From positions 112,211 to 176,210 of IMG/VR virus record IMGVR_UViG_3300034082_004296: a stretch of 64,000 bases of DNA; one strand, 5' to 3'. Position 1 is the first letter of the stretch, and each line of letters starts with the position of its first letter. Source of the stretch: a virus. The notes beneath the pieces were generated by a model. It had not been told where the DNA came from and made no database searches. It was given only the letters and a program-made list of their open reading frames with translations. This document shows positions 1 to 64,000 of the stretch, piece by piece. Made by a program: the position numbers and the translations under genes.

Positions 1-803
1 CGGCTGGTGACACAATACAAATTTCATTGTTTACCCCATATGTTATCCCAGCATTTACTAGCTTAGATAATCTATGCACTATCCTGAATGCCAGCATCGA
101 TCCAGCAATAAGCCTATTTACCTATTCTGTTTTAAACGGAACTGATATTCATGCACAAGCCAAATTCCTAAGTAAAGAATTATACCACACAATATCGTAT
201 AGCGGCGCCACGATAACCGGTGATACTTACACGTATTTTACTCCTAAAAAAGTATTTTCAACCTCTCTTGTAAATCACTTAGTCGCAAACTATCCAGCCT
301 TTGAGGAAGAAAATCTATTTGTTTTTGCCAAGACGAGCGACGTTCTTTCGGGTAACATGCAAAATCCATCATTTTGGGTCGATGATTACTGGTATTTTGA
401 TAACAATCAGCAATATGGGTTCATACCTACAACAATTGACCAAAACGTGTTTAACCTTGGTGATATTAAACTTTTCAAGGACACGTTTACTATTCCTGAA
501 AACGGAATAGTCTTTTTTGTAGTTAATAACTTAGATGGAAAAAATGATTTTATCTGGTCGCTAACTAATACTGTTACTGGAGAAGAGATGATGAGAGTAA
601 AATCAGTTCCTTTCTTTATCTGGAAGTTTAAAGATATTGGAAATTTCTCACTTAGCGTGCGAGTGATAGATAATCGTGAAACAAATTACGAAAACTCAGT
701 ACAAAACTTTATTAGAGTTCTAAATAAGACCCAATATTCCTTTGAGATTGAGGATCGACTCAACGTTAGGAAAAACTACTTAATAAAGAACTCTGTTGCT
801 TAA
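1..803 (+). CDS. Virion structural protein, C-terminal part (5'-truncated), with PKD/Ig-like C-terminal domain
   Basis: Frame open from position 3 (AGDTIQISL...) so the TTG at 27 is not the true start; C-terminal FIWSL...FIWKFKDIGNFSLSVRVIDN resembles a PKD domain. Confidence 0.55.
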   Translation, partial: AGDTIQISLFTPYVIPAFTSLDNLCTILNASIDPAISLFTYSVLNGTDIHAQAKFLSKELYHTISYSGATITGDTYTYFTPKKVFSTSLVNHLVANYPAFEEENLFVFAKTSDVLSGNMQNPSFWVDDYWYFDNNQQYGFIPTTIDQNVFNLGDIKLFKDTFTIPENGIVFFVVNNLDGKNDFIWSLTNTVTGEEMMRVKSVPFFIWKFKDIGNFSLSVRVIDNRETNYENSVQNFIRVLNKTQYSFEIEDRLNVRKNYLIKNSVA

Positions 804-804
804 T

Positions 805-813
805 AATAAATAA
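805..813 (+). promoter_or_regulatory. T4-late-like promoter box AATAAATAA
   Basis: 20 nt upstream of ATG 833; same motif recurs before ~20 genes. Confidence 0.6.
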
Positions 814-832
814 CTAAAATAATTAATTAATT

Positions 833-1786
833 ATGCCTTTTACGCCGATTTCGTTACCGATTCAGCAGATGCTACTAACTAATTTTGTTACGGACATTGC
901 GACTATAACAAATGCTAATACTCTGCTTCTTCAAGCACAGCTTGAAGACTTAATAAATGACCTTGAAATCGATATTTCGAACAAGACAATAGGCACCGAT
1001 ACCCCAATCAACTATTTAAAATCAGATACTGTTATTCTACAGGATACTGGTCTAATCTATCAGACAGGCTCACCGACTCCGACTATTATTGCAACACTAG
1101 CTAAAAACATAAGTAATGAGTCAGTTCTTACTGTAGATCATCTGGTCAATAATATCACAGCTGGATTTGATGTTGTTACTCTAAACGATTTGACAGTCAA
1201 TACTTCAGCTATTTTTACAGGAACAGCTGATTTTAATGCTCCACTCACAATAAATTCTAGCGTAATCGAATCAAAAGAGAGCATTCAGGAAGATCTTCTT
1301 TGGACTGGGACACCTGCAACTCCAGCGGAAGCAACGATTACATTAAGTAACACTTCTAGACAGAACATATTTCTTACATTAAAGGCAAGCACTGCACCTG
1401 ACCCAACTCCAGTATATGATGGAGTCGGAACAATCAACTCAAACATCAATGAATTTAATGTAATCATTGATTTTGATGCAGTCAACCCACCAGCCCAAAA
1501 CACAAAATTCACCATTTATCTGATTGATATTATTGATTCAGTAGCATTAAACACGATAATTAGTCCAGCGGTCCAGGCAGCTGCAATTCCAATAAAGTTT
1601 CTTGCTGGTACCAACCTAAATACTACAAATGCAATCATATTGCACGATAACACTAGCTCAGTAGGAGTTGCAGATACTACTTTTATTAATCAGTATGGAA
1701 CTAGTGTTACGTTTAACTATATAATTGATGTAAATAATGACGACCGCCTTCTTGCTACAAGCCTAGTTGGAACGTCAGTATTCTAA
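833..1786 (+). CDS. Putative virion structural (baseplate/fibre) protein
   Basis: 317 aa, Thr/Ile/Asn-rich beta character, late box upstream, structural context. Confidence 0.5.
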   Translation: MPFTPISLPIQQMLLTNFVTDIATITNANTLLLQAQLEDLINDLEIDISNKTIGTDTPINYLKSDTVILQDTGLIYQTGSPTPTIIATLAKNISNESVLTVDHLVNNITAGFDVVTLNDLTVNTSAIFTGTADFNAPLTINSSVIESKESIQEDLLWTGTPATPAEATITLSNTSRQNIFLTLKASTAPDPTPVYDGVGTINSNINEFNVIIDFDAVNPPAQNTKFTIYLIDIIDSVALNTIISPAVQAAAIPIKFLAGTNLNTTNAIILHDNTSSVGVADTTFINQYGTSVTFNYIIDVNNDDRLLATSLVGTSVF

Positions 1787-1805
1787 TAAAAAAAGAAAAA
1801 ATTAA

Positions 1806-3923
1806 ATGGCAGTAACTCCTTTAATTAAGCCAGTTCAGGACAAGAAGGGGATATTTTATAACTTTCAAAGTGCTCTTGAAGACATAAATATCACGCTTGC
1901 AAATAGCGAAAATGCTGTTCGTTTTTCAAAGTTTGCACTACTTAGAATACCAGAGATAGGTACACCAAATACCCTAGCAACTGATAACAAAATACAGTTT
2001 GCCGCAGCTGGTGAGTCTCCGATAATTGAAGGACTTAATCCAGACAATAACGTTAATTTAGCTGAGAGCTTTCAAAACTATGCACTAAACTTAGAATCGT
2101 TATTATTAAGTAGACCAACATATAAAAAGAATGAACGACTAACTGTATCTGAAAGAGTCTTTTGGAAGTGGTTAAAGGAACTAGGATCAATCAGGTTTCA
2201 GGATGCAAATGCTCTTGAAAAAAACACAGCAAACCTACCAGTAGATCCAGTAGATCACACCGAATATCGATTTGTAGAAAAACCCGAAACAAATTCTACC
2301 TATAATCGGGTAGTAAAATATATTGGTGATATCGATGTCGTAAACACTCTTTCTTCTAGCGAAAACTCATACACCGAAGTTTATATTCACGTTCCTACCA
2401 ATGTAGGAACCACTCCACATGTACTATTTAAGTCAGTAAAGGACGATAATTATAAACCTGGAATGACGATTGCAAATACTCTAGCTGCACCGTTAGACAT
2501 TGAATATCTTTCAGGTAGAAAATATAATGAGACCCATCCATTTGGACTTTCACTAAAGGCCTTTTATGACTTAGACGATGCTAGTGTAACTGCCCAAATA
2601 AAAAACACACTGGCTGGTGCATACTCTCCAGGTAACTGGTTTACGGGAACAATAAACAATTCATACTATACTGACAATAATGGTTCTAATCAATATTATG
2701 TTGCATCAGATCAGTTTATCAAAAAGACATTCGGTCCAACCATCGTTGAATATCAGCGATCTACCTTGGATGGAATCTCTATAGATTTTGACTTAGCTAA
2801 CTATAAACTCGCTAGCGAAAACCCGGAAATCAAAGTTTTTTCTCAATTCAATGATTACGTAGCTAATCGTGATTTTGAATTTAATGCGGTCCTAGTATAT
2901 TATGATACGTATGATCCAAACAATTTAGATTCTACTGGAAATCCAATCGATTTTAGAACAAACCTATACGGTGTCCTATTTTTAGACAAAGTTCAACAAA
3001 GCGGTCTAGAATTTGCGATTCCTCCAATAAGTAAGTATAAACCAGATCCAATAAGTAAGACCAACGGTAATGCTTTTTCATTTAAGTTAAACCTTAAGTT
3101 GGATACTTCTATCGAGGACGCAAAAGTTGAAAAATCAATAAACGATTACTCAACCTTTTCTCTAGAGCTATTTACTGATGTTTTAACCAAGTTCACCCAG
3201 CTCCAGACAAGCTTTTCGAATAAATTAATTGAACTAGAGGCTTTACAGCAACAAGTAAATTCAATTAAAGACTTATTAGTTAACTCTATTGACTCTAGCG
3301 AAATCCTAACTAGGGTTTCCAATTTAGAGACTTCTCTTATTGCAAATCAAGCGATTTTTAGCAATACTGGTGAACTTGTTGCAATGATCGATAACACTAA
3401 TTCTAAAATCAATTCAATCATTGCTGGTGATACTAACATCGTCGTATCATACGATTTAGATGGAATCCGACCAGGTGAAGGAATTGTGATCGACCGTAGT
3501 ACACCAAATAGGGTAAGGGTGGTGAACACCAACCAACAATATAACATCGCAAACGGCTCTTTAACAAATATTGTAACGGGAAATACCCTAACCTTAGGTA
3601 CCTTTACTAATTATTTTGTCCATCAAAATGCAAGTACTCCTACCATACTAACTAATGATCTTTCTCTTTACATCAATGATACAGATATCAGATGGAAAAA
3701 AGGTCAAGTTCTTAGATTAGTCATAGAGGATGAAATCATTCCAGGGACATTTGATTTTAAAATATACACAGATGCTCTAAATAGAAATAATACTGGTGTG
3801 TATGGTGTAGTAATCGGATTATTTAATGACCTAGATTTTACTCCATCATTAAACAAACCTATTTTTGACATCATCTGTTTAGACGATGCGACCTTTACAT
3901 TTAGAGTAGACAAAATAAGATAA
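1806..3923 (+). CDS. Putative baseplate/tail structural protein
   Basis: 705 aa with central coiled coil (FTQLQTSFSNKLIELEALQQQVNSIK); in structural operon. Confidence 0.55.
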   Translation: MAVTPLIKPVQDKKGIFYNFQSALEDINITLANSENAVRFSKFALLRIPEIGTPNTLATDNKIQFAAAGESPIIEGLNPDNNVNLAESFQNYALNLESLLLSRPTYKKNERLTVSERVFWKWLKELGSIRFQDANALEKNTANLPVDPVDHTEYRFVEKPETNSTYNRVVKYIGDIDVVNTLSSSENSYTEVYIHVPTNVGTTPHVLFKSVKDDNYKPGMTIANTLAAPLDIEYLSGRKYNETHPFGLSLKAFYDLDDASVTAQIKNTLAGAYSPGNWFTGTINNSYYTDNNGSNQYYVASDQFIKKTFGPTIVEYQRSTLDGISIDFDLANYKLASENPEIKVFSQFNDYVANRDFEFNAVLVYYDTYDPNNLDSTGNPIDFRTNLYGVLFLDKVQQSGLEFAIPPISKYKPDPISKTNGNAFSFKLNLKLDTSIEDAKVEKSINDYSTFSLELFTDVLTKFTQLQTSFSNKLIELEALQQQVNSIKDLLVNSIDSSEILTRVSNLETSLIANQAIFSNTGELVAMIDNTNSKINSIIAGDTNIVVSYDLDGIRPGEGIVIDRSTPNRVRVVNTNQQYNIANGSLTNIVTGNTLTLGTFTNYFVHQNASTPTILTNDLSLYINDTDIRWKKGQVLRLVIEDEIIPGTFDFKIYTDALNRNNTGVYGVVIGLFNDLDFTPSLNKPIFDIICLDDATFTFRVDKIR

Positions 3924-3932
3924 CCTTAATAC

Positions 3933-6900
3933 ATGGAAACAAAACATACGCTATCTGACGTTTTAAAAAGACTTGTTGTTGACATAGACAACATGAATCA
4001 ATTTTTATTCAGCTTACAAAATATTCTAGAGTCAAGCTCAGAGAACGTCACTGTTTCTCAAACAAAGGTTGATGGGACTTCAACCAATATCACGGTTCCT
4101 TCATTTGGATATCTAAAAGGTAAGATCGAAGACATCAACACAAAGTTTGATACCTTAATCTCAGCAAATAGCGATGTGATTGGAATAAAGTCTTCTAGTG
4201 GAGACCTTAGGAAATTTGAATTAAAAAAGACCTCACAACTAGTAAAAGACTTGGAGGCCGTTCAAAACTCAACCTTTACTGTTCCAAGTTCATTTAAAGT
4301 AAAGAATAACTGGTTTTTTGAATCATTCCTAAATCCTTTGCTCTATGTTAGCTTAGATGTATCTGCTATCTTAACTGATGATATTGATCAATTCGTAGTC
4401 AAAAGAATCATAGTCAATTCAGTTAATAACGATGATGTTGCAACATTCTTTGACGATAACTATAAAGGACAGAACAACCTTTCTTATCCTAGCCTAGTTC
4501 AGGAGCTTAACGATAATGGTATTGACTTTTTTGAAGACGATAATATCGTTGACATGGAAGTATCAGTAAATAGATATCAAGGATCCTTTGATGTAGTTAA
4601 GATATTGGAGGAGACTGGAAACCAGACTCTAACAAGCGGAGCAACCGTTTCAACATTACGTCGTCGATATAAGTTAAGTACTCTAGTCTATACTGACATA
4701 TTGTCTGGAATACAAAATAGCAAATCTCTAGCTGAGGGTGACGTTTTACTAACTGCAAACGATACTGAATACCGAGTAATCTCAATAAATTCTACGGATA
4801 CTGAGGTCGTGCTCGAGAGAATATTTGGAAACGATCCTATCACAATAGGTGCAGATATTCTTAAGTTGAAGCCAGTTCCATATCGTCGACCTGAATTACA
4901 AGTAAATGTAGGTTTTAATGAAAGAGAAGTGATCTTTATTAAACCTGTAAGCAAGGCTAAAAACCTAACAATTAATGATTTTTCTAAAGGGCTTGCTCTA
5001 TATACAAATGAGTTGACAATTCCTTTGCAAGACGAGTCCACTACGACCCTCGCCGATTACTATAACAACTTTGTATCTGATTTTGGACTGATTCTCTTGA
5101 ATCTAGCAAAAGAAAAGACATTACCGTCGATCTTAGCTATAACGCCAGATGCGCCAGCCCTAGACGAGACCAGTTTTAAAGTATATCAAATAGATCAGCA
5201 TATCCAAGATGATAATAGCATAACTGAATTAAACAATAACGTAAAGGAAAAAGCCGCTCTTCAGCAAGAGGTTGAGGAACTTAACAAGAAGATTGACTCG
5301 ATTAAATCGAGCATCACAACTATTTCCAAGACACCAAAGGAGGCAAAGCGTTTACAAAACAAGTTGACTGAATCTCTTACTGCTCGGAACGAAAAAACAG
5401 CCGCTCTTTCTTCTATTGTCACTAACATTACAACTCAACTCTCTACGACCCCACAGTTTGTTACCAATAAAAAATATGAAGTTCGAGGATTTTGGCAAAT
5501 ACCTAATCCTAAATTAGATAAGTATGGAACTCAAAACGTAGTCCAGTTTAAATACCGTTATCGATACTTAAGTCTTACTGGAACTCAACCGAACGCTCAA
5601 CAACAATCATTCGTTGATGTTGATGGAGCAACCAAGACGGCGACCTTTTCTCCATGGACTGAGGTGTTAACTAAACCTAGACAAAAGGTATTGGATGAGA
5701 CTACTGGTCTTTATGTTTGGGCCGAAGAGACTCTTACTGATTCAGAAGTAGTAAACACAAATCAATTAAACATAGCGATTAGAAAAGGAGAATTAGTTGA
5801 GATTCAAGTAAAATCTCTCTCTGAAGCAGGCTGGCCAACGAATGCTGCTGAATCAGTATGGTCAAACGTAATTCAAGTAAAATTTCCAGACAATATTCAA
5901 TCTCAAGAAGAGGGTGTAGTCATGTCTCAAAAAGCATTTACCGAAAAGGCTAGGCTTGATTTTGAAAACAGCCTAAACGCTAAGGGACTAGACAATCACC
6001 TAGCTAATCAGTTTACTTCAGGCGATAAGTTCTATGCTCACCTAGCAGAAGACATTTCTAGTGGGTTTTTTACAAATGAAGGAAACGTCATTGACTTATA
6101 TCAAAAATTAAAAAATCTACAGTCTACTCTAGATGCAATCCAACAATCAATTAACCTTGATCGTGGAGTAATCAAAGTAAGCGTCATCGACTCAGAAGGA
6201 AACTCATTAGACGTTGCAAACGGAGACACAATTCAACTTTTTGCTGGATATTATAAGGACCTAATTAAGGATACTACTGGAGGAACTGTGATCTATAATG
6301 AAGGTGCAATAATCACCAAACAGTATGCTATCTCTATTCAAAATACGTCAGCTACAAATCTTGAATTAATTTCCCTATTATTTGGAGGAATAAATGAATT
6401 AGCTGAAGGGGTAGATCCAGTAACAGGTATATCTGTTCCCACTGATCCGTTAGCATATCCTACTTCAGATTATCACGTAAACCGGAGATATGATATTGTT
6501 CCGATTGGTGTCAATTCAAATCCAGTTCCTCTAATTTCTAACTTTAAACAAAAAGCTAGTACACAATCGGCTCAAGTAAAGAGCCAATTTATTCACTCTA
6601 GAGTAAGAGAGTATGGATTGTCTGAAGAGATTTATTCTCCTAGCGTTCCTGCAACAACATACGCTGGAGCTACCTATTATACACAAGCATATGTCTATGA
6701 TGGCAGAACAGTCGGCACTACACAATATGTTCCAGCAAACTGGGGACACTACTTACCGTTCAATCCTCAGTTATTAATTCCTGGAACAGCAACTGATTCT
6801 AGAATTTGGAATGGAACGACTAATGCATCGTCAATCGCGAATGGCTCTGGATACCTTACTGAATTCTGTATCAGTAAAGATCATCCTCATCTTACTACAT

Positions 6901-7559
6901 TGGGTCCATCATTCAATTCAGTCTATTCAGTTACTACATTGGCTGAAGCATTTCGACCAGACTTTAATGCCGTTGCACCAATCACAGCAGCAGACTTTCA
7001 AAAATACTTACCGTTTGCTCACTCACTTCACTTTGAGACTTCTGTCTCAGAAGTAACTAATGCATATAGTATTGAATATTATAAGCAGGCAAGTCGAATC
7101 ACTCCTTTGACTCCATCTAATAACACAACATCGGCTGGTAAGAACGATAGTCACTATCCAATTAAGTTAGGTTTTGTGAAAGATGACGAATATCTAATAG
7201 GAAAATATACATGCGGTTCATACCTTTATCTATATCCTACTACATATGAATCAGTATCTGTCGAAGGAAACTTCCCAGCGCGATCAGTTAAGTCTGTCAC
7301 ATTTGGTCCAGAGAATGCATTAAATATCCCAGTATTGTTTCAGTTCAGAGCATCTGATAGGTTGGGATATATTGGAGGATATCGAAGAACCGGAGACGCT
7401 TTAACTAATATAAAATATTCAAAGAAGCTAGGCATTGATATTATCTTAAAAGATGATGCACCTTTCTCGTTTGATTTACAAGTAAGCGCACAATATGCTA
7501 AAGAGACTACTCTAGATGCACCATTGGTTCAAAGTAAAGGAAAAGTTTCAAGTTTCTAA
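3933..7559 (+). CDS. Large putative baseplate/tail structural protein
   Basis: 1208 aa; coiled coil followed by FN3-like segment (VEIQVKSLSEAGWP...SVWS). Confidence 0.55.
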   Translation: METKHTLSDVLKRLVVDIDNMNQFLFSLQNILESSSENVTVSQTKVDGTSTNITVPSFGYLKGKIEDINTKFDTLISANSDVIGIKSSSGDLRKFELKKTSQLVKDLEAVQNSTFTVPSSFKVKNNWFFESFLNPLLYVSLDVSAILTDDIDQFVVKRIIVNSVNNDDVATFFDDNYKGQNNLSYPSLVQELNDNGIDFFEDDNIVDMEVSVNRYQGSFDVVKILEETGNQTLTSGATVSTLRRRYKLSTLVYTDILSGIQNSKSLAEGDVLLTANDTEYRVISINSTDTEVVLERIFGNDPITIGADILKLKPVPYRRPELQVNVGFNEREVIFIKPVSKAKNLTINDFSKGLALYTNELTIPLQDESTTTLADYYNNFVSDFGLILLNLAKEKTLPSILAITPDAPALDETSFKVYQIDQHIQDDNSITELNNNVKEKAALQQEVEELNKKIDSIKSSITTISKTPKEAKRLQNKLTESLTARNEKTAALSSIVTNITTQLSTTPQFVTNKKYEVRGFWQIPNPKLDKYGTQNVVQFKYRYRYLSLTGTQPNAQQQSFVDVDGATKTATFSPWTEVLTKPRQKVLDETTGLYVWAEETLTDSEVVNTNQLNIAIRKGELVEIQVKSLSEAGWPTNAAESVWSNVIQVKFPDNIQSQEEGVVMSQKAFTEKARLDFENSLNAKGLDNHLANQFTSGDKFYAHLAEDISSGFFTNEGNVIDLYQKLKNLQSTLDAIQQSINLDRGVIKVSVIDSEGNSLDVANGDTIQLFAGYYKDLIKDTTGGTVIYNEGAIITKQYAISIQNTSATNLELISLLFGGINELAEGVDPVTGISVPTDPLAYPTSDYHVNRRYDIVPIGVNSNPVPLISNFKQKASTQSAQVKSQFIHSRVREYGLSEEIYSPSVPATTYAGATYYTQAYVYDGRTVGTTQYVPANWGHYLPFNPQLLIPGTATDSRIWNGTTNASSIANGSGYLTEFCISKDHPHLTTLGPSFNSVYSVTTLAEAFRPDFNAVAPITAADFQKYLPFAHSLHFETSVSEVTNAYSIEYYKQASRITPLTPSNNTTSAGKNDSHYPIKLGFVKDDEYLIGKYTCGSYLYLYPTTYESVSVEGNFPARSVKSVTFGPENALNIPVLFQFRASDRLGYIGGYRRTGDALTNIKYSKKLGIDIILKDDAPFSFDLQVSAQYAKETTLDAPLVQSKGKVSSF

Positions 7560-7580
7560 AAAAAATGAACGTACATCAAT

Positions 7581-10500
7581 ATGAGTAATCGTGACATAAA
7601 TTATGTTAAGTTATTAACGGAGGACAGTAGTTTTCAATTAGTTAGGACAAATCCTAAATTAACCGGAAACGTTAAGATCACGATAAATGAATCAGGAAAC
7701 CTGTGGTTAGAATCGATAAAAGCGAACCCTGAGCTTTCAAAAGATCTCTATTCTAAAGTTCCGATCAATACTGCTCAATCTCATCCAGCAAACTTACTTA
7801 GATTTTTTAATAATGGATCAACTCCAAACGAGATAATATTTGACCTAAATGAACAGGTGAATGCTACCAAGACTTCTAAGAATTTTAAGGATCAGTATGA
7901 TTTTTCACACTATTTTAGTGGAGCAAAATATTTAGCATCCAATAAGTATACTGAAAGAATGTCGTATTTTGCCCCTCTGTATCTTAAAGAAGAGGTGCCA
8001 GACTATTTTATAATTTTTAAGATAGACGATCCCGCCAATTTTCCACTGGACCAAGTAAAACAAAACTATATCTCTGGGGAGACAAAGACTGATTACTTAA
8101 TCGATCTTTTCACTCGAGCTTCAATCATCAAGACATTCGACATTAGAGCAGAAACTATTCCTGGAAAATACTTGAGAGATTACATAAACAACGTAAATTT
8201 TCCAACAAGTCCATTGACTGTTCTCTATGAAGAGGACGACTTTACTACATGGAATGGCATCTTAATAAATGAAGGAATATTTGGAAGTAGAGGAGAGTTA
8301 ATAAACAGTCTCTATACTTCTTCCCAACCTTTAAAGTTCTTTGAAGAAAACATTACTAATGGATTTTCTAGAAATGGTGTGATCTTTCCAAATATTTTAA
8401 ACCTAGAATTTGTATTTAATGACGATAGCTCAAATAAGTACGATTTTAATAGATATCTAGGAATGTATGTAAATGCCATTGAGTTGACTAAGTTAGACAT
8501 AGATCTTGACCGAGCATACTTAAATAGGGGAACTTGGGAAAACGAACCTCACTTTAGAAAGAGATTCCTAGAGACAGACGAAGCTTTTCTTACTCAATCA
8601 AATCCAGATGGCGTAATCGTTCCTTTTAAAAATTCAGAAGTAAAATTTTCAGACTTTTCAAGAACGTTCGTTGATTCAGACAATCTATTTATAAATTACA
8701 TAAGCGATAAGGATAGCCGGTTATATATGCCGAAACTAACTAATCCATTTAGTATAGAATATGAACCTTTAAAAACAGTCAGTCTTTCTGCAATTGGGGC
8801 TCTAGTAAACGCAAATATTACTTCGCATGGATATGAGACAAACGATCTAATCGTAATTGATTCGATTGACTCTGAGTATTCTGGTGAGTTCCTAATAACT
8901 GTAATAGATCCCAATAACTTTGAGTATACTGTCTCTTCTGCACCAGTCAATCCTACCTCGACTGGAACCTCTAAAAAAGAACTTTCGACTGGCCAGTTTA
9001 GGTTTGCAAATAACAAGATAGACCTTGGATTATTTTTTGGACAGAGTAGAAAAAATTTTTTACAGGACATTGGTACTGCAACTAAGGTTGCCGGTAAATC
9101 ACATGCCGTAATAAAAATAAATTATGCAGGTCGTGTAAGTCAGTTTAACTTGTCTTCAGCCGGCACGAGTTACATTGGATCAACTGGTGTAACTACTACT
9201 GGAGGAAGCGGTACTGGCTTGACACTAGATCTAATCGATAACGGTGCAGGTGGAATACTATCAGCTACGATAGATCAACCTGGTTCAGGTTATCAAGTTG
9301 GCGATGTAATCACGATCGATGGCGGAAACAATAACGCAACAATTACTGTTTCAGCTGTCATAAACGCTTCGCTTGACAATTATGATGAGATTAAAATATA
9401 TCATCCAAATGGCACGCAAATTGACTCAATAGGTAAGTATGATTTAATAGTCTCAACTCAACTTTACCCATTGATTCCCAATCCTGGAGAGTACTATGTC
9501 TATAATGATTATGATAATGTCCTAGGATATGATGAGTTTTACATGAATGGTGGAGGCACTGCAAGTCAGATCGCAAGCGCACTTGCCGGATGTATTAATG
9601 GTATTCGAAGTAGAACATTTACCGCCTATCAATATGATGATCGTGTATTTATTAAAGCCAATTCTCCTGGAGATTTTGATCAGTTACATAAGATCTCTTT
9701 CTTTTCTCCAGTAAATGAATATTCAGTAATCACAATAAATAGCACAAATACTGGATCTGCTCTGATTGGCTCAGTCTTTTCCTTTATGGGAGGATCTAAA
9801 GAAACGGGTAATCGACTAATCATAGATGCTGGTCATCTCAGTAAGATCGAGACAAACTTAGATTCTATTCTTGTAAAATCATCAGATAGCTGGTCAAAGA
9901 TCAGAAAAGTATCACAATGGGTTGATGAGATCACTGAAACTAACTCAACTACTCAAGCTCTAAGATCAAAGGCCGTCTCAGAATATGATGGCAAAATAGC
10001 AATAGTATTGGAAGAAAATGAGACTCCAACAATCTCTAATAAAGAATTCCTAATGAAGCCTAAGTTTAGGCCTTCATTTGGTCTACTCTCTTTTTATCTA
10101 ATTAAGGATCTAGACTTTGATTTTTACTCAAGTACATACACTAATTTTCCAATAATCGATTTATATCAGCACTATTTTATTCCAGAAGGAATGGACCTAT
10201 TGGAACCAGGCATAGACTATATCGTGTATAATGGTTCAATTTTAACAGAAGGTACGACATATCCAGCAAACTCAACATTTACAGTTTCTACGATTACCTC
10301 ATATTCAGTAGTAACAGGTACTCCATTAGTGACGTATGATCCTTCTACTACAAGTTCAGTGATTCCAGTCAATGATGAAAACAAGGAGCTTAAGAGTTTT
10401 GATGGATTCTCAATCCTAAAGGACCCAAGTAAGATCGTTCAGCAGGACACAAGTAATGAATACATATTTAAGACAAAATACTTAAATGGTCTTACTGATA

Positions 10501-13022
10501 CAGAATACGATTACTATAAAGAAAATGAAAGCCTAGATTTTGCTCTACTGTCTAAGGTGATACCATACATCACTAAATGGGGAATTAAGAACGGTAAAGA
10601 CTCTCGAGATAATCCGTATCGATTAAACACTGAATTGATATTTGGTAGAAATAATTTTTCTCCTGACCATGCAGACAGGTCTCAAAATCCTATTAATTTT
10701 ACGCATGAATGGTTTTACATAGAGAGCAAGTTTAATTATGTATATGATGAGAGCACTGCTGCACAAAACACAAGTTATTTTGATGTCCCACTCAATGAAT
10801 CGGCTCTTCTTTCTGATCCTGATTACTTTATCAACTATTTTACCTATACTCCAACCTCGTTAACAGGCAAAGAGATAGCTGATACTCAATTTAGATACTC
10901 ATCACTTTATAAAAATGCTGCAGACCAATATGAGGCTTTCTTTAAAGGCTTTAAGTTAACATTTAAAGACGTCACTGACCCTGCTGTTTTGGGAGCAGAT
11001 GGAAAACCTGTTGCAAAAGATATTACTGCAAGGTTTGATGGATATAGGTTTAGCTGCATCTTAAAACCAGTATTAGAAGACATTAACGATCATACTAAGC
11101 CTCCAATAAGATATAGAGTAGTCGAACATAAAGATTACAAATTCATACTAGTAATCATAGAAATATTCATAGGAAGCCTCTCTGAAATAGACGATTATTG
11201 GAAAGATTCTAGTTTATTTGGTACCACTCAAGTCAGCACATCTAATTTTACAGCCCTGACTCCAAGCTCAGTAGAGTACTTTGACAGTGTTAATGGAGAC
11301 TATCGATTATCATTTAACCAAGTATCTAACTTAACTCACACTCTTCTCTATTCCCTAAAGAATAAGAAATACAATACACTATTGAATTCTTTTTCCAATA
11401 TTAAAATGGGTTCAAAGCTTAACATTACTCCTACTGGATTCAATGGAGCTAACTATACTATTCGCGCATTAGCTAATGCAAACACCCCAAATTATGTAGG
11501 ATCATTGACTGACGATGTCATCAACCCTACCGATTCTACCCTAATCTTTATAAAAGATCTTAGTACTAATTTTGATATCTTTGTGTGTGGACTAGTAAGC
11601 TTTGTTCCAACTGTTCCATTGATTAATCCAATAGATTATTCTCTAGAAAAGTTTGTACACTACGATGGCATAAACTATGGAGTTGGACTAGTACTACCTT
11701 CCCTAGCACTATATGGAATACTTCCAACAAGTACCGTTTCCTTTATCAATCAGAATTTTGCTTTTAAAGTAATGACTGGTGGAGAAAAATACTTTGAAAA
11801 ACTAATTGAAAAGATCTCATTTGCAAAGTTTAAAAAATACATTAATGAGCTAGACAATATCATAGAATATTCTTCGTACTCTCTTAACTCTGCCGGAGTC
11901 TCTGTTCTTAATCCTAATCCTAACTTTTATCTAGAGGTACTTGACGTTAGTTACATTGAAAAACAAAATCAATTAATAACTAACTTTACTGAGAGCATAC
12001 CTATCCAGTTTTCTGGACAAGATGAAATCGGTACAGATTACGAAGTAGCAGATCTTCCAGTAAAATATGAACTAAACAGATATAAGGGAGAATACGAACC
12101 AGTCGTTCGAAACTACTCTATTTACCAATCAAATTATAAGTTTACCAAAAACGCAATAAATGATCTTTCTTTAAGTAACACTAAGATAAATCCAGAAGTT
12201 TCCAATTTTCTGACTATTCAAAACTTTAATCATATTAAAGTAGCAGACACTCAGGTTTTAGTTTTAGAGTCTGACGAATCATACCTACCGATTTATCCTA
12301 AGATAAGCGAAGTTGCAATCGGTCAAGGAGAATATTTCCTACTTCGAGGTAACTGGGATTGGGGATTCCACTACAAGTATTCAAATAAGGAACAGTATTC
12401 TCCGGTGTCTGGTGCACTGCGAATAGAAGAAGATGATTCATTCTTAGCTAAATTGATAAACTTGCCTGAGATAATAGAACTTAACGATTTTAATATCGAG
12501 TTTATTGATCCTGCAATAGAGTTTAAATCAGTAGATATATCCAAAGTAGAGATAGTTGCTAAGGAGACTCCTAATGCAGTAGAGGGAATTATCAACGTAA
12601 ATAATGTTCTTACTCGATTCCTGATTGAGGATGGGATTGATGCAAAATTTAACGAGTATCTAATAAACTCAAACCAGTATATTGGAAACTTTACCAGTAT
12701 TTCTGATCCAGACATAAATGTTTCTTCGTATGTTAGGGAATACATAAAACTTAATATTTTAAAGTTGTATGATATTGATATAAATGCCTTTTATGCAAAA
12801 GAAGATACTACATTAGTGTCAACTAATCAACAGGCTGGCGCAAATCCAAACGCAATAGAATTTGTTTTCCTGGATGATAAGAAACGCTTTACTCAAGGTT
12901 ACAATATATTAAAGTCATTGCAAATAAATAAAAAAGATAAGTTGATACTCCAATTTAGTTTCTTAAAGAAACCAGGTACTGGTCTATTAATAAGTCCAAA
13001 GATAAAAATTAAATTCATCTAA
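7581..13022 (+). CDS. Very large virion structural protein (baseplate wedge-like)
   Basis: 1813 aa; inserted beta module (SHGYETNDLIVI...TVIDPNNFEY) and a GSGY module typical of T4-like structural proteins. Confidence 0.6.
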   Translation: MSNRDINYVKLLTEDSSFQLVRTNPKLTGNVKITINESGNLWLESIKANPELSKDLYSKVPINTAQSHPANLLRFFNNGSTPNEIIFDLNEQVNATKTSKNFKDQYDFSHYFSGAKYLASNKYTERMSYFAPLYLKEEVPDYFIIFKIDDPANFPLDQVKQNYISGETKTDYLIDLFTRASIIKTFDIRAETIPGKYLRDYINNVNFPTSPLTVLYEEDDFTTWNGILINEGIFGSRGELINSLYTSSQPLKFFEENITNGFSRNGVIFPNILNLEFVFNDDSSNKYDFNRYLGMYVNAIELTKLDIDLDRAYLNRGTWENEPHFRKRFLETDEAFLTQSNPDGVIVPFKNSEVKFSDFSRTFVDSDNLFINYISDKDSRLYMPKLTNPFSIEYEPLKTVSLSAIGALVNANITSHGYETNDLIVIDSIDSEYSGEFLITVIDPNNFEYTVSSAPVNPTSTGTSKKELSTGQFRFANNKIDLGLFFGQSRKNFLQDIGTATKVAGKSHAVIKINYAGRVSQFNLSSAGTSYIGSTGVTTTGGSGTGLTLDLIDNGAGGILSATIDQPGSGYQVGDVITIDGGNNNATITVSAVINASLDNYDEIKIYHPNGTQIDSIGKYDLIVSTQLYPLIPNPGEYYVYNDYDNVLGYDEFYMNGGGTASQIASALAGCINGIRSRTFTAYQYDDRVFIKANSPGDFDQLHKISFFSPVNEYSVITINSTNTGSALIGSVFSFMGGSKETGNRLIIDAGHLSKIETNLDSILVKSSDSWSKIRKVSQWVDEITETNSTTQALRSKAVSEYDGKIAIVLEENETPTISNKEFLMKPKFRPSFGLLSFYLIKDLDFDFYSSTYTNFPIIDLYQHYFIPEGMDLLEPGIDYIVYNGSILTEGTTYPANSTFTVSTITSYSVVTGTPLVTYDPSTTSSVIPVNDENKELKSFDGFSILKDPSKIVQQDTSNEYIFKTKYLNGLTDTEYDYYKENESLDFALLSKVIPYITKWGIKNGKDSRDNPYRLNTELIFGRNNFSPDHADRSQNPINFTHEWFYIESKFNYVYDESTAAQNTSYFDVPLNESALLSDPDYFINYFTYTPTSLTGKEIADTQFRYSSLYKNAADQYEAFFKGFKLTFKDVTDPAVLGADGKPVAKDITARFDGYRFSCILKPVLEDINDHTKPPIRYRVVEHKDYKFILVIIEIFIGSLSEIDDYWKDSSLFGTTQVSTSNFTALTPSSVEYFDSVNGDYRLSFNQVSNLTHTLLYSLKNKKYNTLLNSFSNIKMGSKLNITPTGFNGANYTIRALANANTPNYVGSLTDDVINPTDSTLIFIKDLSTNFDIFVCGLVSFVPTVPLINPIDYSLEKFVHYDGINYGVGLVLPSLALYGILPTSTVSFINQNFAFKVMTGGEKYFEKLIEKISFAKFKKYINELDNIIEYSSYSLNSAGVSVLNPNPNFYLEVLDVSYIEKQNQLITNFTESIPIQFSGQDEIGTDYEVADLPVKYELNRYKGEYEPVVRNYSIYQSNYKFTKNAINDLSLSNTKINPEVSNFLTIQNFNHIKVADTQVLVLESDESYLPIYPKISEVAIGQGEYFLLRGNWDWGFHYKYSNKEQYSPVSGALRIEEDDSFLAKLINLPEIIELNDFNIEFIDPAIEFKSVDISKVEIVAKETPNAVEGIINVNNVLTRFLIEDGIDAKFNEYLINSNQYIGNFTSISDPDINVSSYVREYIKLNILKLYDIDINAFYAKEDTTLVSTNQQAGANPNAIEFVFLDDKKRFTQGYNILKSLQINKKDKLILQFSFLKKPGTGLLISPKIKIKFI

Positions 13023-13023
13023 G

Positions 13024-15750
13024 ATGCCAATTAGAATAAACCTAAAGGAAATATTTTCGTCAGATCCTCAAGAGATATTAGTCGATAAGTTAAACTTTAA
13101 CTATAACAAGTTGCTTGAGCTTGGCGTGGGTACTCCAGGACCAACTGGCTTGACTGGACCACAAGGACCAGCCGGACCGATTGGATTAGTTGGACCTCAA
13201 GGAGATCGTGGAGCTACTTGGTGGGTTGATTCAGGGGATCCAAATACTCTTACTTTTACTGGATTAATTGACGGTGATCTCTATCTTGATCAGACATCCA
13301 ACGTTTTTCAAGTTTGGAAATATGATGATGGAACCAGTACATGGGTAACAGTAGTGAGTATTGCTGCCATTGTGACCTCATATCTAAGTAGCTTATCGAA
13401 CATTCCATTTGAGACAGTCACTACTTTTCAGGCTCCAGGATCGACTGCAGTAAATAAGTTTATCTTATTTGATAAACGAGACGATTATGTAGCTGATACC
13501 ACTCGAGGTACTGCTAACGTTTCCCTTAACAATATGTTATTCCTAAATAACTTTGATGAGACTGATGTTACATATCCGATCTTGGGTCAAGACCAATACA
13601 ATTCTCTACTTTCAATATTTCCTGCGCATGATGATACGCAAGATTCAGGTAGAGCTCAATCTGGTAGATACCATATTGAAATGGGATCCCTTTATATGGA
13701 CAGCGATGTGTTGCCAGTAGGTACCATAAAATACAGTGATCTTAAGCATAACCTAAAAGCTAAGTTTTATAAGCAATATGTGGATCCAATACTTCCACCA
13801 CAGCTTCCAGCAACTAATACATGGATCAATACTGCTAGGTTTTCTCTTTCCTATACTGAGAGTCAGTCTTTGCTAGACATAGATCAAAATGCTGTATTTG
13901 AGTTTCTTTTTCCAAAGTGGAATAGCGAGAATCCATCGATCGGTGGTGTTACTTCATGGACAGCTGACGGTTTAGGTACAGGTTATACTACTGCAACTGG
14001 TGTTGCTACAACAAGTGCAGGTGGAGGTACTGGCTTAACCGTAAACATAACGGCCGTCTTAGGTGCAATCACAGCAGTCATAGTAAATAATCTTGGCTCA
14101 GGATATGAAGTCGGAGATATAGTTACGATTAATGGAGGCTCAACTAGTGAATCATTAACTATCACATCAGTTATTTTACCTGTGCAAGAAGAGTTATCCG
14201 TTGTGCTTAGTTCAGCTGAGGCAATTGTTGAACGTAGCCCAGCTCACACTCATATAGTAGCAGACGGTATTCACGTTTCAACTAAAAGTTCTTCTATAAA
14301 TGCTACTCTAGGTTTAGCTCTAGACTATTCAAGTTTAAATGCTAAGCTTGATGCTAAGAATCACCTAATGTTAGACTCTAATTCTGGAGTAGATGGAGTG
14401 ATTCTTCTAAATAAAGGCACTTTTGTTAATGGCGACGCGAATATTGTCGATGGATTAGCCATTGGTTCAGGATACGAAGATTTAACTGCACCCGCAAATA
14501 GCTTAATTGTTGAAGGTAAGGTAGGAATCGGGATAGCTACTCCAGATGCCAATACTAAGCACCATATATATGAAACAGGTTCAGCTATAATTAAAATAAC
14601 CTCTCTTACTCAACTTGATTCTCTTTCTTTTTCAGGCTTTATTAAATTTCTTGCAGTCGATGCGATATCGATTAATGATATTTCTGGATCACCTACCGTT
14701 GTTTTACAAAACAATTCTTTTACTGGAAATAACGCAATTAGTAGTTTTACAGGAAATAATCTTGATTTTTCTAGTACTCTTTCATCTCATACATTTAGTG
14801 GAACTCAATTTTGTGGAAATAAGATCAGCCTGCTGAATTCTTCAGATTTTACAACATTGTCGAGTGCTCTTGAGATCACCGGTAATCTTTTTACTCTTTC
14901 TCCAGTAATTACCTCATCATCCAATGGTAAAGTTTATGGAAATAAATTTGTTCTTCAACCGGATCTAAGTTCAGCAACTGGTGGCACAATTAGAGGAAAT
15001 CAAATAGAGATTACTAGCTATTCACCGAACTCTACTACTGAAATTAGAGGTACTCAAACAACAATTGAACAACTAATAGCTGATCCTCAAGGTATAACAT
15101 ATGGTAGTGTAACAAACATACAAGTAAACTCAAGCAATTCTTTATCTAGTGATCTTATCGGACAACAAATAAATGTAAATACTACAGGCGTATCTCTTCC
15201 TACTACCTCATATGGTTCCAGAATCATAATGGGAACTAATCTTCCATCACCCGGAACAGCATATGGTTATCATATAGTTGGCGCAACTGATAACTATGCT
15301 GAAGGGGCTTCTAGATTTAAAGGATCAGTCTCAATTAATAATAATGATTCTTATGTACAATACGTTAAAAATACTTGGACAGGTTGGGCAACTTGGGGAT
15401 TTAATGTAAATCTTGTAAACTTCTCATTTGCATTGGACGAGTCCGGTTTACCTACTGGTTTTGGTGGGACATATGCAACCAGTGGTGCACAAACGGCTGG
15501 CGGCACTACCGCAATATGGAGATTTAATCATCCCACGATCGATCCAAATAAAAGTACTTTACTTGCAACACCTAGGTTTGGAGGAGCAGGATCAGCGCCA
15601 TATGTCGGTAAAGTTGAATCAACTGGCTTAACGACCTTTTGTAGAATAACTGCTACTCAGTCATATATCATATTTACTAATATTGGTTCAACTGCTTGGA
15701 CAAATGACTCTCTAATAAGTTTTAGTTTTACATTAACTGAATGGGCATAA
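13024..15750 (+). CDS. Tail fibre protein with short collagen-like segment
   Basis: N-terminal DKLNFNY helix, (Gly-X-Y)n GTPGPTGLTGPQGPAGPIGLVGPQGDRG, GSGY module, GKVGIGIATP motif, beta-helix-like C-terminal half. Confidence 0.7.
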   Translation: MPIRINLKEIFSSDPQEILVDKLNFNYNKLLELGVGTPGPTGLTGPQGPAGPIGLVGPQGDRGATWWVDSGDPNTLTFTGLIDGDLYLDQTSNVFQVWKYDDGTSTWVTVVSIAAIVTSYLSSLSNIPFETVTTFQAPGSTAVNKFILFDKRDDYVADTTRGTANVSLNNMLFLNNFDETDVTYPILGQDQYNSLLSIFPAHDDTQDSGRAQSGRYHIEMGSLYMDSDVLPVGTIKYSDLKHNLKAKFYKQYVDPILPPQLPATNTWINTARFSLSYTESQSLLDIDQNAVFEFLFPKWNSENPSIGGVTSWTADGLGTGYTTATGVATTSAGGGTGLTVNITAVLGAITAVIVNNLGSGYEVGDIVTINGGSTSESLTITSVILPVQEELSVVLSSAEAIVERSPAHTHIVADGIHVSTKSSSINATLGLALDYSSLNAKLDAKNHLMLDSNSGVDGVILLNKGTFVNGDANIVDGLAIGSGYEDLTAPANSLIVEGKVGIGIATPDANTKHHIYETGSAIIKITSLTQLDSLSFSGFIKFLAVDAISINDISGSPTVVLQNNSFTGNNAISSFTGNNLDFSSTLSSHTFSGTQFCGNKISLLNSSDFTTLSSALEITGNLFTLSPVITSSSNGKVYGNKFVLQPDLSSATGGTIRGNQIEITSYSPNSTTEIRGTQTTIEQLIADPQGITYGSVTNIQVNSSNSLSSDLIGQQINVNTTGVSLPTTSYGSRIIMGTNLPSPGTAYGYHIVGATDNYAEGASRFKGSVSINNNDSYVQYVKNTWTGWATWGFNVNLVNFSFALDESGLPTGFGGTYATSGAQTAGGTTAIWRFNHPTIDPNKSTLLATPRFGGAGSAPYVGKVESTGLTTFCRITATQSYIIFTNIGSTAWTNDSLISFSFTLTEWA

Positions 15751-15774
15751 AATATAAAAATAAAAAAATATAAA

Positions 15775-16095
15775 ATGGGACTAACTATAACAGATACTCT
15801 TTATACGAGTGCAGGATCTTCTACCGAAACCTACATAAACATTGAATCGGTCGAGCTTAAGAGAGATCAAGGGCTTTCAGTAAAACTAAACAATTATTTA
15901 GATCGAGCTTCTAGGGACCTTGATCCTAATTCAACTATCGTATGTAATAAGCTTTACTCAAGTGTTTTTATTCCTATTGAAAACGGGTCTCCAGAATTCG
16001 GTGAACTTATCACAACTGCAATACATGCTTTTGCTTACACTAAAATAAAAGATAAGTTAATTGTTGATGGTTTATCAGTAGTTGACGATCTTTAG
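15775..16095 (+). CDS. Small protein, possible tail fibre assembly/chaperone
   Basis: 106 aa immediately downstream of the fibre gene. Confidence 0.4.
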   Translation: MGLTITDTLYTSAGSSTETYINIESVELKRDQGLSVKLNNYLDRASRDLDPNSTIVCNKLYSSVFIPIENGSPEFGELITTAIHAFAYTKIKDKLIVDGLSVVDDL

Positions 16096-16892
16096 TCGAT
16101 CCACTGATTTAAAGTAAAAGGCATAAGTCGTTCTTCGACCAGTAATCCATTCATCTCGTTAATGATAGTGGGTTCAAACTTAATACCCTTAGCGATTCCT
16201 TTATTTAAAAGAATCGTGTCTTTAAGCACATGAGCCGCCATCTTTTCAGGAGGTCCCTCTAGGACAGCAAAGCAAACATTCCTATGTTCCTTCATCTTCT
16301 CTAATTCAGGCTCCTGAAGTTTATCCAATGCCTCCCTAAGAGCTTTTTCTTTTACTTCGTGAATCGTAACAGTCTTTATCTTCTTAAAGGAATGGCCCAA
16401 GTCTTTTTTACGGTCAATTGACAGCTTCCAAATAGAATACTTTTTACTTCCGACCTGATTAATCACTAGAAATATCTCAGGCTGTTCATGGATCATCTCA
16501 TTCATATAGAAGAAATCGATATTATCCATCACATCTAACTGTATGTCCATATAATCTAGCATGAGGTTTAGAAAAACATAATTAGCGTTTCTAAAGATCT
16601 CAACTATCTCTGCTTTTTTAGTGAAAACCTGTTTAAGCTCTGCTGTGATCTGTTTGATTCGTTCTCCTCTCAATGCAGGATGCATCTTAAAGTCTCGAAG
16701 GTTGCCCTCAATCGCCAACGTATTTAGATTTAGGCTATGAAAAAAGAGCTCATAAAAGTGTTCTAGATTACCTTCCTCTATGTCGTGTCGATACTTTTGA
16801 CCCGCTGCAAGCAAGACATAATTAAAGTATTCAGGGTCTAAATAAGATCCTTTAGTCAGCCATAATGGGTCTAAGATTCGTTTCTTTTTCAA
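16092..16892 (-). CDS. Hypothetical protein
   Basis: ORF track starts at 16925, but a minus-strand late box at 16909-16917 suggests a TTG start at 16892 (LKKKRILDPLW). Confidence 0.55.
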   Translation of the reverse strand: MKKKRILDPLWLTKGSYLDPEYFNYVLLAAGQKYRHDIEEGNLEHFYELFFHSLNLNTLAIEGNLRDFKMHPALRGERIKQITAELKQVFTKKAEIVEIFRNANYVFLNLMLDYMDIQLDVMDNIDFFYMNEMIHEQPEIFLVINQVGSKKYSIWKLSIDRKKDLGHSFKKIKTVTIHEVKEKALREALDKLQEPELEKMKEHRNVCFAVLEGPPEKMAAHVLKDTILLNKGIAKGIKFEPTIINEMNGLLVEERLMPFTLNQWID

Positions 16893-16955
16893 GATTTTTC
16901 TCTTTTTATTATTTATTTTACTCAAAATCCAATACCAGTTTAGGTAAAAAATTAA

Positions 16956-16964
16956 AATAAATAA
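16956..16964 (+). promoter_or_regulatory. Late box AATAAATAA (divergent partner at 16909-16917, - strand)
   Basis: Motif upstream of ATG 16986. Confidence 0.6.
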
Positions 16965-16985
16965 ACTAAATAAGAACCAGCCTCA

Positions 16986-19130
16986 ATGGTTAAAACTACT
17001 GTAAAACTATTAATCGATCCTCAAAACAGCTCGCTGACCTTTAGTAAGAACTTTAGGATATTCTCGACTACTGAACCCATCACTGGGATAATCGAATTTA
17101 CTGATTTTGTTGAAGATCTAATAATCGATACTCCAAACACGCTAGACCTAAATGACTTGAGTCGAAAGTTTAGATATTCTAGAAACAGACTTGACTGGTC
17201 TCTTTGGTATGAAGTTGAACCAGGAAACCTTGGCGATGCTGCCGGTATACTATTGGATGAACATGATGAGTTTTATTTTGAAGTCAAGTATGAATATGAC
17301 GATGGAACATCAGATTTTATGTCCACTCCAATCCAGATCAACGAGATCAAGTTAAGGTTTAGACAAGCTGCACAAGTGGCAAATACTTACACTCCACAAG
17401 TGATATGCAGCGACGAGCTTTGTACGTCAATCATACAGAACAGGGATCCTAGCTTTAGACCATATAACGTCGATAGTGCGATAGGCATGTTTCAGGAGCT
17501 TTCATTCTTTACTAACCAACTATACGGTCACCAAGTAGTATACTTTAGGACTCTTCCAGAATCAGACAGCGGTGACTTTGTTTTTAAAGAATGGACTCTT
17601 TATAAAAACGTGGACCGCAAGTGTATCAAGGTAATGGTAAAAGACAACGCCTTTCCGGATAACGTGCCCAAGTTTACAGAATTTGGAATCGATTTTCAAT
17701 TACCTTTTGAGGTAGAGATCGATCATAAATATTTTCAGTCCATCTTTGGAGTCAATTCTGAGCCTAGAAAAAGAGACTTTCTCTACTTTCCTCTCTTAAA
17801 TCGAATGTTTGAGATCCAAGGATCTTATCTACATCGTGGTTTCATGATGGCACCGACCTTTTGGAAGATTCAGCTCAAGAAGTACAATCCAAACATCGAT
17901 ATGTTACTCACTGATGAGACTCGGACTTTCCTAGATAACGTGATACTTAGTGCTGAAAATCTATTTGGGGATGAAGTCACTAAAGACATTAAGGACGGAA
18001 CCATGCCAGAACAATATAAAAAGATCACAACGACCTTTGATTCCTCTAGAAAGTCTCTACATCCAGACCTGATTCAGCGTCCTCTCAAGTACACATACAA
18101 TTTTTCTCCTCTGATTGAAAACTACTATGATCTTGGAGCAATCTTGCCGAGCGATCTTACTGTTGAGCTGACTAATGATTCACCAGTCATATCGACAACA
18201 CAACAAATATTCAACTTACCTAACCTTGATAACATTCCTACTTCCCCGAACGAAGTCATCTTGGCATATCAGGACAGCTACTTATATCTTACTTGGAAGA
18301 ATGGAGCCCTAATGACCAATGATAAAAATGTCGGCGGCGTTACTACTCGATATGTTAGAGTACGTGGGCCTTTCGATTCGATCGCAAATCATATCGGTGA
18401 AAACGATGAGGGTAGATACATCCGGATCGAGGCATATCGTGACACAAGCCTTAAGGCTCAGAAAAACATCCTATATAATAATAGCGGACCTGTCCCGACT
18501 GCTCAATTCAAGATCAGAGATACTGCTGTAGTCTATAACGCTCAACCTAAATTCGATGCAGTATCAAATAAGAATCTTTCTTTTACGTGTCTTTTCAACG
18601 TGCCAAGCTCAGCAGACACAATAAACTTTATTGATGGTTACGATAACGTTGATTCAAAAGGAATACGAATAACTTCTGCATTCACTAGATATAATTCTAC
18701 TCAACCTGAGGGAGACCTGGTCATCACAGTATTAGTAAATAACGTGACAAACACGTATACTATAAATAACTTTGTGAGTGATGTATGGCATGCGATGGTC
18801 ATTTCAATGTCAAATGAGTTTTTACAGTGTGGAGCATACGTCTATCGTATCAAAGAGGATCCAAGTGACTTGGTCAACCATAACGATTTTATTAGGATTC
18901 TCTCAACAACCTCTTCTTTTGCTCAACAGACCTTTGACTTGACCCAAAACTATACTCTACCTAGTTCCAAGATCTTGATAACTAACATACGAGTGTTTAA
19001 TACCATGTTGAGGGAGGAGGAGCATGACTTTATATTGAGCCAGCAGTTCCTAAAGGACGAGTCAATGTTGGTCTTGATAGATAACTGCAGACCTCAAACT
19101 AATTTGCCGTATATCGCTAAAAACCGATAA
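16986..19130 (+). CDS. Neck/head-closure protein (T4 gp14-like core) with N- and C-terminal extensions
   Basis: Central LYGHQVVYF...FGIDFQLPFEVEI...F...EPRKRDFLYFPLLNRMFEI...WKIQLKKY resembles gp14; C-terminal LamG-like beta domain; followed by a gp15-like gene. Confidence 0.65.
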   Translation: MVKTTVKLLIDPQNSSLTFSKNFRIFSTTEPITGIIEFTDFVEDLIIDTPNTLDLNDLSRKFRYSRNRLDWSLWYEVEPGNLGDAAGILLDEHDEFYFEVKYEYDDGTSDFMSTPIQINEIKLRFRQAAQVANTYTPQVICSDELCTSIIQNRDPSFRPYNVDSAIGMFQELSFFTNQLYGHQVVYFRTLPESDSGDFVFKEWTLYKNVDRKCIKVMVKDNAFPDNVPKFTEFGIDFQLPFEVEIDHKYFQSIFGVNSEPRKRDFLYFPLLNRMFEIQGSYLHRGFMMAPTFWKIQLKKYNPNIDMLLTDETRTFLDNVILSAENLFGDEVTKDIKDGTMPEQYKKITTTFDSSRKSLHPDLIQRPLKYTYNFSPLIENYYDLGAILPSDLTVELTNDSPVISTTQQIFNLPNLDNIPTSPNEVILAYQDSYLYLTWKNGALMTNDKNVGGVTTRYVRVRGPFDSIANHIGENDEGRYIRIEAYRDTSLKAQKNILYNNSGPVPTAQFKIRDTAVVYNAQPKFDAVSNKNLSFTCLFNVPSSADTINFIDGYDNVDSKGIRITSAFTRYNSTQPEGDLVITVLVNNVTNTYTINNFVSDVWHAMVISMSNEFLQCGAYVYRIKEDPSDLVNHNDFIRILSTTSSFAQQTFDLTQNYTLPSSKILITNIRVFNTMLREEEHDFILSQQFLKDESMLVLIDNCRPQTNLPYIAKNR

Positions 19131-19132
19131 TT

Positions 19133-19918
19133 ATGAAAATATCAAATAACGAAAACATCAGAAACGAGAACGTTCAGGATATATTCCTTAGGAACGCTAC
19201 TCTTACTATGCTTGATCTCCTAAACCGTCAGGTGATAATCGATCTAAAAAGAAACGATAAAGTCGAACAGTATGAGATTCCTTTCTTCTATAACTTTGGT
19301 GGGGACGAAGGCTTTATGAAGGACTTTTTTATTGACCTGCCGACTGACTGCAAGTATCCAAACCATGCAGAAGGAAACTATGAACAGATGCCCAGAGGAA
19401 TCGTCACTCTTTCTTCGTTTGCTATCAAACCATCAGATATCACAAATAAGTTTGTTCGAGGTAGTTTTAATCAAGAGATCCGGGATGAAAACGATCAAAA
19501 AATGCTAAAGGCTTTTTCGGCTAGGCTTTTTACTCTACCGATGGCCTTGACCTTCAATATCAAGATAGAGAGCGATAACATCAATAAGACATTCAAGATC
19601 ATGGAAAAGATCTTTGATTTTTATTATAAGAATCAGGTAAGATATTTCCAATTTAGAGGGGTCAGAGTGCCAGCACAAATAACTTTTCCGGAAACTGCAC
19701 AGTTCACCAAGAGTTATAGCTTTGTGTACAGCGATGCAAACATCGTTAGCATCTCGCTTGACCTAAACATGGAGACTTACTTTCCTAGCTTTGACGATCA
19801 CTCTAAGATGTATAAAGGCAACACAATTAAGCAGTTTAATCTTCGTGAAACCACAGGAGGAGATGATAGTGCGATCAGCGATAGTTGGATAGACCAAGAT
19901 TACCCACCGGCTGAATAA
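19133..19918 (+). CDS. Tail sheath stabiliser/terminator (T4 gp15-like)
   Basis: IPFFY, MPRGIVTL and LPMALTFNIKI...IMEKIFDFY segments; synteny after gp14-like gene. Confidence 0.65.
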   Translation: MKISNNENIRNENVQDIFLRNATLTMLDLLNRQVIIDLKRNDKVEQYEIPFFYNFGGDEGFMKDFFIDLPTDCKYPNHAEGNYEQMPRGIVTLSSFAIKPSDITNKFVRGSFNQEIRDENDQKMLKAFSARLFTLPMALTFNIKIESDNINKTFKIMEKIFDFYYKNQVRYFQFRGVRVPAQITFPETAQFTKSYSFVYSDANIVSISLDLNMETYFPSFDDHSKMYKGNTIKQFNLRETTGGDDSAISDSWIDQDYPPAE

Positions 19919-19922
19919 ATAA
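19914..19922 (+). promoter_or_regulatory. Late box AATAAATAA
   Basis: 7 nt upstream of ATG 19930. Confidence 0.6.
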
Positions 19923-19929
19923 TATTAGC

Positions 19930-20502
19930 ATGGAAGCAAGAATAAAAAGTTTTAGTCAGTTTATTGGAGAGTCTAGGATCTCAGAAAGCCTTCATTATCA
20001 CATCGATAATGGGATAAGCATTGCCGAGTCAGTATTTAGGCCAGGATCGGACTCTCACATTCAACTCCTGACCGAGGCTCGAAAAAGTTTTTATGACGGT
20101 TTACTTATACTTGGAGTGCACGATCGTCGACTATTTGAATCGACTGATCTTGGTCTTACTGGAATATTTAACGGAGTTGTGGTCCCATTAGATCTTCCAT
20201 TGGAAAACATTGACCTTAATGAGGAGAAGTCTCCTCGATTAGGCTATCCTAAGCGGGGAGGAGCCAAGAAATATCACGTTTATGTGAGAAACCCCAAAAC
20301 AAAAAAAATAATTAAGATCGCGTTTGGTGATGTGCATGGAGGACTCACAGCAAAGGTGTCCAATCCAAAAGCCAGAAAGTCATTTGCTGCTCGACACAAC
20401 TGTGCTGAGAAGAAAGACCGAACTAAAGCTGGATATTGGGCATGTCGCATCAATCGCTACGCTCACCTATGGGGCGGAAAAACTTATCCTGGATTTTGGT
20501 AA
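19930..20502 (+). CDS. Putative capsid-internal protein with basic C-terminal domain
   Basis: N-terminal tag IKSFSQFIGE; C-terminal KKYHVYV...FGD...NPKARKSFAARHNC...AGYWAC domain common in large phages. Confidence 0.6.
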   Translation: MEARIKSFSQFIGESRISESLHYHIDNGISIAESVFRPGSDSHIQLLTEARKSFYDGLLILGVHDRRLFESTDLGLTGIFNGVVVPLDLPLENIDLNEEKSPRLGYPKRGGAKKYHVYVRNPKTKKIIKIAFGDVHGGLTAKVSNPKARKSFAARHNCAEKKDRTKAGYWACRINRYAHLWGGKTYPGFW

Positions 20503-21110
20503 TGAAACATCTATTAACATATCAACAATTATTTGAGGATGCGACTCAAGTAGAGTCTATACCTACAGAAAAAACTAAGATATCTGGCGGAGATATCATA
20601 TTTTCTAAAAACAAGACGGCTCCTTTGCTCATGGTCTACGGTGGAATACCGGTTGGCGGAAAACAAAGTGGTGGAGAAAATGGTTACATGTGGAAATATG
20701 TAGATAAACTAAAAAACAAATACCACATATTCGTTGCATCAAACCATAGAGTAGACGGTGATTCTACATATAAAAGCGTTTTACAACAATTAGAAAAATA
20801 TGGAATAAAACCTTCATCAAAAGTACTATATCTTTTTTCTGGAGGATATCGTCCAGGTATGCCCATTTTAAAAAATAAGGCGGCCGATTTTTCTAAAGTC
20901 TTATTAGTTGATATTTGGATGAAGGGCTCAATTATCTCTGATTTTTATACTAAATTTGCTAAAGATAATTCGTCAAAAGTTAAATATTATTACACTGATT
21001 TTGGTGCAAATAATTCAACCGCTCGAGATCTAATCGTCAAGATTGCAAGTACTTCAAAGAAAAAAACTGGTCACATGGAAACTAATGACGATGCTGTTAG
21101 TTCACTATAG
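20502..21110 (+). CDS. Putative capsid-internal alpha/beta-hydrolase-like protein
   Basis: Start reassigned to ATG 20502 (TAATG overlap), giving MKHLLTYQQLFE; VYGG and LYLFSGG elbow-like motif, C-terminal GH. Confidence 0.5.
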   Translation: MKHLLTYQQLFEDATQVESIPTEKTKISGGDIIFSKNKTAPLLMVYGGIPVGGKQSGGENGYMWKYVDKLKNKYHIFVASNHRVDGDSTYKSVLQQLEKYGIKPSSKVLYLFSGGYRPGMPILKNKAADFSKVLLVDIWMKGSIISDFYTKFAKDNSSKVKYYYTDFGANNSTARDLIVKIASTSKKKTGHMETNDDAVSSL

Positions 21111-21126
21111 TAATAGATAAAGAAAC

Positions 21127-21399
21127 ATGAAACTGCCATTTGAAGAGACTCAAATAACCGACGACACTTATATTCGTGAGTTTTCACAAGAGTCCGATGT
21201 TAATGAATTTACCTGGCATAGGGATGATGAAGATAGAATGATAGTCGCGACTGAACCTACTGATTGGAAGATCCAATTAGAGAACAAGTTACCTCAAGGA
21301 TTAAGTTCAACCGTATTTATAGAACGAGGAGAGTGGCATAGATTAATAAAAGGAACAGGTAAGCTTACCGTAAAAATAACAAAAAGCGATAACTCATGA
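21127..21399 (+). CDS. Small cupin-like protein
   Basis: WHRDDEDR...VFIERGEWHRLIKG cupin His motifs. Confidence 0.6.
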   Translation: MKLPFEETQITDDTYIREFSQESDVNEFTWHRDDEDRMIVATEPTDWKIQLENKLPQGLSSTVFIERGEWHRLIKGTGKLTVKITKSDNS

Positions 21400-22085
21400 A
21401 AAACCTATTAAAATACAATCAATTTTTGATTCTAGAACAAGGAACAAATTCTTGCCCATTGGCAACTCAAAATCTTGAGTTAAACACTAAAAATAGGAAT
21501 AAGTCAATAGAGGCAGAATATATTCAATATGGCCCATTAAATTTGAATGATGAAGATTATTGGGCAAGGTACGCTAAAAAATGGAATACTGAGCCTGAAG
21601 TCGCAAAGAAATCTAATTGTGGAAACTGTGTAGCCTTTGATATTTCTCCAAGAATGGAAGCGTGCATGCCTGGTGAAGTCAGTGATCCTGAAGGAAGACT
21701 TGGTTACTGTTGGATGCACCATTTTAAGTGTCACTCTGCCCGTACTTGTTATACCTGGGCAGCAGGCGGACCTATTACAGAAGATCAAGTTTCAGCGGAT
21801 TGGCAAAGTAAAAATGGAGGAGAGGTTAACGAAAAGAGAAAAACCAAAAATTCTCCAGACTGGCACGATTCAGATGCACCAGACGCTAATGGAAAATTCA
21901 AAGAACTTGGAGTAAAGGAGCTAGCTAAATGGTTAATTAGAACTAGGGGTGGAGATATGCGTAAGATTACAGGAAGCTTAAATCAACAGATAGTCTTTAA
22001 CCGAAACGATAATCCAAGTTATGCTAAAAAGATGGAAAGCGTTCGTGCAGAAGTCAAACGACAGTTAGCTAAAAGAAAAAAATAA
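21396..22085 (+). CDS. Putative capsid-internal protein, Cys-rich domain plus basic domain
   Basis: N-terminal tag LLKYNQFLILE; CGNC...C...GYCWMHHFKCHSARTC metal-binding motif. Confidence 0.6.
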   Translation: MKNLLKYNQFLILEQGTNSCPLATQNLELNTKNRNKSIEAEYIQYGPLNLNDEDYWARYAKKWNTEPEVAKKSNCGNCVAFDISPRMEACMPGEVSDPEGRLGYCWMHHFKCHSARTCYTWAAGGPITEDQVSADWQSKNGGEVNEKRKTKNSPDWHDSDAPDANGKFKELGVKELAKWLIRTRGGDMRKITGSLNQQIVFNRNDNPSYAKKMESVRAEVKRQLAKRKK

Positions 22086-22091
22086 AAAGGG

Positions 22092-22556
22092 ATGATTCTT
22101 ACATTTGAACAATACTGTATTCTTGAGAGCAAAAAACAAAAGGCTCATCCTAGAAAATATAAAGCACCAGAAGGAAGCTCTCGAGATAAGAAACTAGATA
22201 AAGCGCAAGACCTACTTAAATCTGGCAATAAAGAAGAGGCATACCGACTTCGAGACGATATGGAGAAAGCCGAACGAGAAAAGAAGGGCTGGAAAAATAC
22301 TCCACGAAAAGACTCTAAAGTAAATGAAGCTAAATCGAATAACTTAAGTAAAGAAACACTTGCTAAGATTAGAGCAGTTGCAACTAAAAAAGGTTATTCA
22401 TTTGCTGATTTAAAACGTGAATATATCAAAGGATTGGGTGCATTCTATTCTTCAGGTTCTAGACCAGGAATGACTGCTCATCAGTGGGCTATGGCAAGAG
22501 TAAACTCAGCAAGTCCAAGTAAATCTTGGGCAAATGTCAAAAAAGTAAAAAAATAA
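22092..22556 (+). CDS. Putative capsid-internal basic protein (DUF5824-like C-terminus)
   Basis: N-terminal tag ILTFEQYCILE; GLGAFYSSGSRPGMTAHQWAMARVNS motif. Confidence 0.55.
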   Translation: MILTFEQYCILESKKQKAHPRKYKAPEGSSRDKKLDKAQDLLKSGNKEEAYRLRDDMEKAEREKKGWKNTPRKDSKVNEAKSNNLSKETLAKIRAVATKKGYSFADLKREYIKGLGAFYSSGSRPGMTAHQWAMARVNSASPSKSWANVKKVKK

Positions 22557-22559
22557 AAT

Positions 22560-23111
22560 ATGTTACTTAACGTAAGACAAAACGGATTTATCTTTAACTT
22601 TCCACCGGACTTTTTTGCGCCTGAAATCAAGGAAAAATACAAGAAATATTATCAGAGTCTCATATTGCCATATGACACGATTGATGAATTTATGTCAGCC
22701 ACGATTCAGTCTATCGACTTTCCTGGATGGACGATGGATCCTGCAACACAGACTCGACTATTTGGTAAACAACAAGAATACAAGAGTTCAAAGCAAGTGG
22801 TAGACTTGTTCACTCGAGAGTTTACCCTGACCTTTAAGCTTACTGATGCATACTTAAATTACTTTATTTTCTTAGAGAACTCTCTAAAATATCTGGATTT
22901 CAATAATAAGAACCAGCCGACGTTTTCTCCTATGCGACTATCCCTATTAGACAATGAGGGATATTTAGTCTCGTCAATCATTTTTAAGAGACCGGTCCTA
23001 AAAAGCCAAGATGGTTTTAAACTATCATATAGTTCATCCACGCCAGACTTTACCACTTTTACTGCAAAATTTGTCTATTTTGATTTTGATATTGAGTTAG
23101 ATTTTAATTAA
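22560..23111 (+). CDS. Tail tube-fold protein (gp19/gp3/gp54-like)
   Basis: IQSIDFPG...REFTLTFKL...LSLLDNEG...FTAKFVY pattern of tube-like proteins. Confidence 0.5.
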   Translation: MLLNVRQNGFIFNFPPDFFAPEIKEKYKKYYQSLILPYDTIDEFMSATIQSIDFPGWTMDPATQTRLFGKQQEYKSSKQVVDLFTREFTLTFKLTDAYLNYFIFLENSLKYLDFNNKNQPTFSPMRLSLLDNEGYLVSSIIFKRPVLKSQDGFKLSYSSSTPDFTTFTAKFVYFDFDIELDFN

Positions 23112-23165
23112 AACTCTCAGTGTATTTCATAGTATATTTTAGTCAAAATAACACTATTTTGACTC

Positions 23166-24056
23166 ATGGCAAAGAAACCCGTAAATAAGTTTTCAGTATT
23201 CCACATCGAAGGAGGTTTAGGAAAACACATTGCTGCGACAGCCGTCGCAAAATGTATCAAAAATAATCACCCAGACCGAGAGCTAATAATCGTCTGTGCA
23301 TATCCAGAAATATTTTTAAACCTATCTTTCGTTGATAGAGTTTACCGGATTGGGAACACTCCATACTTCTATAGAGATTTTATTGAAGGAAAGGACAGCT
23401 TAATCTTTAAACATGAGCCTTATTTCACGACAGATCACATTCATCGTGAGTTACCCTTAATTGAAAACTGGTGCAAGTTATACGACTTAAACTTTTCAGG
23501 AGAGTCGCCTGAACTAGTCTTTAACCTTCGACAGAGACAGTTTGGATTTAAAAAGTGGAACAGATCTAAACCTATTGCTGTGATTCAAACAAATGGGGGA
23601 CCTTTACATGACCAACCCTATCTTTATTCTTGGACTAGAGATATCCCTTATGATATATCAAGTTCATTGGTAAATCAATTGAGTCTAAACTATCATGTGA
23701 TTCAAGTATGCAGGTCACAGGAGCAAGTAATACCTGGAACAGAGGTTATCTCTGAACCAATGTCAAATATGGAACTTCTTTCTCTTCTGCTTTTCTCAGA
23801 AAAGAGAGTGCTAATTGATTCTTCTCTACAGCATGCATCAGCAGCCTTAGGTTTAAAATCAACTGTTTTATGGATAGGTACTTCACCCAAGGTGTTTGGT
23901 TACTCCTTACATTCCAATATAGTAGCAGATCTTCCTAATACTGTGAAACTGCCTGATAGTTATCTATTTGACTACAATTTCAATGGATCAAATCACGAGT
24001 GTCCACTAGTTGATGAAAACATCTTTGATGTTTCAGAAATATTGAACTCCCTATAA
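23166..24056 (+). CDS. Glycosyltransferase, GT9/heptosyltransferase-like
   Basis: GGLGKHI (GLGD-like) N-terminus; IDSSLQHASAALGLKSTVLW. Confidence 0.75.
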   Translation: MAKKPVNKFSVFHIEGGLGKHIAATAVAKCIKNNHPDRELIIVCAYPEIFLNLSFVDRVYRIGNTPYFYRDFIEGKDSLIFKHEPYFTTDHIHRELPLIENWCKLYDLNFSGESPELVFNLRQRQFGFKKWNRSKPIAVIQTNGGPLHDQPYLYSWTRDIPYDISSSLVNQLSLNYHVIQVCRSQEQVIPGTEVISEPMSNMELLSLLLFSEKRVLIDSSLQHASAALGLKSTVLWIGTSPKVFGYSLHSNIVADLPNTVKLPDSYLFDYNFNGSNHECPLVDENIFDVSEILNSL

Positions 24057-24691
24057 TGGATTTTACTCATCGACCCATAAATATCAATGAGTATTTCGAT
24101 AAGATCTTTTACATCAATCTAGATAAGGATGTTCATCGCAATGAGAACCTACTTCAACAGTTTGAAAAGTTTAACATCACAAACTTTGAAAGAGTCACCG
24201 GAGTCAGAGCCATGCAGATTCCAGAAAGATCACAATATCGTAATTTCATAAAATCTGATTCAAAATACATAATGGGTCAGCTTGGGTGCAGGGCTTCTCA
24301 CATATCGGTTGTACAGCTAGCCAAGGCTAGAGGATATTCAAGGATCCTAATACTAGAGGATGATGTCCTATTTTTAGAGGACCCATCATCACTTCTCATG
24401 GCAAACCAATGGTTACATAATGACTGGGACATGCTATATTTTGGCGGATTAGTCGAACCCTTTTTTAGAAACCAAATAGTGTGTGCACACGCGTACGGAA
24501 TAAATTCAAACCTGTTTGATGATATTCTAGAACTTGGCCCAGTGTCTGGCATGGAGATAGATAATTTTTATGCAAAGATAATTCAACACATGAGTTATAA
24601 TCATACGAATATAGGTAAGTATAGAATTAGAATCATCCAGCCATTTAACAAGATAGTCCAGGATAAAAATCACGAATCTAACATTATATGA
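24056..24691 (+). CDS. Glycosyltransferase family 25
   Basis: YINLDK..HR, GCRASH, LILEDD, WDMLYFGG, AHAYGI motifs. Confidence 0.85.
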   Translation: MDFTHRPININEYFDKIFYINLDKDVHRNENLLQQFEKFNITNFERVTGVRAMQIPERSQYRNFIKSDSKYIMGQLGCRASHISVVQLAKARGYSRILILEDDVLFLEDPSSLLMANQWLHNDWDMLYFGGLVEPFFRNQIVCAHAYGINSNLFDDILELGPVSGMEIDNFYAKIIQHMSYNHTNIGKYRIRIIQPFNKIVQDKNHESNII

Positions 24692-25503
24692 AAAAACTAT
24701 TCTTTCAGTCATCATTACCTAGAGCAGGTTCTACCCTTTTGCAAAACATAATGGGTCAGAATCCAGAATTCTATGTGACACCCACTTCGGGAGTCCTAGA
24801 GCTAGTGTATGCTGCCAGAAACAATTACACTAATTCGGCTGAGTTTAAGGCACAGGACACATCCCTAATGAAAACTGGATTTACTCAGTTTTGTCACGAT
24901 GGAGTATTGGGATTCTTTAATGGAGTCACAGATAAGCCTTATGTTTTAGATAAGAGCAGAGGCTGGGGAGTACACTATGGGTTTCTAAACTCTTTTTATC
25001 CGGATCCCAAGGTAGTGTGTATGGTGAGAGACTTGCGTGGAATATTTGCCTCAATGGAAAAAAACTTTCGTAAGAATCCTCACCTTGATTCAGGAATAGT
25101 GAATCACGCTACGATGACAGGCACGACCACTGAGAAGAGAATAGATGTTTGGTCATCGGGTCAACCTGTAGGGCTTGCAATAGAAAGATTATATCAGATA
25201 TTTAAGGAGGGCATTGATAAAAAGATGCTCTTTATCAAGTATGAGGATTTAGCCAAGAATCCTGAACCCGAAATGAGGAAGATTTATCAATACTTTGAGC
25301 TTCCTTATTTTAGTCATGATTTTGATAATATTGAGCAGATAACTCAAGAAGACGATTCCGTATATGGAATATATGGCGATCACAAGATTCGTAAAAAGCT
25401 AGAGCCATTGAAATCTGATTATAAAGAAGTATTAGGCCAAGAAGCCTGTAACTGGATCAAGAATAAATATAGATGGTTCTATGATGAATTTAAGTATTAT
25501 TAA
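24688..25503 (+). CDS. Sulfotransferase
   Basis: LPRAGSTLL (5'-PSB loop), DKSR, MVRDLRGIFAS (3'-PB), IKYEDL. Confidence 0.85.
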   Translation: MKKLFFQSSLPRAGSTLLQNIMGQNPEFYVTPTSGVLELVYAARNNYTNSAEFKAQDTSLMKTGFTQFCHDGVLGFFNGVTDKPYVLDKSRGWGVHYGFLNSFYPDPKVVCMVRDLRGIFASMEKNFRKNPHLDSGIVNHATMTGTTTEKRIDVWSSGQPVGLAIERLYQIFKEGIDKKMLFIKYEDLAKNPEPEMRKIYQYFELPYFSHDFDNIEQITQEDDSVYGIYGDHKIRKKLEPLKSDYKEVLGQEACNWIKNKYRWFYDEFKYY

Positions 25504-25504
25504 A

Positions 25505-25981
25505 CTATTCAGTTGGACTCGATGCCAATTGATCGATCGCAATAATTAAACTATCAACATTGCCTTTAATATTTTCTGAAATAGTTAGATATGGAATCCC
25601 AATCTGTTGCTTAATATTTTCTCTAACTGGCAATGTTAAGTTACGTAATATTCTTTCACGTAGTCCTTTTTCTTTATCTGGAATAGTTCTAAATGTCATT
25701 TCATTATTGTAAAATTGAGTAAATATTATTTCTCGAGAATTTCCTATTGGCTCAGGCTTGGGTCCTTCTTTATCAATCTCAAAAGCAGTTCTTGGATTAA
25801 GAGATTTTAAATACTCATTCAAGTCAGCTAGGATAAGTGAATTACTATTACTTAATTCAACATACCTTTCTAGATTTACTGAATAATTGATTGATCTTGA
25901 CTTTACTACATACTTTGCAATCCAGCCTTGACTCTGTTTAATTATCATTAATGAATCGAATGAGGGTACTACTTCTGCCAT
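25505..25981 (-). CDS. Hypothetical protein
   Basis: 158 aa ORF at the end of the minus-strand fibre operon. Confidence 0.55.
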   Translation of the reverse strand: MAEVVPSFDSLMIIKQSQGWIAKYVVKSRSINYSVNLERYVELSNSNSLILADLNEYLKSLNPRTAFEIDKEGPKPEPIGNSREIIFTQFYNNEMTFRTIPDKEKGLRERILRNLTLPVRENIKQQIGIPYLTISENIKGNVDSLIIAIDQLASSPTE

Positions 25982-26000
25982 CTAGTTTTTATTTTTTTAA

Positions 26001-27089
26001 TTATGGAACAAAATACAGCCTATTTGAGTCAGTCGAGCAATAATATACTGATTTTGGCGGTAGACCGGCCGACCCGTCTTGTAAGTTCATGATCGAGAGT
26101 TGGTTTACAAATGTTGCACAAGACCTATTTGCAGTGATATTGCTTCCAACGATCATTGCTCGTGGACAGCCACCATCGCTATTTGAGTCTCCTCCAGCAA
26201 TTATTGAATATCCTCCACTTGCAGTGTTGTTAAAACCGCCTGAAATAGTTGAATATCCTCCACTTGCAGTGTTGTTAATACCGCCTGAAATAGTTGAATA
26301 TCCTCCACTTGCAGTGTTACTTGTTCCTCCACCGATCGTTGCTGAATAGTATCCGCTTGCCGTGTTATTTCTACCACCTGCGATGGTTGAATAGTTACCG
26401 CTTGCAGTATTGCTAGAACCGCCTCCTATTGTTTCGTTTCCATAATATGAGCTAGCTGTATTTGAAAATCCTCCGCCGATTGTTGAAAGGCCATAGTATG
26501 AACTAACTGTGTTTCCATATCCTCCGCCTATCGTTGAATAGTAAGAGCTCGCAGTATTAACAACGCCGCCGCCAACGCTAGAACCTATTCCGGATGCAGC
26601 ATTAGAATAACCACCGCTAACAGTCGTTGCGATATTTGCTGCAAAGTTATTATATCCTCCGCTAACAGTAGTATAATCAGAACTAGCAACGTTTAGTGCT
26701 CCGCCGGATACGACTGCGTAATATCCGCTTGCAGTGTTTGTAAATCCTCCACCGACCGTGTTTAAATCATTATTGCCTGCAGTGTTTCCATATCCTCCGC
26801 TAACAGTCGAGGCATATCCGCTTGCAGTATTGTCATATCCGCCGCTAACCGTTGAATAGGTTGAGCTTGCAACATTTGAATTATCTATTCTATACGTTGA
26901 TCCTGCGCCTGCACCTTCACTAACCGCTCCAGCTCCTTCAAGAAGCGTAATCGTACCTGCTGAGTCTATTTTTTTTAGTGCTCCTGCGTCGTCGAGATCA
27001 AAACCTATAAAGTAACTCCCTGCCTCTATTTGAGTGTAGTCAAGTGATGAAAACGAGACTTTAGGCATCTCCATTCCAGATCCGTACAT
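26001..27089 (-). CDS. Beta-helical (YadA-head-like) fibre/adhesin protein
   Basis: ~15 repeats of ~15 aa (NTASGxYSTxxGGxx); late box at 27105-27113 (-). Confidence 0.7.
   Translation of the reverse strand: MYGSGMEMPKVSFSSLDYTQIEAGSYFIGFDLDDAGALKKIDSAGTITLLEGAGAVSEGAGAGSTYRIDNSNVASSTYSTVSGGYDNTASGYASTVSGGYGNTAGNNDLNTVGGGFTNTASGYYAVVSGGALNVASSDYTTVSGGYNNFAANIATTVSGGYSNAASGIGSSVGGGVVNTASSYYSTIGGGYGNTVSSYYGLSTIGGGFSNTASSYYGNETIGGGSSNTASGNYSTIAGGRNNTASGYYSATIGGGTSNTASGGYSTISGGINNTASGGYSTISGGFNNTASGGYSIIAGGDSNSDGGCPRAMIVGSNITANRSCATFVNQLSIMNLQDGSAGLPPKSVYYCSTDSNRLYFVP
26204..26318. repeat. Near-perfect 45-bp tandem repeat (~2.5 copies)
   Basis: TTGAATATCCTCCACTTGCAGTGTT starts at 26204, 26249 and 26294; encodes NTASGGYSTISGGxN. 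Confidence 0.9.
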
Positions 27090-27118
27090 GTTAGTCCTTT
27101 TATTTTATTTATCTTGAT

Positions 27119-28300
27119 TTATAATCGAACTCCTTCTATCGCAAAGGTTGTTTGATTATAATAGAAATATGTGTTTCCAGTGACTCCACCGGTGCCTATT
27201 GTGATTGCTGCAGTTGCTGCGGCTCTATCTACATAACTTGGTAAATTTAAGTTACTAAGTATAGTTGATCCAGATATAGCATTACATGATCCAGCACACG
27301 TTCCTAAAGCAATCACATCGCTACCTGTATTGCAATAAGCAGATCGATATCCTGATGCAGTCACAGTATCTCCGGAATTTCCATATGCGGAACGATAACC
27401 CGATGCAGTTACATAGTTTCCAATATTATTACTTGCTGAAAGAAATCCAACTGCCGTGATAAGACTTCCAGTATTGCAATATGCTGAATTGCTTCCAACT
27501 GCCGTTACTTGATTGCCACTATTGAAGTATGATGAAAAGCTTCCTATTGCAGTAAGAACATCTCCAGTATTACAGTAACCAGAGTGAGTTCCAACAGTTA
27601 CAACATTATTTCCTGTATTACAGTATGCTGAGTATGTTCCAACTGCTGCAATGTTGGATCCAGTGTTATGATATGCTGAGTATGTTCCAGACGCAGTCGT
27701 ATAATTTCCAGTATTACAGTATGCTGATCCTCTTCCTAGTGCAGATACACCGCTTCCAGTATTACACTGTGCAGAAAAGTAACCTGAAGCCGTCACATTA
27801 TTCCCTGTGTTGCAATATGCTGAAAATGCACCAGTAGAAGTTACCTGACTTCCAGTATTTTGATAAGCTGCACTTTCTCCAAAAGCGGTTAACTTATTTC
27901 CAGTATTAAAGAATGCTGATTGATAGCCTGATGAGGTAACTCCCATCCCAGTGTTACAAAAAGATGAAGTTGCACCAATTGCGACCACTCCGTTTCCAGT
28001 ATTGCATCGAGCTGCGTCTGTACCCAATGCAATTATGCTAGATCCAGTGTTTCCATCACCTGCACACGTACCTTGAAAGTTATTTCCATTTACAAGGTCA
28101 TGGTTGAAATCTAAAACTTGTTGTAGTGTCGGAATTCCACCGCCTCCTTCAACAGTTGTGATATTTCCAAGATGATCCATCTTAGAAAGGACACCAGAGT
28201 TATCTAGATCAAAACCTACAAAGTAGCTCCCGACAGGTATGTTTGAATAGGTGAGTGTTGCAAACGAGACTTTAGGTAATTCTATTCCAGACTTATACAT
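27119..28300 (-). CDS. Beta-helical fibre/adhesin protein, 16-aa repeats
   Basis: ~16 repeats of CNTGxxVTAxGxxSAY; N-terminus paralogous to 26001-27089. Confidence 0.7.
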   Translation of the reverse strand: MYKSGIELPKVSFATLTYSNIPVGSYFVGFDLDNSGVLSKMDHLGNITTVEGGGGIPTLQQVLDFNHDLVNGNNFQGTCAGDGNTGSSIIALGTDAARCNTGNGVVAIGATSSFCNTGMGVTSSGYQSAFFNTGNKLTAFGESAAYQNTGSQVTSTGAFSAYCNTGNNVTASGYFSAQCNTGSGVSALGRGSAYCNTGNYTTASGTYSAYHNTGSNIAAVGTYSAYCNTGNNVVTVGTHSGYCNTGDVLTAIGSFSSYFNSGNQVTAVGSNSAYCNTGSLITAVGFLSASNNIGNYVTASGYRSAYGNSGDTVTASGYRSAYCNTGSDVIALGTCAGSCNAISGSTILSNLNLPSYVDRAAATAAITIGTGGVTGNTYFYYNQTTFAIEGVRL

Positions 28301-28314
28301 AATTTTCTTATTTT

Positions 28315-30189
28315 TTAATATATCTTATTTAAAACAAATATTTCAGTAAAAATAAAATTCGCTGCGTTTGTTGAGTTAAATTGTGCAGTGACATCCAGCT
28401 GATTAGGAATCGTTGTATCAAAAGTAGTTTGATTTAAAGTACTAAAATTATCACCTTCAAAGCTGCTACCTGCATTTTGAGTAAATGTAAAATAGCCCGA
28501 AGATAATAAACTAGCTGTTCCTGCAGTACCTAGCGATCTAACAGTAAAGGTTACATCAAAGGAAAAGTGTGAAGATGTAACATTTGGCATATTGATTGGA
28601 CCGACTACCCCAAATTCAGCTGAACCTGACTTAACTCTCAATGTTAAGGTATCGCCATTGTTAGCACCTAAATCTCCAGATATTCTTACAGCAAATGAAT
28701 CGCCTACGCTAAACCCATTTGAAGGTACAGATAATGAACCTATTCCGCTACCGATTAGACTCAATTCTGAGAGCGTGCCTGATATTGTTGTGCTATTGCT
28801 AGTTTGTGCAAATAGACCATAAACAGTTGGTCCAGGAATAGTCTTGTACTTAACTATCCCACTGACTGCGTCCCTTACTAGATAATTAGTAGCAGCCTGA
28901 TCCTGAGTAGGGGTGTTGACTATTGCTAAGTTATTTACGTGAAAGGTGTTTGCCTGTATAGCATTTATGTTACAGCCAAATATTCCAGAAAAACTGCAGC
29001 TTGCCGTGTTTCCGCAACCTCCAAGTATAGCCGAATAGCAACCTGAAGCGACATTGCATTTGCCTACTAAGACAGCTGAATAGTGTGCACTCGCAGTATT
29101 GCGACATCCTCCAAGTATTGATGAGTTACAACCTGATGAAGTATTGCAATATCCTCCACTAACGGTAGATGACCAGGCAGTCGCTCGGTTTTGTGAACCT
29201 CCACTAACTGTTGCATAAGTATTCGAAGATGTGTTAGCAAAACCTCCACCAACTGTTGATGTTGCGCCAGATGCAGCATTATTATATCCTCCGCTAATAG
29301 CTGAGTCATAACCAGAAGCCGTGTTAGATCGTCCGCCTCCAATTGTTGAACATCTTGCACTTGCAGTATTATTACAGCCACCAGCAATTGTCGAAGCTAA
29401 TCCACTTGCAGTATTACCGCGCCCTCCTCCAAGTGAAGACCATGCACCAGTAGCACAAGCTGTGTTACACTCTCCACCACTGACTATTGATCCAGCTGAA
29501 TATACTGCATTCAATCGACCTCCTCCAATTGTTGAATAAGATGAGCTTGCTGTATTGCAATATCCTCCGCTGATTACTGAACCGTTTCCACAAGTTTGAT
29601 TTGCTTTATTGCAACATCCGCCACCAACGGTCGAACCAGTTCCACCTGCAATATTACTACATCCTCCGCCAATTGTAGAATAGCTAAATGACGCAGTATT
29701 ACACATTCCCCCACTGACAATTGAACTCTGCCCACTTGCAGTATTGCCGCGTCCTCCTGAGACGGTTGTAAAAACGTTACTTGCACAGTTTATCGCTCCT
29801 CCGCCTATTGTTGAATTTCCGCTAGTTGTGACGTTATTACATCCTCCACTAATAGTCGCTGCGTATCCACTTGCGGTGTTACATATTCCTCCGCTAAGCG
29901 TTGAATAATTACTGCTAGCAATATTACATTTACCGCCAGAAACAGTTGAGCCTGCACCGCTTGCTGTGTTACATGTATCTATTCTATAGGTTGAACATAG
30001 TCCTGCACCAACATCTATTACTCCACCACTGCTTCCAACTACGCTCTCTATTCCAGTGTCATCCAGACAATACCAACAACCATCTGATTTAGCGTAAATC
30101 TTACTGTATCCCAGTTCTGGTGGCACAGGAGTCGATGCGACTTTTTTATGTTGAGGGATGCTATGATTTTTCTTTCCTTGGTATGGCAT
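28315..30189 (-). CDS. Cys-rich beta-helical fibre/adhesin protein
   Basis: ~20 repeats of CNTASxxxSTIGGGx, followed by a distinct C-terminal beta domain. Confidence 0.7.
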   Translation of the reverse strand: MPYQGKKNHSIPQHKKVASTPVPPELGYSKIYAKSDGCWYCLDDTGIESVVGSSGGVIDVGAGLCSTYRIDTCNTASGAGSTVSGGKCNIASSNYSTLSGGICNTASGYAATISGGCNNVTTSGNSTIGGGAINCASNVFTTVSGGRGNTASGQSSIVSGGMCNTASFSYSTIGGGCSNIAGGTGSTVGGGCCNKANQTCGNGSVISGGYCNTASSSYSTIGGGRLNAVYSAGSIVSGGECNTACATGAWSSLGGGRGNTASGLASTIAGGCNNTASARCSTIGGGRSNTASGYDSAISGGYNNAASGATSTVGGGFANTSSNTYATVSGGSQNRATAWSSTVSGGYCNTSSGCNSSILGGCRNTASAHYSAVLVGKCNVASGCYSAILGGCGNTASCSFSGIFGCNINAIQANTFHVNNLAIVNTPTQDQAATNYLVRDAVSGIVKYKTIPGPTVYGLFAQTSNSTTISGTLSELSLIGSGIGSLSVPSNGFSVGDSFAVRISGDLGANNGDTLTLRVKSGSAEFGVVGPINMPNVTSSHFSFDVTFTVRSLGTAGTASLLSSGYFTFTQNAGSSFEGDNFSTLNQTTFDTTIPNQLDVTAQFNSTNAANFIFTEIFVLNKIY

Positions 30190-30195
30190 GGCTCA

Positions 30196-31089
30196 TTATA
30201 TTTTTGCTTGGAGCACAATCACTCCACTTGTTATGTTTCCAGTAGAGATTAAATCAAACGAGTTATCGTCTATGTGAGTGACATCGACATCAACTAGAGT
30301 ATTTCCATCTCTAACACTATATACAAAATCTTTAGTACCCAATCCGTGCGTTATTGTAAGAGGCAATAGAGCAGTGGCTGTAAAGTTTTGAACTACTACC
30401 TGAACACTGGTACCAGTCGCTAGGTTCACAATTTTAATTATTCCTGAGCCAAGGTTATTGACCTGTCCTCCAGGAAGAAGTATTAGGGTACCGTTTGCGA
30501 TCACCAATTCTCCATAGTTATCGACGATTCCCTCCACTGTAAAGTTTCCATAAATCCAATACTGATAGTCTGCATCAATCTTTAATGCCTCGTTTGCTGC
30601 GATAACCTTTTTATGTCCTCCGTTTCCTCCAGAAGAACCATATCCGCCAGTAAGACTAACCCATCCTCTATCTTGAAAATATCCAATTAGGTCTTCTCCA
30701 TATATTGGATCTAATCCTGATACTCCAGTATAGACTATTTCTCCTGGTACGCCTACTGCTGGATATGCTGGAAAATCTGTGAATCTTTGTCTCTGTGTCT
30801 CAGCAACATCAACTAATAGTGACTTACCAACGGCATTACCAGCTGAGTTAATCGTAAAAGTCGGAATACTGCTTTGGGAGATCGTGAGTTGATTTGTAAT
30901 CTCTACAAGTTCAAACGTGCCCGAATAGAGTGAAAACGAATTAGTCGTCTCATTATAACTAATGTTATTTAAAAATTCTAGGTTTGCATCTGATATACTC
31001 TTAAAATTCAAGTTAGTTACATCGATGAGCGAAGTTAAGCTTGAATTAGTTAAGCGGCGAATCTTCTCTAAATTGTTATAGATGGCCAT
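30196..31089 (-). CDS. Putative fibre-base/structural protein
   Basis: N-terminal DVTNLNF helix; C-terminal TITHGLGTKD motif typical of fibre modules; late box at 31111-31119 (-). Confidence 0.55.
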   Translation of the reverse strand: MAIYNNLEKIRRLTNSSLTSLIDVTNLNFKSISDANLEFLNNISYNETTNSFSLYSGTFELVEITNQLTISQSSIPTFTINSAGNAVGKSLLVDVAETQRQRFTDFPAYPAVGVPGEIVYTGVSGLDPIYGEDLIGYFQDRGWVSLTGGYGSSGGNGGHKKVIAANEALKIDADYQYWIYGNFTVEGIVDNYGELVIANGTLILLPGGQVNNLGSGIIKIVNLATGTSVQVVVQNFTATALLPLTITHGLGTKDFVYSVRDGNTLVDVDVTHIDDNSFDLISTGNITSGVIVLQAKI

Positions 31090-31162
31090 TCGATAAATAG
31101 TTTATTTTTGTTATTTATCTTTTTAAATAAATAAGAAGATCTATCTTTAGGTATCGTATGTG

Positions 31163-32482
31163 TTAGTGTTTGATAATCTTAGTAGATTGATCTATTTCTG
31201 AATTTAGGGTAAATCTTCCTCGATTTACTAGACATTCAGTAACATTTGCATGTATTGGCTTTGTGTCTGGATTATCTAGAAAGCTTGAACGAATCTCGTT
31301 TGTTACTCCCAAATAATCACAGTCAATGAGTTTAGAAAACTTGATTGAATTATTTGAAAAGATCGAGCACCCTTCTAATTTAGAGTTTCTAATAGTGCAG
31401 TTATCAAAGAGGCAGTCCTTGACGTCTCCCTCGATTTCACAGCCAAAAAATTCAACTCCCTCCAAGAGAATACTTCTCTTGATATTTGCATCCTTTATTT
31501 GAAGTCTTGCTCGACGAGTATCGTAATTCACAATAGCTTCACTGATTCCTCCTCCAATTATTACTCTAAACAGTTTTTCCCTAATTTGAGGGTATACTGA
31601 TTCAAGTAGTCTCTCGTTCGTATTTAAGTCAACATGTAGGTCTATTTCCGGAAATGCTGACCTAAAACCCAATAGTGATTTAGTAGAGTCGATTGCAAAC
31701 CTAAACTCTTTTACCATTTCCGAGATCTTAACCTTTTCCTGATTAGAATAAGTATGGTTTTCAGTTAACGTCTGATAAAGATGTTCGATCACAATGTTTA
31801 ATGTTTCGACAGCTTCCTTCTTTTTTCGAGTATATTCCTTGCCTGAAATATAATTAACGTTAAGTTTGCCGCTAGCTAGTTGAGAAAAATCAGTGGCAAA
31901 AAAATCAGATTCTGGAAATTTTAGCTCGATCGCGTCTCCTCTTTCAACGATCGATTCAGTCAAGATCATGTCATATAGCCGTTTTGGCTGTACGTATTGA
32001 AAGTGATTCTGATAAATTAGCCTATTTTCATTTTCAGGCTGTGGCCATAATTCAAAAAGTCGCTTTTCATCCAGACTTATTAAATATTTAAGGCGATTGA
32101 GCTTTTCCACCCTATTTGGAAGCGCTAATGCCCTTTCATTGAGTTTAATCGTGGTCCTTACTCTACACCGCTCTGTAGTAAAACCTATTGCTTCAATTAT
32201 GTTTGAGACCTTTAGATACATGTGCATGGCTTCCTGATATGGCATGAGGCCGGTGCTGAGTTGCATTTCCTTGTACCCATTAGAATATGTGGGTGCAAGC
32301 TTAAATGTCTCGTTAGTAGCTTTAAAATCACTCTTTATTTCAGTAAACCATTTTACCTTTTTTCCCAATGCTCTAGCAATCTTTGCGGCTGCATCCATTT
32401 TTCTCATAGGAGAAAAGAATTCAAAACAGAATGAGATTTGGGTGTTATCGTATATGTTCTTCTTATCTAAAGATTTAAACAT
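31163..32482 (-). CDS. Amidoligase (COOH-NH2 ligase)-like protein, apparently degenerate, with C-terminal beta-helix
   Basis: ISFCFEF / LAPTYS / MQLSTG / CRVRTTI align by eye to GxExE / xxDxS / ExxT / HxN motifs; C-terminal CLFDNCTIRNSKLEGC repeats; box GATAAATAG at 32502-32510 (-). Confidence 0.55.
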   Translation of the reverse strand: MFKSLDKKNIYDNTQISFCFEFFSPMRKMDAAAKIARALGKKVKWFTEIKSDFKATNETFKLAPTYSNGYKEMQLSTGLMPYQEAMHMYLKVSNIIEAIGFTTERCRVRTTIKLNERALALPNRVEKLNRLKYLISLDEKRLFELWPQPENENRLIYQNHFQYVQPKRLYDMILTESIVERGDAIELKFPESDFFATDFSQLASGKLNVNYISGKEYTRKKKEAVETLNIVIEHLYQTLTENHTYSNQEKVKISEMVKEFRFAIDSTKSLLGFRSAFPEIDLHVDLNTNERLLESVYPQIREKLFRVIIGGGISEAIVNYDTRRARLQIKDANIKRSILLEGVEFFGCEIEGDVKDCLFDNCTIRNSKLEGCSIFSNNSIKFSKLIDCDYLGVTNEIRSSFLDNPDTKPIHANVTECLVNRGRFTLNSEIDQSTKIIKH

Positions 32483-32571
32483 TATTAAGTGTTTCTTTAT
32501 TCTATTTATCTTATGAGATCCTTTTAGGAAATGAAAGTATTAAATTAATAGGCTGAGATTAAAGATATGTG

Positions 32572-32589
32572 AATAAATAAAATAAATAA
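32572..32589 (+). promoter_or_regulatory. Tandem late boxes AATAAATAA x2
   Basis: Directly upstream of ATG 32599. Confidence 0.6.
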
Positions 32590-32598
32590 AGTTGCTAC

Positions 32599-34263
32599 AT
32601 GGCAAAAGTCACAGACAATTTTAAGGTTTTCAATAGGCTCAGCATATATGTTGAGGACCTTTTATCTCAGACCATCAACTACTTGACGTCTAAGTTTAAT
32701 CAGAGTAGGGCAGTATTTACATCAGCCTCACCGTTTGGACAGTTATTATTGGTTGTTGAGAACCTTACACAATTAGTATTCTACTATATAGAAGACTCGA
32801 TCACCGAGTTAAACATTAATGAGGCGACTAGACTAACGTCAGTCTATTCACTAGCCACACTGGCTGGACACAATCCAAGCAGAGCAGTATCTGCGTCTGG
32901 TGAAATCAGCCTGTCAACTAAGGCTGGAGCCGGAGAGCCACCTACTGACTTTGTAATTATACCAAACCTTTCTAGAATAAGGTGTAAGAACAACGGTCTA
33001 ACCTATGTGCTTGACCTTTCACAGGATGAGATCAAGTTTTCATTTAACGGCACAACAAACGGTCTTAAGCTGGGGATCCGTCAGGGAATAATCGAATCCC
33101 AAACAGTCTCAGCTAAGGGCGAACCCATCGAAAGCTTTGCGATAGGTAGCCCACAAAACTACTATATCGATAATTTTATAGTTAACGTTCATGTAAATGG
33201 AGAGCGATGGAGAAAGTACGATTCAATCATTGACATGCCTAGAGGAGACAAGGCATACATGATTAAAACCGGAATGACGAGCGGAGTTGATCTTTTCTTC
33301 GGCAACGGTAATTATGGACTGATTCCGACCAGGGGATCAGATATCTTAGTTGAATACTTGGTGACTGAGGGATCAAACGGAAATATCAGAAGTAACGATT
33401 TGGCCAGTATTAAGTTTGAATTCGTGGACACCGGATTTAGCATATTAGGAGACGAGATAGACTTAAATCAATATATTGAGATCACCACAACAAACGCACC
33501 CTTCTTTGGAACAAATGCTGAGGACTCTAAATTAACCCGTCTTCTTGCACCAAGACAGTCTAAAAGTTTTGCGTTAGTGAATGTTGACCATTATGAGAGC
33601 GTGTTAAGAAAGCTGAAACTTTTCTCCATCATCAATGTTTCAATTGATGAAGTTGATTCTAGGATGTTAAACCTATTTCTTATACCTGATATCCGAAAAA
33701 CATTTAGTGTAGCCCAAGACTATTTTAGCGCCAGTCTTAATAGATTTGTGATGAATGACTATCAAAAGAATCAGCTACTACAATATCTTGAAAAATCAGG
33801 TAGTAAAATGATTTCGACCGATGTTCAGATAATTGATCCGATTCCTAGCGAATACGTCATAAACACCTCTATCATTGTGTTTGATGACGTTTCATCCGAG
33901 ATAATCAAGAGGGACATTCTTAATAATTTAGGTGAATACTTTATTCAAAACACCAGGTTCACCAGGATACCTAAGAGTGACCTGATAAAGATAATTGAGG
34001 AGGTCAATGGAGTAGATTCTGTCTCAATAAATATAGTGTGCAAAAAGAACGAGATCTTAAAGGTGCAGAATCCATCAGCTTCCGATATTGGTCTTGATGA
34101 GTTTAATGATATTATTGTTTCATATCAGGAACTCCCAATAATCCGAGGAGGTTTTACTGATCGATATGGTAATGTTTACTCTGCTGGCATCACGCCAGAC
34201 TCGCTTGGGCCAGTTAACATTCAGATTAAGGAAATAGTTCCTCGACCAAAAAAGGTAAATTAA
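32599..34263 (+). CDS. Baseplate wedge protein (T4 gp6-like)
   Basis: EATRLTSVYSLA.LAGHNP, LFFGNGNYGLIP...ILVEYLVTEGSNGN, ALVNVDHY motifs. Confidence 0.8.
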   Translation: MAKVTDNFKVFNRLSIYVEDLLSQTINYLTSKFNQSRAVFTSASPFGQLLLVVENLTQLVFYYIEDSITELNINEATRLTSVYSLATLAGHNPSRAVSASGEISLSTKAGAGEPPTDFVIIPNLSRIRCKNNGLTYVLDLSQDEIKFSFNGTTNGLKLGIRQGIIESQTVSAKGEPIESFAIGSPQNYYIDNFIVNVHVNGERWRKYDSIIDMPRGDKAYMIKTGMTSGVDLFFGNGNYGLIPTRGSDILVEYLVTEGSNGNIRSNDLASIKFEFVDTGFSILGDEIDLNQYIEITTTNAPFFGTNAEDSKLTRLLAPRQSKSFALVNVDHYESVLRKLKLFSIINVSIDEVDSRMLNLFLIPDIRKTFSVAQDYFSASLNRFVMNDYQKNQLLQYLEKSGSKMISTDVQIIDPIPSEYVINTSIIVFDDVSSEIIKRDILNNLGEYFIQNTRFTRIPKSDLIKIIEEVNGVDSVSINIVCKKNEILKVQNPSASDIGLDEFNDIIVSYQELPIIRGGFTDRYGNVYSAGITPDSLGPVNIQIKEIVPRPKKVN

Positions 34264-34264
34264 C

Positions 34265-34510
34265 ATGGTAAAAAATAGCATATATCGTCCAATCTTTGAA
34301 CGTAGGGAAAAGAGGACAAATGTAGGTTTTGATTATAAGGGTCAGATCCTAAAAAAGACGCTTTCAACTCAAATGTTTGGAGCACATCCTCTTCTTGATT
34401 ATTTACTTCAGCAGGTAGAGAGTATAGTATATGAGTGGGTAGAGGCAGTAAAGCAGATAAAGATCACAGCAAATCCAGCATTGGACAAATACGAAAATAA
34501 AATCAGATAA
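34265..34510 (+). CDS. Small hypothetical (baseplate-associated?) protein
   Basis: 81 aa, tightly coupled to the gp6-like gene. Confidence 0.5.
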   Translation: MVKNSIYRPIFERREKRTNVGFDYKGQILKKTLSTQMFGAHPLLDYLLQQVESIVYEWVEAVKQIKITANPALDKYENKIR

Positions 34511-34514
34511 GTTA

Positions 34515-35249
34515 ATGGGTAGCAACAAATCAGGAATGAGCCGAGAAAATCGTGCTCACCTCAGGGACGAGATACAATCCCTATTGGGATCGATCGGTAC
34601 TGAGTCACATGGAGACATGGTGATTGATAACGAGATCTCTGAAAAGACTAGACCTGAAAGTCCATACGATTTTGAGGAGATGAGTAATCAGTTTACAGTC
34701 AAAGCTAGGGAAATCACTGATTCCCTATTTAAAAACTTTGTGGATATTGGAATTTTTGAAAAAAATGATTATGCTCGACATAAAAAGGAACTAGATACAA
34801 TCAACATCTCAAACCTTTTCTTTCAATTAAAGACAATAAAGATTACAATTATTAAGGTGATGGAGGAAATAACTTCAGGTAACACTCACCCTAGACTAAT
34901 TGAGGTAATGGGTCAGTTACAAGATAAGATGGCCTCGATTACCAAGATGCAGGCAAATTATGTGCTCTTTCTTGAGGACACATATCGTCAGTTAAACTCC
35001 GCTGCTCCAGTAAATCCAGATTCAGAATTTGTAGATTCAAGTTCTACTGAAGGTCAGTTCTTTATTACAGTAGGAACAAAAAATCTAATCAATATCTTAC
35101 CTGGAGAATCAGCGGACGACTCGATTAAAGTACCTACTGGGAGTTTATTGGACCCATCTAATAAATCCGAACTGATGCGGGAAAGAAACATAGAGCTTAA
35201 GAGCGATGAAGCAGACGATGACTTTATGGACATCAGTGAAATAATTTAA
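34515..35249 (+). CDS. Probable terminase small subunit
   Basis: Directly upstream of TerL; helical HPRLIEVMGQL segment resembling T4 gp16-family proteins. Confidence 0.55.
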   Translation: MGSNKSGMSRENRAHLRDEIQSLLGSIGTESHGDMVIDNEISEKTRPESPYDFEEMSNQFTVKAREITDSLFKNFVDIGIFEKNDYARHKKELDTINISNLFFQLKTIKITIIKVMEEITSGNTHPRLIEVMGQLQDKMASITKMQANYVLFLEDTYRQLNSAAPVNPDSEFVDSSSTEGQFFITVGTKNLINILPGESADDSIKVPTGSLLDPSNKSELMRERNIELKSDEADDDFMDISEII

Positions 35250-35253
35250 CTTA

Positions 35254-37233
35254 ATGAAAGACGTCATGACCAATGGTGGCGCTTTTAGCCATCGAAAACT
35301 ATCAAATCTTTCGGGTTCGCCTGAAGATACTAACACTTCACTTTGGACAACTGCTCGTATCAATAAGCTTCTCGATGCGATTGAAAATGACGGATTCGAT
35401 ATTAAAGGTCTGCATAATTCTCCATTTAAAGACAATGATGTTAACTTAAAAAGAGGAAACCTTCCATTTGAATATACGCCAGAAGAAGTAGAAGAACTTA
35501 AAAAGTGTAAAGCTGATGTTCTCTATTTTGCCACTAATTATTGTAAGATTCAAACTGGTGATGGTGTTAAATACATAAAGGATACTGAAGGTCTTCGAGA
35601 TTTTCAAGAACAAATCCTGCAATCTTTTAGAGGAAACAAGTGGAATATCCTAATGGCAAGTCGACAGACCGGTAAATCAGTTACATCAGCTATTTTTATC
35701 TTATGGTTTCTTCTATTCAAATCTGATAAGACTGCCCTAATTGTTGCAGATAATTTTACTACAACTCGAGAGTTAATGGATAAGTTTAGAATCTGTCTTG
35801 ATGGGCTGCCTTTCTTTATGAAGCCTGGAATCAAACATATCAATTCAGGAAACATTAAGTTTGATAACGATAGTCGTATTGTTGGTAGAACGACTACTAA
35901 AAAATCAGGTATCGGTCTTACTGTAAATATCCTATATATTGATGAGTTCGCGCATATCGATGAAGCAAAATTAGATGAATTCTATCGAGCAATCGTTCCT
36001 ACAATCACGGCCGATCCGAATGCAAAAGTAATTATTACTTCTACACCAAACGGTAAAAATAAATTCTATGAGATCTGGGTAGATGCTATTGCTGGAAAAA
36101 GTGACTATGTTCCTCTTAGGGTTGATTGGTGGCAAGTTAAAGGTAGAGACGAGGCATGGAAGCAATCAGTTATCGCAAACCTTGGATCAGTTGAAGACTT
36201 TAACCAGGAATATGGACTCCAATTTTTCTCATCAGACCAATTACTCCTAAACTCTAATGAATTAAAGAGACTCTATAATATCAAGTCAGACTATATAAAT
36301 ACAACATTTGCATTGCCTGAAGAAAAGCAATGGATTAATGACTGTTTTACTGTACACCCAAATTATGCTAAACGTCTCTATCATGATTATAAGAGTGATA
36401 ATGCAAAGTATGTTTTTTCGATCGATACTGCGGATGGAACAGGTGGGGATTATTCAGTCTTAAACATATATAAGATAGTATGCTTACCGATCAATGAGCT
36501 CTTAAAAAAGAAGGAGGCTATTCGAAGCGAGACAGATACTACCTCATTGGTACAGATTGCAACATTTAGAACAAACGAACGGGATATTAACGATTTTGCA
36601 GCAGGCGTAGAGTTTATTACATATGAGCTCTTTAGTTCTGAAAACGTCAGAATAGTGCTTGAGATGAATCACAAAGGGGAGATAATAAAAAATAGGTTAG
36701 AGGACAATGATGCATACTGGCCATCCCAGTTAGTGCACACTAAACACACAGAGATGGCAGTTAACATCAAGCCAGGAATTAGATTAGGTCCGACAAATAA
36801 GATTAAGTATTGTGAAAAGTTTAAATATTTTGTTGAGGTCAAAAAGATCATACCTAATGATTTTCTAACTGTTATGGAACTTATGGCTTTCGGTAAGAGC
36901 AAGGGAGGAACATATCGTGGACAGAATGGCAATGACGATCTTGCGATGACCTGTGTCAATCTTGCACCGGCTCTGGACTCAAACCAGCTTTGGGAACTCT
37001 CTATCGAGACGTATGAAGCTGCCTCTACTGAATATCGAAAGGAGGTTGAGGAAAAGATATTTAGTCTATTTAGATCTGGAGGGAATCGCCCAGCCTTTGA
37101 TTATGATACTCTGCGTGATATTAATTCTCCTCTAAATAACTCAGAAAAAGGAAATAACGATAGGAAACACGTATTTGATCTTCAATCCCTAGAAAAAATG
37201 CAAAAAATTAAGGACAAATTTTTTAAAAGTTAA
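35254..37233 (+). CDS. terL: Terminase large subunit (T4 gp17-like)
   Basis: LRDFQ, Walker A ASRQTGKS, Walker B ILYIDEFAH, TSTPNG, nuclease SIDTADGTGGDYS and NDDLAM. Confidence 0.95.
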   Translation: MKDVMTNGGAFSHRKLSNLSGSPEDTNTSLWTTARINKLLDAIENDGFDIKGLHNSPFKDNDVNLKRGNLPFEYTPEEVEELKKCKADVLYFATNYCKIQTGDGVKYIKDTEGLRDFQEQILQSFRGNKWNILMASRQTGKSVTSAIFILWFLLFKSDKTALIVADNFTTTRELMDKFRICLDGLPFFMKPGIKHINSGNIKFDNDSRIVGRTTTKKSGIGLTVNILYIDEFAHIDEAKLDEFYRAIVPTITADPNAKVIITSTPNGKNKFYEIWVDAIAGKSDYVPLRVDWWQVKGRDEAWKQSVIANLGSVEDFNQEYGLQFFSSDQLLLNSNELKRLYNIKSDYINTTFALPEEKQWINDCFTVHPNYAKRLYHDYKSDNAKYVFSIDTADGTGGDYSVLNIYKIVCLPINELLKKKEAIRSETDTTSLVQIATFRTNERDINDFAAGVEFITYELFSSENVRIVLEMNHKGEIIKNRLEDNDAYWPSQLVHTKHTEMAVNIKPGIRLGPTNKIKYCEKFKYFVEVKKIIPNDFLTVMELMAFGKSKGGTYRGQNGNDDLAMTCVNLAPALDSNQLWELSIETYEAASTEYRKEVEEKIFSLFRSGGNRPAFDYDTLRDINSPLNNSEKGNNDRKHVFDLQSLEKMQKIKDKFFKS

Positions 37234-37241
37234 ATTTTTTT

Positions 37242-37250
37242 TAGTATAAT
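37242..37250 (+). promoter_or_regulatory. Putative -10 element TAGTATAAT (non-late class)
   Basis: Intergenic, upstream of 37283; identical motif at 49403-49411. Confidence 0.45.
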
Positions 37251-37282
37251 AGTACTGAAACCGTTGTATAAACATTAAAACT

Positions 37283-37591
37283 ATGAAGATTCTTAAATTT
37301 CAAGGCGACATCGGGCTTGATGATGTATTCAACCGCCATAAGATAGAGATCTACGACAATCTCTTACAATCTATCAAGAACCATTATCAGGACAATACTT
37401 ATCTTGAGGTGGAGGTGATTAAGATCTCAATCAATGAATCTGAATACACAATAAACTTATCACGGGATAAATTCATAAGTGGGTTGGAGGGAGCAATAAC
37501 TTTTTATGAATCGTGTGAAGAATACGAAAAATGCGCAGATTGTCTAACAATCATTAACACTCTTAAAAAAAATAAAATCATGGAGGCATAA
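37283..37591 (+). CDS. Hypothetical protein with UVR-like C-terminal motif
   Basis: AITFYESCEEYEKCA. Confidence 0.5.
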   Translation: MKILKFQGDIGLDDVFNRHKIEIYDNLLQSIKNHYQDNTYLEVEVIKISINESEYTINLSRDKFISGLEGAITFYESCEEYEKCADCLTIINTLKKNKIMEA

Positions 37592-37594
37592 AAT

Positions 37595-38221
37595 ATGGGG
37601 TATGAACTAAACAACACAAAAATCAATGAAAGAATTCAAGAAATATCTGAAAAACTACTTAAAAAGCAAAATACCGATCGAGAAAAAAATGAGTTAGCTC
37701 GACTCATCTATCCAAAACTTAAATATTATATTTGGAAGTTTTGTAAAAACGAGTTCGATACTGAAGAGGCCCTACAATTTACTCTAAAAAAGATCTTTAA
37801 AAACATTGCCCAGTTTGACTTTGAGAAAGGCAGGTTTACTACCTGGATTTACACAATAGCTCGAAATGAGACTCTACTCTATCTACATCACCTAAAGAAA
37901 AATTCACATTATGATATAGAGACAGTATATACTAAGATCGATAGGCCCGATGAGATAGATGATGGCATAGAGTCATTTACAGATATTGATGATATTTATC
38001 AAACAACGGTTGATGAGATTCTACTTATAGAGGATCCTCTACTCAAGAACATCGCTATCGATAAGATGATTAAGAACAAAAAGGTAAAACAGATAGCAAT
38101 TGACTATGAAATAAACGAAAACACAGTAAAGACCAAATTGCGTAAGATCAGGTCAGACATTAAATTTTCTGTCCTACTTAAAAATCCCCAATTTGAAGAA
38201 AAAATAAAACTAATCCTATGA
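37595..38221 (+). CDS. RNA polymerase sigma factor (sigma-70/ECF-like)
   Basis: Region 2 [18 protein letters not shown]; region 4 [22 protein letters not shown]. Confidence 0.9.
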
Positions 38222-38679
38222 TACTTGATTATATTTCACCAGGTAGAGTATACAAAAAGCTCTCAATATGTTTAGAAGAGCTTGCCAATTATCGAACATT
38301 TAAAAAGATTGTGGTCGAGCTTAATGATGCTGGAAAATTAGACGAGGTCGGGCTAAAGGCTGACTCTAATTCAAACATGTATATTGGAATAAATCTTAAT
38401 CCTGAGCTTCTTCTATATTCAGAGACCTCGCAAGAATCAGTTGAGCTCAAGTTGGTCTCAGAAAAAATGAACAAATACAATGATTTCTTAACTAAGGAAG
38501 GCATACTCGATTCAATTAAAGTCGATTTTGAAAGAGTACAAGACGATTCTTTCTATGGTTACATATTACAAATCAGTTTTAACTTTAAAAAGTATAAAAA
38601 GTCTGACTTAATATATGCAATATCATATTTTTCAACTATTGCACTTTCAATATTGGCTAGCTTATTCTTGCTCCTTTAA
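38218..38679 (+). CDS. Hypothetical protein with C-terminal TM helix
   Basis: [23 protein letters not shown]. Confidence 0.6.
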
Positions 38680-38707
38680 TAAATTAATAAATAAAAAAAT
38701 AAATCTC

Positions 38708-38998
38708 ATGAAAAAATTAAACTCTTTTATAACAAATCACTATCCTAAAATAGTAATATGTTTAATAATTCTTATTTTCTTTAATACTTGTGGAAATCCT
38801 ACCAAGTCTCTAAATAAGAGAGTCGATGCTCTTTCCCAAAAGATTGATTCTCTAGAAAAAGTCACGGTGACTAAAAAAGATCTTAAGATCGAAGGACTTA
38901 AATCTGAAAAAAGAATGATTCAGTCAACTGATCGCAAGATACTTGATGTAAACCGTCAAGCTGAGATTGACAAAGAGATTTCTTCTCTAGAAAAATAA
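38708..38998 (+). CDS. Membrane-anchored/lipoprotein coiled-coil protein (spanin-like candidate)
   Basis: Start reassigned to ATG 38708 after late box 38686-38694; IVICLIILIFFNTC then coiled coil. Confidence 0.5.
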   Translation: MKKLNSFITNHYPKIVICLIILIFFNTCGNPTKSLNKRVDALSQKIDSLEKVTVTKKDLKIEGLKSEKRMIQSTDRKILDVNRQAEIDKEISSLEK

Positions 38999-39004
38999 TC
39001 CAAA

Positions 39005-39835
39005 ATGATGATAAAATGGATAAACCAAAACAAGGAGTCAATAATAAGGGCTGCCTTTCTTATACCTATCTTGTCAGTTGCGATCATCTCAATCTCTCAC
39101 GTAGTTGGATGGTATGACCTAGGTAACCCAATAAACTGGGCTATATACTTATCGATAGCCGTTGAAGTTGCTGCGTTATCTTCAATTGCGGCATCATCAG
39201 TTAGAGTAAAGGGTTTTTCAGTATGGCTTGTATTCATAATAGTTACCCTAATTCAATTCATAGGAAATATCTATTATAGTTATACTGAAATCGACGTTGC
39301 GTCCAAAGAATTTAAGGATTGGGCCGAATTGACTCTACCTCTTTTTGATTCTTTTAGTGATACATCGGACTTAGTCGCTCAACGTCGACTTCTTGCAGTC
39401 CTTGAAGGAGGTCTATTACCGCTAATCTCACTAACCTGCCTACACTTCTTTATTAAATATGGTGATCGAGATCTAGAGCAACCTGTCGTGTATTCAGAAC
39501 AAGATAACCTAGAAGATTCTAAAGAACCTGTTGAGGAATATGAAAAATCTGATTTACAAGAAGAAGCTGATCGAGTTTGGGAAAAGGTTAAAGAACTGAG
39601 AGAAGAAGGTAAGTTACCTATCCTCACTGAAGAGGATCTTGCTGATGAACCAAGCGCTCTAGCTAACTCTCAATATAGATTAGAAGAAGAAAGTCCGTCA
39701 ATTGAAGAAACTGTTAAGTTTGTATCTGATTCAAAAGAATCTCCCAAAAGGTCACAAATGAAGCCCGTAAAGTCTGGAGTATCTTTAACTACTAATAAAT
39801 CGAATACCTACGACAACAACTTGCCTCGTTTTTAA
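39005..39835 (+). CDS. Multi-pass membrane protein with acidic C-terminal tail
   Basis: Four hydrophobic segments in the N-terminal 150 aa. Confidence 0.6.
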   Translation: MMIKWINQNKESIIRAAFLIPILSVAIISISHVVGWYDLGNPINWAIYLSIAVEVAALSSIAASSVRVKGFSVWLVFIIVTLIQFIGNIYYSYTEIDVASKEFKDWAELTLPLFDSFSDTSDLVAQRRLLAVLEGGLLPLISLTCLHFFIKYGDRDLEQPVVYSEQDNLEDSKEPVEEYEKSDLQEEADRVWEKVKELREEGKLPILTEEDLADEPSALANSQYRLEEESPSIEETVKFVSDSKESPKRSQMKPVKSGVSLTTNKSNTYDNNLPRF

Positions 39836-39862
39836 AAAATAAATAATAAAAAACAAGGACAA

Positions 39863-40399
39863 ATGGTACCTAATTTAAACGAGATATGCGAATGCTGTGG
39901 CGGTTATGAAAACCAGCCAATACTTCAATTATTTGATAATAAATGTTTTGGTATCGTTGATGGAAAGGAGATATCTGAAGACTTTTGCTTAAAGGACTTT
40001 GCATTTCCGACTGATGGTTATTCCTGTATTGGCATAACAGTTAAAGAAGGAGGAATAAGTTCAGAAGACATCACACTATTTGACAATGACTTACCTGTCC
40101 CATTGGCAATATTGGAAAGCGGCAAGCCCTATGTTAGAGGAATTTTAGTAAAAGTAACTTATCCAACAAATGATCTAAACTCAGAAGAGATACCAATTTC
40201 TGATAAGAATGTAACGTTAGAAATTACAAGATATAATGGAGACATGACATTCTATCCAATGTATAATTTCTTTTCTATCTTTACTAATCCTAAATCAAAC
40301 GATCCCAGCCAAATAATAAATAAAATAGTACTAAGTAACTCAAATACTAACTATCAAATTAGAGTGTCTGCGTTGATTTTATTTGGAAATGCTCTATAA
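39863..40399 (+). CDS. Hypothetical late protein
   Basis: Late box at 39838-39846. Confidence 0.55.
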   Translation: MVPNLNEICECCGGYENQPILQLFDNKCFGIVDGKEISEDFCLKDFAFPTDGYSCIGITVKEGGISSEDITLFDNDLPVPLAILESGKPYVRGILVKVTYPTNDLNSEEIPISDKNVTLEITRYNGDMTFYPMYNFFSIFTNPKSNDPSQIINKIVLSNSNTNYQIRVSALILFGNAL

Positions 40400-40413
40400 A
40401 AAACTTTAAAGAA

Positions 40414-40821
40414 ATGACTAATTATGCGACTGAAATAATTGAAATTAATGCTGGTGTAAACTACGAGCCTACTTTTATTAGAACAGATAAAAGACTACCT
40501 AGTAATGTACCAACTTCATTAGGCTATTATCAAATTGGTGAGTTTGGTCCTTATGGAAATGCAAAGGGTCCAATCTTTAGAGTTGAATTTGCAGATACTT
40601 CTTCTATTGCTACTGCTTCACATGTTAAGATCTGGGGCTTAGATAACGATGATACGAACGCTCCTCTATATCCAATTGCATACCTTCAAACATGGAGACC
40701 AATCCTAGACATATATGTAAAGAAATTTATCTTTTGTGACTCTGCTGGAGTAGAAGTCGATGAGGAAGGTAATTATACAGTTATTGGATATAAACGAAAA
40801 ACAATTCCTACTGTATTCTAA
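40414..40821 (+). CDS. Hypothetical late protein
   Basis: 135 aa; late box at 40315-40323. Confidence 0.55.
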   Translation: MTNYATEIIEINAGVNYEPTFIRTDKRLPSNVPTSLGYYQIGEFGPYGNAKGPIFRVEFADTSSIATASHVKIWGLDNDDTNAPLYPIAYLQTWRPILDIYVKKFIFCDSAGVEVDEEGNYTVIGYKRKTIPTVF

Positions 40822-41288
40822 TGGAAAGAATAGACGAGTTTTATAATGGGGCAGGAATGCCTTCAAAGGACTTTGCAAGAGGCCTGCCTTTCTATGGAAC
40901 CAAGGGTGACTTTAACTTTACAACAGGCAAGAGCCAATTTACACCAGGAGTATCAATCAAGCAGTCTCCATTAACCGACATGTCAGTCAAAGGGGATCCA
41001 GGAGTATCCCCATTCGATTCACAAATAAGTAAACTAAGATTTTATTTCAAACCTGGAGATAGGGTCAGAGGTATTGTAATTAACTCTCAAATTAATTCAG
41101 AAAATGGTAAAGTTATAGTAGGGAAATTAGATAAGATCGTTCCTAACTATTCTACCAATACTATCCGAGCATGGATAAAAAATCCATCCACTCTTGAGTC
41201 TACTGAGATTTATATTGACACCATTGAAAGAATCTATGAGAGCACATCCGCTCGAGCTCTAAGTTTTTCTCAATTCATTAATTCATAA
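40821..41288 (+). CDS. SH3-like protein with C-terminal capsid-targeting-like tag
   Basis: FKPGDRVRG SH3/KOW-like segment; ends IYE-STSARALSFSQFINS. Confidence 0.55.
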   Translation: MERIDEFYNGAGMPSKDFARGLPFYGTKGDFNFTTGKSQFTPGVSIKQSPLTDMSVKGDPGVSPFDSQISKLRFYFKPGDRVRGIVINSQINSENGKVIVGKLDKIVPNYSTNTIRAWIKNPSTLESTEIYIDTIERIYESTSARALSFSQFINS

Positions 41289-41351
41289 GCAAGTAATCAC
41301 CAGTTAGAACCAACTGTCGTTTTTTGTATATAAGATAAAAAACCATTTTTT

Positions 41352-42344
41352 ATGCAATTAAACGGAATCGATGATGAAGAAGCAGCTCGCTTTCTAGATG
41401 AACAGGATAGGATACACGGTGTAAACACAATTAAGGTTGAGGAAACTACTGTGGAACCCGCGCCAAAGGCATTAGGTCAGATTAGGGGATATTCTGAAAC
41501 CCCCGAGCTCTCTGCTGCAGGCGAGTCTTCATGGAAGCTATTGGACCTGCGATCATTACCTTCATTGGGATTATTCTACCCTGAAGGAACTGAACTCCTA
41601 TTAAGATCAGCCAAGACCAAGGAAATTCGCCATTGGTCCACTATTGATGAAAATGACCCATTAGACGTTAGGGAAAAAATCAATTTTGTGCTAAATGCAT
41701 GTACCAAGATCAAGGTTCCTGGAGGAAGACCTCTAAACTTTAATGATTTCTTGGAGGTAGACAGATATCATATTCTATTTAGAGTCTATGAACTCACCTT
41801 TCCAAACCAAGAGAATAAACTTTGGGCAAATATCCAATGTGAAAAAGATTCATTTGTTACTCGAACTCAAGTATTGAGTGCCAACCTAAAGGGTTTCCAG
41901 TATCCTGAAGAGCTAATGAAGTGGTACTCTGATGAGGATCGATGCTTTAAAATAGTTTCTGAAAGACTGAATGAAACTTTCTATATCTACTTGCCTACTA
42001 TCGGAGTTGAAAATAAGTTTAGGCTTAAAAAGCAGGAGGACCTCAGTAAAGGAGTAGAAATAGACGAAGCCTTCTATGAGACCGGTCCATATTTGATTAG
42101 AGATTGGCGACAGCTCAGTAGTTCAGTTCTAACTGAATTAAAGTTTAATTCGACTAGCTGGCCCGAAAACAAATTTGTTTTTATTCATAAGTTTACTAAA
42201 CAGTTAAAGGACGCAAGCCTAAACAAAGTAATCAGCATATGCGATAAATGTAAAGACACGACGGAGAGCCACATTTTTTTGGAAGGAAGCTTCACTGTCA
42301 AAGATATTTTCATTATTTCAGCTGGACTTGATGAACTTATTTAA
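41352..42344 (+). CDS. Baseplate hub/tail assembly protein (T4 gp26-like)
   Basis: LPSLGLFY, VDRYHILFRVYELTF, C-terminal CDKC. Confidence 0.65.
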   Translation: MQLNGIDDEEAARFLDEQDRIHGVNTIKVEETTVEPAPKALGQIRGYSETPELSAAGESSWKLLDLRSLPSLGLFYPEGTELLLRSAKTKEIRHWSTIDENDPLDVREKINFVLNACTKIKVPGGRPLNFNDFLEVDRYHILFRVYELTFPNQENKLWANIQCEKDSFVTRTQVLSANLKGFQYPEELMKWYSDEDRCFKIVSERLNETFYIYLPTIGVENKFRLKKQEDLSKGVEIDEAFYETGPYLIRDWRQLSSSVLTELKFNSTSWPENKFVFIHKFTKQLKDASLNKVISICDKCKDTTESHIFLEGSFTVKDIFIISAGLDELI

Positions 42345-42546
42345 GCTTAATAAAGACTTGGCAGTGAAGCTTAACCAATCGTTTGATACTCTATATGAGA
42401 TGGAATACATGGAGTATTCCATACTCCTAAACATAGTCAATGAGGAGATCGATAAAAGGAACAATCCAGATGACGTATTCTCTAATCTAATGAATTCAAA
42501 TCAACCAGTAAAGGTCAATCTTCCGGATGGTTTGAAACTTAAATAA
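42331..42546 (+). CDS. Small baseplate hub assembly chaperone-like protein
   Basis: LYEMEYMEYSILLNIV pattern; overlaps the end of the gp26-like gene. Confidence 0.5.
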   Translation: MNLFKLNKDLAVKLNQSFDTLYEMEYMEYSILLNIVNEEIDKRNNPDDVFSNLMNSNQPVKVNLPDGLKLK

Positions 42547-42566
42547 ATAATAAAAAATTCTACATT

Positions 42567-44333
42567 TTGAGTGTTGCTGCATATGTACGGGAAGCTAATC
42601 TAGGGATCCAAAAAGAGATACAGAAAAAACTTGATTATGCTAAAGCTCATCCTTATCCAACAGATGAGCTGAAGGAAGCAATCAAAAACAAAAAGAAATA
42701 TAAAGGATATCAGCTAGCGATCGCAGATCTTTTTGGAATATACTCACCAACTGGTCAAATAGGGGATGATCCAAATACTCTCGATCCTGAAAAGCTTAAT
42801 GCTATCAAGGAAGGGGCCGAGAAAATAAGCCCAGGTCTATGGATCAGGTTACAAGAAGGTCAAATCGGTCTAAACAAAAAGGCCGAGATCGAAGAGTACT
42901 TAAATAATATCAATCCGGAGGCCGAAATCACTGAGGAGTTTGATAAGTTCTATTCGGCAATCCTAAAAAAACAAAAAGAGGATCCAAAAATAACTTTTGA
43001 TCAGGTCTTTGCTTCAGGAGTAGACGATATTTTTGTAGACAAGTTGGGGATTTTATATAGGATCTACATCAATCTAAATTCATTTGGCGCAGATGGATTA
43101 GTAAAGGCGGCATTTAAGGAATTATACGATAAAAAGAAATCTCCAATCAAGGAATCTACTATTGAAAAACCAAAGCCACTTACAAGTTCAGCGATAAATG
43201 AAAAATCAAATGAGAATACTGTTCAGGAAAAACCAAAGAATCAGTCTACTTCAACGATTAATGAAAAACCTAAAACTGAGAATACTGAGATAAAATCAAC
43301 AACCCAAATTAAATCAGGCGGTGCAATCAATGAAAAGACTTCTTCAACCAAGGAACCTACTTCTATCACTAGCTCAGAAGGGTCACTTACCTCAAAAAAG
43401 GTGGAGGTTGCCGAGGAAAAACCAAAAGTTGAGGAAAAAGAGAGCACGGCAATCAATATAAACATTGAGAACAAAAAACCAATAGTTTCAGCTGAATCAA
43501 ATAAGGAGAAAGAAGGAAGCTTTTTTAACATATCAGGCGGGTCAACCATAAACAATATTGAATCAAACACAAATACGACTAGTAGTAATCCATCAACCTC
43601 CGAGTTAATAAAGCTAGGCGATAATAAAACTGATAATACTACAAACAATGAGATTAACTACTCAAGATATGAAGGTAAAGAAGGTAAAAAGAAGGGAGGA
43701 TTTTTATCAAAGTTAGGAAAGTTTGCAGGTCAAGCTGGTGATTTCCTAAATTTGCCATCAACTGGCGAGCTTGGAAAACAAGCTAAAGAATTGTTTGGAG
43801 TGACCACTTCTAATTTTGAGTCTAGGGTTTCTGAGATCAAGGAATCTTTTGCTAAAAATACAGTAAACTCTGAAGATAAGTATGGCACTAAACCTGAACA
43901 GAGAAGAAATAAAGACGGCACTTTTATAAACACTTCTAGTAATTCTAATGAAAGTAACGTAAATAACAAGACTTCGTCTAATGTTGAAAAGTCTGAGAGT
44001 TTTTTCAATGTTGGTACTGAAAATAAGAGCATGATAAATGTAGAACAAAACAAACCGGCGATCGTCAAAGAAAAAATAGCTTCTAATAATGAGCCTGCCG
44101 CATCAACATCTAGTTCAATGTCATCGTCTACTAACACTACGAATACTGCTTCAAATACTGTGATCGCCAAACCCTCTAATACAAATCAGCCTCTATCAAA
44201 TAGCACAGAATCGCAATCCAATTCTTCTTCGAACCAGCCAGTTGTCGTTGATTTAAACCAATTATCTCAATCAATCAATAGATTAGAAAGAATATTAATG
44301 AGCGGCATTGAAGTAACAATAAAAGAAACATAA
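42567..44333 (+). CDS. Low-complexity S/T/N/K/E-rich virion protein (tape-measure/hub-like position)
   Basis: TTG start after late box 42542-42550; follows hub chaperone genes; repeated INEK. Confidence 0.5.
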   Translation: MSVAAYVREANLGIQKEIQKKLDYAKAHPYPTDELKEAIKNKKKYKGYQLAIADLFGIYSPTGQIGDDPNTLDPEKLNAIKEGAEKISPGLWIRLQEGQIGLNKKAEIEEYLNNINPEAEITEEFDKFYSAILKKQKEDPKITFDQVFASGVDDIFVDKLGILYRIYINLNSFGADGLVKAAFKELYDKKKSPIKESTIEKPKPLTSSAINEKSNENTVQEKPKNQSTSTINEKPKTENTEIKSTTQIKSGGAINEKTSSTKEPTSITSSEGSLTSKKVEVAEEKPKVEEKESTAININIENKKPIVSAESNKEKEGSFFNISGGSTINNIESNTNTTSSNPSTSELIKLGDNKTDNTTNNEINYSRYEGKEGKKKGGFLSKLGKFAGQAGDFLNLPSTGELGKQAKELFGVTTSNFESRVSEIKESFAKNTVNSEDKYGTKPEQRRNKDGTFINTSSNSNESNVNNKTSSNVEKSESFFNVGTENKSMINVEQNKPAIVKEKIASNNEPAASTSSSMSSSTNTTNTASNTVIAKPSNTNQPLSNSTESQSNSSSNQPVVVDLNQLSQSINRLERILMSGIEVTIKET

Positions 44334-44334
44334 T

Positions 44335-44574
44335 ATGGAAAAAATTTTAAAAGATCAGTTACATAGTTTGTATCTAACTTATTCTGCAATAACTTCGCAG
44401 TTTAAAAGAATAGAACAGGAAGCAGTTAGGCTTGAAGAGGAGAGAAAGACAGTTAGTGAGATACTTCATACTGCTCGAGAACAGGAGAAGGATGTAATAA
44501 ATAAACTAGAAAAAGAACTAGATAAAACGTTAACTCCAAACGATATTCTTGAAATAATTAAACAGTATGAATAA
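44335..44574 (+). CDS. Small coiled-coil protein
   Basis: 79 aa, helical. Confidence 0.55.
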   Translation: MEKILKDQLHSLYLTYSAITSQFKRIEQEAVRLEEERKTVSEILHTAREQEKDVINKLEKELDKTLTPNDILEIIKQYE

Positions 44575-45355
44575 AGACACGATATATCGAATCCTTGGTA
44601 CTATCATGTCAGGCGTGATCGTTGTTCTTCTCATGAAGAACTGCGAGCTTCAAAAGGGATACGATCGTGAGATTGATCAGCTTAAAAAATCGATTATTGC
44701 CTCTGACAAGCTTACAAAGGAAGCAGACGGTCGATACGCAAAATTAGTAGATTACTATGCTAGTGAAAAAGATCTATTAAACGATCTAAAAAAGAATAAT
44801 CGAGAGCTTTATCAAGAGATCAAAAAACAGGACGAGAAGTTGTTAAGCATAACTAGTTCAATAATATCCCTAGATGAAAAAGTCGTTCAGGGATTTGGTC
44901 AGACTGATCCTGTCGATACTAATCGATTGAATCTTTCCCTAAGATATCCTGATGAAAAGGATCCCTTTGTTTTTTGGGACGGATGGATAAACAAAAATAC
45001 CGCTGCATATCGAGGAACGTTTTCCTTTGGTAAACTTCCAATAAAAGTGGTTCTTACTGAAGAGTCTAGAGGCTTATGGAAGAGTCGAATCATTGGACCC
45101 GAATGGTTGAAAGTAGATTCATTATCAATATTAAGCATTCCACCAGAAGAATATGTTGTTGCAAAACCTAAAAAAGTACAATGGCTAGTTGGCGGCTCCT
45201 ATATGTATACTATGAATACTAACCTCCAAGGAGTGGGAGTAGATATTGGCCTAAGTCTTTTTGATCGACATAACCTAATGCTAGGAGCAACTACATTAAA
45301 CCAAGTAAGCGTTAGATATGTATATAAGATTAAGACACTTAAAAGAAAAAAGTAA
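44567..45355 (+). CDS. Membrane-anchored coiled-coil protein with C-terminal amphipathic beta strands (spanin-like candidate)
   Basis: N-terminal TM ending LLMKNC, coiled coil, C-terminal QWLVGGSYMY...VGVDIGLSL...VSVRYVYKI; late box 44496-44504. Confidence 0.5.
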   Translation: MNKDTIYRILGTIMSGVIVVLLMKNCELQKGYDREIDQLKKSIIASDKLTKEADGRYAKLVDYYASEKDLLNDLKKNNRELYQEIKKQDEKLLSITSSIISLDEKVVQGFGQTDPVDTNRLNLSLRYPDEKDPFVFWDGWINKNTAAYRGTFSFGKLPIKVVLTEESRGLWKSRIIGPEWLKVDSLSILSIPPEEYVVAKPKKVQWLVGGSYMYTMNTNLQGVGVDIGLSLFDRHNLMLGATTLNQVSVRYVYKIKTLKRKK

Positions 45356-45357
45356 GA

Positions 45358-47346
45358 ATGGCACAAAGTAGATTCATAAACATATCGTCTTACTGTATTG
45401 CAGAATACCAGTTTGAACAAATAGGCTCTCTTAATTTCTACAATGAGGATTTTATCTTTGTTGAAAATGCGATTACAGGAGGTCATCAAATATTTAATAC
45501 TGACGCTTCATATAATACTTTGAAGAATATTAGAGACTTGTCAGTCGTTCCTATCGAAAACAACACTTATGTGTATCTAGATAGCGAAAAGGTTCCAAAT
45601 TACCTTAATTATAATCCTCAGTTTACATCATCGACTCTATCCGGATATAATGTGGTAATGGATAGAGTGAGGTTTCACTTTGTATCAGGTTTTGACTTCG
45701 ATAACTTTAAAGCTCTAATCTTATCTGTAAGTAATCCTGAGAATAACGGAACAATCAATATTTTTGCAAACATACTTGTTGCGCCTGAAACTATTTCTGA
45801 ACTCATAATATTCAATCCCAAACCTCTTTTTCTCTCAAACGCAGTATACGATAGATACATCGACGTTTACATACCTTCTATAAAGAACATAAATGAGGAT
45901 TTTGTGACTGCACCAGTACCAGCCTTGACTTTTGCTGCGGCAATTACGCCAAGCCCAAGTGGACCTTCTGGTCTAGTCTATAACAATCCCATAACTTTAT
46001 CTCTACTTGAGTGCGGAACCAAAAAACCAATCTTTACTAATACTTCAATGATCTATGATTCATATGAAGTTTCGGAAGTATACACGGCAACTGTTTCGCA
46101 GACTAATGAGTTTAATAACGTTGGAGCCTATGTGAATCAAGCTGTGCTTGGAGATTATCTAGAATTTTATCTTACTTTTAATTCAGCCTTTCCTGGAGAG
46201 TTAATATCTATATTAAACCGAAGAAATCCAGTTGACGATTGGATCATAGTTCACCAGTTAAGTGTATTTGAACAAGTAGGAACTGCTTTTATCAATACTG
46301 CAAGGCTAGTGTTTTTCCAAGAAGACTCATATGATGAACCAAATGTTTTTAGACCTGTCCTTAAATATGCTCATGAAGCAATCAGCATGTCAGTCGACTA
46401 TATCGCGCGATTGACTAATCGAAGAAATGGCGAACAGATAATTAGGGAAGCTTCATTTAACCTAGTTTCTCCGAAAAAATATGGAAGAAGCCTGATAAAC
46501 TTACCTCTACTTGATAAACCACAATCCCAAAAAATATACAATAAGATCGTTAAGAATAACTTTGAAGCGACTTCACTTTTTATTGAGCCGACTCCCATTA
46601 GTAAGCAAAGTGTCATTACTCCATCAGTACCAACGCAAGTTACTGAAGTTGTTCGTACAGAATTTGTGCCAATCTTTTTTAATAACAATAACATTTCAAT
46701 ATCTAACGTTAATTCAATGATTAAGTCAACTGATTCTTCTGAGGAAGTTGTGTTTGGTCCTGGAAAGTTACGATTTATCTTGTCGCCGTTTGATAATATT
46801 CTTAAATTAAAAGTATTTACTGAGGCTGCTTTGGCAAATGCTGAAAATCCACTAGTTCCTTTAGATCTAAACGTGAATGCCGCAAAATACCGACTAGTTT
46901 TTGAGACATCGTCAGGTAAAGTATCAATCGATAACGTAAACGACTCTAGTCAGGAAAACCTATCGACTGGCCAAATAACATTCAATATAGCTAAAAAAGA
47001 GAGCGAGTCTGTGACCAACTCAAAAAATAAGACAGTGTATATAGTGTCGGTTTCCCAAGACGGCCGTGAGACATTAATGTATACTGGAGAGTGGAGAAAG
47101 CCTAGCGAACAGTCAGATGTTGATGCTGCAATTGCTCAAGCAAAAGCAGATGCCGCTGCTAAAAAGGACCTAACTAAGATACTTGGTGGAATCAAGGACA
47201 GACTATCATTGATTACTAAATTGGATCTTGCAAATAAAGTTGATGCTAGTTCTACAGTGAAGAGCAAAGGAGAAGCTCCTATCGTGAACAGGTTCGGTGT
47301 AGCCGGATCAAAATCGATACGGACAAACGGTTCTAACTCTAAGTAA
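45358..47346 (+). CDS. Putative virion structural protein
   Basis: 662 aa, beta-rich, in late cluster. Confidence 0.5.
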   Translation: MAQSRFINISSYCIAEYQFEQIGSLNFYNEDFIFVENAITGGHQIFNTDASYNTLKNIRDLSVVPIENNTYVYLDSEKVPNYLNYNPQFTSSTLSGYNVVMDRVRFHFVSGFDFDNFKALILSVSNPENNGTINIFANILVAPETISELIIFNPKPLFLSNAVYDRYIDVYIPSIKNINEDFVTAPVPALTFAAAITPSPSGPSGLVYNNPITLSLLECGTKKPIFTNTSMIYDSYEVSEVYTATVSQTNEFNNVGAYVNQAVLGDYLEFYLTFNSAFPGELISILNRRNPVDDWIIVHQLSVFEQVGTAFINTARLVFFQEDSYDEPNVFRPVLKYAHEAISMSVDYIARLTNRRNGEQIIREASFNLVSPKKYGRSLINLPLLDKPQSQKIYNKIVKNNFEATSLFIEPTPISKQSVITPSVPTQVTEVVRTEFVPIFFNNNNISISNVNSMIKSTDSSEEVVFGPGKLRFILSPFDNILKLKVFTEAALANAENPLVPLDLNVNAAKYRLVFETSSGKVSIDNVNDSSQENLSTGQITFNIAKKESESVTNSKNKTVYIVSVSQDGRETLMYTGEWRKPSEQSDVDAAIAQAKADAAAKKDLTKILGGIKDRLSLITKLDLANKVDASSTVKSKGEAPIVNRFGVAGSKSIRTNGSNSK

Positions 47347-47417
47347 TCAAATATAGAAACACCACCGAATAATTAACGATTTATTGAGATAAATAAAAAA
47401 AAATAATAATTCACGAA

Positions 47418-49010
47418 ATGAAAGGCTTCGTAGACAAAATATTAACTGAACTTAAGACTAATACTACTCTTAAATCAGAACCACTAGTAAAACTTTTAAC
47501 TGAATCGATTGATAAATCGATATCATTGGGTGAACCGACTCCAGTAATCTATAATAATATAAAGAGCGGGTTAACTTCAATTAATGCTAAAGTTAAGAGC
47601 AAAAAATTAACTACTATTCTAGAGCAGTTTAAAAAAATTGAAACTACTCCTGAATCACAAACTGCGATCATTGCTAAAAAAGCAAAACTTTCTGAGAAAT
47701 TAAAAGCTATTCGTGAATCTAAGTCTGGTACAAACCCTATCGTACTTAATCAAGTAGAATTATTTGAATCTTACCTAAATAACGGTACTCCTGATTTTGC
47801 ACTATGTGAAGGATTTATCCAAGCATTCTCAAAGCATAAATACGATTCAGCAATTAAGACGCAAATTGCCAAAGTTGAAAAATATCTAAATGAAAACAGA
47901 TCAGAGGTATTGTTTTTAAATACGATATACTCAATGGATTCGATGCAAAGCCAACAGTATTCTACTGTAAGTTCAGACCTTAAGCAAATGTTGCTTTCTG
48001 AATCTTATACATCAGACATACTTAAGCTTAAATATGGAACGTCTGTTCCTCTAGTAAATCAATTAGTTAATGACTTACGATTGATTGAGTCTCAAACGTT
48101 GGGATACTTTACTTTGGGTGAGGGAGATTCTTTCACGAACGTGACGAACCTGATCACACCTGCAACTAAAGCTAAGGACGGGATGATTATTTATATGGAT
48201 AATCGATTTGTTTCAATCCGTGAATCCAGAGGATTAACTGGTAAGGAGACAAAGGTACACGTAGATGGTCAATTCAAGATTGCAGAAGTTGATCCTAACT
48301 ATATTAAAGAAAAATTTCCAAGATTCTATAAAGTTTCTGAGTCATTTGCCACACTAGGATTTAAAAAGAACTTAGATGGAACAAGTGTAGATTCTTCAGC
48401 AATCAGAAACTTTAATATTAGCTTCAAGACAAATGAAGAAAAAGAACTTGATCTTTATTTGAATGAATCTAAGGTTTCTAACCTAGATGAGATTAATCTA
48501 ATGGAAGCCCTTTCTTTAGAGAGCGGTGAAATTAAGAACAAGGTTGTGACCTTGTTTGAGAACTCAAATAATCTTTTTAACTTTGATTTCATCAAGGAAT
48601 TAACTAATGACCGAACATTAAGTGAAGCATTTGTTCTTAAGTTGAACAGTGAGTTTTATATCTGTGAAAAATTAAATGCTGCCGAAAGAGAATGGAAAAA
48701 AGTAGATGAGTACGAATTATACGAGTTTTGTATGACTAAATTCAACTATGATATTAGTCCAATATTTAAGACTAAGATCGATGAAAAGATTGAGTCATTT
48801 AAAAAGATTGAGGATCGTAAAAATGCCATCTCAATTGATATTACTAAGCTTGAAGAGACAATGGAAAAACTTCAAAAAGCAATCTCTAATCCTGATCTTG
48901 ATTCAGAAGCAGTTAAGAAACTTACTGGAATTAGAGAATCTATTGAAACTTCCATCGTTTCTCTTAAGAATGATTATGTTGGACTAGATTTATTTAAAAG
49001 AGACATATAA
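47418..49010 (+). CDS. Putative prohead core/scaffold-like protein
   Basis: Late box 47388-47396; helical; many [LIV]xE[SA] sites (LTES, IRES x3, LFES, LSES, LIES, VSES, LNES, LMEA, LSEA). Confidence 0.55.
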   Translation: MKGFVDKILTELKTNTTLKSEPLVKLLTESIDKSISLGEPTPVIYNNIKSGLTSINAKVKSKKLTTILEQFKKIETTPESQTAIIAKKAKLSEKLKAIRESKSGTNPIVLNQVELFESYLNNGTPDFALCEGFIQAFSKHKYDSAIKTQIAKVEKYLNENRSEVLFLNTIYSMDSMQSQQYSTVSSDLKQMLLSESYTSDILKLKYGTSVPLVNQLVNDLRLIESQTLGYFTLGEGDSFTNVTNLITPATKAKDGMIIYMDNRFVSIRESRGLTGKETKVHVDGQFKIAEVDPNYIKEKFPRFYKVSESFATLGFKKNLDGTSVDSSAIRNFNISFKTNEEKELDLYLNESKVSNLDEINLMEALSLESGEIKNKVVTLFENSNNLFNFDFIKELTNDRTLSEAFVLKLNSEFYICEKLNAAEREWKKVDEYELYEFCMTKFNYDISPIFKTKIDEKIESFKKIEDRKNAISIDITKLEETMEKLQKAISNPDLDSEAVKKLTGIRESIETSIVSLKNDYVGLDLFKRDI

Positions 49011-49111
49011 TGAGATTAATCATAATAATTTTGACCGTTTTGATCTTAGTATCATGCACAGGCTCTAAGAAAGCAACATGTGATGCCTATTCAATGAACT
49101 CGGAAAAATAA
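49010..49111 (+). CDS. Small lipoprotein (33 aa), missed by the ORF track
   Basis: MRLIIIILTVLILVSCTGSKKATCDAYSMNSEK*; TAATG coupling to upstream gene; LVSC lipobox. Confidence 0.7.
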   Translation: MRLIIIILTVLILVSCTGSKKATCDAYSMNSEK

Positions 49112-49121
49112 AAGACCCTTC

Positions 49122-49379
49122 TTGAAAAAAATACTTTCTTATTCAGAATATTTAAGCGACTCTCTAAAGGAGTCGCTTGATCCATTTGTAGAAAAAAGAT
49201 CAAAGTTTAGAATAGGTGACCAAGTAAAAGTTAAGGATCGAGTAGGTAAGGTGACAGCAATCGATAAAAAGCACTATCTTGTCCTAATTCAAGGCAAGAA
49301 TGAAAGAGTCGCTGAAGACCAAATCGAAGAGATGGGTCCAATAAAGAAAAAGAAACAGCCGACTAAAAATAAAAGATAA
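49122..49379 (+). CDS. KOW/SH3-like basic protein with capsid-targeting-like tag
   Basis: TTG start, MKKILSYSEYL...LKE; FRIGDQVKVKDRVGKV. Confidence 0.55.
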   Translation: MKKILSYSEYLSDSLKESLDPFVEKRSKFRIGDQVKVKDRVGKVTAIDKKHYLVLIQGKNERVAEDQIEEMGPIKKKKQPTKNKR

Positions 49380-49402
49380 AAGTTTTATTTTTGAGTTTTT
49401 CA

Positions 49403-49411
49403 TAGTATAAT
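49403..49411 (+). promoter_or_regulatory. Putative -10 element TAGTATAAT
   Basis: Upstream of 49431; same motif as 37242. Confidence 0.45.
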
Positions 49412-49430
49412 AGCTAAAAATTATATTATT

Positions 49431-49706
49431 ATGAAAAATTCAGTTGTAATCGGCCCGATCCAAAAGGCCAAGCCAGTAACAGAGCGTGCATCTATCCTAG
49501 ACCAGCGCTTGTCTAAGATGAAAGTAGGAAACTTTTTTGAAGTTTCAGGTCTCGCTACTAAAAAAGATATTCTTAATTTTAGAGCATCAATCAGTTATTT
49601 TTCCAAAAAGAACAATGTTCAGGTCTCAACTATGGTGACCAATGGAGTTCTTAAGGTACAAAGAGTAAAATCTATCAAAACTAAAGAAGTATCCAGAGTA
49701 AAATAA
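49431..49706 (+). CDS. Small basic putative DNA-binding protein
   Basis: 91 aa, Lys/Arg-rich, LSKMKVGNFFEV motif. Confidence 0.45.
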   Translation: MKNSVVIGPIQKAKPVTERASILDQRLSKMKVGNFFEVSGLATKKDILNFRASISYFSKKNNVQVSTMVTNGVLKVQRVKSIKTKEVSRVK

Positions 49707-49723
49707 TCAATAAATACTTTTAA

Positions 49724-50524
49724 ATGGATACTCGAATAGATTTTAACACAGCTAAAAAGTTTGATCAACTTGAACTGATCGATTGGAAAACAAAATACGG
49801 AGATTTTCAGTTCTATATTCGTAAGGGACTAAATGAGATTAAGTATAATGTTGGCACAAACGTATCAAAAAGCCCAAAGAGCGGAGAATACATCAAGCCT
49901 CTTACCTCAGCTGCATACGGTCCTGAAATGGATGTAAATGCAGTTTTTAACCAGGAAGATACTTGGTTGGATATTGGCGGACATATCGGACTTTTTGCTA
50001 TACGAATGGCTCGACAGTTTCCAAAAATCAAAGAAGTCGTGGCATACGAGGCACTACCTCACAATGCATCATTTGCCTTGGAAAACATCAAGATAAATGG
50101 TGTAGATTCAGAGTGTAAAGTAATCCAAAAGGCAATCGTTCCAGGAGAGGAAGAGACAATTGATTTCTTTATCTCTAACGATTCTGGAAAGCACTCAATA
50201 CTTCCTATTCGAGGTAGAGATATTCTACATGTACCTGCAATTAACATCAATGATGCTATTTCCACTCATGGAGCAACTGCAATCAAGATGGATGTTGAGG
50301 GAGCCGAGTATGAATTGCTAAAGGCTGTCACAGATTGGTCTAATATTAGGGTGCTTATCATTGAATACCATTTTATGTATAAGCCACTTAAGACAAACCG
50401 AGTTCAAAAGTTTCAGGAAATAGTTTCAATCCTTGAAAATAATTTTGATGTTGTTCGTAAGATCGAGGCAGTTGAGTACGGTAAGAATTTTATCACTCAC
50501 ATTGTTGCTCTTAAAAATGATTAA
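49724..50524 (+). CDS. FkbM-family SAM-dependent methyltransferase
   Basis: WLDIGGHIGLF, VAYEA, IKMDVEGAEY, LIIEYH. Confidence 0.9.
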   Translation: MDTRIDFNTAKKFDQLELIDWKTKYGDFQFYIRKGLNEIKYNVGTNVSKSPKSGEYIKPLTSAAYGPEMDVNAVFNQEDTWLDIGGHIGLFAIRMARQFPKIKEVVAYEALPHNASFALENIKINGVDSECKVIQKAIVPGEEETIDFFISNDSGKHSILPIRGRDILHVPAININDAISTHGATAIKMDVEGAEYELLKAVTDWSNIRVLIIEYHFMYKPLKTNRVQKFQEIVSILENNFDVVRKIEAVEYGKNFITHIVALKND

Positions 50525-50537
50525 GATCAAATAATTT

Positions 50538-50570
50538 AAAAAAGGGCATCTAACTAGGTGCCCTTTTTTT
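50538..50570. terminator. Intrinsic terminator, potentially bidirectional
   Basis: A6-GGGCATCT-AACT-AGGTGCCC-T7 hairpin. Confidence 0.85.
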
Positions 50571-50607
50571 ATTTAAAACCTCACAAACGACTTTAAGTAA
50601 ATATTAT

Positions 50608-51672
50608 ATGAAAAGTTTATATGCATATTTTGGTCTACTTGACCTACATGATATTGATTCTCCAGGACATTCTCTATATCAAATAGGATTAGTTGATTCC
50701 TTAAGAGAATCATTTGGTGAAGAAAAATTTGATTTTTATTCGTATTATCCAGAAGAAGTAATTAAGTCGGCTTCTCTCAATAGCTTTCCAGAAACCGAGT
50801 TAGGGAAGCTTTTTTATAAGTACCGAATCGAACTATTTGACCATCCTATTCATAACATAGATGAAGTATTGGGATTAATTTCTCAAAAAGCTTATTCTAA
50901 ACTTTATTTAAAGGCTAGATTTAGAAACCTTTCGACTCTTTCTAAAAAATGGAAGGATGCTCGAGATTTTGATAAGATTATTGAATGTGCAATCGTTTCA
51001 GGTTACTCAAAGGACAGCATAATTATCTTAGATACAGATCTTTCTCTTTCTGATAAGTTTGTCGAGCAGAATAAAGACTTTGTGACCATCTTAATTCCAT
51101 CTATTGATTTTCCAGGAATATCTAACATGTTTCTTGTAGACTGCGTTAACTTGAACCTTTCACAACATAAAAAAGGAATATCTAGTGTATTTTATGGAAA
51201 TATTGATACTTCTAAATACAAGAGTGGAAACTCAAAAAGTGAAATCTTGCCGGACGCCCTTAAATGGATTGCTCGTAATCACTGGTCAAAGGATGAAGAT
51301 TTTCATCTAATCTGTAAGCGGAATGATTTTGATTCCCTTTCAAATAAGCTATCATCTACTCATCATGTAGATAGAAAAAATAGAGTTAAGATTTGGGAAA
51401 CGCTAGAATCTTCAAGAATAATGGTAAATATTACTAAAGAAAAATATAACGATCGACGATTTATTCCGGCTCGCATATTTGAGGCAATGATATTTGGCAT
51501 GATTCCAGTTTCATACAAGTTTGACTTTATGTGTCCAGCATTTTCATTTGATACTCTTGAAGATCTATTTGAAATCTATGCATATTTAGGTGAATGTGAC
51601 GAATTTGGACTAGAGCAAGCATATAAGCATTTTATAAACAGTTACCTAGACTACATGACATCTCCCCAATAA
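50608..51672 (+). CDS. GT-B glycosyltransferase resembling T4 DNA beta-glucosyltransferase
   Basis: VFYGN...KSG and KEKYNDRRFIPARIFEA, compared from memory with T4 BGT IYGG...RSG and DKNYNDNFITLRVWET. Confidence 0.55.
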   Translation: MKSLYAYFGLLDLHDIDSPGHSLYQIGLVDSLRESFGEEKFDFYSYYPEEVIKSASLNSFPETELGKLFYKYRIELFDHPIHNIDEVLGLISQKAYSKLYLKARFRNLSTLSKKWKDARDFDKIIECAIVSGYSKDSIIILDTDLSLSDKFVEQNKDFVTILIPSIDFPGISNMFLVDCVNLNLSQHKKGISSVFYGNIDTSKYKSGNSKSEILPDALKWIARNHWSKDEDFHLICKRNDFDSLSNKLSSTHHVDRKNRVKIWETLESSRIMVNITKEKYNDRRFIPARIFEAMIFGMIPVSYKFDFMCPAFSFDTLEDLFEIYAYLGECDEFGLEQAYKHFINSYLDYMTSPQ

Positions 51673-51730
51673 GTTACACTAGATTAAAATAAGGTCGGTC
51701 TTATAAATAATAAAAAAAGCTGGCCCTTTT

Positions 51731-53029
51731 ATGAAACTTTTATTTTTAATCGTATTCCTACTTGGAATTTCAAGCATTGTTAACTCGCAATGTAACCAAT
51801 ATCAAATCTACGAAAGTTTTACAGGTACCTTACCGACACAAGGTGGAACTTGGACTGCTAATTCAATGATAGCAGTAACCTCTCCAGTACGTACTGGAAC
51901 CCATGCAATTGGATTTAATGGTTCAGGCGATTGGATCAGAACTCCACAAATGGCTAGTCCAGGAATATTAAATTTTTGGTACAGAAGAAGCTCTAATTCT
52001 ACTGCATGGACGCTAAATGTTCAGACTTCACCAAATGGAACCACTTGGACTACTAGAGGTTCAATTACCACAGTCACTACTACGTATCAACAGTATACCC
52101 TAAATATTGGAGCCCTTAGTCTAACTAATATTTTTATTAGGTTAATTGATGCTAGGTCCTCTGGTGCACATGAAAGATATGTTGAAGACTTATCAATAAC
52201 TTCAACAGCTGCATCGTCTAACATTTTACTTCCTATCCTAGGATCATGTACTCAGACTCTCAACTCAAGTCTAACATATAACTTAGCTGATGACGGTGGC
52301 CCAGCCGGGCCTATATCGACTGGGTATAGTAACAATGTTGATCGTACCCTAACTCTCACTCCATCCGACAATACACTAAAACTACAGTTATCATTTACCC
52401 AAATGGATCTAGAGACCAGTTATGATTATCTATATGTTTATGATGGACCAACTACTTCTGCTACTCTTTTGGCAACACTAAACGGAACAGTCATACCTTC
52501 TGACATAACTGCGACGAATTCGACAGGTCAACTCACGATCCGATGGACTAGCGATGTCTCTAACATAGGAGCTTGGGGAGGATTTATGGCTAGTGTAAAG
52601 TCAATATCTGTTGTGCCGTTACCTGTTGAATTACTCTATTTTGAAGGTGATGTATATCCCTCTTTTAATAGCTTGAAATGGGCGACAGCATCAGAGCAAA
52701 ACTCTTCACATTTTATCATTGAGCGTTCAACTGACGGATATTATTGGAGAGAGATAGTAAAAAAGCCAGCCGCTGAAAATTCTAATCAGCTCATAAATTA
52801 CTATTACTTGGATAATATCGAAGATTTTGTTTTGCATTATTATCGATTAATTCAATGTGATATTGATGGAACGAATATGATATATGGACCGATCGCTATA
52901 GATAACCGTGAAAAATCAAAAAAGGTGGTCAAGTGGATTAATATGTTTGGTCAAGAGGTTAGCGAATACGAAAACGGAGTGATCTTTATAGTATATGAAG
53001 ACGGATCAACTAAAAAAGTGATCCGATAA
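51731..53029 (+). CDS. Secreted CUB-domain protein with Bacteroidota T9SS-cargo-like C-terminus
   Basis: Signal peptide; CUB (LSFTQMDLETSYDYLYVYDG...WTSDVS...GF); PLPVELLYF...WATASEQNSSHFIIERSTDG; C-terminal NMFGQEV...IVYEDGSTKKV; late box TATAAATAA 51702-51710. Confidence 0.8.
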   Translation: MKLLFLIVFLLGISSIVNSQCNQYQIYESFTGTLPTQGGTWTANSMIAVTSPVRTGTHAIGFNGSGDWIRTPQMASPGILNFWYRRSSNSTAWTLNVQTSPNGTTWTTRGSITTVTTTYQQYTLNIGALSLTNIFIRLIDARSSGAHERYVEDLSITSTAASSNILLPILGSCTQTLNSSLTYNLADDGGPAGPISTGYSNNVDRTLTLTPSDNTLKLQLSFTQMDLETSYDYLYVYDGPTTSATLLATLNGTVIPSDITATNSTGQLTIRWTSDVSNIGAWGGFMASVKSISVVPLPVELLYFEGDVYPSFNSLKWATASEQNSSHFIIERSTDGYYWREIVKKPAAENSNQLINYYYLDNIEDFVLHYYRLIQCDIDGTNMIYGPIAIDNREKSKKVVKWINMFGQEVSEYENGVIFIVYEDGSTKKVIR

Positions 53030-53054
53030 GATAAATAATAAGAAAGATCTATTT

Positions 53055-54887
53055 ATGTCAAATATAACTCTAACTGAGAGTCAAGCTCAACAGTTCAGAA
53101 TGTTTAATTCAGTAATTGAATCAGCTGAACCTAGACTTTCAAGCATTCTTACTTTTGATAACCTAGTAAACGAAGCACATGCTTTGAGAGTAATTGAATC
53201 AAATATTCCAGAAAGCTTAAAATTTGATCTTCACCTTGATATGATTTTAAGAGACGGCAGCCGAAACGTTGCTGATTACTATAAATCAATGTCAAACGGA
53301 ACTAATTACATATTGGAAGCTGCTAGAAAAGTATTTCCAAATGACTCAAAGATAACTGAATCTATCGAAAGTTTCAAGGAATATATGGTCTCCATGTTAA
53401 ATGAAGACGCATTATCATTAGGCAATCCTATTATGTCTGCTGGTGGAATTGATACTGCTCTAGCCGGTGGACCTCTTCAACCAAGAGCAGGTAGCGGTTT
53501 TTGGTCAGTTCTCAAAGGCTTATGGAATGCAGTTACTGAAGGCGGATCTCTTATAGGAGTCGTCCATTTTATCATTGATATTGTTGGACTCTTTGGTGAT
53601 TTTATTTTTCCTGGAGTCGGAGTATGTGCTGACCTTATTAATGCTGCAATATATGCTATTCGTGGAGAGTGGATGCTATGTGCAATCTCAGTAATTGCAG
53701 CTGTTGTGATAGGTTTTGGTGACGCTCTTAAATTAGTTAAATTTGCAGCCAAACCTGCTGAAAAAGTAATGGTCGCTTGCGCTAAGGGTCAAACTAAAGA
53801 GGCTGCTGAGATGATGGCAAAAATGAGTGCTAAGGAGAGTGGAGGAGTCATAAAAATTCTTACACAAATCTTTGGAAATATTGGAGGTGCTCTAGGAAAA
53901 GCAACCTCACTTATTGGAAAACTGACACAAGGTATTGGTAAAGTAGTAGATTATATTCCAGGACTAGGTGCGCTTTTGAGACCAATATTCGATGGGATAG
54001 GAAAAGTCCTTACTAAGTTTGGGGAAAAAATGTCACTAGGTAGTGCCACCTTTAAACTAGCAACAACTTCAGCAAAAGAGGCTGCTGCCGTTACTATTCA
54101 TCAAGCTTTAAAAGGAGGCGGTGACATTATATTTGATGGTTCATGGGTAAAGGTAGTCAATAAGGAAGGCAAGCAAGTAGGAAAGTACCCATTCAAACAG
54201 TTTGAGAAGATAAGCGCTGATGAATTCATGGAAGCTGCAGTAAAAAAGGCTGGCGATCGAGCAAGTGCTCGAATCTTATATAAGAATGGTAAAGATTATG
54301 CTAAGGTCACCAAGACTCTTGAAAAAGACGCAGTTCAAGATTCTATGAGAAAAAGAGCATTTGAATATTTCGGTACTACTGCTTTTTGGAAGGGATCAAA
54401 GAGAATGTATAAAGACTTTATGTTTTTTGTCGGTAAGCAGATCTATAAGATAATATTTAAGACTGATTGGGTTGACGGTGCAAATAATAAATGGTCAGAA
54501 AGAGAAGTCGGGGGCCATGGCAACGGTGCATTCAACCATTGGATTGACAATCGGATAAAGGATGAGATGGATGAGAAAGGAGCAGTATACTTGCCTGCAT
54601 TGGACTTAGACTCAGAAGATCAAGAGGTTGTCGACAAGGTCACTGAATACCAAAACCATTATGCTAAACTTTACGGTCAACCTACAATCATGAATGTTGT
54701 TACCAAGACATATGATAAGGAAGGGGCCACCAAAGAATATGCAGCCTTTTTTGATGATATCGCATCTGGAAAAGTTAAGAGGGGCGGGACTGGTGATAAA
54801 GTTGACCACTCAATATCTGATACTCTTACTGAGGGTCGTGCGCCAATTGTAAAAAAGATAATGAATTTTTCAGATTTTAACCGATGA
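53055..54887 (+). CDS. Putative capsid-packaged membrane-inserting protein with pre-toxin-TG-like segment
   Basis: N-terminal xxE[SA] sites; HFIIDIVGLFGDFIFPGVGVCADLINAAIYAIRGEW; C-terminal IMNFSDFNR tag; late box 53030-53038. Confidence 0.55.
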   Translation: MSNITLTESQAQQFRMFNSVIESAEPRLSSILTFDNLVNEAHALRVIESNIPESLKFDLHLDMILRDGSRNVADYYKSMSNGTNYILEAARKVFPNDSKITESIESFKEYMVSMLNEDALSLGNPIMSAGGIDTALAGGPLQPRAGSGFWSVLKGLWNAVTEGGSLIGVVHFIIDIVGLFGDFIFPGVGVCADLINAAIYAIRGEWMLCAISVIAAVVIGFGDALKLVKFAAKPAEKVMVACAKGQTKEAAEMMAKMSAKESGGVIKILTQIFGNIGGALGKATSLIGKLTQGIGKVVDYIPGLGALLRPIFDGIGKVLTKFGEKMSLGSATFKLATTSAKEAAAVTIHQALKGGGDIIFDGSWVKVVNKEGKQVGKYPFKQFEKISADEFMEAAVKKAGDRASARILYKNGKDYAKVTKTLEKDAVQDSMRKRAFEYFGTTAFWKGSKRMYKDFMFFVGKQIYKIIFKTDWVDGANNKWSEREVGGHGNGAFNHWIDNRIKDEMDEKGAVYLPALDLDSEDQEVVDKVTEYQNHYAKLYGQPTIMNVVTKTYDKEGATKEYAAFFDDIASGKVKRGGTGDKVDHSISDTLTEGRAPIVKKIMNFSDFNR

Positions 54888-55732
54888 AATTAAAAAACTT
54901 TAAGAGTTACTCTGAATACTATTCAAAGGATCCAAATAACTTTGAAAAAAAGATAGCCCTAGCATCATCTGGTAGCCAGCACCCTCTATTTGAAAACTTT
55001 TCCACGTTTGATGACGCAATAACTGCTACAAAGTCCGTGCCCGTAATAATTTGGGGAAACTTTAGGTTTTCAAGCATGAACGAAAATTTTTGTAGTGTTG
55101 TCTATAATCAGGGAAATATTCCTTCAAAAAAGGAGATATCGACTGTCTTCAAGGAAGAGGATTTTGTACCAAAGGTAGTAAAGGATAGGTCTTTAATAAA
55201 AAAGATGAGCTTTCCGATCACTGGAGTTTTTGGAGAAGAGGAAGAAGACTTTAAAACATATGGACAGTTTAAAAAGTCCGAGAGATTTTTTGATCACTTT
55301 AAGGAGAAACTTGTACCTACGTCTAAATTTGAGGTGCTAGCAGTCGACGGTAAACCCGTACATGCACATAAGAAGATAATTAATAACTCATTCGATATTG
55401 ATCTTACTCGATGGAAACATTTAGGGGAGGCAGAATCAATCTGTAAAAAGATCCATTCTAAGTATTCTCCCGATTTTTATGTGGTCTCTCTGCTTGAAGC
55501 AAATGGCCAACTTTACCTAGATTCGATAACTAGAAACATTGACCTCACCCCAGTACAGAGTGTAAGGTTATACGAGGCAGCCTATCGAAAATATTATGAG
55601 ACTGATTTGCCTTACTGGTTTAGAAAAAAGGTTTTTGAGGATCACGTAAAGCCATATTATATCAAGAAGTACTATGATTCTCTGCTAATTAAGCCGACTG
55701 GTACAATCGACTATGAAAAATACTTAAACTAA
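54884..55732 (+). CDS. ATP-grasp (RimK-like) fold protein, apparently catalytically degenerate
   Basis: FVPKVV...MSFPIT, FKEKL...KFEVLAVDGK, PDFYVVSL...GQLYLDSI follow the ATP-grasp layout but lack the K, ExR, D and ExN residues. Confidence 0.45.
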   Translation: MKLKNFKSYSEYYSKDPNNFEKKIALASSGSQHPLFENFSTFDDAITATKSVPVIIWGNFRFSSMNENFCSVVYNQGNIPSKKEISTVFKEEDFVPKVVKDRSLIKKMSFPITGVFGEEEEDFKTYGQFKKSERFFDHFKEKLVPTSKFEVLAVDGKPVHAHKKIINNSFDIDLTRWKHLGEAESICKKIHSKYSPDFYVVSLLEANGQLYLDSITRNIDLTPVQSVRLYEAAYRKYYETDLPYWFRKKVFEDHVKPYYIKKYYDSLLIKPTGTIDYEKYLN

Positions 55733-55920
55733 TGCTGATCATTAATTGTAAGGGTAAAAAGATAGAGTGGGTTCTTAAGAAATACAGACAACGAGTAGAC
55801 TCTACTGGACAGTTGGATGAGCTTAGACAGAGAAAGGAGTTTGAAAAACCAAGTGTCAAAAAGAGAAAAATAAAGCAGAGAGCGCAATATAAATCTAAAA
55901 ATAACGATGCTAAGATTTAA
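55732..55920 (+). CDS. rpsU: Ribosomal protein bS21 (Bacteroidota-type)
   Basis: MLII...IEWVLKKYRQRV...LDELRQRKEFEKPSVKKR bS21 signature. Confidence 0.9.
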   Translation: MLIINCKGKKIEWVLKKYRQRVDSTGQLDELRQRKEFEKPSVKKRKIKQRAQYKSKNNDAKI

Positions 55921-56401
55921 AGACTTTTTAAACGAGCGATGGGGCAAAGACATGTTACCTAAAGATAGAAGAGCGGCTGGCGTAGCAATCGTTTGGGAAA
56001 ACCGAATACTTTTGGTCCATCCAACAAATTCTTCCTGGAAAAAAGCAACATGTGGAATACCCAAGGGAAAGCTTGAACCTGGTGAGGATCCAGTGTCTGG
56101 TGCTCTTCGTGAGCTTGAGGAAGAGACAGGAATAGTATTGGACGAGAGCCAGCTTGACCCGGAATCGAATAGCGTTGATTTCTATAATGCAAAGGGAGAG
56201 CCTGATGGGTCCTTAATCTATTTTGTATGTACAATATCTGATCTTGCTGAAATAGGTCTGGATTCAGATCGTGTGCCTAAGGGCCAACTCCAGCTAGAAG
56301 AGGTGGATTGGGGAAAGTTTGTTAGTGCTGAAGAAGCATATCCAATATGTACTAGAAACCAGCTAATCATCCTAGATCGGCACATTACTTTGAATAAATA
56401 A
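55907..56401 (+). CDS. Nudix hydrolase with capsid-targeting-like tag
   Basis: Nudix box GKLEPGEDPVSGALRELEEETGI; N-terminus MLRFKDFLNE. Confidence 0.9.
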   Translation: MLRFKDFLNERWGKDMLPKDRRAAGVAIVWENRILLVHPTNSSWKKATCGIPKGKLEPGEDPVSGALRELEEETGIVLDESQLDPESNSVDFYNAKGEPDGSLIYFVCTISDLAEIGLDSDRVPKGQLQLEEVDWGKFVSAEEAYPICTRNQLIILDRHITLNK

Positions 56402-56421
56402 CTAAAACATCCGATATTTTC

Positions 56422-57765
56422 GTGAGACCTTTAAACTTTAATACCTGGAATTCTTTAAATGAGACTGTTGCATTCGATCCCAGTGCAAACTATCCAGACA
56501 AGACATTTGGTTATGCTTCCGGTTCAGTCGATGCAGCTAAAGTAGTTGCCGGCGGCGCTGGAGGAAATTGGGGCGGGTCCATGTCAAGAGCACTATGGTT
56601 TGCTCGAGTAGCCGATGATTGGGCCAAGGCCAATGGAAAAACCGGATCACTAATTACTTCTCAAAAAAGATCTAGACAAAAGACTGATTCAGGCAATACA
56701 TCAGACCATTATGAGGGCAATTCGGATGCATATGCAGTCGATATCGCAGCTGCTGGTGCTGAAGGAGACGAGATACTTGCGTATATTATGCAAAAGTTTG
56801 GATACCCAGAATATAAAGGAGGTTCATGGTTTAACATAACAATCAATGGTTATCGATACCAGGTAGGCTGGAGAGTCAAAAACCATTTTGATCACATCCA
56901 TGTAGGGGTAAAAAGAGTAGTTGGCGGAAAGGATACCCCGACTGGAAAAAAGGGAACATTTGGTGAAAAGATGGCGAGTAACTCAGAAGTAGTTGCATGG
57001 TTTGCTAAGCATGCTTCGAATGTCACACTGAGTGGCGCTTTCATTGATAACCTAATAAAGGATGATCCTGAAAAGCCTAAGAAACTAGAATGGTTTAAGA
57101 AAAAATTCAATGTCACTGATTTAGGTGATCCAGTTAAACCTAAATCATCTAATGATATTGTAATAACTGCACCTGATTGGTGGATATCAATGACTAAAAA
57201 AGTAATAGATAATTTTGAAGGCGGTTATTGGAATCATTGGGAGTGTAAAAATCATCCATATTCAGCAATGTATGCAAATTCTGGAGAGACCTTATTTGGC
57301 TTAGACCGGAAGGCTGGCCAAATAGAGAAGATTTGCCCTGCCGGTAAAAAATTCTTTGCAATTATTGATGGAGAAAAAGCAACACTAAAGGATAAGTTTT
57401 GTGAAGTATGGAAATATAACTATCGTGGCGGAAAGTTAGAGGACGAATTAAAGCTTCTTGCTGCAGAAACGATGTGGTTCTCATACAATGCAAATATGGA
57501 AGCTTTTTCAAAACATCCGGAAACTAAGAATAGGATTGAAAAAAATAAGGGCTTGGTTTTACACATGTCATATGCTTGCTGGAATGGTCCAGGATTCTTC
57601 CAAAAGTTTGTCAAAGCTCTTGAAAAAGGGGTAAAAGAGGGAAAATCAGACAAACAACTCATTGAGATTGCTAAGACTACTAGAGCAGCCGCTCTGTCAG
57701 GTTACTGGGCAAAAGGATCAGCTACTGTAAATAAGTTAATTGATAAAGAGGCAGGGCTCGCATAA
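56422..57765 (+). CDS. Two-domain peptidoglycan hydrolase candidate (M15/LAS-type Zn peptidase plus lysozyme-like GH108-type domain)
   Basis: SDHYEG...AVDI...HFDHIHVG; FEGGYWNH...SGETLFGL; GTG start after late box 56393-56401. Confidence 0.65.
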   Translation: MRPLNFNTWNSLNETVAFDPSANYPDKTFGYASGSVDAAKVVAGGAGGNWGGSMSRALWFARVADDWAKANGKTGSLITSQKRSRQKTDSGNTSDHYEGNSDAYAVDIAAAGAEGDEILAYIMQKFGYPEYKGGSWFNITINGYRYQVGWRVKNHFDHIHVGVKRVVGGKDTPTGKKGTFGEKMASNSEVVAWFAKHASNVTLSGAFIDNLIKDDPEKPKKLEWFKKKFNVTDLGDPVKPKSSNDIVITAPDWWISMTKKVIDNFEGGYWNHWECKNHPYSAMYANSGETLFGLDRKAGQIEKICPAGKKFFAIIDGEKATLKDKFCEVWKYNYRGGKLEDELKLLAAETMWFSYNANMEAFSKHPETKNRIEKNKGLVLHMSYACWNGPGFFQKFVKALEKGVKEGKSDKQLIEIAKTTRAAALSGYWAKGSATVNKLIDKEAGLA

Positions 57766-57826
57766 TTTCAAACTATTTTAAAACTTTATCCAAGACATTG
57801 AGTTTAATATTCTAAAATTAAACATT

Positions 57827-58315
57827 ATGTCTGAAGAAAAAACAACAACCGAAGAACAAGAAGTATTGATTGAAGAGACTCAAGATGCCATGCCAGAAGG
57901 AGTACATTTCTTAGAGGAACCTCAAGCAGAACTTAGTGAATTAGATGCTGCCATTCAAGCTAGAATGGGACATTTTCCAATTGAGATCTCGCCAGCAGAT
58001 CTAAAATACATTAAGAACCTACTAAACAATAAGATCGAGTGGAAAGGGCCAAACGAAGCATACTTGATGCTAATGTCACTTCTTTCTATCTCTAGCGAGC
58101 TTAAAGAAAGAGATTCTCAATCAAACGAAAGAGTGTCAATACACCTTCCTTCTACTACTCTTGAGTCAATCAACTTTTTCTTAAATCGAGTTACTGGTAA
58201 GGGTGAAGAATCTGCACATAGATTATTTGCAGTATCTATGTTGCTTCGTCCTGCAATGGAGCAAATTAAAAAACTTGACGAAGTTATTGAAAAATTACAA
58301 TCTGAGGAAAAATAA
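57827..58315 (+). CDS. Hypothetical protein
   Basis: 162 aa, acidic N-terminus. Confidence 0.6.
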   Translation: MSEEKTTTEEQEVLIEETQDAMPEGVHFLEEPQAELSELDAAIQARMGHFPIEISPADLKYIKNLLNNKIEWKGPNEAYLMLMSLLSISSELKERDSQSNERVSIHLPSTTLESINFFLNRVTGKGEESAHRLFAVSMLLRPAMEQIKKLDEVIEKLQSEEK

Positions 58316-58353
58316 ATCATTACTTAGATAAATAATAAAAAAGTTTATTAAAG

Positions 58354-58719
58354 ATGAAAGTAAAAAACTTTGCAGGGTTTATGAAAACTCGCAGAATGAA
58401 CGAAAGCGACGGCATGGAAGGTGCTGAAGACACTGGATACGGAACTAATCCTGAAGAAGAAATGAACATGGGATATTATGGGTATGGCGCCAATCCTGAA
58501 GAAGAGGAAGAGCCTGCTGAAGGTGAAGAGGGAGAAGGTGAAGAAGGAGCAGAAGAGGAATTAACTCTTGAAGACCTTAAAGCCATGATCGATGACCTAA
58601 CTGAGAGAGTTAAGAAACTTGAACCAGAAGAGGAAGGTGAAGAGGGAGAAGAAGGTGAGGAAGGTGAGGAGCCTGCTGAAGGAGAAGCTAAACCTGCAGA
58701 AAAGGAAGCCAACATTTAA
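58354..58719 (+). CDS. Highly acidic putative prohead core protein, paralog 1
   Basis: Tag VKNFAGF...MNE; Glu/Gly tracts; EELTLEDLKAMIDDLTERVKKLE; late box 58327-58335. Confidence 0.6.
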   Translation: MKVKNFAGFMKTRRMNESDGMEGAEDTGYGTNPEEEMNMGYYGYGANPEEEEEPAEGEEGEGEEGAEEELTLEDLKAMIDDLTERVKKLEPEEEGEEGEEGEEGEEPAEGEAKPAEKEANI

Positions 58720-58740
58720 TTAAAAGCGTATCATACACTT

Positions 58741-58768
58741 AAAGCGAATGGAAACATTCGCTTTTTTT
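58741..58768 (+). terminator. Intrinsic terminator
   Basis: AAAGCGAATG-GAAA-CATTCGCTTT followed by T tract. Confidence 0.9.
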
Positions 58769-58800
58769 GTCAAGATAAATAACAAAAAATAAAATATATT

Positions 58801-59064
58801 ATGTCTGCAAAAAAATTTAATAATTTTATGAAAATCGGCCGTTTAATTGAATCTCAAGATGGAATGGAAATAGGATATTTTCCAAAACCAGAAGACTGGT
58901 CTAAGGAAATGAGCAGATCTGCCAGTATTTATGGAGCAATGGATGAACCTGAAGAGTTAACCTTAAATAGTCTTAATTCAAAGATTAATGATTTAGAATC
59001 AGAAATAGCTAGGCTATCATCAAGACTTGAACAATTAGAATCTAATGGGAATAACGATTATTAA
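58801..59064 (+). CDS. Putative prohead core protein, paralog 2
   Basis: Tag KKFNNF...LIE; EELTLNSLNSKINDLESEIARL; late box 58774-58782. Confidence 0.55.
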   Translation: MSAKKFNNFMKIGRLIESQDGMEIGYFPKPEDWSKEMSRSASIYGAMDEPEELTLNSLNSKINDLESEIARLSSRLEQLESNGNNDY

Positions 59065-59374
59065 TTTTGATCAATTCGTAACTTCCATTAAAACTAACGA
59101 AAATTCAGACCTTGACTGGAGCGATAAGAATTGGGACGAAGCGGGCATGGATGCCGAAAATCCACCTAACTCTGGTCTGGAAGGAACTAGCGCAGAAACA
59201 ATGGATTATACTGCAGGTGACTATGGAGAAACCAGTGATGAAGTAGAAATTGAGGAAGATGAGACTGAGGTTGATCGTACAGCCAAATCTAAGGAGGAGA
59301 CCGATATGATAAAAGCCTTAATTGACGACCTTACTGATCGTGTATCAAACCTTGAAAAAATAAAACAAACGTAA
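59045..59374 (+). CDS. Acidic putative prohead core protein, paralog 3
   Basis: Tag IINFDQF...TNE; MIKALIDDLTDRVSNLE. Confidence 0.55.
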   Translation: MGITIINFDQFVTSIKTNENSDLDWSDKNWDEAGMDAENPPNSGLEGTSAETMDYTAGDYGETSDEVEIEEDETEVDRTAKSKEETDMIKALIDDLTDRVSNLEKIKQT

Positions 59375-59382
59375 TTTCTTAA

Positions 59383-59820
59383 ATGTGTCAGTTAATAAGA
59401 GTAAAGAGCATTCCTCTTTTTGAGGAATATTGTAGAAAAAACGATATCGATGGTAAAGAGATAGAAGCGATTGTATCTGACATCCCATTAAAATTAAAAG
59501 TTGCTTCAACTCAACAGAGCCAAATTAAGGGTTATAGTGGAGCCATGGACGAACCTTCTGAAAATACTGGGATGCTTTTTATATATGATGACGATCAGCC
59601 TCTTTCTTTTTGGATGAAGGACGTCAAGTTTCCTCTAGACATCATCTTTTTTGACAGCTATATGCGATACATTGACCACCATACAATGGATCCAGGAAAT
59701 GACGTAGACGAGAAAGACCTTCCGCAATACCATTCTAAAGAACCTGCAAGATTTGCAGTAGAACTTCCTGGCGGTTGGTGCGAAAAAAACATGACACCAG
59801 ATTGTAAACTTTCCTTTTAA
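59383..59820 (+). CDS. DUF192-family protein
   Basis: GMLFIY, FWMKDVKFPLDIIF, VELPGG. Confidence 0.85.
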   Translation: MCQLIRVKSIPLFEEYCRKNDIDGKEIEAIVSDIPLKLKVASTQQSQIKGYSGAMDEPSENTGMLFIYDDDQPLSFWMKDVKFPLDIIFFDSYMRYIDHHTMDPGNDVDEKDLPQYHSKEPARFAVELPGGWCEKNMTPDCKLSF

Positions 59821-59848
59821 TTTAGTACTATAACTAAAAGGAAAAACT

Positions 59849-61150
59849 ATGCACCATACCCAAGATTTTAAAGAACTTCGAGAATTCGTCAATGAGATGA
59901 ATTCGTCAAACTCTACAAATCACAAAGTTGATATTTTAACCAAATATCAATATCATCCATTCATTAAGAGGATCCTATTTTATACATATCATCCATATTG
60001 GAACTTTGGTGTGACTTCAGATAATCTTAAAAAACGCGAAGATCTTATTGCTCCAATGGAAGTATATGATGACTTTTTTATGATGCTTGACGATTTTAAT
60101 AAGCGCAACTTGACGGGTCACTCTGCGATTGAAGCAATAAATCGTTTTATTAAGGATTATGAAGAGTGGGCAGATCTAATCTACCAAATAATCGATCGTA
60201 ACCTTGAGACCCGAGCGACAGTCACTCTAATTAATCGAGTAAATCCTAAATTTATTCCAACTTTTGAGGTTGCCTTGGCTCATGACGCGGCTAAAGTAAA
60301 GGGCGTAGATATCTTCGACGGTACCTGGTTCGTTTCTAGAAAACTAGACGGAGTCCGATGTATCTGCTTTATTCAAGATGGCAAAGCACGATTCTTTTCA
60401 CGTAACGGCAAGGAGTTCCTAACTCTTGGAAAAGTTGCAAAGGAAATCAAACGCTTAGGGATCACTGATCTTGTTTTAGATGGTGAACTATGTCTTATGA
60501 ATGAAGATGGCTCAGATGACTTCCAGGGAATCCTGAAACAGATACAACGTAAGGACCATACTATCGAGAACCCAAGATACCAAATTTTTGATATCCTACT
60601 GCCTGAAGAATTTGCTGGTGACCTTGATTCTTACCTATTTTCTTCTAGAATAGAAGGCCGAACTCAATGGCTAAATCTAGACGATTCAAATATTTTGGAA
60701 ATGTTACCTCAAGTTAGAATCACTGATGAAGATGCACTTGAGGAGCTAAAGGCCCAATCTAAGGATTCTAATTGGGAAGGACTTATCGCTAGGCGAGATA
60801 CTCGATACAAATCGGGTCGATCTAAAGACATGTTAAAAATCAAAGAGTTTTTTGATGCGGAATATGTGGTGACTGGCCTGATCATGGGACCGCAACGAGT
60901 AATCGTAAACGGTAAAGAGATTGAAGAGGAGATGTTAAGCGCTGTCACAATAGATCATGAAGGATCTCAAGTTCAAGTAGGAAGCGGCTTCACAATAGAA
61001 CAACGTCGTCACTATTATCAAAATATGGGAGAGATTATGGGAGCTACTATTACTGTGCAGTATTTTGAAACTACGACCGACCAGCATGGAAACCATTCTT
61101 TAAGATTTCCAGTATTTAAAGGGAACCATGGAAAAACTCGCAGTATATAA
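59849..61150 (+). CDS. lig: ATP-dependent DNA ligase
   Basis: KLDGVR (KxDG), LDGEL, FDIL, EGLIAR, LKIK, OB-fold VGSGF and LRFPVF. Confidence 0.95.
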   Translation: MHHTQDFKELREFVNEMNSSNSTNHKVDILTKYQYHPFIKRILFYTYHPYWNFGVTSDNLKKREDLIAPMEVYDDFFMMLDDFNKRNLTGHSAIEAINRFIKDYEEWADLIYQIIDRNLETRATVTLINRVNPKFIPTFEVALAHDAAKVKGVDIFDGTWFVSRKLDGVRCICFIQDGKARFFSRNGKEFLTLGKVAKEIKRLGITDLVLDGELCLMNEDGSDDFQGILKQIQRKDHTIENPRYQIFDILLPEEFAGDLDSYLFSSRIEGRTQWLNLDDSNILEMLPQVRITDEDALEELKAQSKDSNWEGLIARRDTRYKSGRSKDMLKIKEFFDAEYVVTGLIMGPQRVIVNGKEIEEEMLSAVTIDHEGSQVQVGSGFTIEQRRHYYQNMGEIMGATITVQYFETTTDQHGNHSLRFPVFKGNHGKTRSI

Positions 61151-61154
61151 TAGC

Positions 61155-61457
61155 ATGTCATTCAATAAGAAAAGAGTACCCGAATTAAGTGAACTAAAGA
61201 GAAAACATGCAGAACTTGGAGATGCTTATCTAGAGCAGTTCCTATCTGGTGACGCAATAATTGGTCCAATTGATTCTGGTAAATATTTAGATGATTATAT
61301 CAAATCAAAGGATCCAAATAAACTTGAACCAATACCTCAAGTACTCTCTCTTCTTATCGAAGCCAAGGAATTGCTCCTAAATAGAGGCAGTTCAAAATAC
61401 ATGGAAGATTTTAATGATCTACAAAAAGTAATTAATTCAATAACAAATAAACAGTAA
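61155..61457 (+). CDS. Hypothetical protein
   Basis: Start reassigned to ATG 61155 (MSFNKKRV) downstream of AGTATATAA. Confidence 0.55.
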   Translation: MSFNKKRVPELSELKRKHAELGDAYLEQFLSGDAIIGPIDSGKYLDDYIKSKDPNKLEPIPQVLSLLIEAKELLLNRGSSKYMEDFNDLQKVINSITNKQ

Positions 61458-61460
61458 ATT

Positions 61461-61661
61461 ATGTATTACATCGCAAAAGTAAAGTTTGAGACAATTGATG
61501 ATCAAACAGGCCGACCTAAAAAGATTTATGAACAGTATCTAGTTGATGCTGGATCAATCTCTGAAGCAGAAGAGCTGCTAAAAGAGAGATTTAAAGATTC
61601 AATTGCTGAGTTTTCAGTAGTGAGTGTAGTTGAGTCTAAAATCATGGGAGTAGTTAAGTAA
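61461..61661 (+). CDS. DUF4494-like protein (Bacteroidota family)
   Basis: YIAKVKF...KKIYEQYLVDAGSISEAE. Confidence 0.65.
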   Translation: MYYIAKVKFETIDDQTGRPKKIYEQYLVDAGSISEAEELLKERFKDSIAEFSVVSVVESKIMGVVK

Positions 61662-61663
61662 TT

Positions 61664-61966
61664 ATGAAAAGGATGCCTACCCGAACCTCTGAAAAAGTAT
61701 ATGATGTGCTTTGTAAGTTTGCAGAAGCAAGTCCAAACCATTATGAAAAGGAGACATTTGTCTTTCATTTTGGAGTATTAAGCACCACCTCTTCCAAATA
61801 TAAGTTAAACTGTATGGATGATGCACAACGCTCATTTATATGTAATGATGAAGGAAAGATGTGGGTTGATGGAAGCAATGCAGGTAGAGTCAATTCGATC
61901 CTACGTAAGATCTCAGAAGAAATGGTTTCCCAAAGAGTCAGCGATGAAGTTCAACGTTCCAATTGA
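61664..61966 (+). CDS. Hypothetical protein
   Basis: 100 aa, tightly packed. Confidence 0.55.
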   Translation: MKRMPTRTSEKVYDVLCKFAEASPNHYEKETFVFHFGVLSTTSSKYKLNCMDDAQRSFICNDEGKMWVDGSNAGRVNSILRKISEEMVSQRVSDEVQRSN

Positions 61967-62372
61967 GAAAGATACCCTTTTTGCACAGGAGCTTTTTGCT
62001 CTCATTTCAGAACACGTATCTGACCTTGCTGATGAGCATGAGAAACTTCCAAACAAGATCATTTTTAGTGGAGCTCTTGGCAAAGAGCTCCATGATTTTA
62101 TCCTAGACAAAGAGTGGAATTTTAAAGGCTTTGGTCTTGATCGGGTGAATGGAATAGTAGATTCAGTCACCTTCAAGTACGATAAACCCTTTACTCAGAC
62201 TGAGAATAGGTTCGGTACAACATTTGAAGGAGGAACCTTACACGACAAGACAATAAACGGGATTCCTGGACCGGTGACGGCACAAAAGATAATCTCATCA
62301 TATTCTCAACCTAGTTTCTTAATAGAGAGAACAGTTAGACCCGAAAAACGAATATTATTAAGTAGACCATGA
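61944..62372 (+). CDS. Hypothetical protein
   Basis: Start reassigned to ATG 61944 (MKFNVPIEK); ATGA overlap with next gene. Confidence 0.55.
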   Translation: MKFNVPIEKDTLFAQELFALISEHVSDLADEHEKLPNKIIFSGALGKELHDFILDKEWNFKGFGLDRVNGIVDSVTFKYDKPFTQTENRFGTTFEGGTLHDKTINGIPGPVTAQKIISSYSQPSFLIERTVRPEKRILLSRP

Positions 62373-62890
62373 GCACAGTTCGATTTATCGCTGATCTTCA
62401 TCTTGGCCACGCTAACATGGCCAAACATCGAGGTTTTTCTTCAGTCGAGGAGCACGATGAGTACCTAATAAAAAAGTGGAACTCTATTGTGGTGAAGAGA
62501 GACTTGACATATATCCTAGGCGACGTGACAATGGAATCCAAAAAAGAGTATCCAGTATTGGATCGTCTACATGGTCGAAAGATAGTGGTTGGTGGCAATC
62601 ATGATAAACCAAATCACACTAAGGAATTACTAAATCATGTAGAATCGATAGTCGGCATGGTGCAGTACAAAGGAATCTTTTTGACCCACTGCCCTGTGCA
62701 TCCAAGGGAAATGGAATACCGAATCAAACATAACATTCACGGCCACATCCATGAAAACAGGATAGAGCATAAGTTTCGTCTTTTTGGAGTAGCCCTATTT
62801 GCAATACCCGATCGACGATATCACTGTGTCTCGTGTGAGCATATTGATTATACTCCAGTGACCTTAAAAGAATTAGGAATATTACGATGA
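62369..62890 (+). CDS. Calcineurin-like metallophosphoesterase
   Basis: ADLHLGH, ILGD, GNHD, THCP, HGHIH. Confidence 0.9.
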   Translation: MSTVRFIADLHLGHANMAKHRGFSSVEEHDEYLIKKWNSIVVKRDLTYILGDVTMESKKEYPVLDRLHGRKIVVGGNHDKPNHTKELLNHVESIVGMVQYKGIFLTHCPVHPREMEYRIKHNIHGHIHENRIEHKFRLFGVALFAIPDRRYHCVSCEHIDYTPVTLKELGILR

Positions 62891-63297
62891 TTAAGAAGAT
62901 ACTTTCAATACTTGATTGGGATCTTTGGCACCGCATTAAGGGTGGAAGTCGACCGTTAGATACTGACTATAAATTTAAAAAAGAAGAAAAGATGAAAACT
63001 AAAATAATCGAAGTATGTGTGGGAATAGGCGCAAACCAATTCTTTCCAGAATACGTTAGGGTAGCCGTTCCCGTCTTGACAAAAAAGGAGAGAGAAAAAC
63101 TTTTAGCTAATATGATGAAGGGCGATGTAGAACTAGGGCTTTATTCAGATCAGGCTCCATGCAAGTTTGACCATAATGGAGAGTGTCTTATTTGTGATGC
63201 TTGGCCTGACGCTTGTGCACATCAGAGGTATTTAAAGGGAGACTATTCAATTGAGTCAAAGGAGGAACTTGAAAAAATGTTTAACGGTAAAGTATGA
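62887..63297 (+). CDS. Hypothetical protein with Cys cluster
   Basis: CKFDHNGECLICDAWPDAC. Confidence 0.5.
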   Translation: MIKKILSILDWDLWHRIKGGSRPLDTDYKFKKEEKMKTKIIEVCVGIGANQFFPEYVRVAVPVLTKKEREKLLANMMKGDVELGLYSDQAPCKFDHNGECLICDAWPDACAHQRYLKGDYSIESKEELEKMFNGKV

Positions 63298-63872
63298 ATA
63301 AAGAAACAAAATTTAAGGTAGGTGAAAAGGCTCACAAAACAAAGGGATATAAATTTCCTTGCACCATTGTAGGTGTGTTTGAAACAATTAAAGGAGACAT
63401 CAGAGTTGTTGGTGAAATGGATGAGTATGGATTACTACACATCTTCAACGAGGATCAGTTGGAACACGTTGAACAAAAAGTTATGAATAAAGAACAGATT
63501 ATTAATGAGGCATATGAGAATTATGTTAGAAATACACCAGAACAACATGTTGTAGGTTCAGATTCCGACCCTATGAGACAGTGTATGGTTTGGAAAAGAA
63601 AAACAGATTCATCAAGTGGTTATCCAATACTAGAAAGACTTTTACAAGAACAATTCATCAACAAATGTAAAACCGATCCTGAGTTCTCCGAAAAGTGGGG
63701 ATTGAAAATTGAGGAACGGGAGTTGAGTGAAAGTGAAAGATTATTAATATTTTTGAACGAGGCAGAAAGTTTAACTATACCAACTACAACTGAAGAATTA
63801 GACAATTACGAAATCCCAACCAAACTAATCACACTAACATACAAAGATACTATAATAGAAAGTTATGAATAA
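63294..63872 (+). CDS. Fusion of a DfrB(R67)-like SH3 domain and a second hypothetical gene
   Basis: FKVGEKAHKTKGYKFPCTIVG...GLLHIFNEDQLE; internal in-frame ATG 63483 (MNKEQIINEAYE). Confidence 0.55.
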   Translation: MNKETKFKVGEKAHKTKGYKFPCTIVGVFETIKGDIRVVGEMDEYGLLHIFNEDQLEHVEQKVMNKEQIINEAYENYVRNTPEQHVVGSDSDPMRQCMVWKRKTDSSSGYPILERLLQEQFINKCKTDPEFSEKWGLKIEERELSESERLLIFLNEAESLTIPTTTEELDNYEIPTKLITLTYKDTIIESYE

Positions 63873-63904
63873 AGAACAGATTATTGATGAGGTGTATGAG
63901 AATT
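63477..63904 (+). repeat. 46-bp direct repeat pair (63477-63522 and 63859-63904)
   Basis: AAAGTTATGAATAAAGAACAGATTATT-R-ATGAGG-NN-TATGAGAATT; 43/46 identical. Confidence 0.9.
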
Positions 63905-64000
63905 TTATTGATAAAACCAAAGGATTAAATCTTAATTTAGAAATCAATAAAGACATTATAGTTGTAGAAGGACCTATTTACCATGCAACCCCTAGATTAT
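63865..64000 (+). CDS. Hypothetical protein (3'-truncated)
   Basis: MNKEQIIDEVYENFIDK... open to the window end. Confidence 0.6.
   Translation, partial: MNKEQIIDEVYENFIDKTKGLNLNLEINKDIIVVEGPIYHATPRL

Follow-up and report, generated by a model that had tools for sequence, protein, structure and literature searches.

In phage T4, the proteins that carry the capsid-targeting sequence (CTS) have unrelated bodies and only the tag in common (PMC3012670). The CTS propeptide is 10–19 residues long (PMC9026906), and in IPIII residues 4 and 7 serve targeting and residues 8 and 10 serve processing (PMC9026906, section 2.6). On maturation, gp23 loses its first 65 residues, and the T4 core proteins are cut to small peptides (PMC9958956). 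In the T4 sequences that we fetched, IPII and IPIII start with MKTYQEFIAE and IPI with MKTFKEFT...ITE. In the giant phages phiKZ, 201phi2-1 and SPN3US, a gp21-related protease also cuts after Glu and the propeptides are believed to direct proteins into the prohead; SPN3US has ~50 internal head proteins, and only 8 of its head proteins are processed (PMC5694885).

Here we analysed a stretch of 64,000 nt (the window; positions 112,211–176,210 of IMG/VR record IMGVR_UViG_3300034082_004296), in which a preliminary description had proposed that about 12 unrelated proteins share a T4-like tag for loading into the head. The whole contig comprises 176,210 bp (CheckV completeness ~70%, G+C content 36%) and comes from an uncultured, T4-like phage with a genome of ~250 kb. 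No DNA match to the contig was found in INPHARED, and the nearest capsid proteins are those of huge uncultured phages (37%), Lak phages (31–34%) and Flavobacteriia phages (27–30%). By its sequence, the phage is a distant T4-like lineage outside the T-even relatives, its head genes lacking the close relationship to T4 looked for in a test for Straboviridae. Judged from these relatives, the host is likely a member of the Bacteroidota.

The N-terminal tag and the proteins that carry it

The relevant features of the window, in window coordinates, are as follows.

19914..19922, plus strand: late-promoter-like box AATAAATAA, heading the 19930–22556 gene row
19930..20502, plus strand: gene, 190 aa, mature pI 9.8; tag at 19930–19971 (MEARIKSFSQFIGE)
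20502..21110, plus strand: gene, 202 aa; tag at 20502–20537 (MKHLLTYQQLFE), Y-x-x-L-F-E subtype
21396..22085, plus strand: gene, 229 aa; tag at 21396–21437 (MKNLLKYNQFLILE)
22092..22556, plus strand: gene, 154 aa, DUF5824 (Pfam); tag at 22092–22127 (MILTFEQYCILE)
49122..49379, plus strand: basic protein, 85 aa, TTG start; tag at 49122–49172 (MKKILSYSEYLSDSLKE)
54884..55732, plus strand: 282-aa protein; F..Y core only (MKLKNFKSYSEY), without [ILV]xE
55907..56401, plus strand: Nudix hydrolase, 164 aa, NUDIX at residues 21–117 (Pfam E 3e-14); tag at 55907–55936 (MLRFKDFLNE)
56393..56401, plus strand: late-promoter-like box AATAAATAA, upstream of 56422
56422..57765, plus strand: gene, 447 aa, GTG start; tag at 56422–56463 (MRPLNFNTWNSLNE), long subtype
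58327..58335, plus strand: late-promoter-like box GATAAATAA, upstream of 58354
58354..58719, plus strand: acidic protein, 121 aa; tag at 58354–58404 (MKVKNFAGFMKTRRMNE)
58774..58782, plus strand: late-promoter-like box GATAAATAA, upstream of 58801
58801..59064, plus strand: acidic protein, 87 aa; tag at 58801–58851 (MSAKKFNNFMKIGRLIE)
59045..59374, plus strand: 109-aa protein; F..F core and conserved Glu, no hydrophobic P3 (…FDQFVTSIKTNE)
59383..59820, plus strand: DUF192 protein, 145 aa (Pfam E 1e-18, from residue 37)
59849..61150, plus strand: ATP-dependent DNA ligase, 433 aa (Pfam DNA_ligase_A_M, OB_2); N-terminal LREFVNE

The tag core reads [FY]xx[FYW][ILV]xE, with a long form ΦxxWxx[LV]xE and a short form YxxL[FY]E, and ends 6–23 residues from the protein start. 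Using a strict pattern, [FYW]xx[FYW]x0-6[ILVM]xE with its start allowed at residues 2–13, we found matches in 24 of the 208 proteins of the contig (25 of 213 by a second gene call). When the N-terminal 30-mers were shuffled at unchanged composition, 3.0 ± 1.7 matches remained (at most 9 in 1000), and 3.2 would be expected from the internal match rate. Enrichment over shuffled N-termini, a check set beforehand, is thus borne out by 24–25 proteins versus ~3. A tight 7-mer, [FYW]xx[FYW][ILVM]xE, counted over 56,738 residues, occurs 30 times in the proteome, with 12–13 matches within the first 20 residues of proteins and 8 in the protease-scaffold protein described below; the remaining ~10 are at chance level (9.8 ± 3.0 for the whole proteome). 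The same 7-mer also matches T4 gp23 at FGSFLTE, residues 59–65.

Our curated list holds 37 tagged proteins, ~17% of the genes in 176 kb, or about one protein in six. The earlier count of about 12 was therefore too low: at least 24 further tagged genes lie outside the window, and the window itself holds a further match, in the DNA ligase at 59849. After removal of the first 25 residues, the 37 proteins fall into 36 BLASTP body families, which confirms that the bodies are unrelated. They reach 655 aa and include enzymes, and roughly half of the proteins are acidic in their mature form. Several are peptidoglycan-related, namely those with Phage_lysozyme2 (genome 11511), PG_binding_1 (genome 36236) and a lysozyme-like fold (window 56422). 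In 33 of the 37 tags, [ILVMF]xE directly follows the core, the exceptions being window 54884 and 59045 and genome 23330 and 26210; Asn is strongly favoured at P2 (…INE). Of 33 codon counts, 28 give F or Y at Φ1 and 30 give F, Y or W at Φ2, while the hydrophobic P3 position is written with 13 different codons and the Glu with GAA (19 times) or GAG (14 times). Because these P3 and Glu codons vary, the constraint is one on the protein rather than on the DNA.

All 12 N-terminal peptides of the preliminary description are exact, at 49122 and 56422 with their TTG and GTG starts, and nine of them are solid tags (19930, 20502, 21396, 22092, 49122, 55907, 56422, 58354 and 58801). The tag is present in all 24 distinct orthologue N-termini of 19930 (PHROG 7595, function unknown), conserved in the orthologues of 20502, kept in 11/11 orthologue N-termini of 21396, in 10/12 orthologues of 56422 and in the single orthologue found for 58801. 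For 22092 it is found in 11 of 13 orthologue N-termini, the remaining two resembling wrong start calls, and for 58354 the pattern fits 8/12 orthologues, with NFAGFMKTR..NE conserved. Three instances fared less well. The orthologues of 59045 retain the core and the NE that precedes NSDLDW, with variable spacing, and this protein is probably a member of the set with a variant cleavage site. In 54884, the NFKSY core is conserved and a cleavage-type [ILV]xE site was found in 0/7 orthologues, so that its membership is doubtful, or it may be an uncleaved member. The ...IPLFEE of 59383 lies out of the tag register and the pattern fits only 1/11 orthologues, making it a weak candidate. LREFVNE of the DNA ligase is conserved in 10/10 orthologues, which does not discriminate since the whole protein is 85–99% identical, and it may be a tag or belong to the enzyme proper. 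The ligase, 54884 and the DUF192 protein are unlikely or uncertain cargo among the matches.

As for the bodies themselves, the Nudix and DUF192 labels given earlier stand and, with DUF5824, are the only ones in the window with Pfam support. The AF2 model of 56422 (pLDDT 74) has a C-terminal domain, residues 249–447, with a predicted lysozyme-like fold; the top rows of VIA-align are SagA muramidase (Z 9.0), chitosanases, the VgrG3 effector domain, GH24 and P22/T4 lysozymes, and ESM Atlas leads agree with this fold.

The tag is also found beyond this contig. Related contigs G001, G002 and G003 have 19, 17 and 15 N-terminal matches, respectively, versus ~2–2.6 expected, and the tag is retained in 26 of 36 homologues, where residues are exchanged without loss of the pattern. 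Among metagenomic Nudix homologues, 119 of 120 are tagged (F in 119/119, F/Y in 119, I/L/V in 118, Glu in 118), with a variable linker of 7–14 aa between tag and conserved body; T4 NudE has no tag. In G003, the body of 20502 makes up the C-terminal portion of a protein of 518 aa that bears a different tag, which shows that the tag is modular. Under the same enrichment control, the T4 proteome yielded its internal proteins only, and Flavobacterium phage MaF61, whose capsid protein is of the Gp23 type, showed no tag enrichment (1 match versus 1.8 expected).

Late-promoter-like boxes and the head machinery

The most enriched upstream 8-mer of the genome is ATAAATAA; it has 68 copies, of which 49 stand no more than 60 nt ahead of a gene. 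As proposed earlier, tagged genes do mostly lie under late boxes: ATAAATA occurs ≤60 nt upstream of 22/36 tagged genes versus 30/177 others (odds ratio 7.7, p = 2e-7). The same box also stands in front of large structural genes and of the gene for the protease-scaffold. The ATAAATA(A) box resembles the T4 late promoter TATAAATA and would presumably act as a promoter.

The genome encodes a Gp23-type capsid protein (PF07068, E 3.8e-36), a T4-type portal (Portal_T4, PF07230, E 1.1e-63) and a prohead protease (Peptidase_S77, PF03420, E 1.2e-12) that is fused to the scaffold in one polypeptide. The protease aligns to T4 gp21/5JBL with 29% identity and keeps the HP and SSR blocks, which we take to hold the gp21 catalytic residues (His, Ser). 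The scaffold part carries ~11 tandem 14-residue repeats with the 7-residue motif of the tags and contains 8 tight-motif matches versus 0.11 expected. Nineteen relatives, with identities down to 50%, retain the repeat array, and the protease-scaffold is the protein with the most motif matches in G001, G002 and G003 (8, 8 and 6). A weight matrix built from the repeats, which are Tyr-rich with [LV][AS]E, ranks 49122 second-best and as the only N-terminal match in its top 60; the likeness between tag and repeat is thus one of residue class and not of sequence. The 49122 tag, strong by sequence alone, is the one closest to the repeat unit. For the protease-scaffold, AF2 gave a model of low confidence (pLDDT 51), which predicts one long helix (residues 291–434) and cannot show docking. 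The gene immediately upstream of the protease-scaffold is DnaJ-like (J-domain), and the genome also has GroEL- and GroES-like genes, as read from their N-termini.

Proposed prohead targeting and its alternatives

Our preferred reading, to which we give a probability of roughly 0.7, is that the shared N-termini are cleavable prohead-targeting propeptides of the T4 capsid-targeting kind. The tagged proteins would be made late, along with the structural proteins, and the short amphipathic tag would dock on the prohead core, where the protease-fused scaffold offers ~11 motif repeats. After shell closure, the S77 protease would cut behind Glu in both scaffold repeats and tags, thereby dismantling the scaffold and freeing mature cargo within the head, and in the next infection this cargo would exit along with the DNA. 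The docking on scaffold repeats, the cleavage, the packaging and the ejection of cargo are all predictions from sequence. If they hold, much of the injected protein cargo could probably be read from sequence.

The tag might instead mark substrates of the prohead protease that are mostly core or scaffold accessories needed for assembly only, as are T4 gp67 and gp68, and that are degraded or expelled rather than delivered. The scaffold is itself full of the same motif, several tagged proteins share the small size and high acidity of gp67 and gp68 (for example 58354, 58801 and 59045), another small acidic one at genome 31436 adjoins the portal, and the T4 core offers a precedent for cutting into small peptides (PMC9958956). 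However, internal [ILVM]NE sites occur at 1.38 per 1000 residues in tagged bodies versus 1.47 in other proteins, and since they are no commoner than elsewhere, the tagged bodies are not built for degradation. Many are enzymes or folded bodies (NUDIX, Phage_lysozyme2, PG_binding_1, the lysozyme-like fold), and a variable linker separates tag from conserved body, as expected of a removable address label. We therefore regard assembly-only accessories as an unlikely account of most of the set.

Still less probable is a signal for recognition outside the capsid, by the phage's own DnaJ-like or GroEL/GroES chaperones, as a late degron or for localisation. Hsp70-binding peptides combine basic residues with a hydrophobic core, as do the tags, and the chaperone-like genes, one of them next to the protease-scaffold, are in keeping with such a role. 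Yet this leaves unexplained the invariant Glu two residues past the hydrophobic position, the tandem motif copies in a scaffold fused to an S77 protease and the agreement with the T4 targeting and processing residues (PMC9026906). That the motif is a mere by-product of AT-rich gene starts, of paralogue ancestry or of a translation signal at the nucleotide level is highly improbable. The G+C content is low, the N-termini of the contig are rich in K, N, F, Y, I and E, and some neighbouring genes have near-identical tags (genome 16122/17304 and 68205/70866), but composition-keeping shuffles reach only 3 matches versus the 24 observed, the bodies form 36 BLASTP families, codons vary widely at conserved positions and orthologues swap tag residues while keeping the pattern; together these tests disfavour such an origin.

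Comparison with known systems

The likeness to T4 proposed at the outset is supported. The four conserved tag positions coincide with residues 4, 7, 8 and 10 of IPIII in the MKTYQEFIAE start, and the tag of one relative, SYQEFINEA, is close to TYQEFIAEA of T4. As in T4, a short peptide at the extreme N-terminus precedes unrelated bodies, in a genome that encodes an S77 protease, Gp23 and a T4-type portal. Unlike T4, with three internal proteins plus Alt, this phage has ~37 tagged proteins, with bodies that extend to 655 aa and include enzymes, and favours Asn strongly at P2. Protease and scaffold form one polypeptide with ~11 motif copies, whereas T4 gp22 is without such an array, and the T4 internal proteins are basic, whereas about half of the mature proteins here are acidic.

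phiKZ, 201phi2-1 and SPN3US are likewise large phages with many internal head proteins (predicted ones in the present case) and a gp21-related protease. Their propeptides, however, are mostly >100 residues long and have the cleavage motif A/S/G-x-E with no shared aromatic core, whereas a single short code of 7–9 residues is reused here. Encapsulin cargo-loading peptides are also short and portable and send unrelated enzymes into an HK97-fold shell; they mostly sit at the C-terminus, attach directly to the shell protein, remain uncleaved and have no link to DNA packaging or delivery. T7 gp16 is an ejected internal core protein with a cell-wall hydrolase domain, and to our knowledge the T7 core proteins have neither a cleavable CTS nor a T4-type protease. 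The likeness to gp16 lies in cargo function only, several of the tagged bodies here being peptidoglycan-related.

The N-terminal tag and its conservation

The preliminary description proposed that 12 otherwise unrelated proteins of the window share a short tag near the N-terminus, resembling the T4 capsid-targeting sequence (CTS), and all 12 N-termini read exactly as quoted there. In a mechanical gene list covering the whole contig, the same kind of N-terminus recurs on numerous genes beyond the window. The strict pattern [FYW]xx[FYW]x0-6[ILVM]xE, starting at residues 2-13, matches 24 of 208 proteins (25 of 213 by a second gene call), against 3.0 +/- 1.7 in shuffled N-terminal 30-mers (maximum 9 in 1000), the comparison named beforehand as a check, and 3.2 expected from the internal match rate. 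The bodies are indeed unrelated, since the 37 tagged proteins of our curated alignment fall into 36 BLASTP families once the first 25 residues are removed. The scale of tagging is about 17% of genes, and the shared tag is confirmed and extended.

Codon usage varies widely at the conserved positions, with 13 different codons for the hydrophobic residue (P3) of the proposed cleavage site and GAA used 19 times versus GAG 14 times for its Glu (P1), which argues for selection on the peptide, not the DNA, and rules out a nucleotide-level explanation of the motif. A "polyprotein" idea was also rejected, as internal [ILVM]NE sites show no enrichment (1.38 per 1000 residues in tagged proteins versus 1.47, P = 0.63).

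The tag is retained in related IMG/VR contigs, three of which were fetched whole.

N-terminal tag matches in three related contigs (contig; protease identity to the present contig; matches; matches expected)
G001; 91%; 19; ~2.6
G002; 59%; 17; ~2.1
G003; 70%; 15; ~2.1

Among orthologues, KTYHQYINE becomes QTYHQFITE, KSYQEFINE or KSYSDFINE ahead of one conserved body, and 26 of 36 homologues score as tagged, the pattern being kept as the other tag residues change. The Nudix protein (55907; genes of the window are named by their start) has the tag in 119 of its best 120 metagenomic homologues at 54-94% identity, with F in 119/119, F/Y in 119, I/L/V in 118, Asn in 101 and Glu in 118; the tag is followed by a linker variable in length (7-14 residues) and sequence, and then by the conserved Nudix core. 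T4 NudE lacks such an N-terminal extension. A Nudix match was not found in five related contigs, which are fragments and hence uninformative on absence.

Among the instances originally listed, orthologues bear out conserved tags at 19930, 20502, 21396, 22092, 55907, 56422, 58354 and 58801. Two others stand in part: in 59045 the F..F core and Glu are retained without a hydrophobic P3, and 54884 keeps F..Y with a cleavage-type site never present in its orthologues. The N-terminus of 59383 (DUF192) falls outside the tag pattern. The DNA ligase (59849) contains LREFVNE, in a protein too conserved throughout to tell tag from enzyme part. In G003, moreover, a 518-aa protein (75950-77506) with a different tag subtype, MGVLLNYKNWKRLYE, is homologous in its C-terminal part to the body of 20502-21110 (202 aa; 38% identity across 184 aa), which points to putative cargo domains being split, fused and re-tagged.

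Late-type boxes and putative cargo bodies

Among 8-mers upstream of genes, ATAAATAA is the one most strongly enriched across the genome: of its 68 copies, 49 are placed no more than 60 nt ahead of a gene, often in the form GATAAATAACTAAAA about 25 nt before the start codon. The box is similar to the late promoter of T4, TATAAATA. The claim that most tagged genes sit under late-type boxes is borne out genome-wide: ATAAATA stands ahead of 22 of 36 tagged genes versus 30 of 177 others (odds ratio 7.7, p = 2e-7), and the protease-scaffold gene and large structural genes are likewise preceded by it. Within the window, boxes precede 19930, 56422, 58354 and 58801, and the remaining tagged genes follow further along these gene rows. 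Box-related features are as follows.

Window 806, 16957, 19915, 32573, 42543, 47389, 53031, 56394, 58328, 58775, and elsewhere: extended promoter-like form [GA]ATAAATAA(C)TAAAA, about 25 nt before start codons
Window 51731-53029: 432 aa, signal-peptide-like N-terminus and CUB domain (Pfam E 1e-6; unusual in phage), behind a late-type box
Genome 109555-109953: 132-aa gene, weakly sigma-like (Sigma70_r2, E 0.0015, below the Pfam cut-off), which could be a gp55 counterpart

Few of the tagged bodies can be named; those with Pfam assignments are listed here.

Window 55907: NUDIX
Window 59383, weak tag: DUF192
Window 22092: DUF5824
Tagged proteins outside the window: Phage_lysozyme2 and PG_binding_1

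The AF2 model of 56422 (pLDDT 74) was compared with known structures by VIA-align, in which its C-terminal domain matched the SagA muramidase (Z 9.0), followed by chitosanases, a VgrG3 effector domain, GH24, and the P22 and T4 lysozymes. With moderate confidence, the model suggests a lysozyme-like fold for this domain, a Z of up to 9.0 being moderate for a helical domain. The lysozyme-like matches come from VIA-align only, as Foldseek of the same model against the PDB gave none at E <= 0.001. The ESM Atlas returned only weak leads (scores <0.9), and PHROGs almost no matches for the presumed structural genes or tagged proteins. The mature pI of the tagged proteins is bimodal: about half have strongly basic values, as in the T4 internal proteins, and the rest acidic ones.

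Two of the tagged genes, at genome 16122 and 17304, have near-identical tags (MSNILNFKNWL...) and are each convergent with a gene for a lipoprotein-like exported protein (MKKLV..LLIGTF...). A second N-terminus, MSFINWGHESPEQ..(K/R)AR...FEQ...AAAAA, is shared by at least four proteins that differ in other respects; one of these follows immediately on the capsid gene, two are preceded by a late-type box, and the shared part may represent another addressing or assembly module. Coordinates marked L001 and L003 are those of loci of the same record.

Genome 16776-17219, minus strand: lipoprotein-like exported protein, convergent with 16122
Genome 17878-18297, minus strand: lipoprotein-like exported protein, convergent with 17304
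L001:2757-3329: MSFINWGHESPEQ N-terminus family
L001:3348-4256: MSFINWGHESPEQ N-terminus family
L001:14327-15148: MSFINWGHESPEQ N-terminus family
L003:19641-20000 (genome 59641-60246): MSFINWGHESPEQ N-terminus family

Head machinery and the scaffold repeats

The contig is a single IMG/VR virus contig of 176,210 bp, the window being its final 64 kb, and CheckV places its completeness at about 70%, from which a full genome of probably about 250 kb follows. The whole contig has no DNA similarity to any INPHARED phage record. It encodes a major capsid protein of the Gp23 type known from T4 (PF07068, E 3.8e-36), closest to those of huge uncultured phages (37% identity), Lak Prevotella phages (31-34%) and Flavobacterium, Tenacibaculum and Chryseobacterium phages (27-30%). 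The phage is a distant T4-like one, with a member of the Bacteroidota as its probable host. A T4-type portal (E 1.1e-63) is encoded by the same contig, as is a Peptidase_S77 domain (E 1.2e-12), 29% identical to T4 gp21 (PDB 5JBL) with the HP and SSR blocks retained. A 658-aa ORF immediately upstream of the capsid gene begins with this domain (its first ~230 residues) and continues with a scaffold-like region. Chaperone-like genes, read from their N-termini only, lie directly upstream of this ORF and elsewhere.

L003:15509-17485 (genome 55509-57485), outside the window: S77 protease-scaffold fusion
L003:14455-15462 (genome 54455-55462): DnaJ-like gene, directly upstream of the fusion
Genome 101936-103561: GroEL-like gene
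Genome 92424-92723: GroES-like gene

Residues ~295-445 of the fusion hold about 11 tandem 14-residue units, [IV]xYxxY[LVI]xExLNxS, 8 of which fit the tight tag pattern [FYW]xx[FYW][ILVM]xE, compared with 0.11 expected from shuffling. The array is kept in 19 relatives, down to 50% identity, and the protease-scaffold is the protein with the most motif matches in each of the three related contigs. AF2 renders it as one long helix (residues 291-434) at low confidence (pLDDT ~45-55; 51 for the whole protein). In the 56,738 residues of the proteome, the tight pattern occurs 30 times, with 12-13 matches in the first 20 residues of proteins and 8 in the protease-scaffold; the remaining ~10 equal the level from whole-protein shuffling (9.8 +/- 3.0). 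Beyond chance, the motif is confined to protein N-termini and the scaffold, suggesting that the tag behaves like one scaffold repeat. A weight matrix built from the Tyr-rich repeats recovered, among tags, only that of 49122 within its top 60 matches, so that the likeness between tag and repeat lies at the level of residue class, not of sequence.

The heptads FNQFVNE, FESYVNE, FSKFINE, FTRFINE and FKKYINE sit mid-protein, and may be cleavage or docking sites, or chance matches (about 10 such are expected genome-wide). The proteins concerned are as follows.

Genome 20746-21516: tag-like heptad at residue 196
Genome 21524-22330: at residue 105
Genome 23330-23920: at residue 135
Genome 75328-76032: at residue 113
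Window 7581-13022: at residue 1417

We tentatively propose, at a probability of roughly one in three (0.35), that the tag is a detached scaffold repeat unit: each protease-scaffold would offer about 11 docking sites, and genes gaining the 7-9-residue code would become head cargo, freed by the fused protease. If so, the uncultured Bacteroidota phages of this widespread clade would deliver 35-40 or more different proteins alongside their DNA, Nudix and cell-wall hydrolases among them. No other single short code would address so large a protein cargo, and the cargo could be read straight from metagenomes; for the Nudix protein alone, over 100 metagenomic homologues carry the tag. Injected proteins are a phage's earliest weapons against host defences and are known for few cultured phages; with a tag this short and statistically clean, their set would become predictable from sequence across this clade of large phages. 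A scaffold repeating the same motif would also give a structural answer, in the form of a testable docking model, to how a T4-type CTS recognises the core. The minimal code with its matching protease-scaffold would be a candidate tool for loading proteins into capsids in Bacteroidota systems.

Comparison with T4 and other phages

Both sequence-level membership tests and context support reading the tag as a T4-style CTS; by analogy with T4, the tagged proteins would be packaged, cleaved and ejected. T4 IPII and IPIII begin with MKTYQEFIAE, IPI with MKTFKEFT...ITE and the scaffold gp22 with MLKEQLIAEA. Residues 4 and 7 of the IPIII CTS are the main determinants of targeting, and residues 8 and 10 those of processing (PMC9026906, section 2.6); precisely these four positions are conserved in the tags here. 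The tight pattern also matches T4 gp23 (FGSFLTE, residues 59-65), and the end of this match coincides with the known cleavage point of gp23 maturation, by which 65 residues are lost (PMC9958956).

Among other phages with a T4-like capsid protein, Flavobacterium phage MaF61 shows no tag enrichment (1 match versus 1.8 expected in the 150 kb scanned). The huge phage LR756500 and Tenacibaculum phage pT24 gave no N-terminal matches in ~40 kb each around the capsid gene, a sample too small to exclude tags; they too have protease-scaffold fusions upstream of their capsid genes, but with only 1-2 motif copies. To date, this clade is the only one in which the expanded tag system has been shown. A literature search on the capsid-targeting sequence, with most subscription journals outside its scope, found work on T4, SPN3US and P1 and no expanded repertoire in Bacteroidota phages. 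In T-even phages the internal proteins differ widely and have the CTS as their sole common part (PMC3012670, PMC9026906), and in the giant phage SPN3US 8 of ~50 head proteins are processed, with long propeptides (PMC5694885). Several features are new here: tagging reaches ~17% of genes, the phage is evolutionarily remote from T4, many of the bodies stand out by their size and enzymatic character, protease and scaffold are fused, and the scaffold holds the motif as a tandem array.
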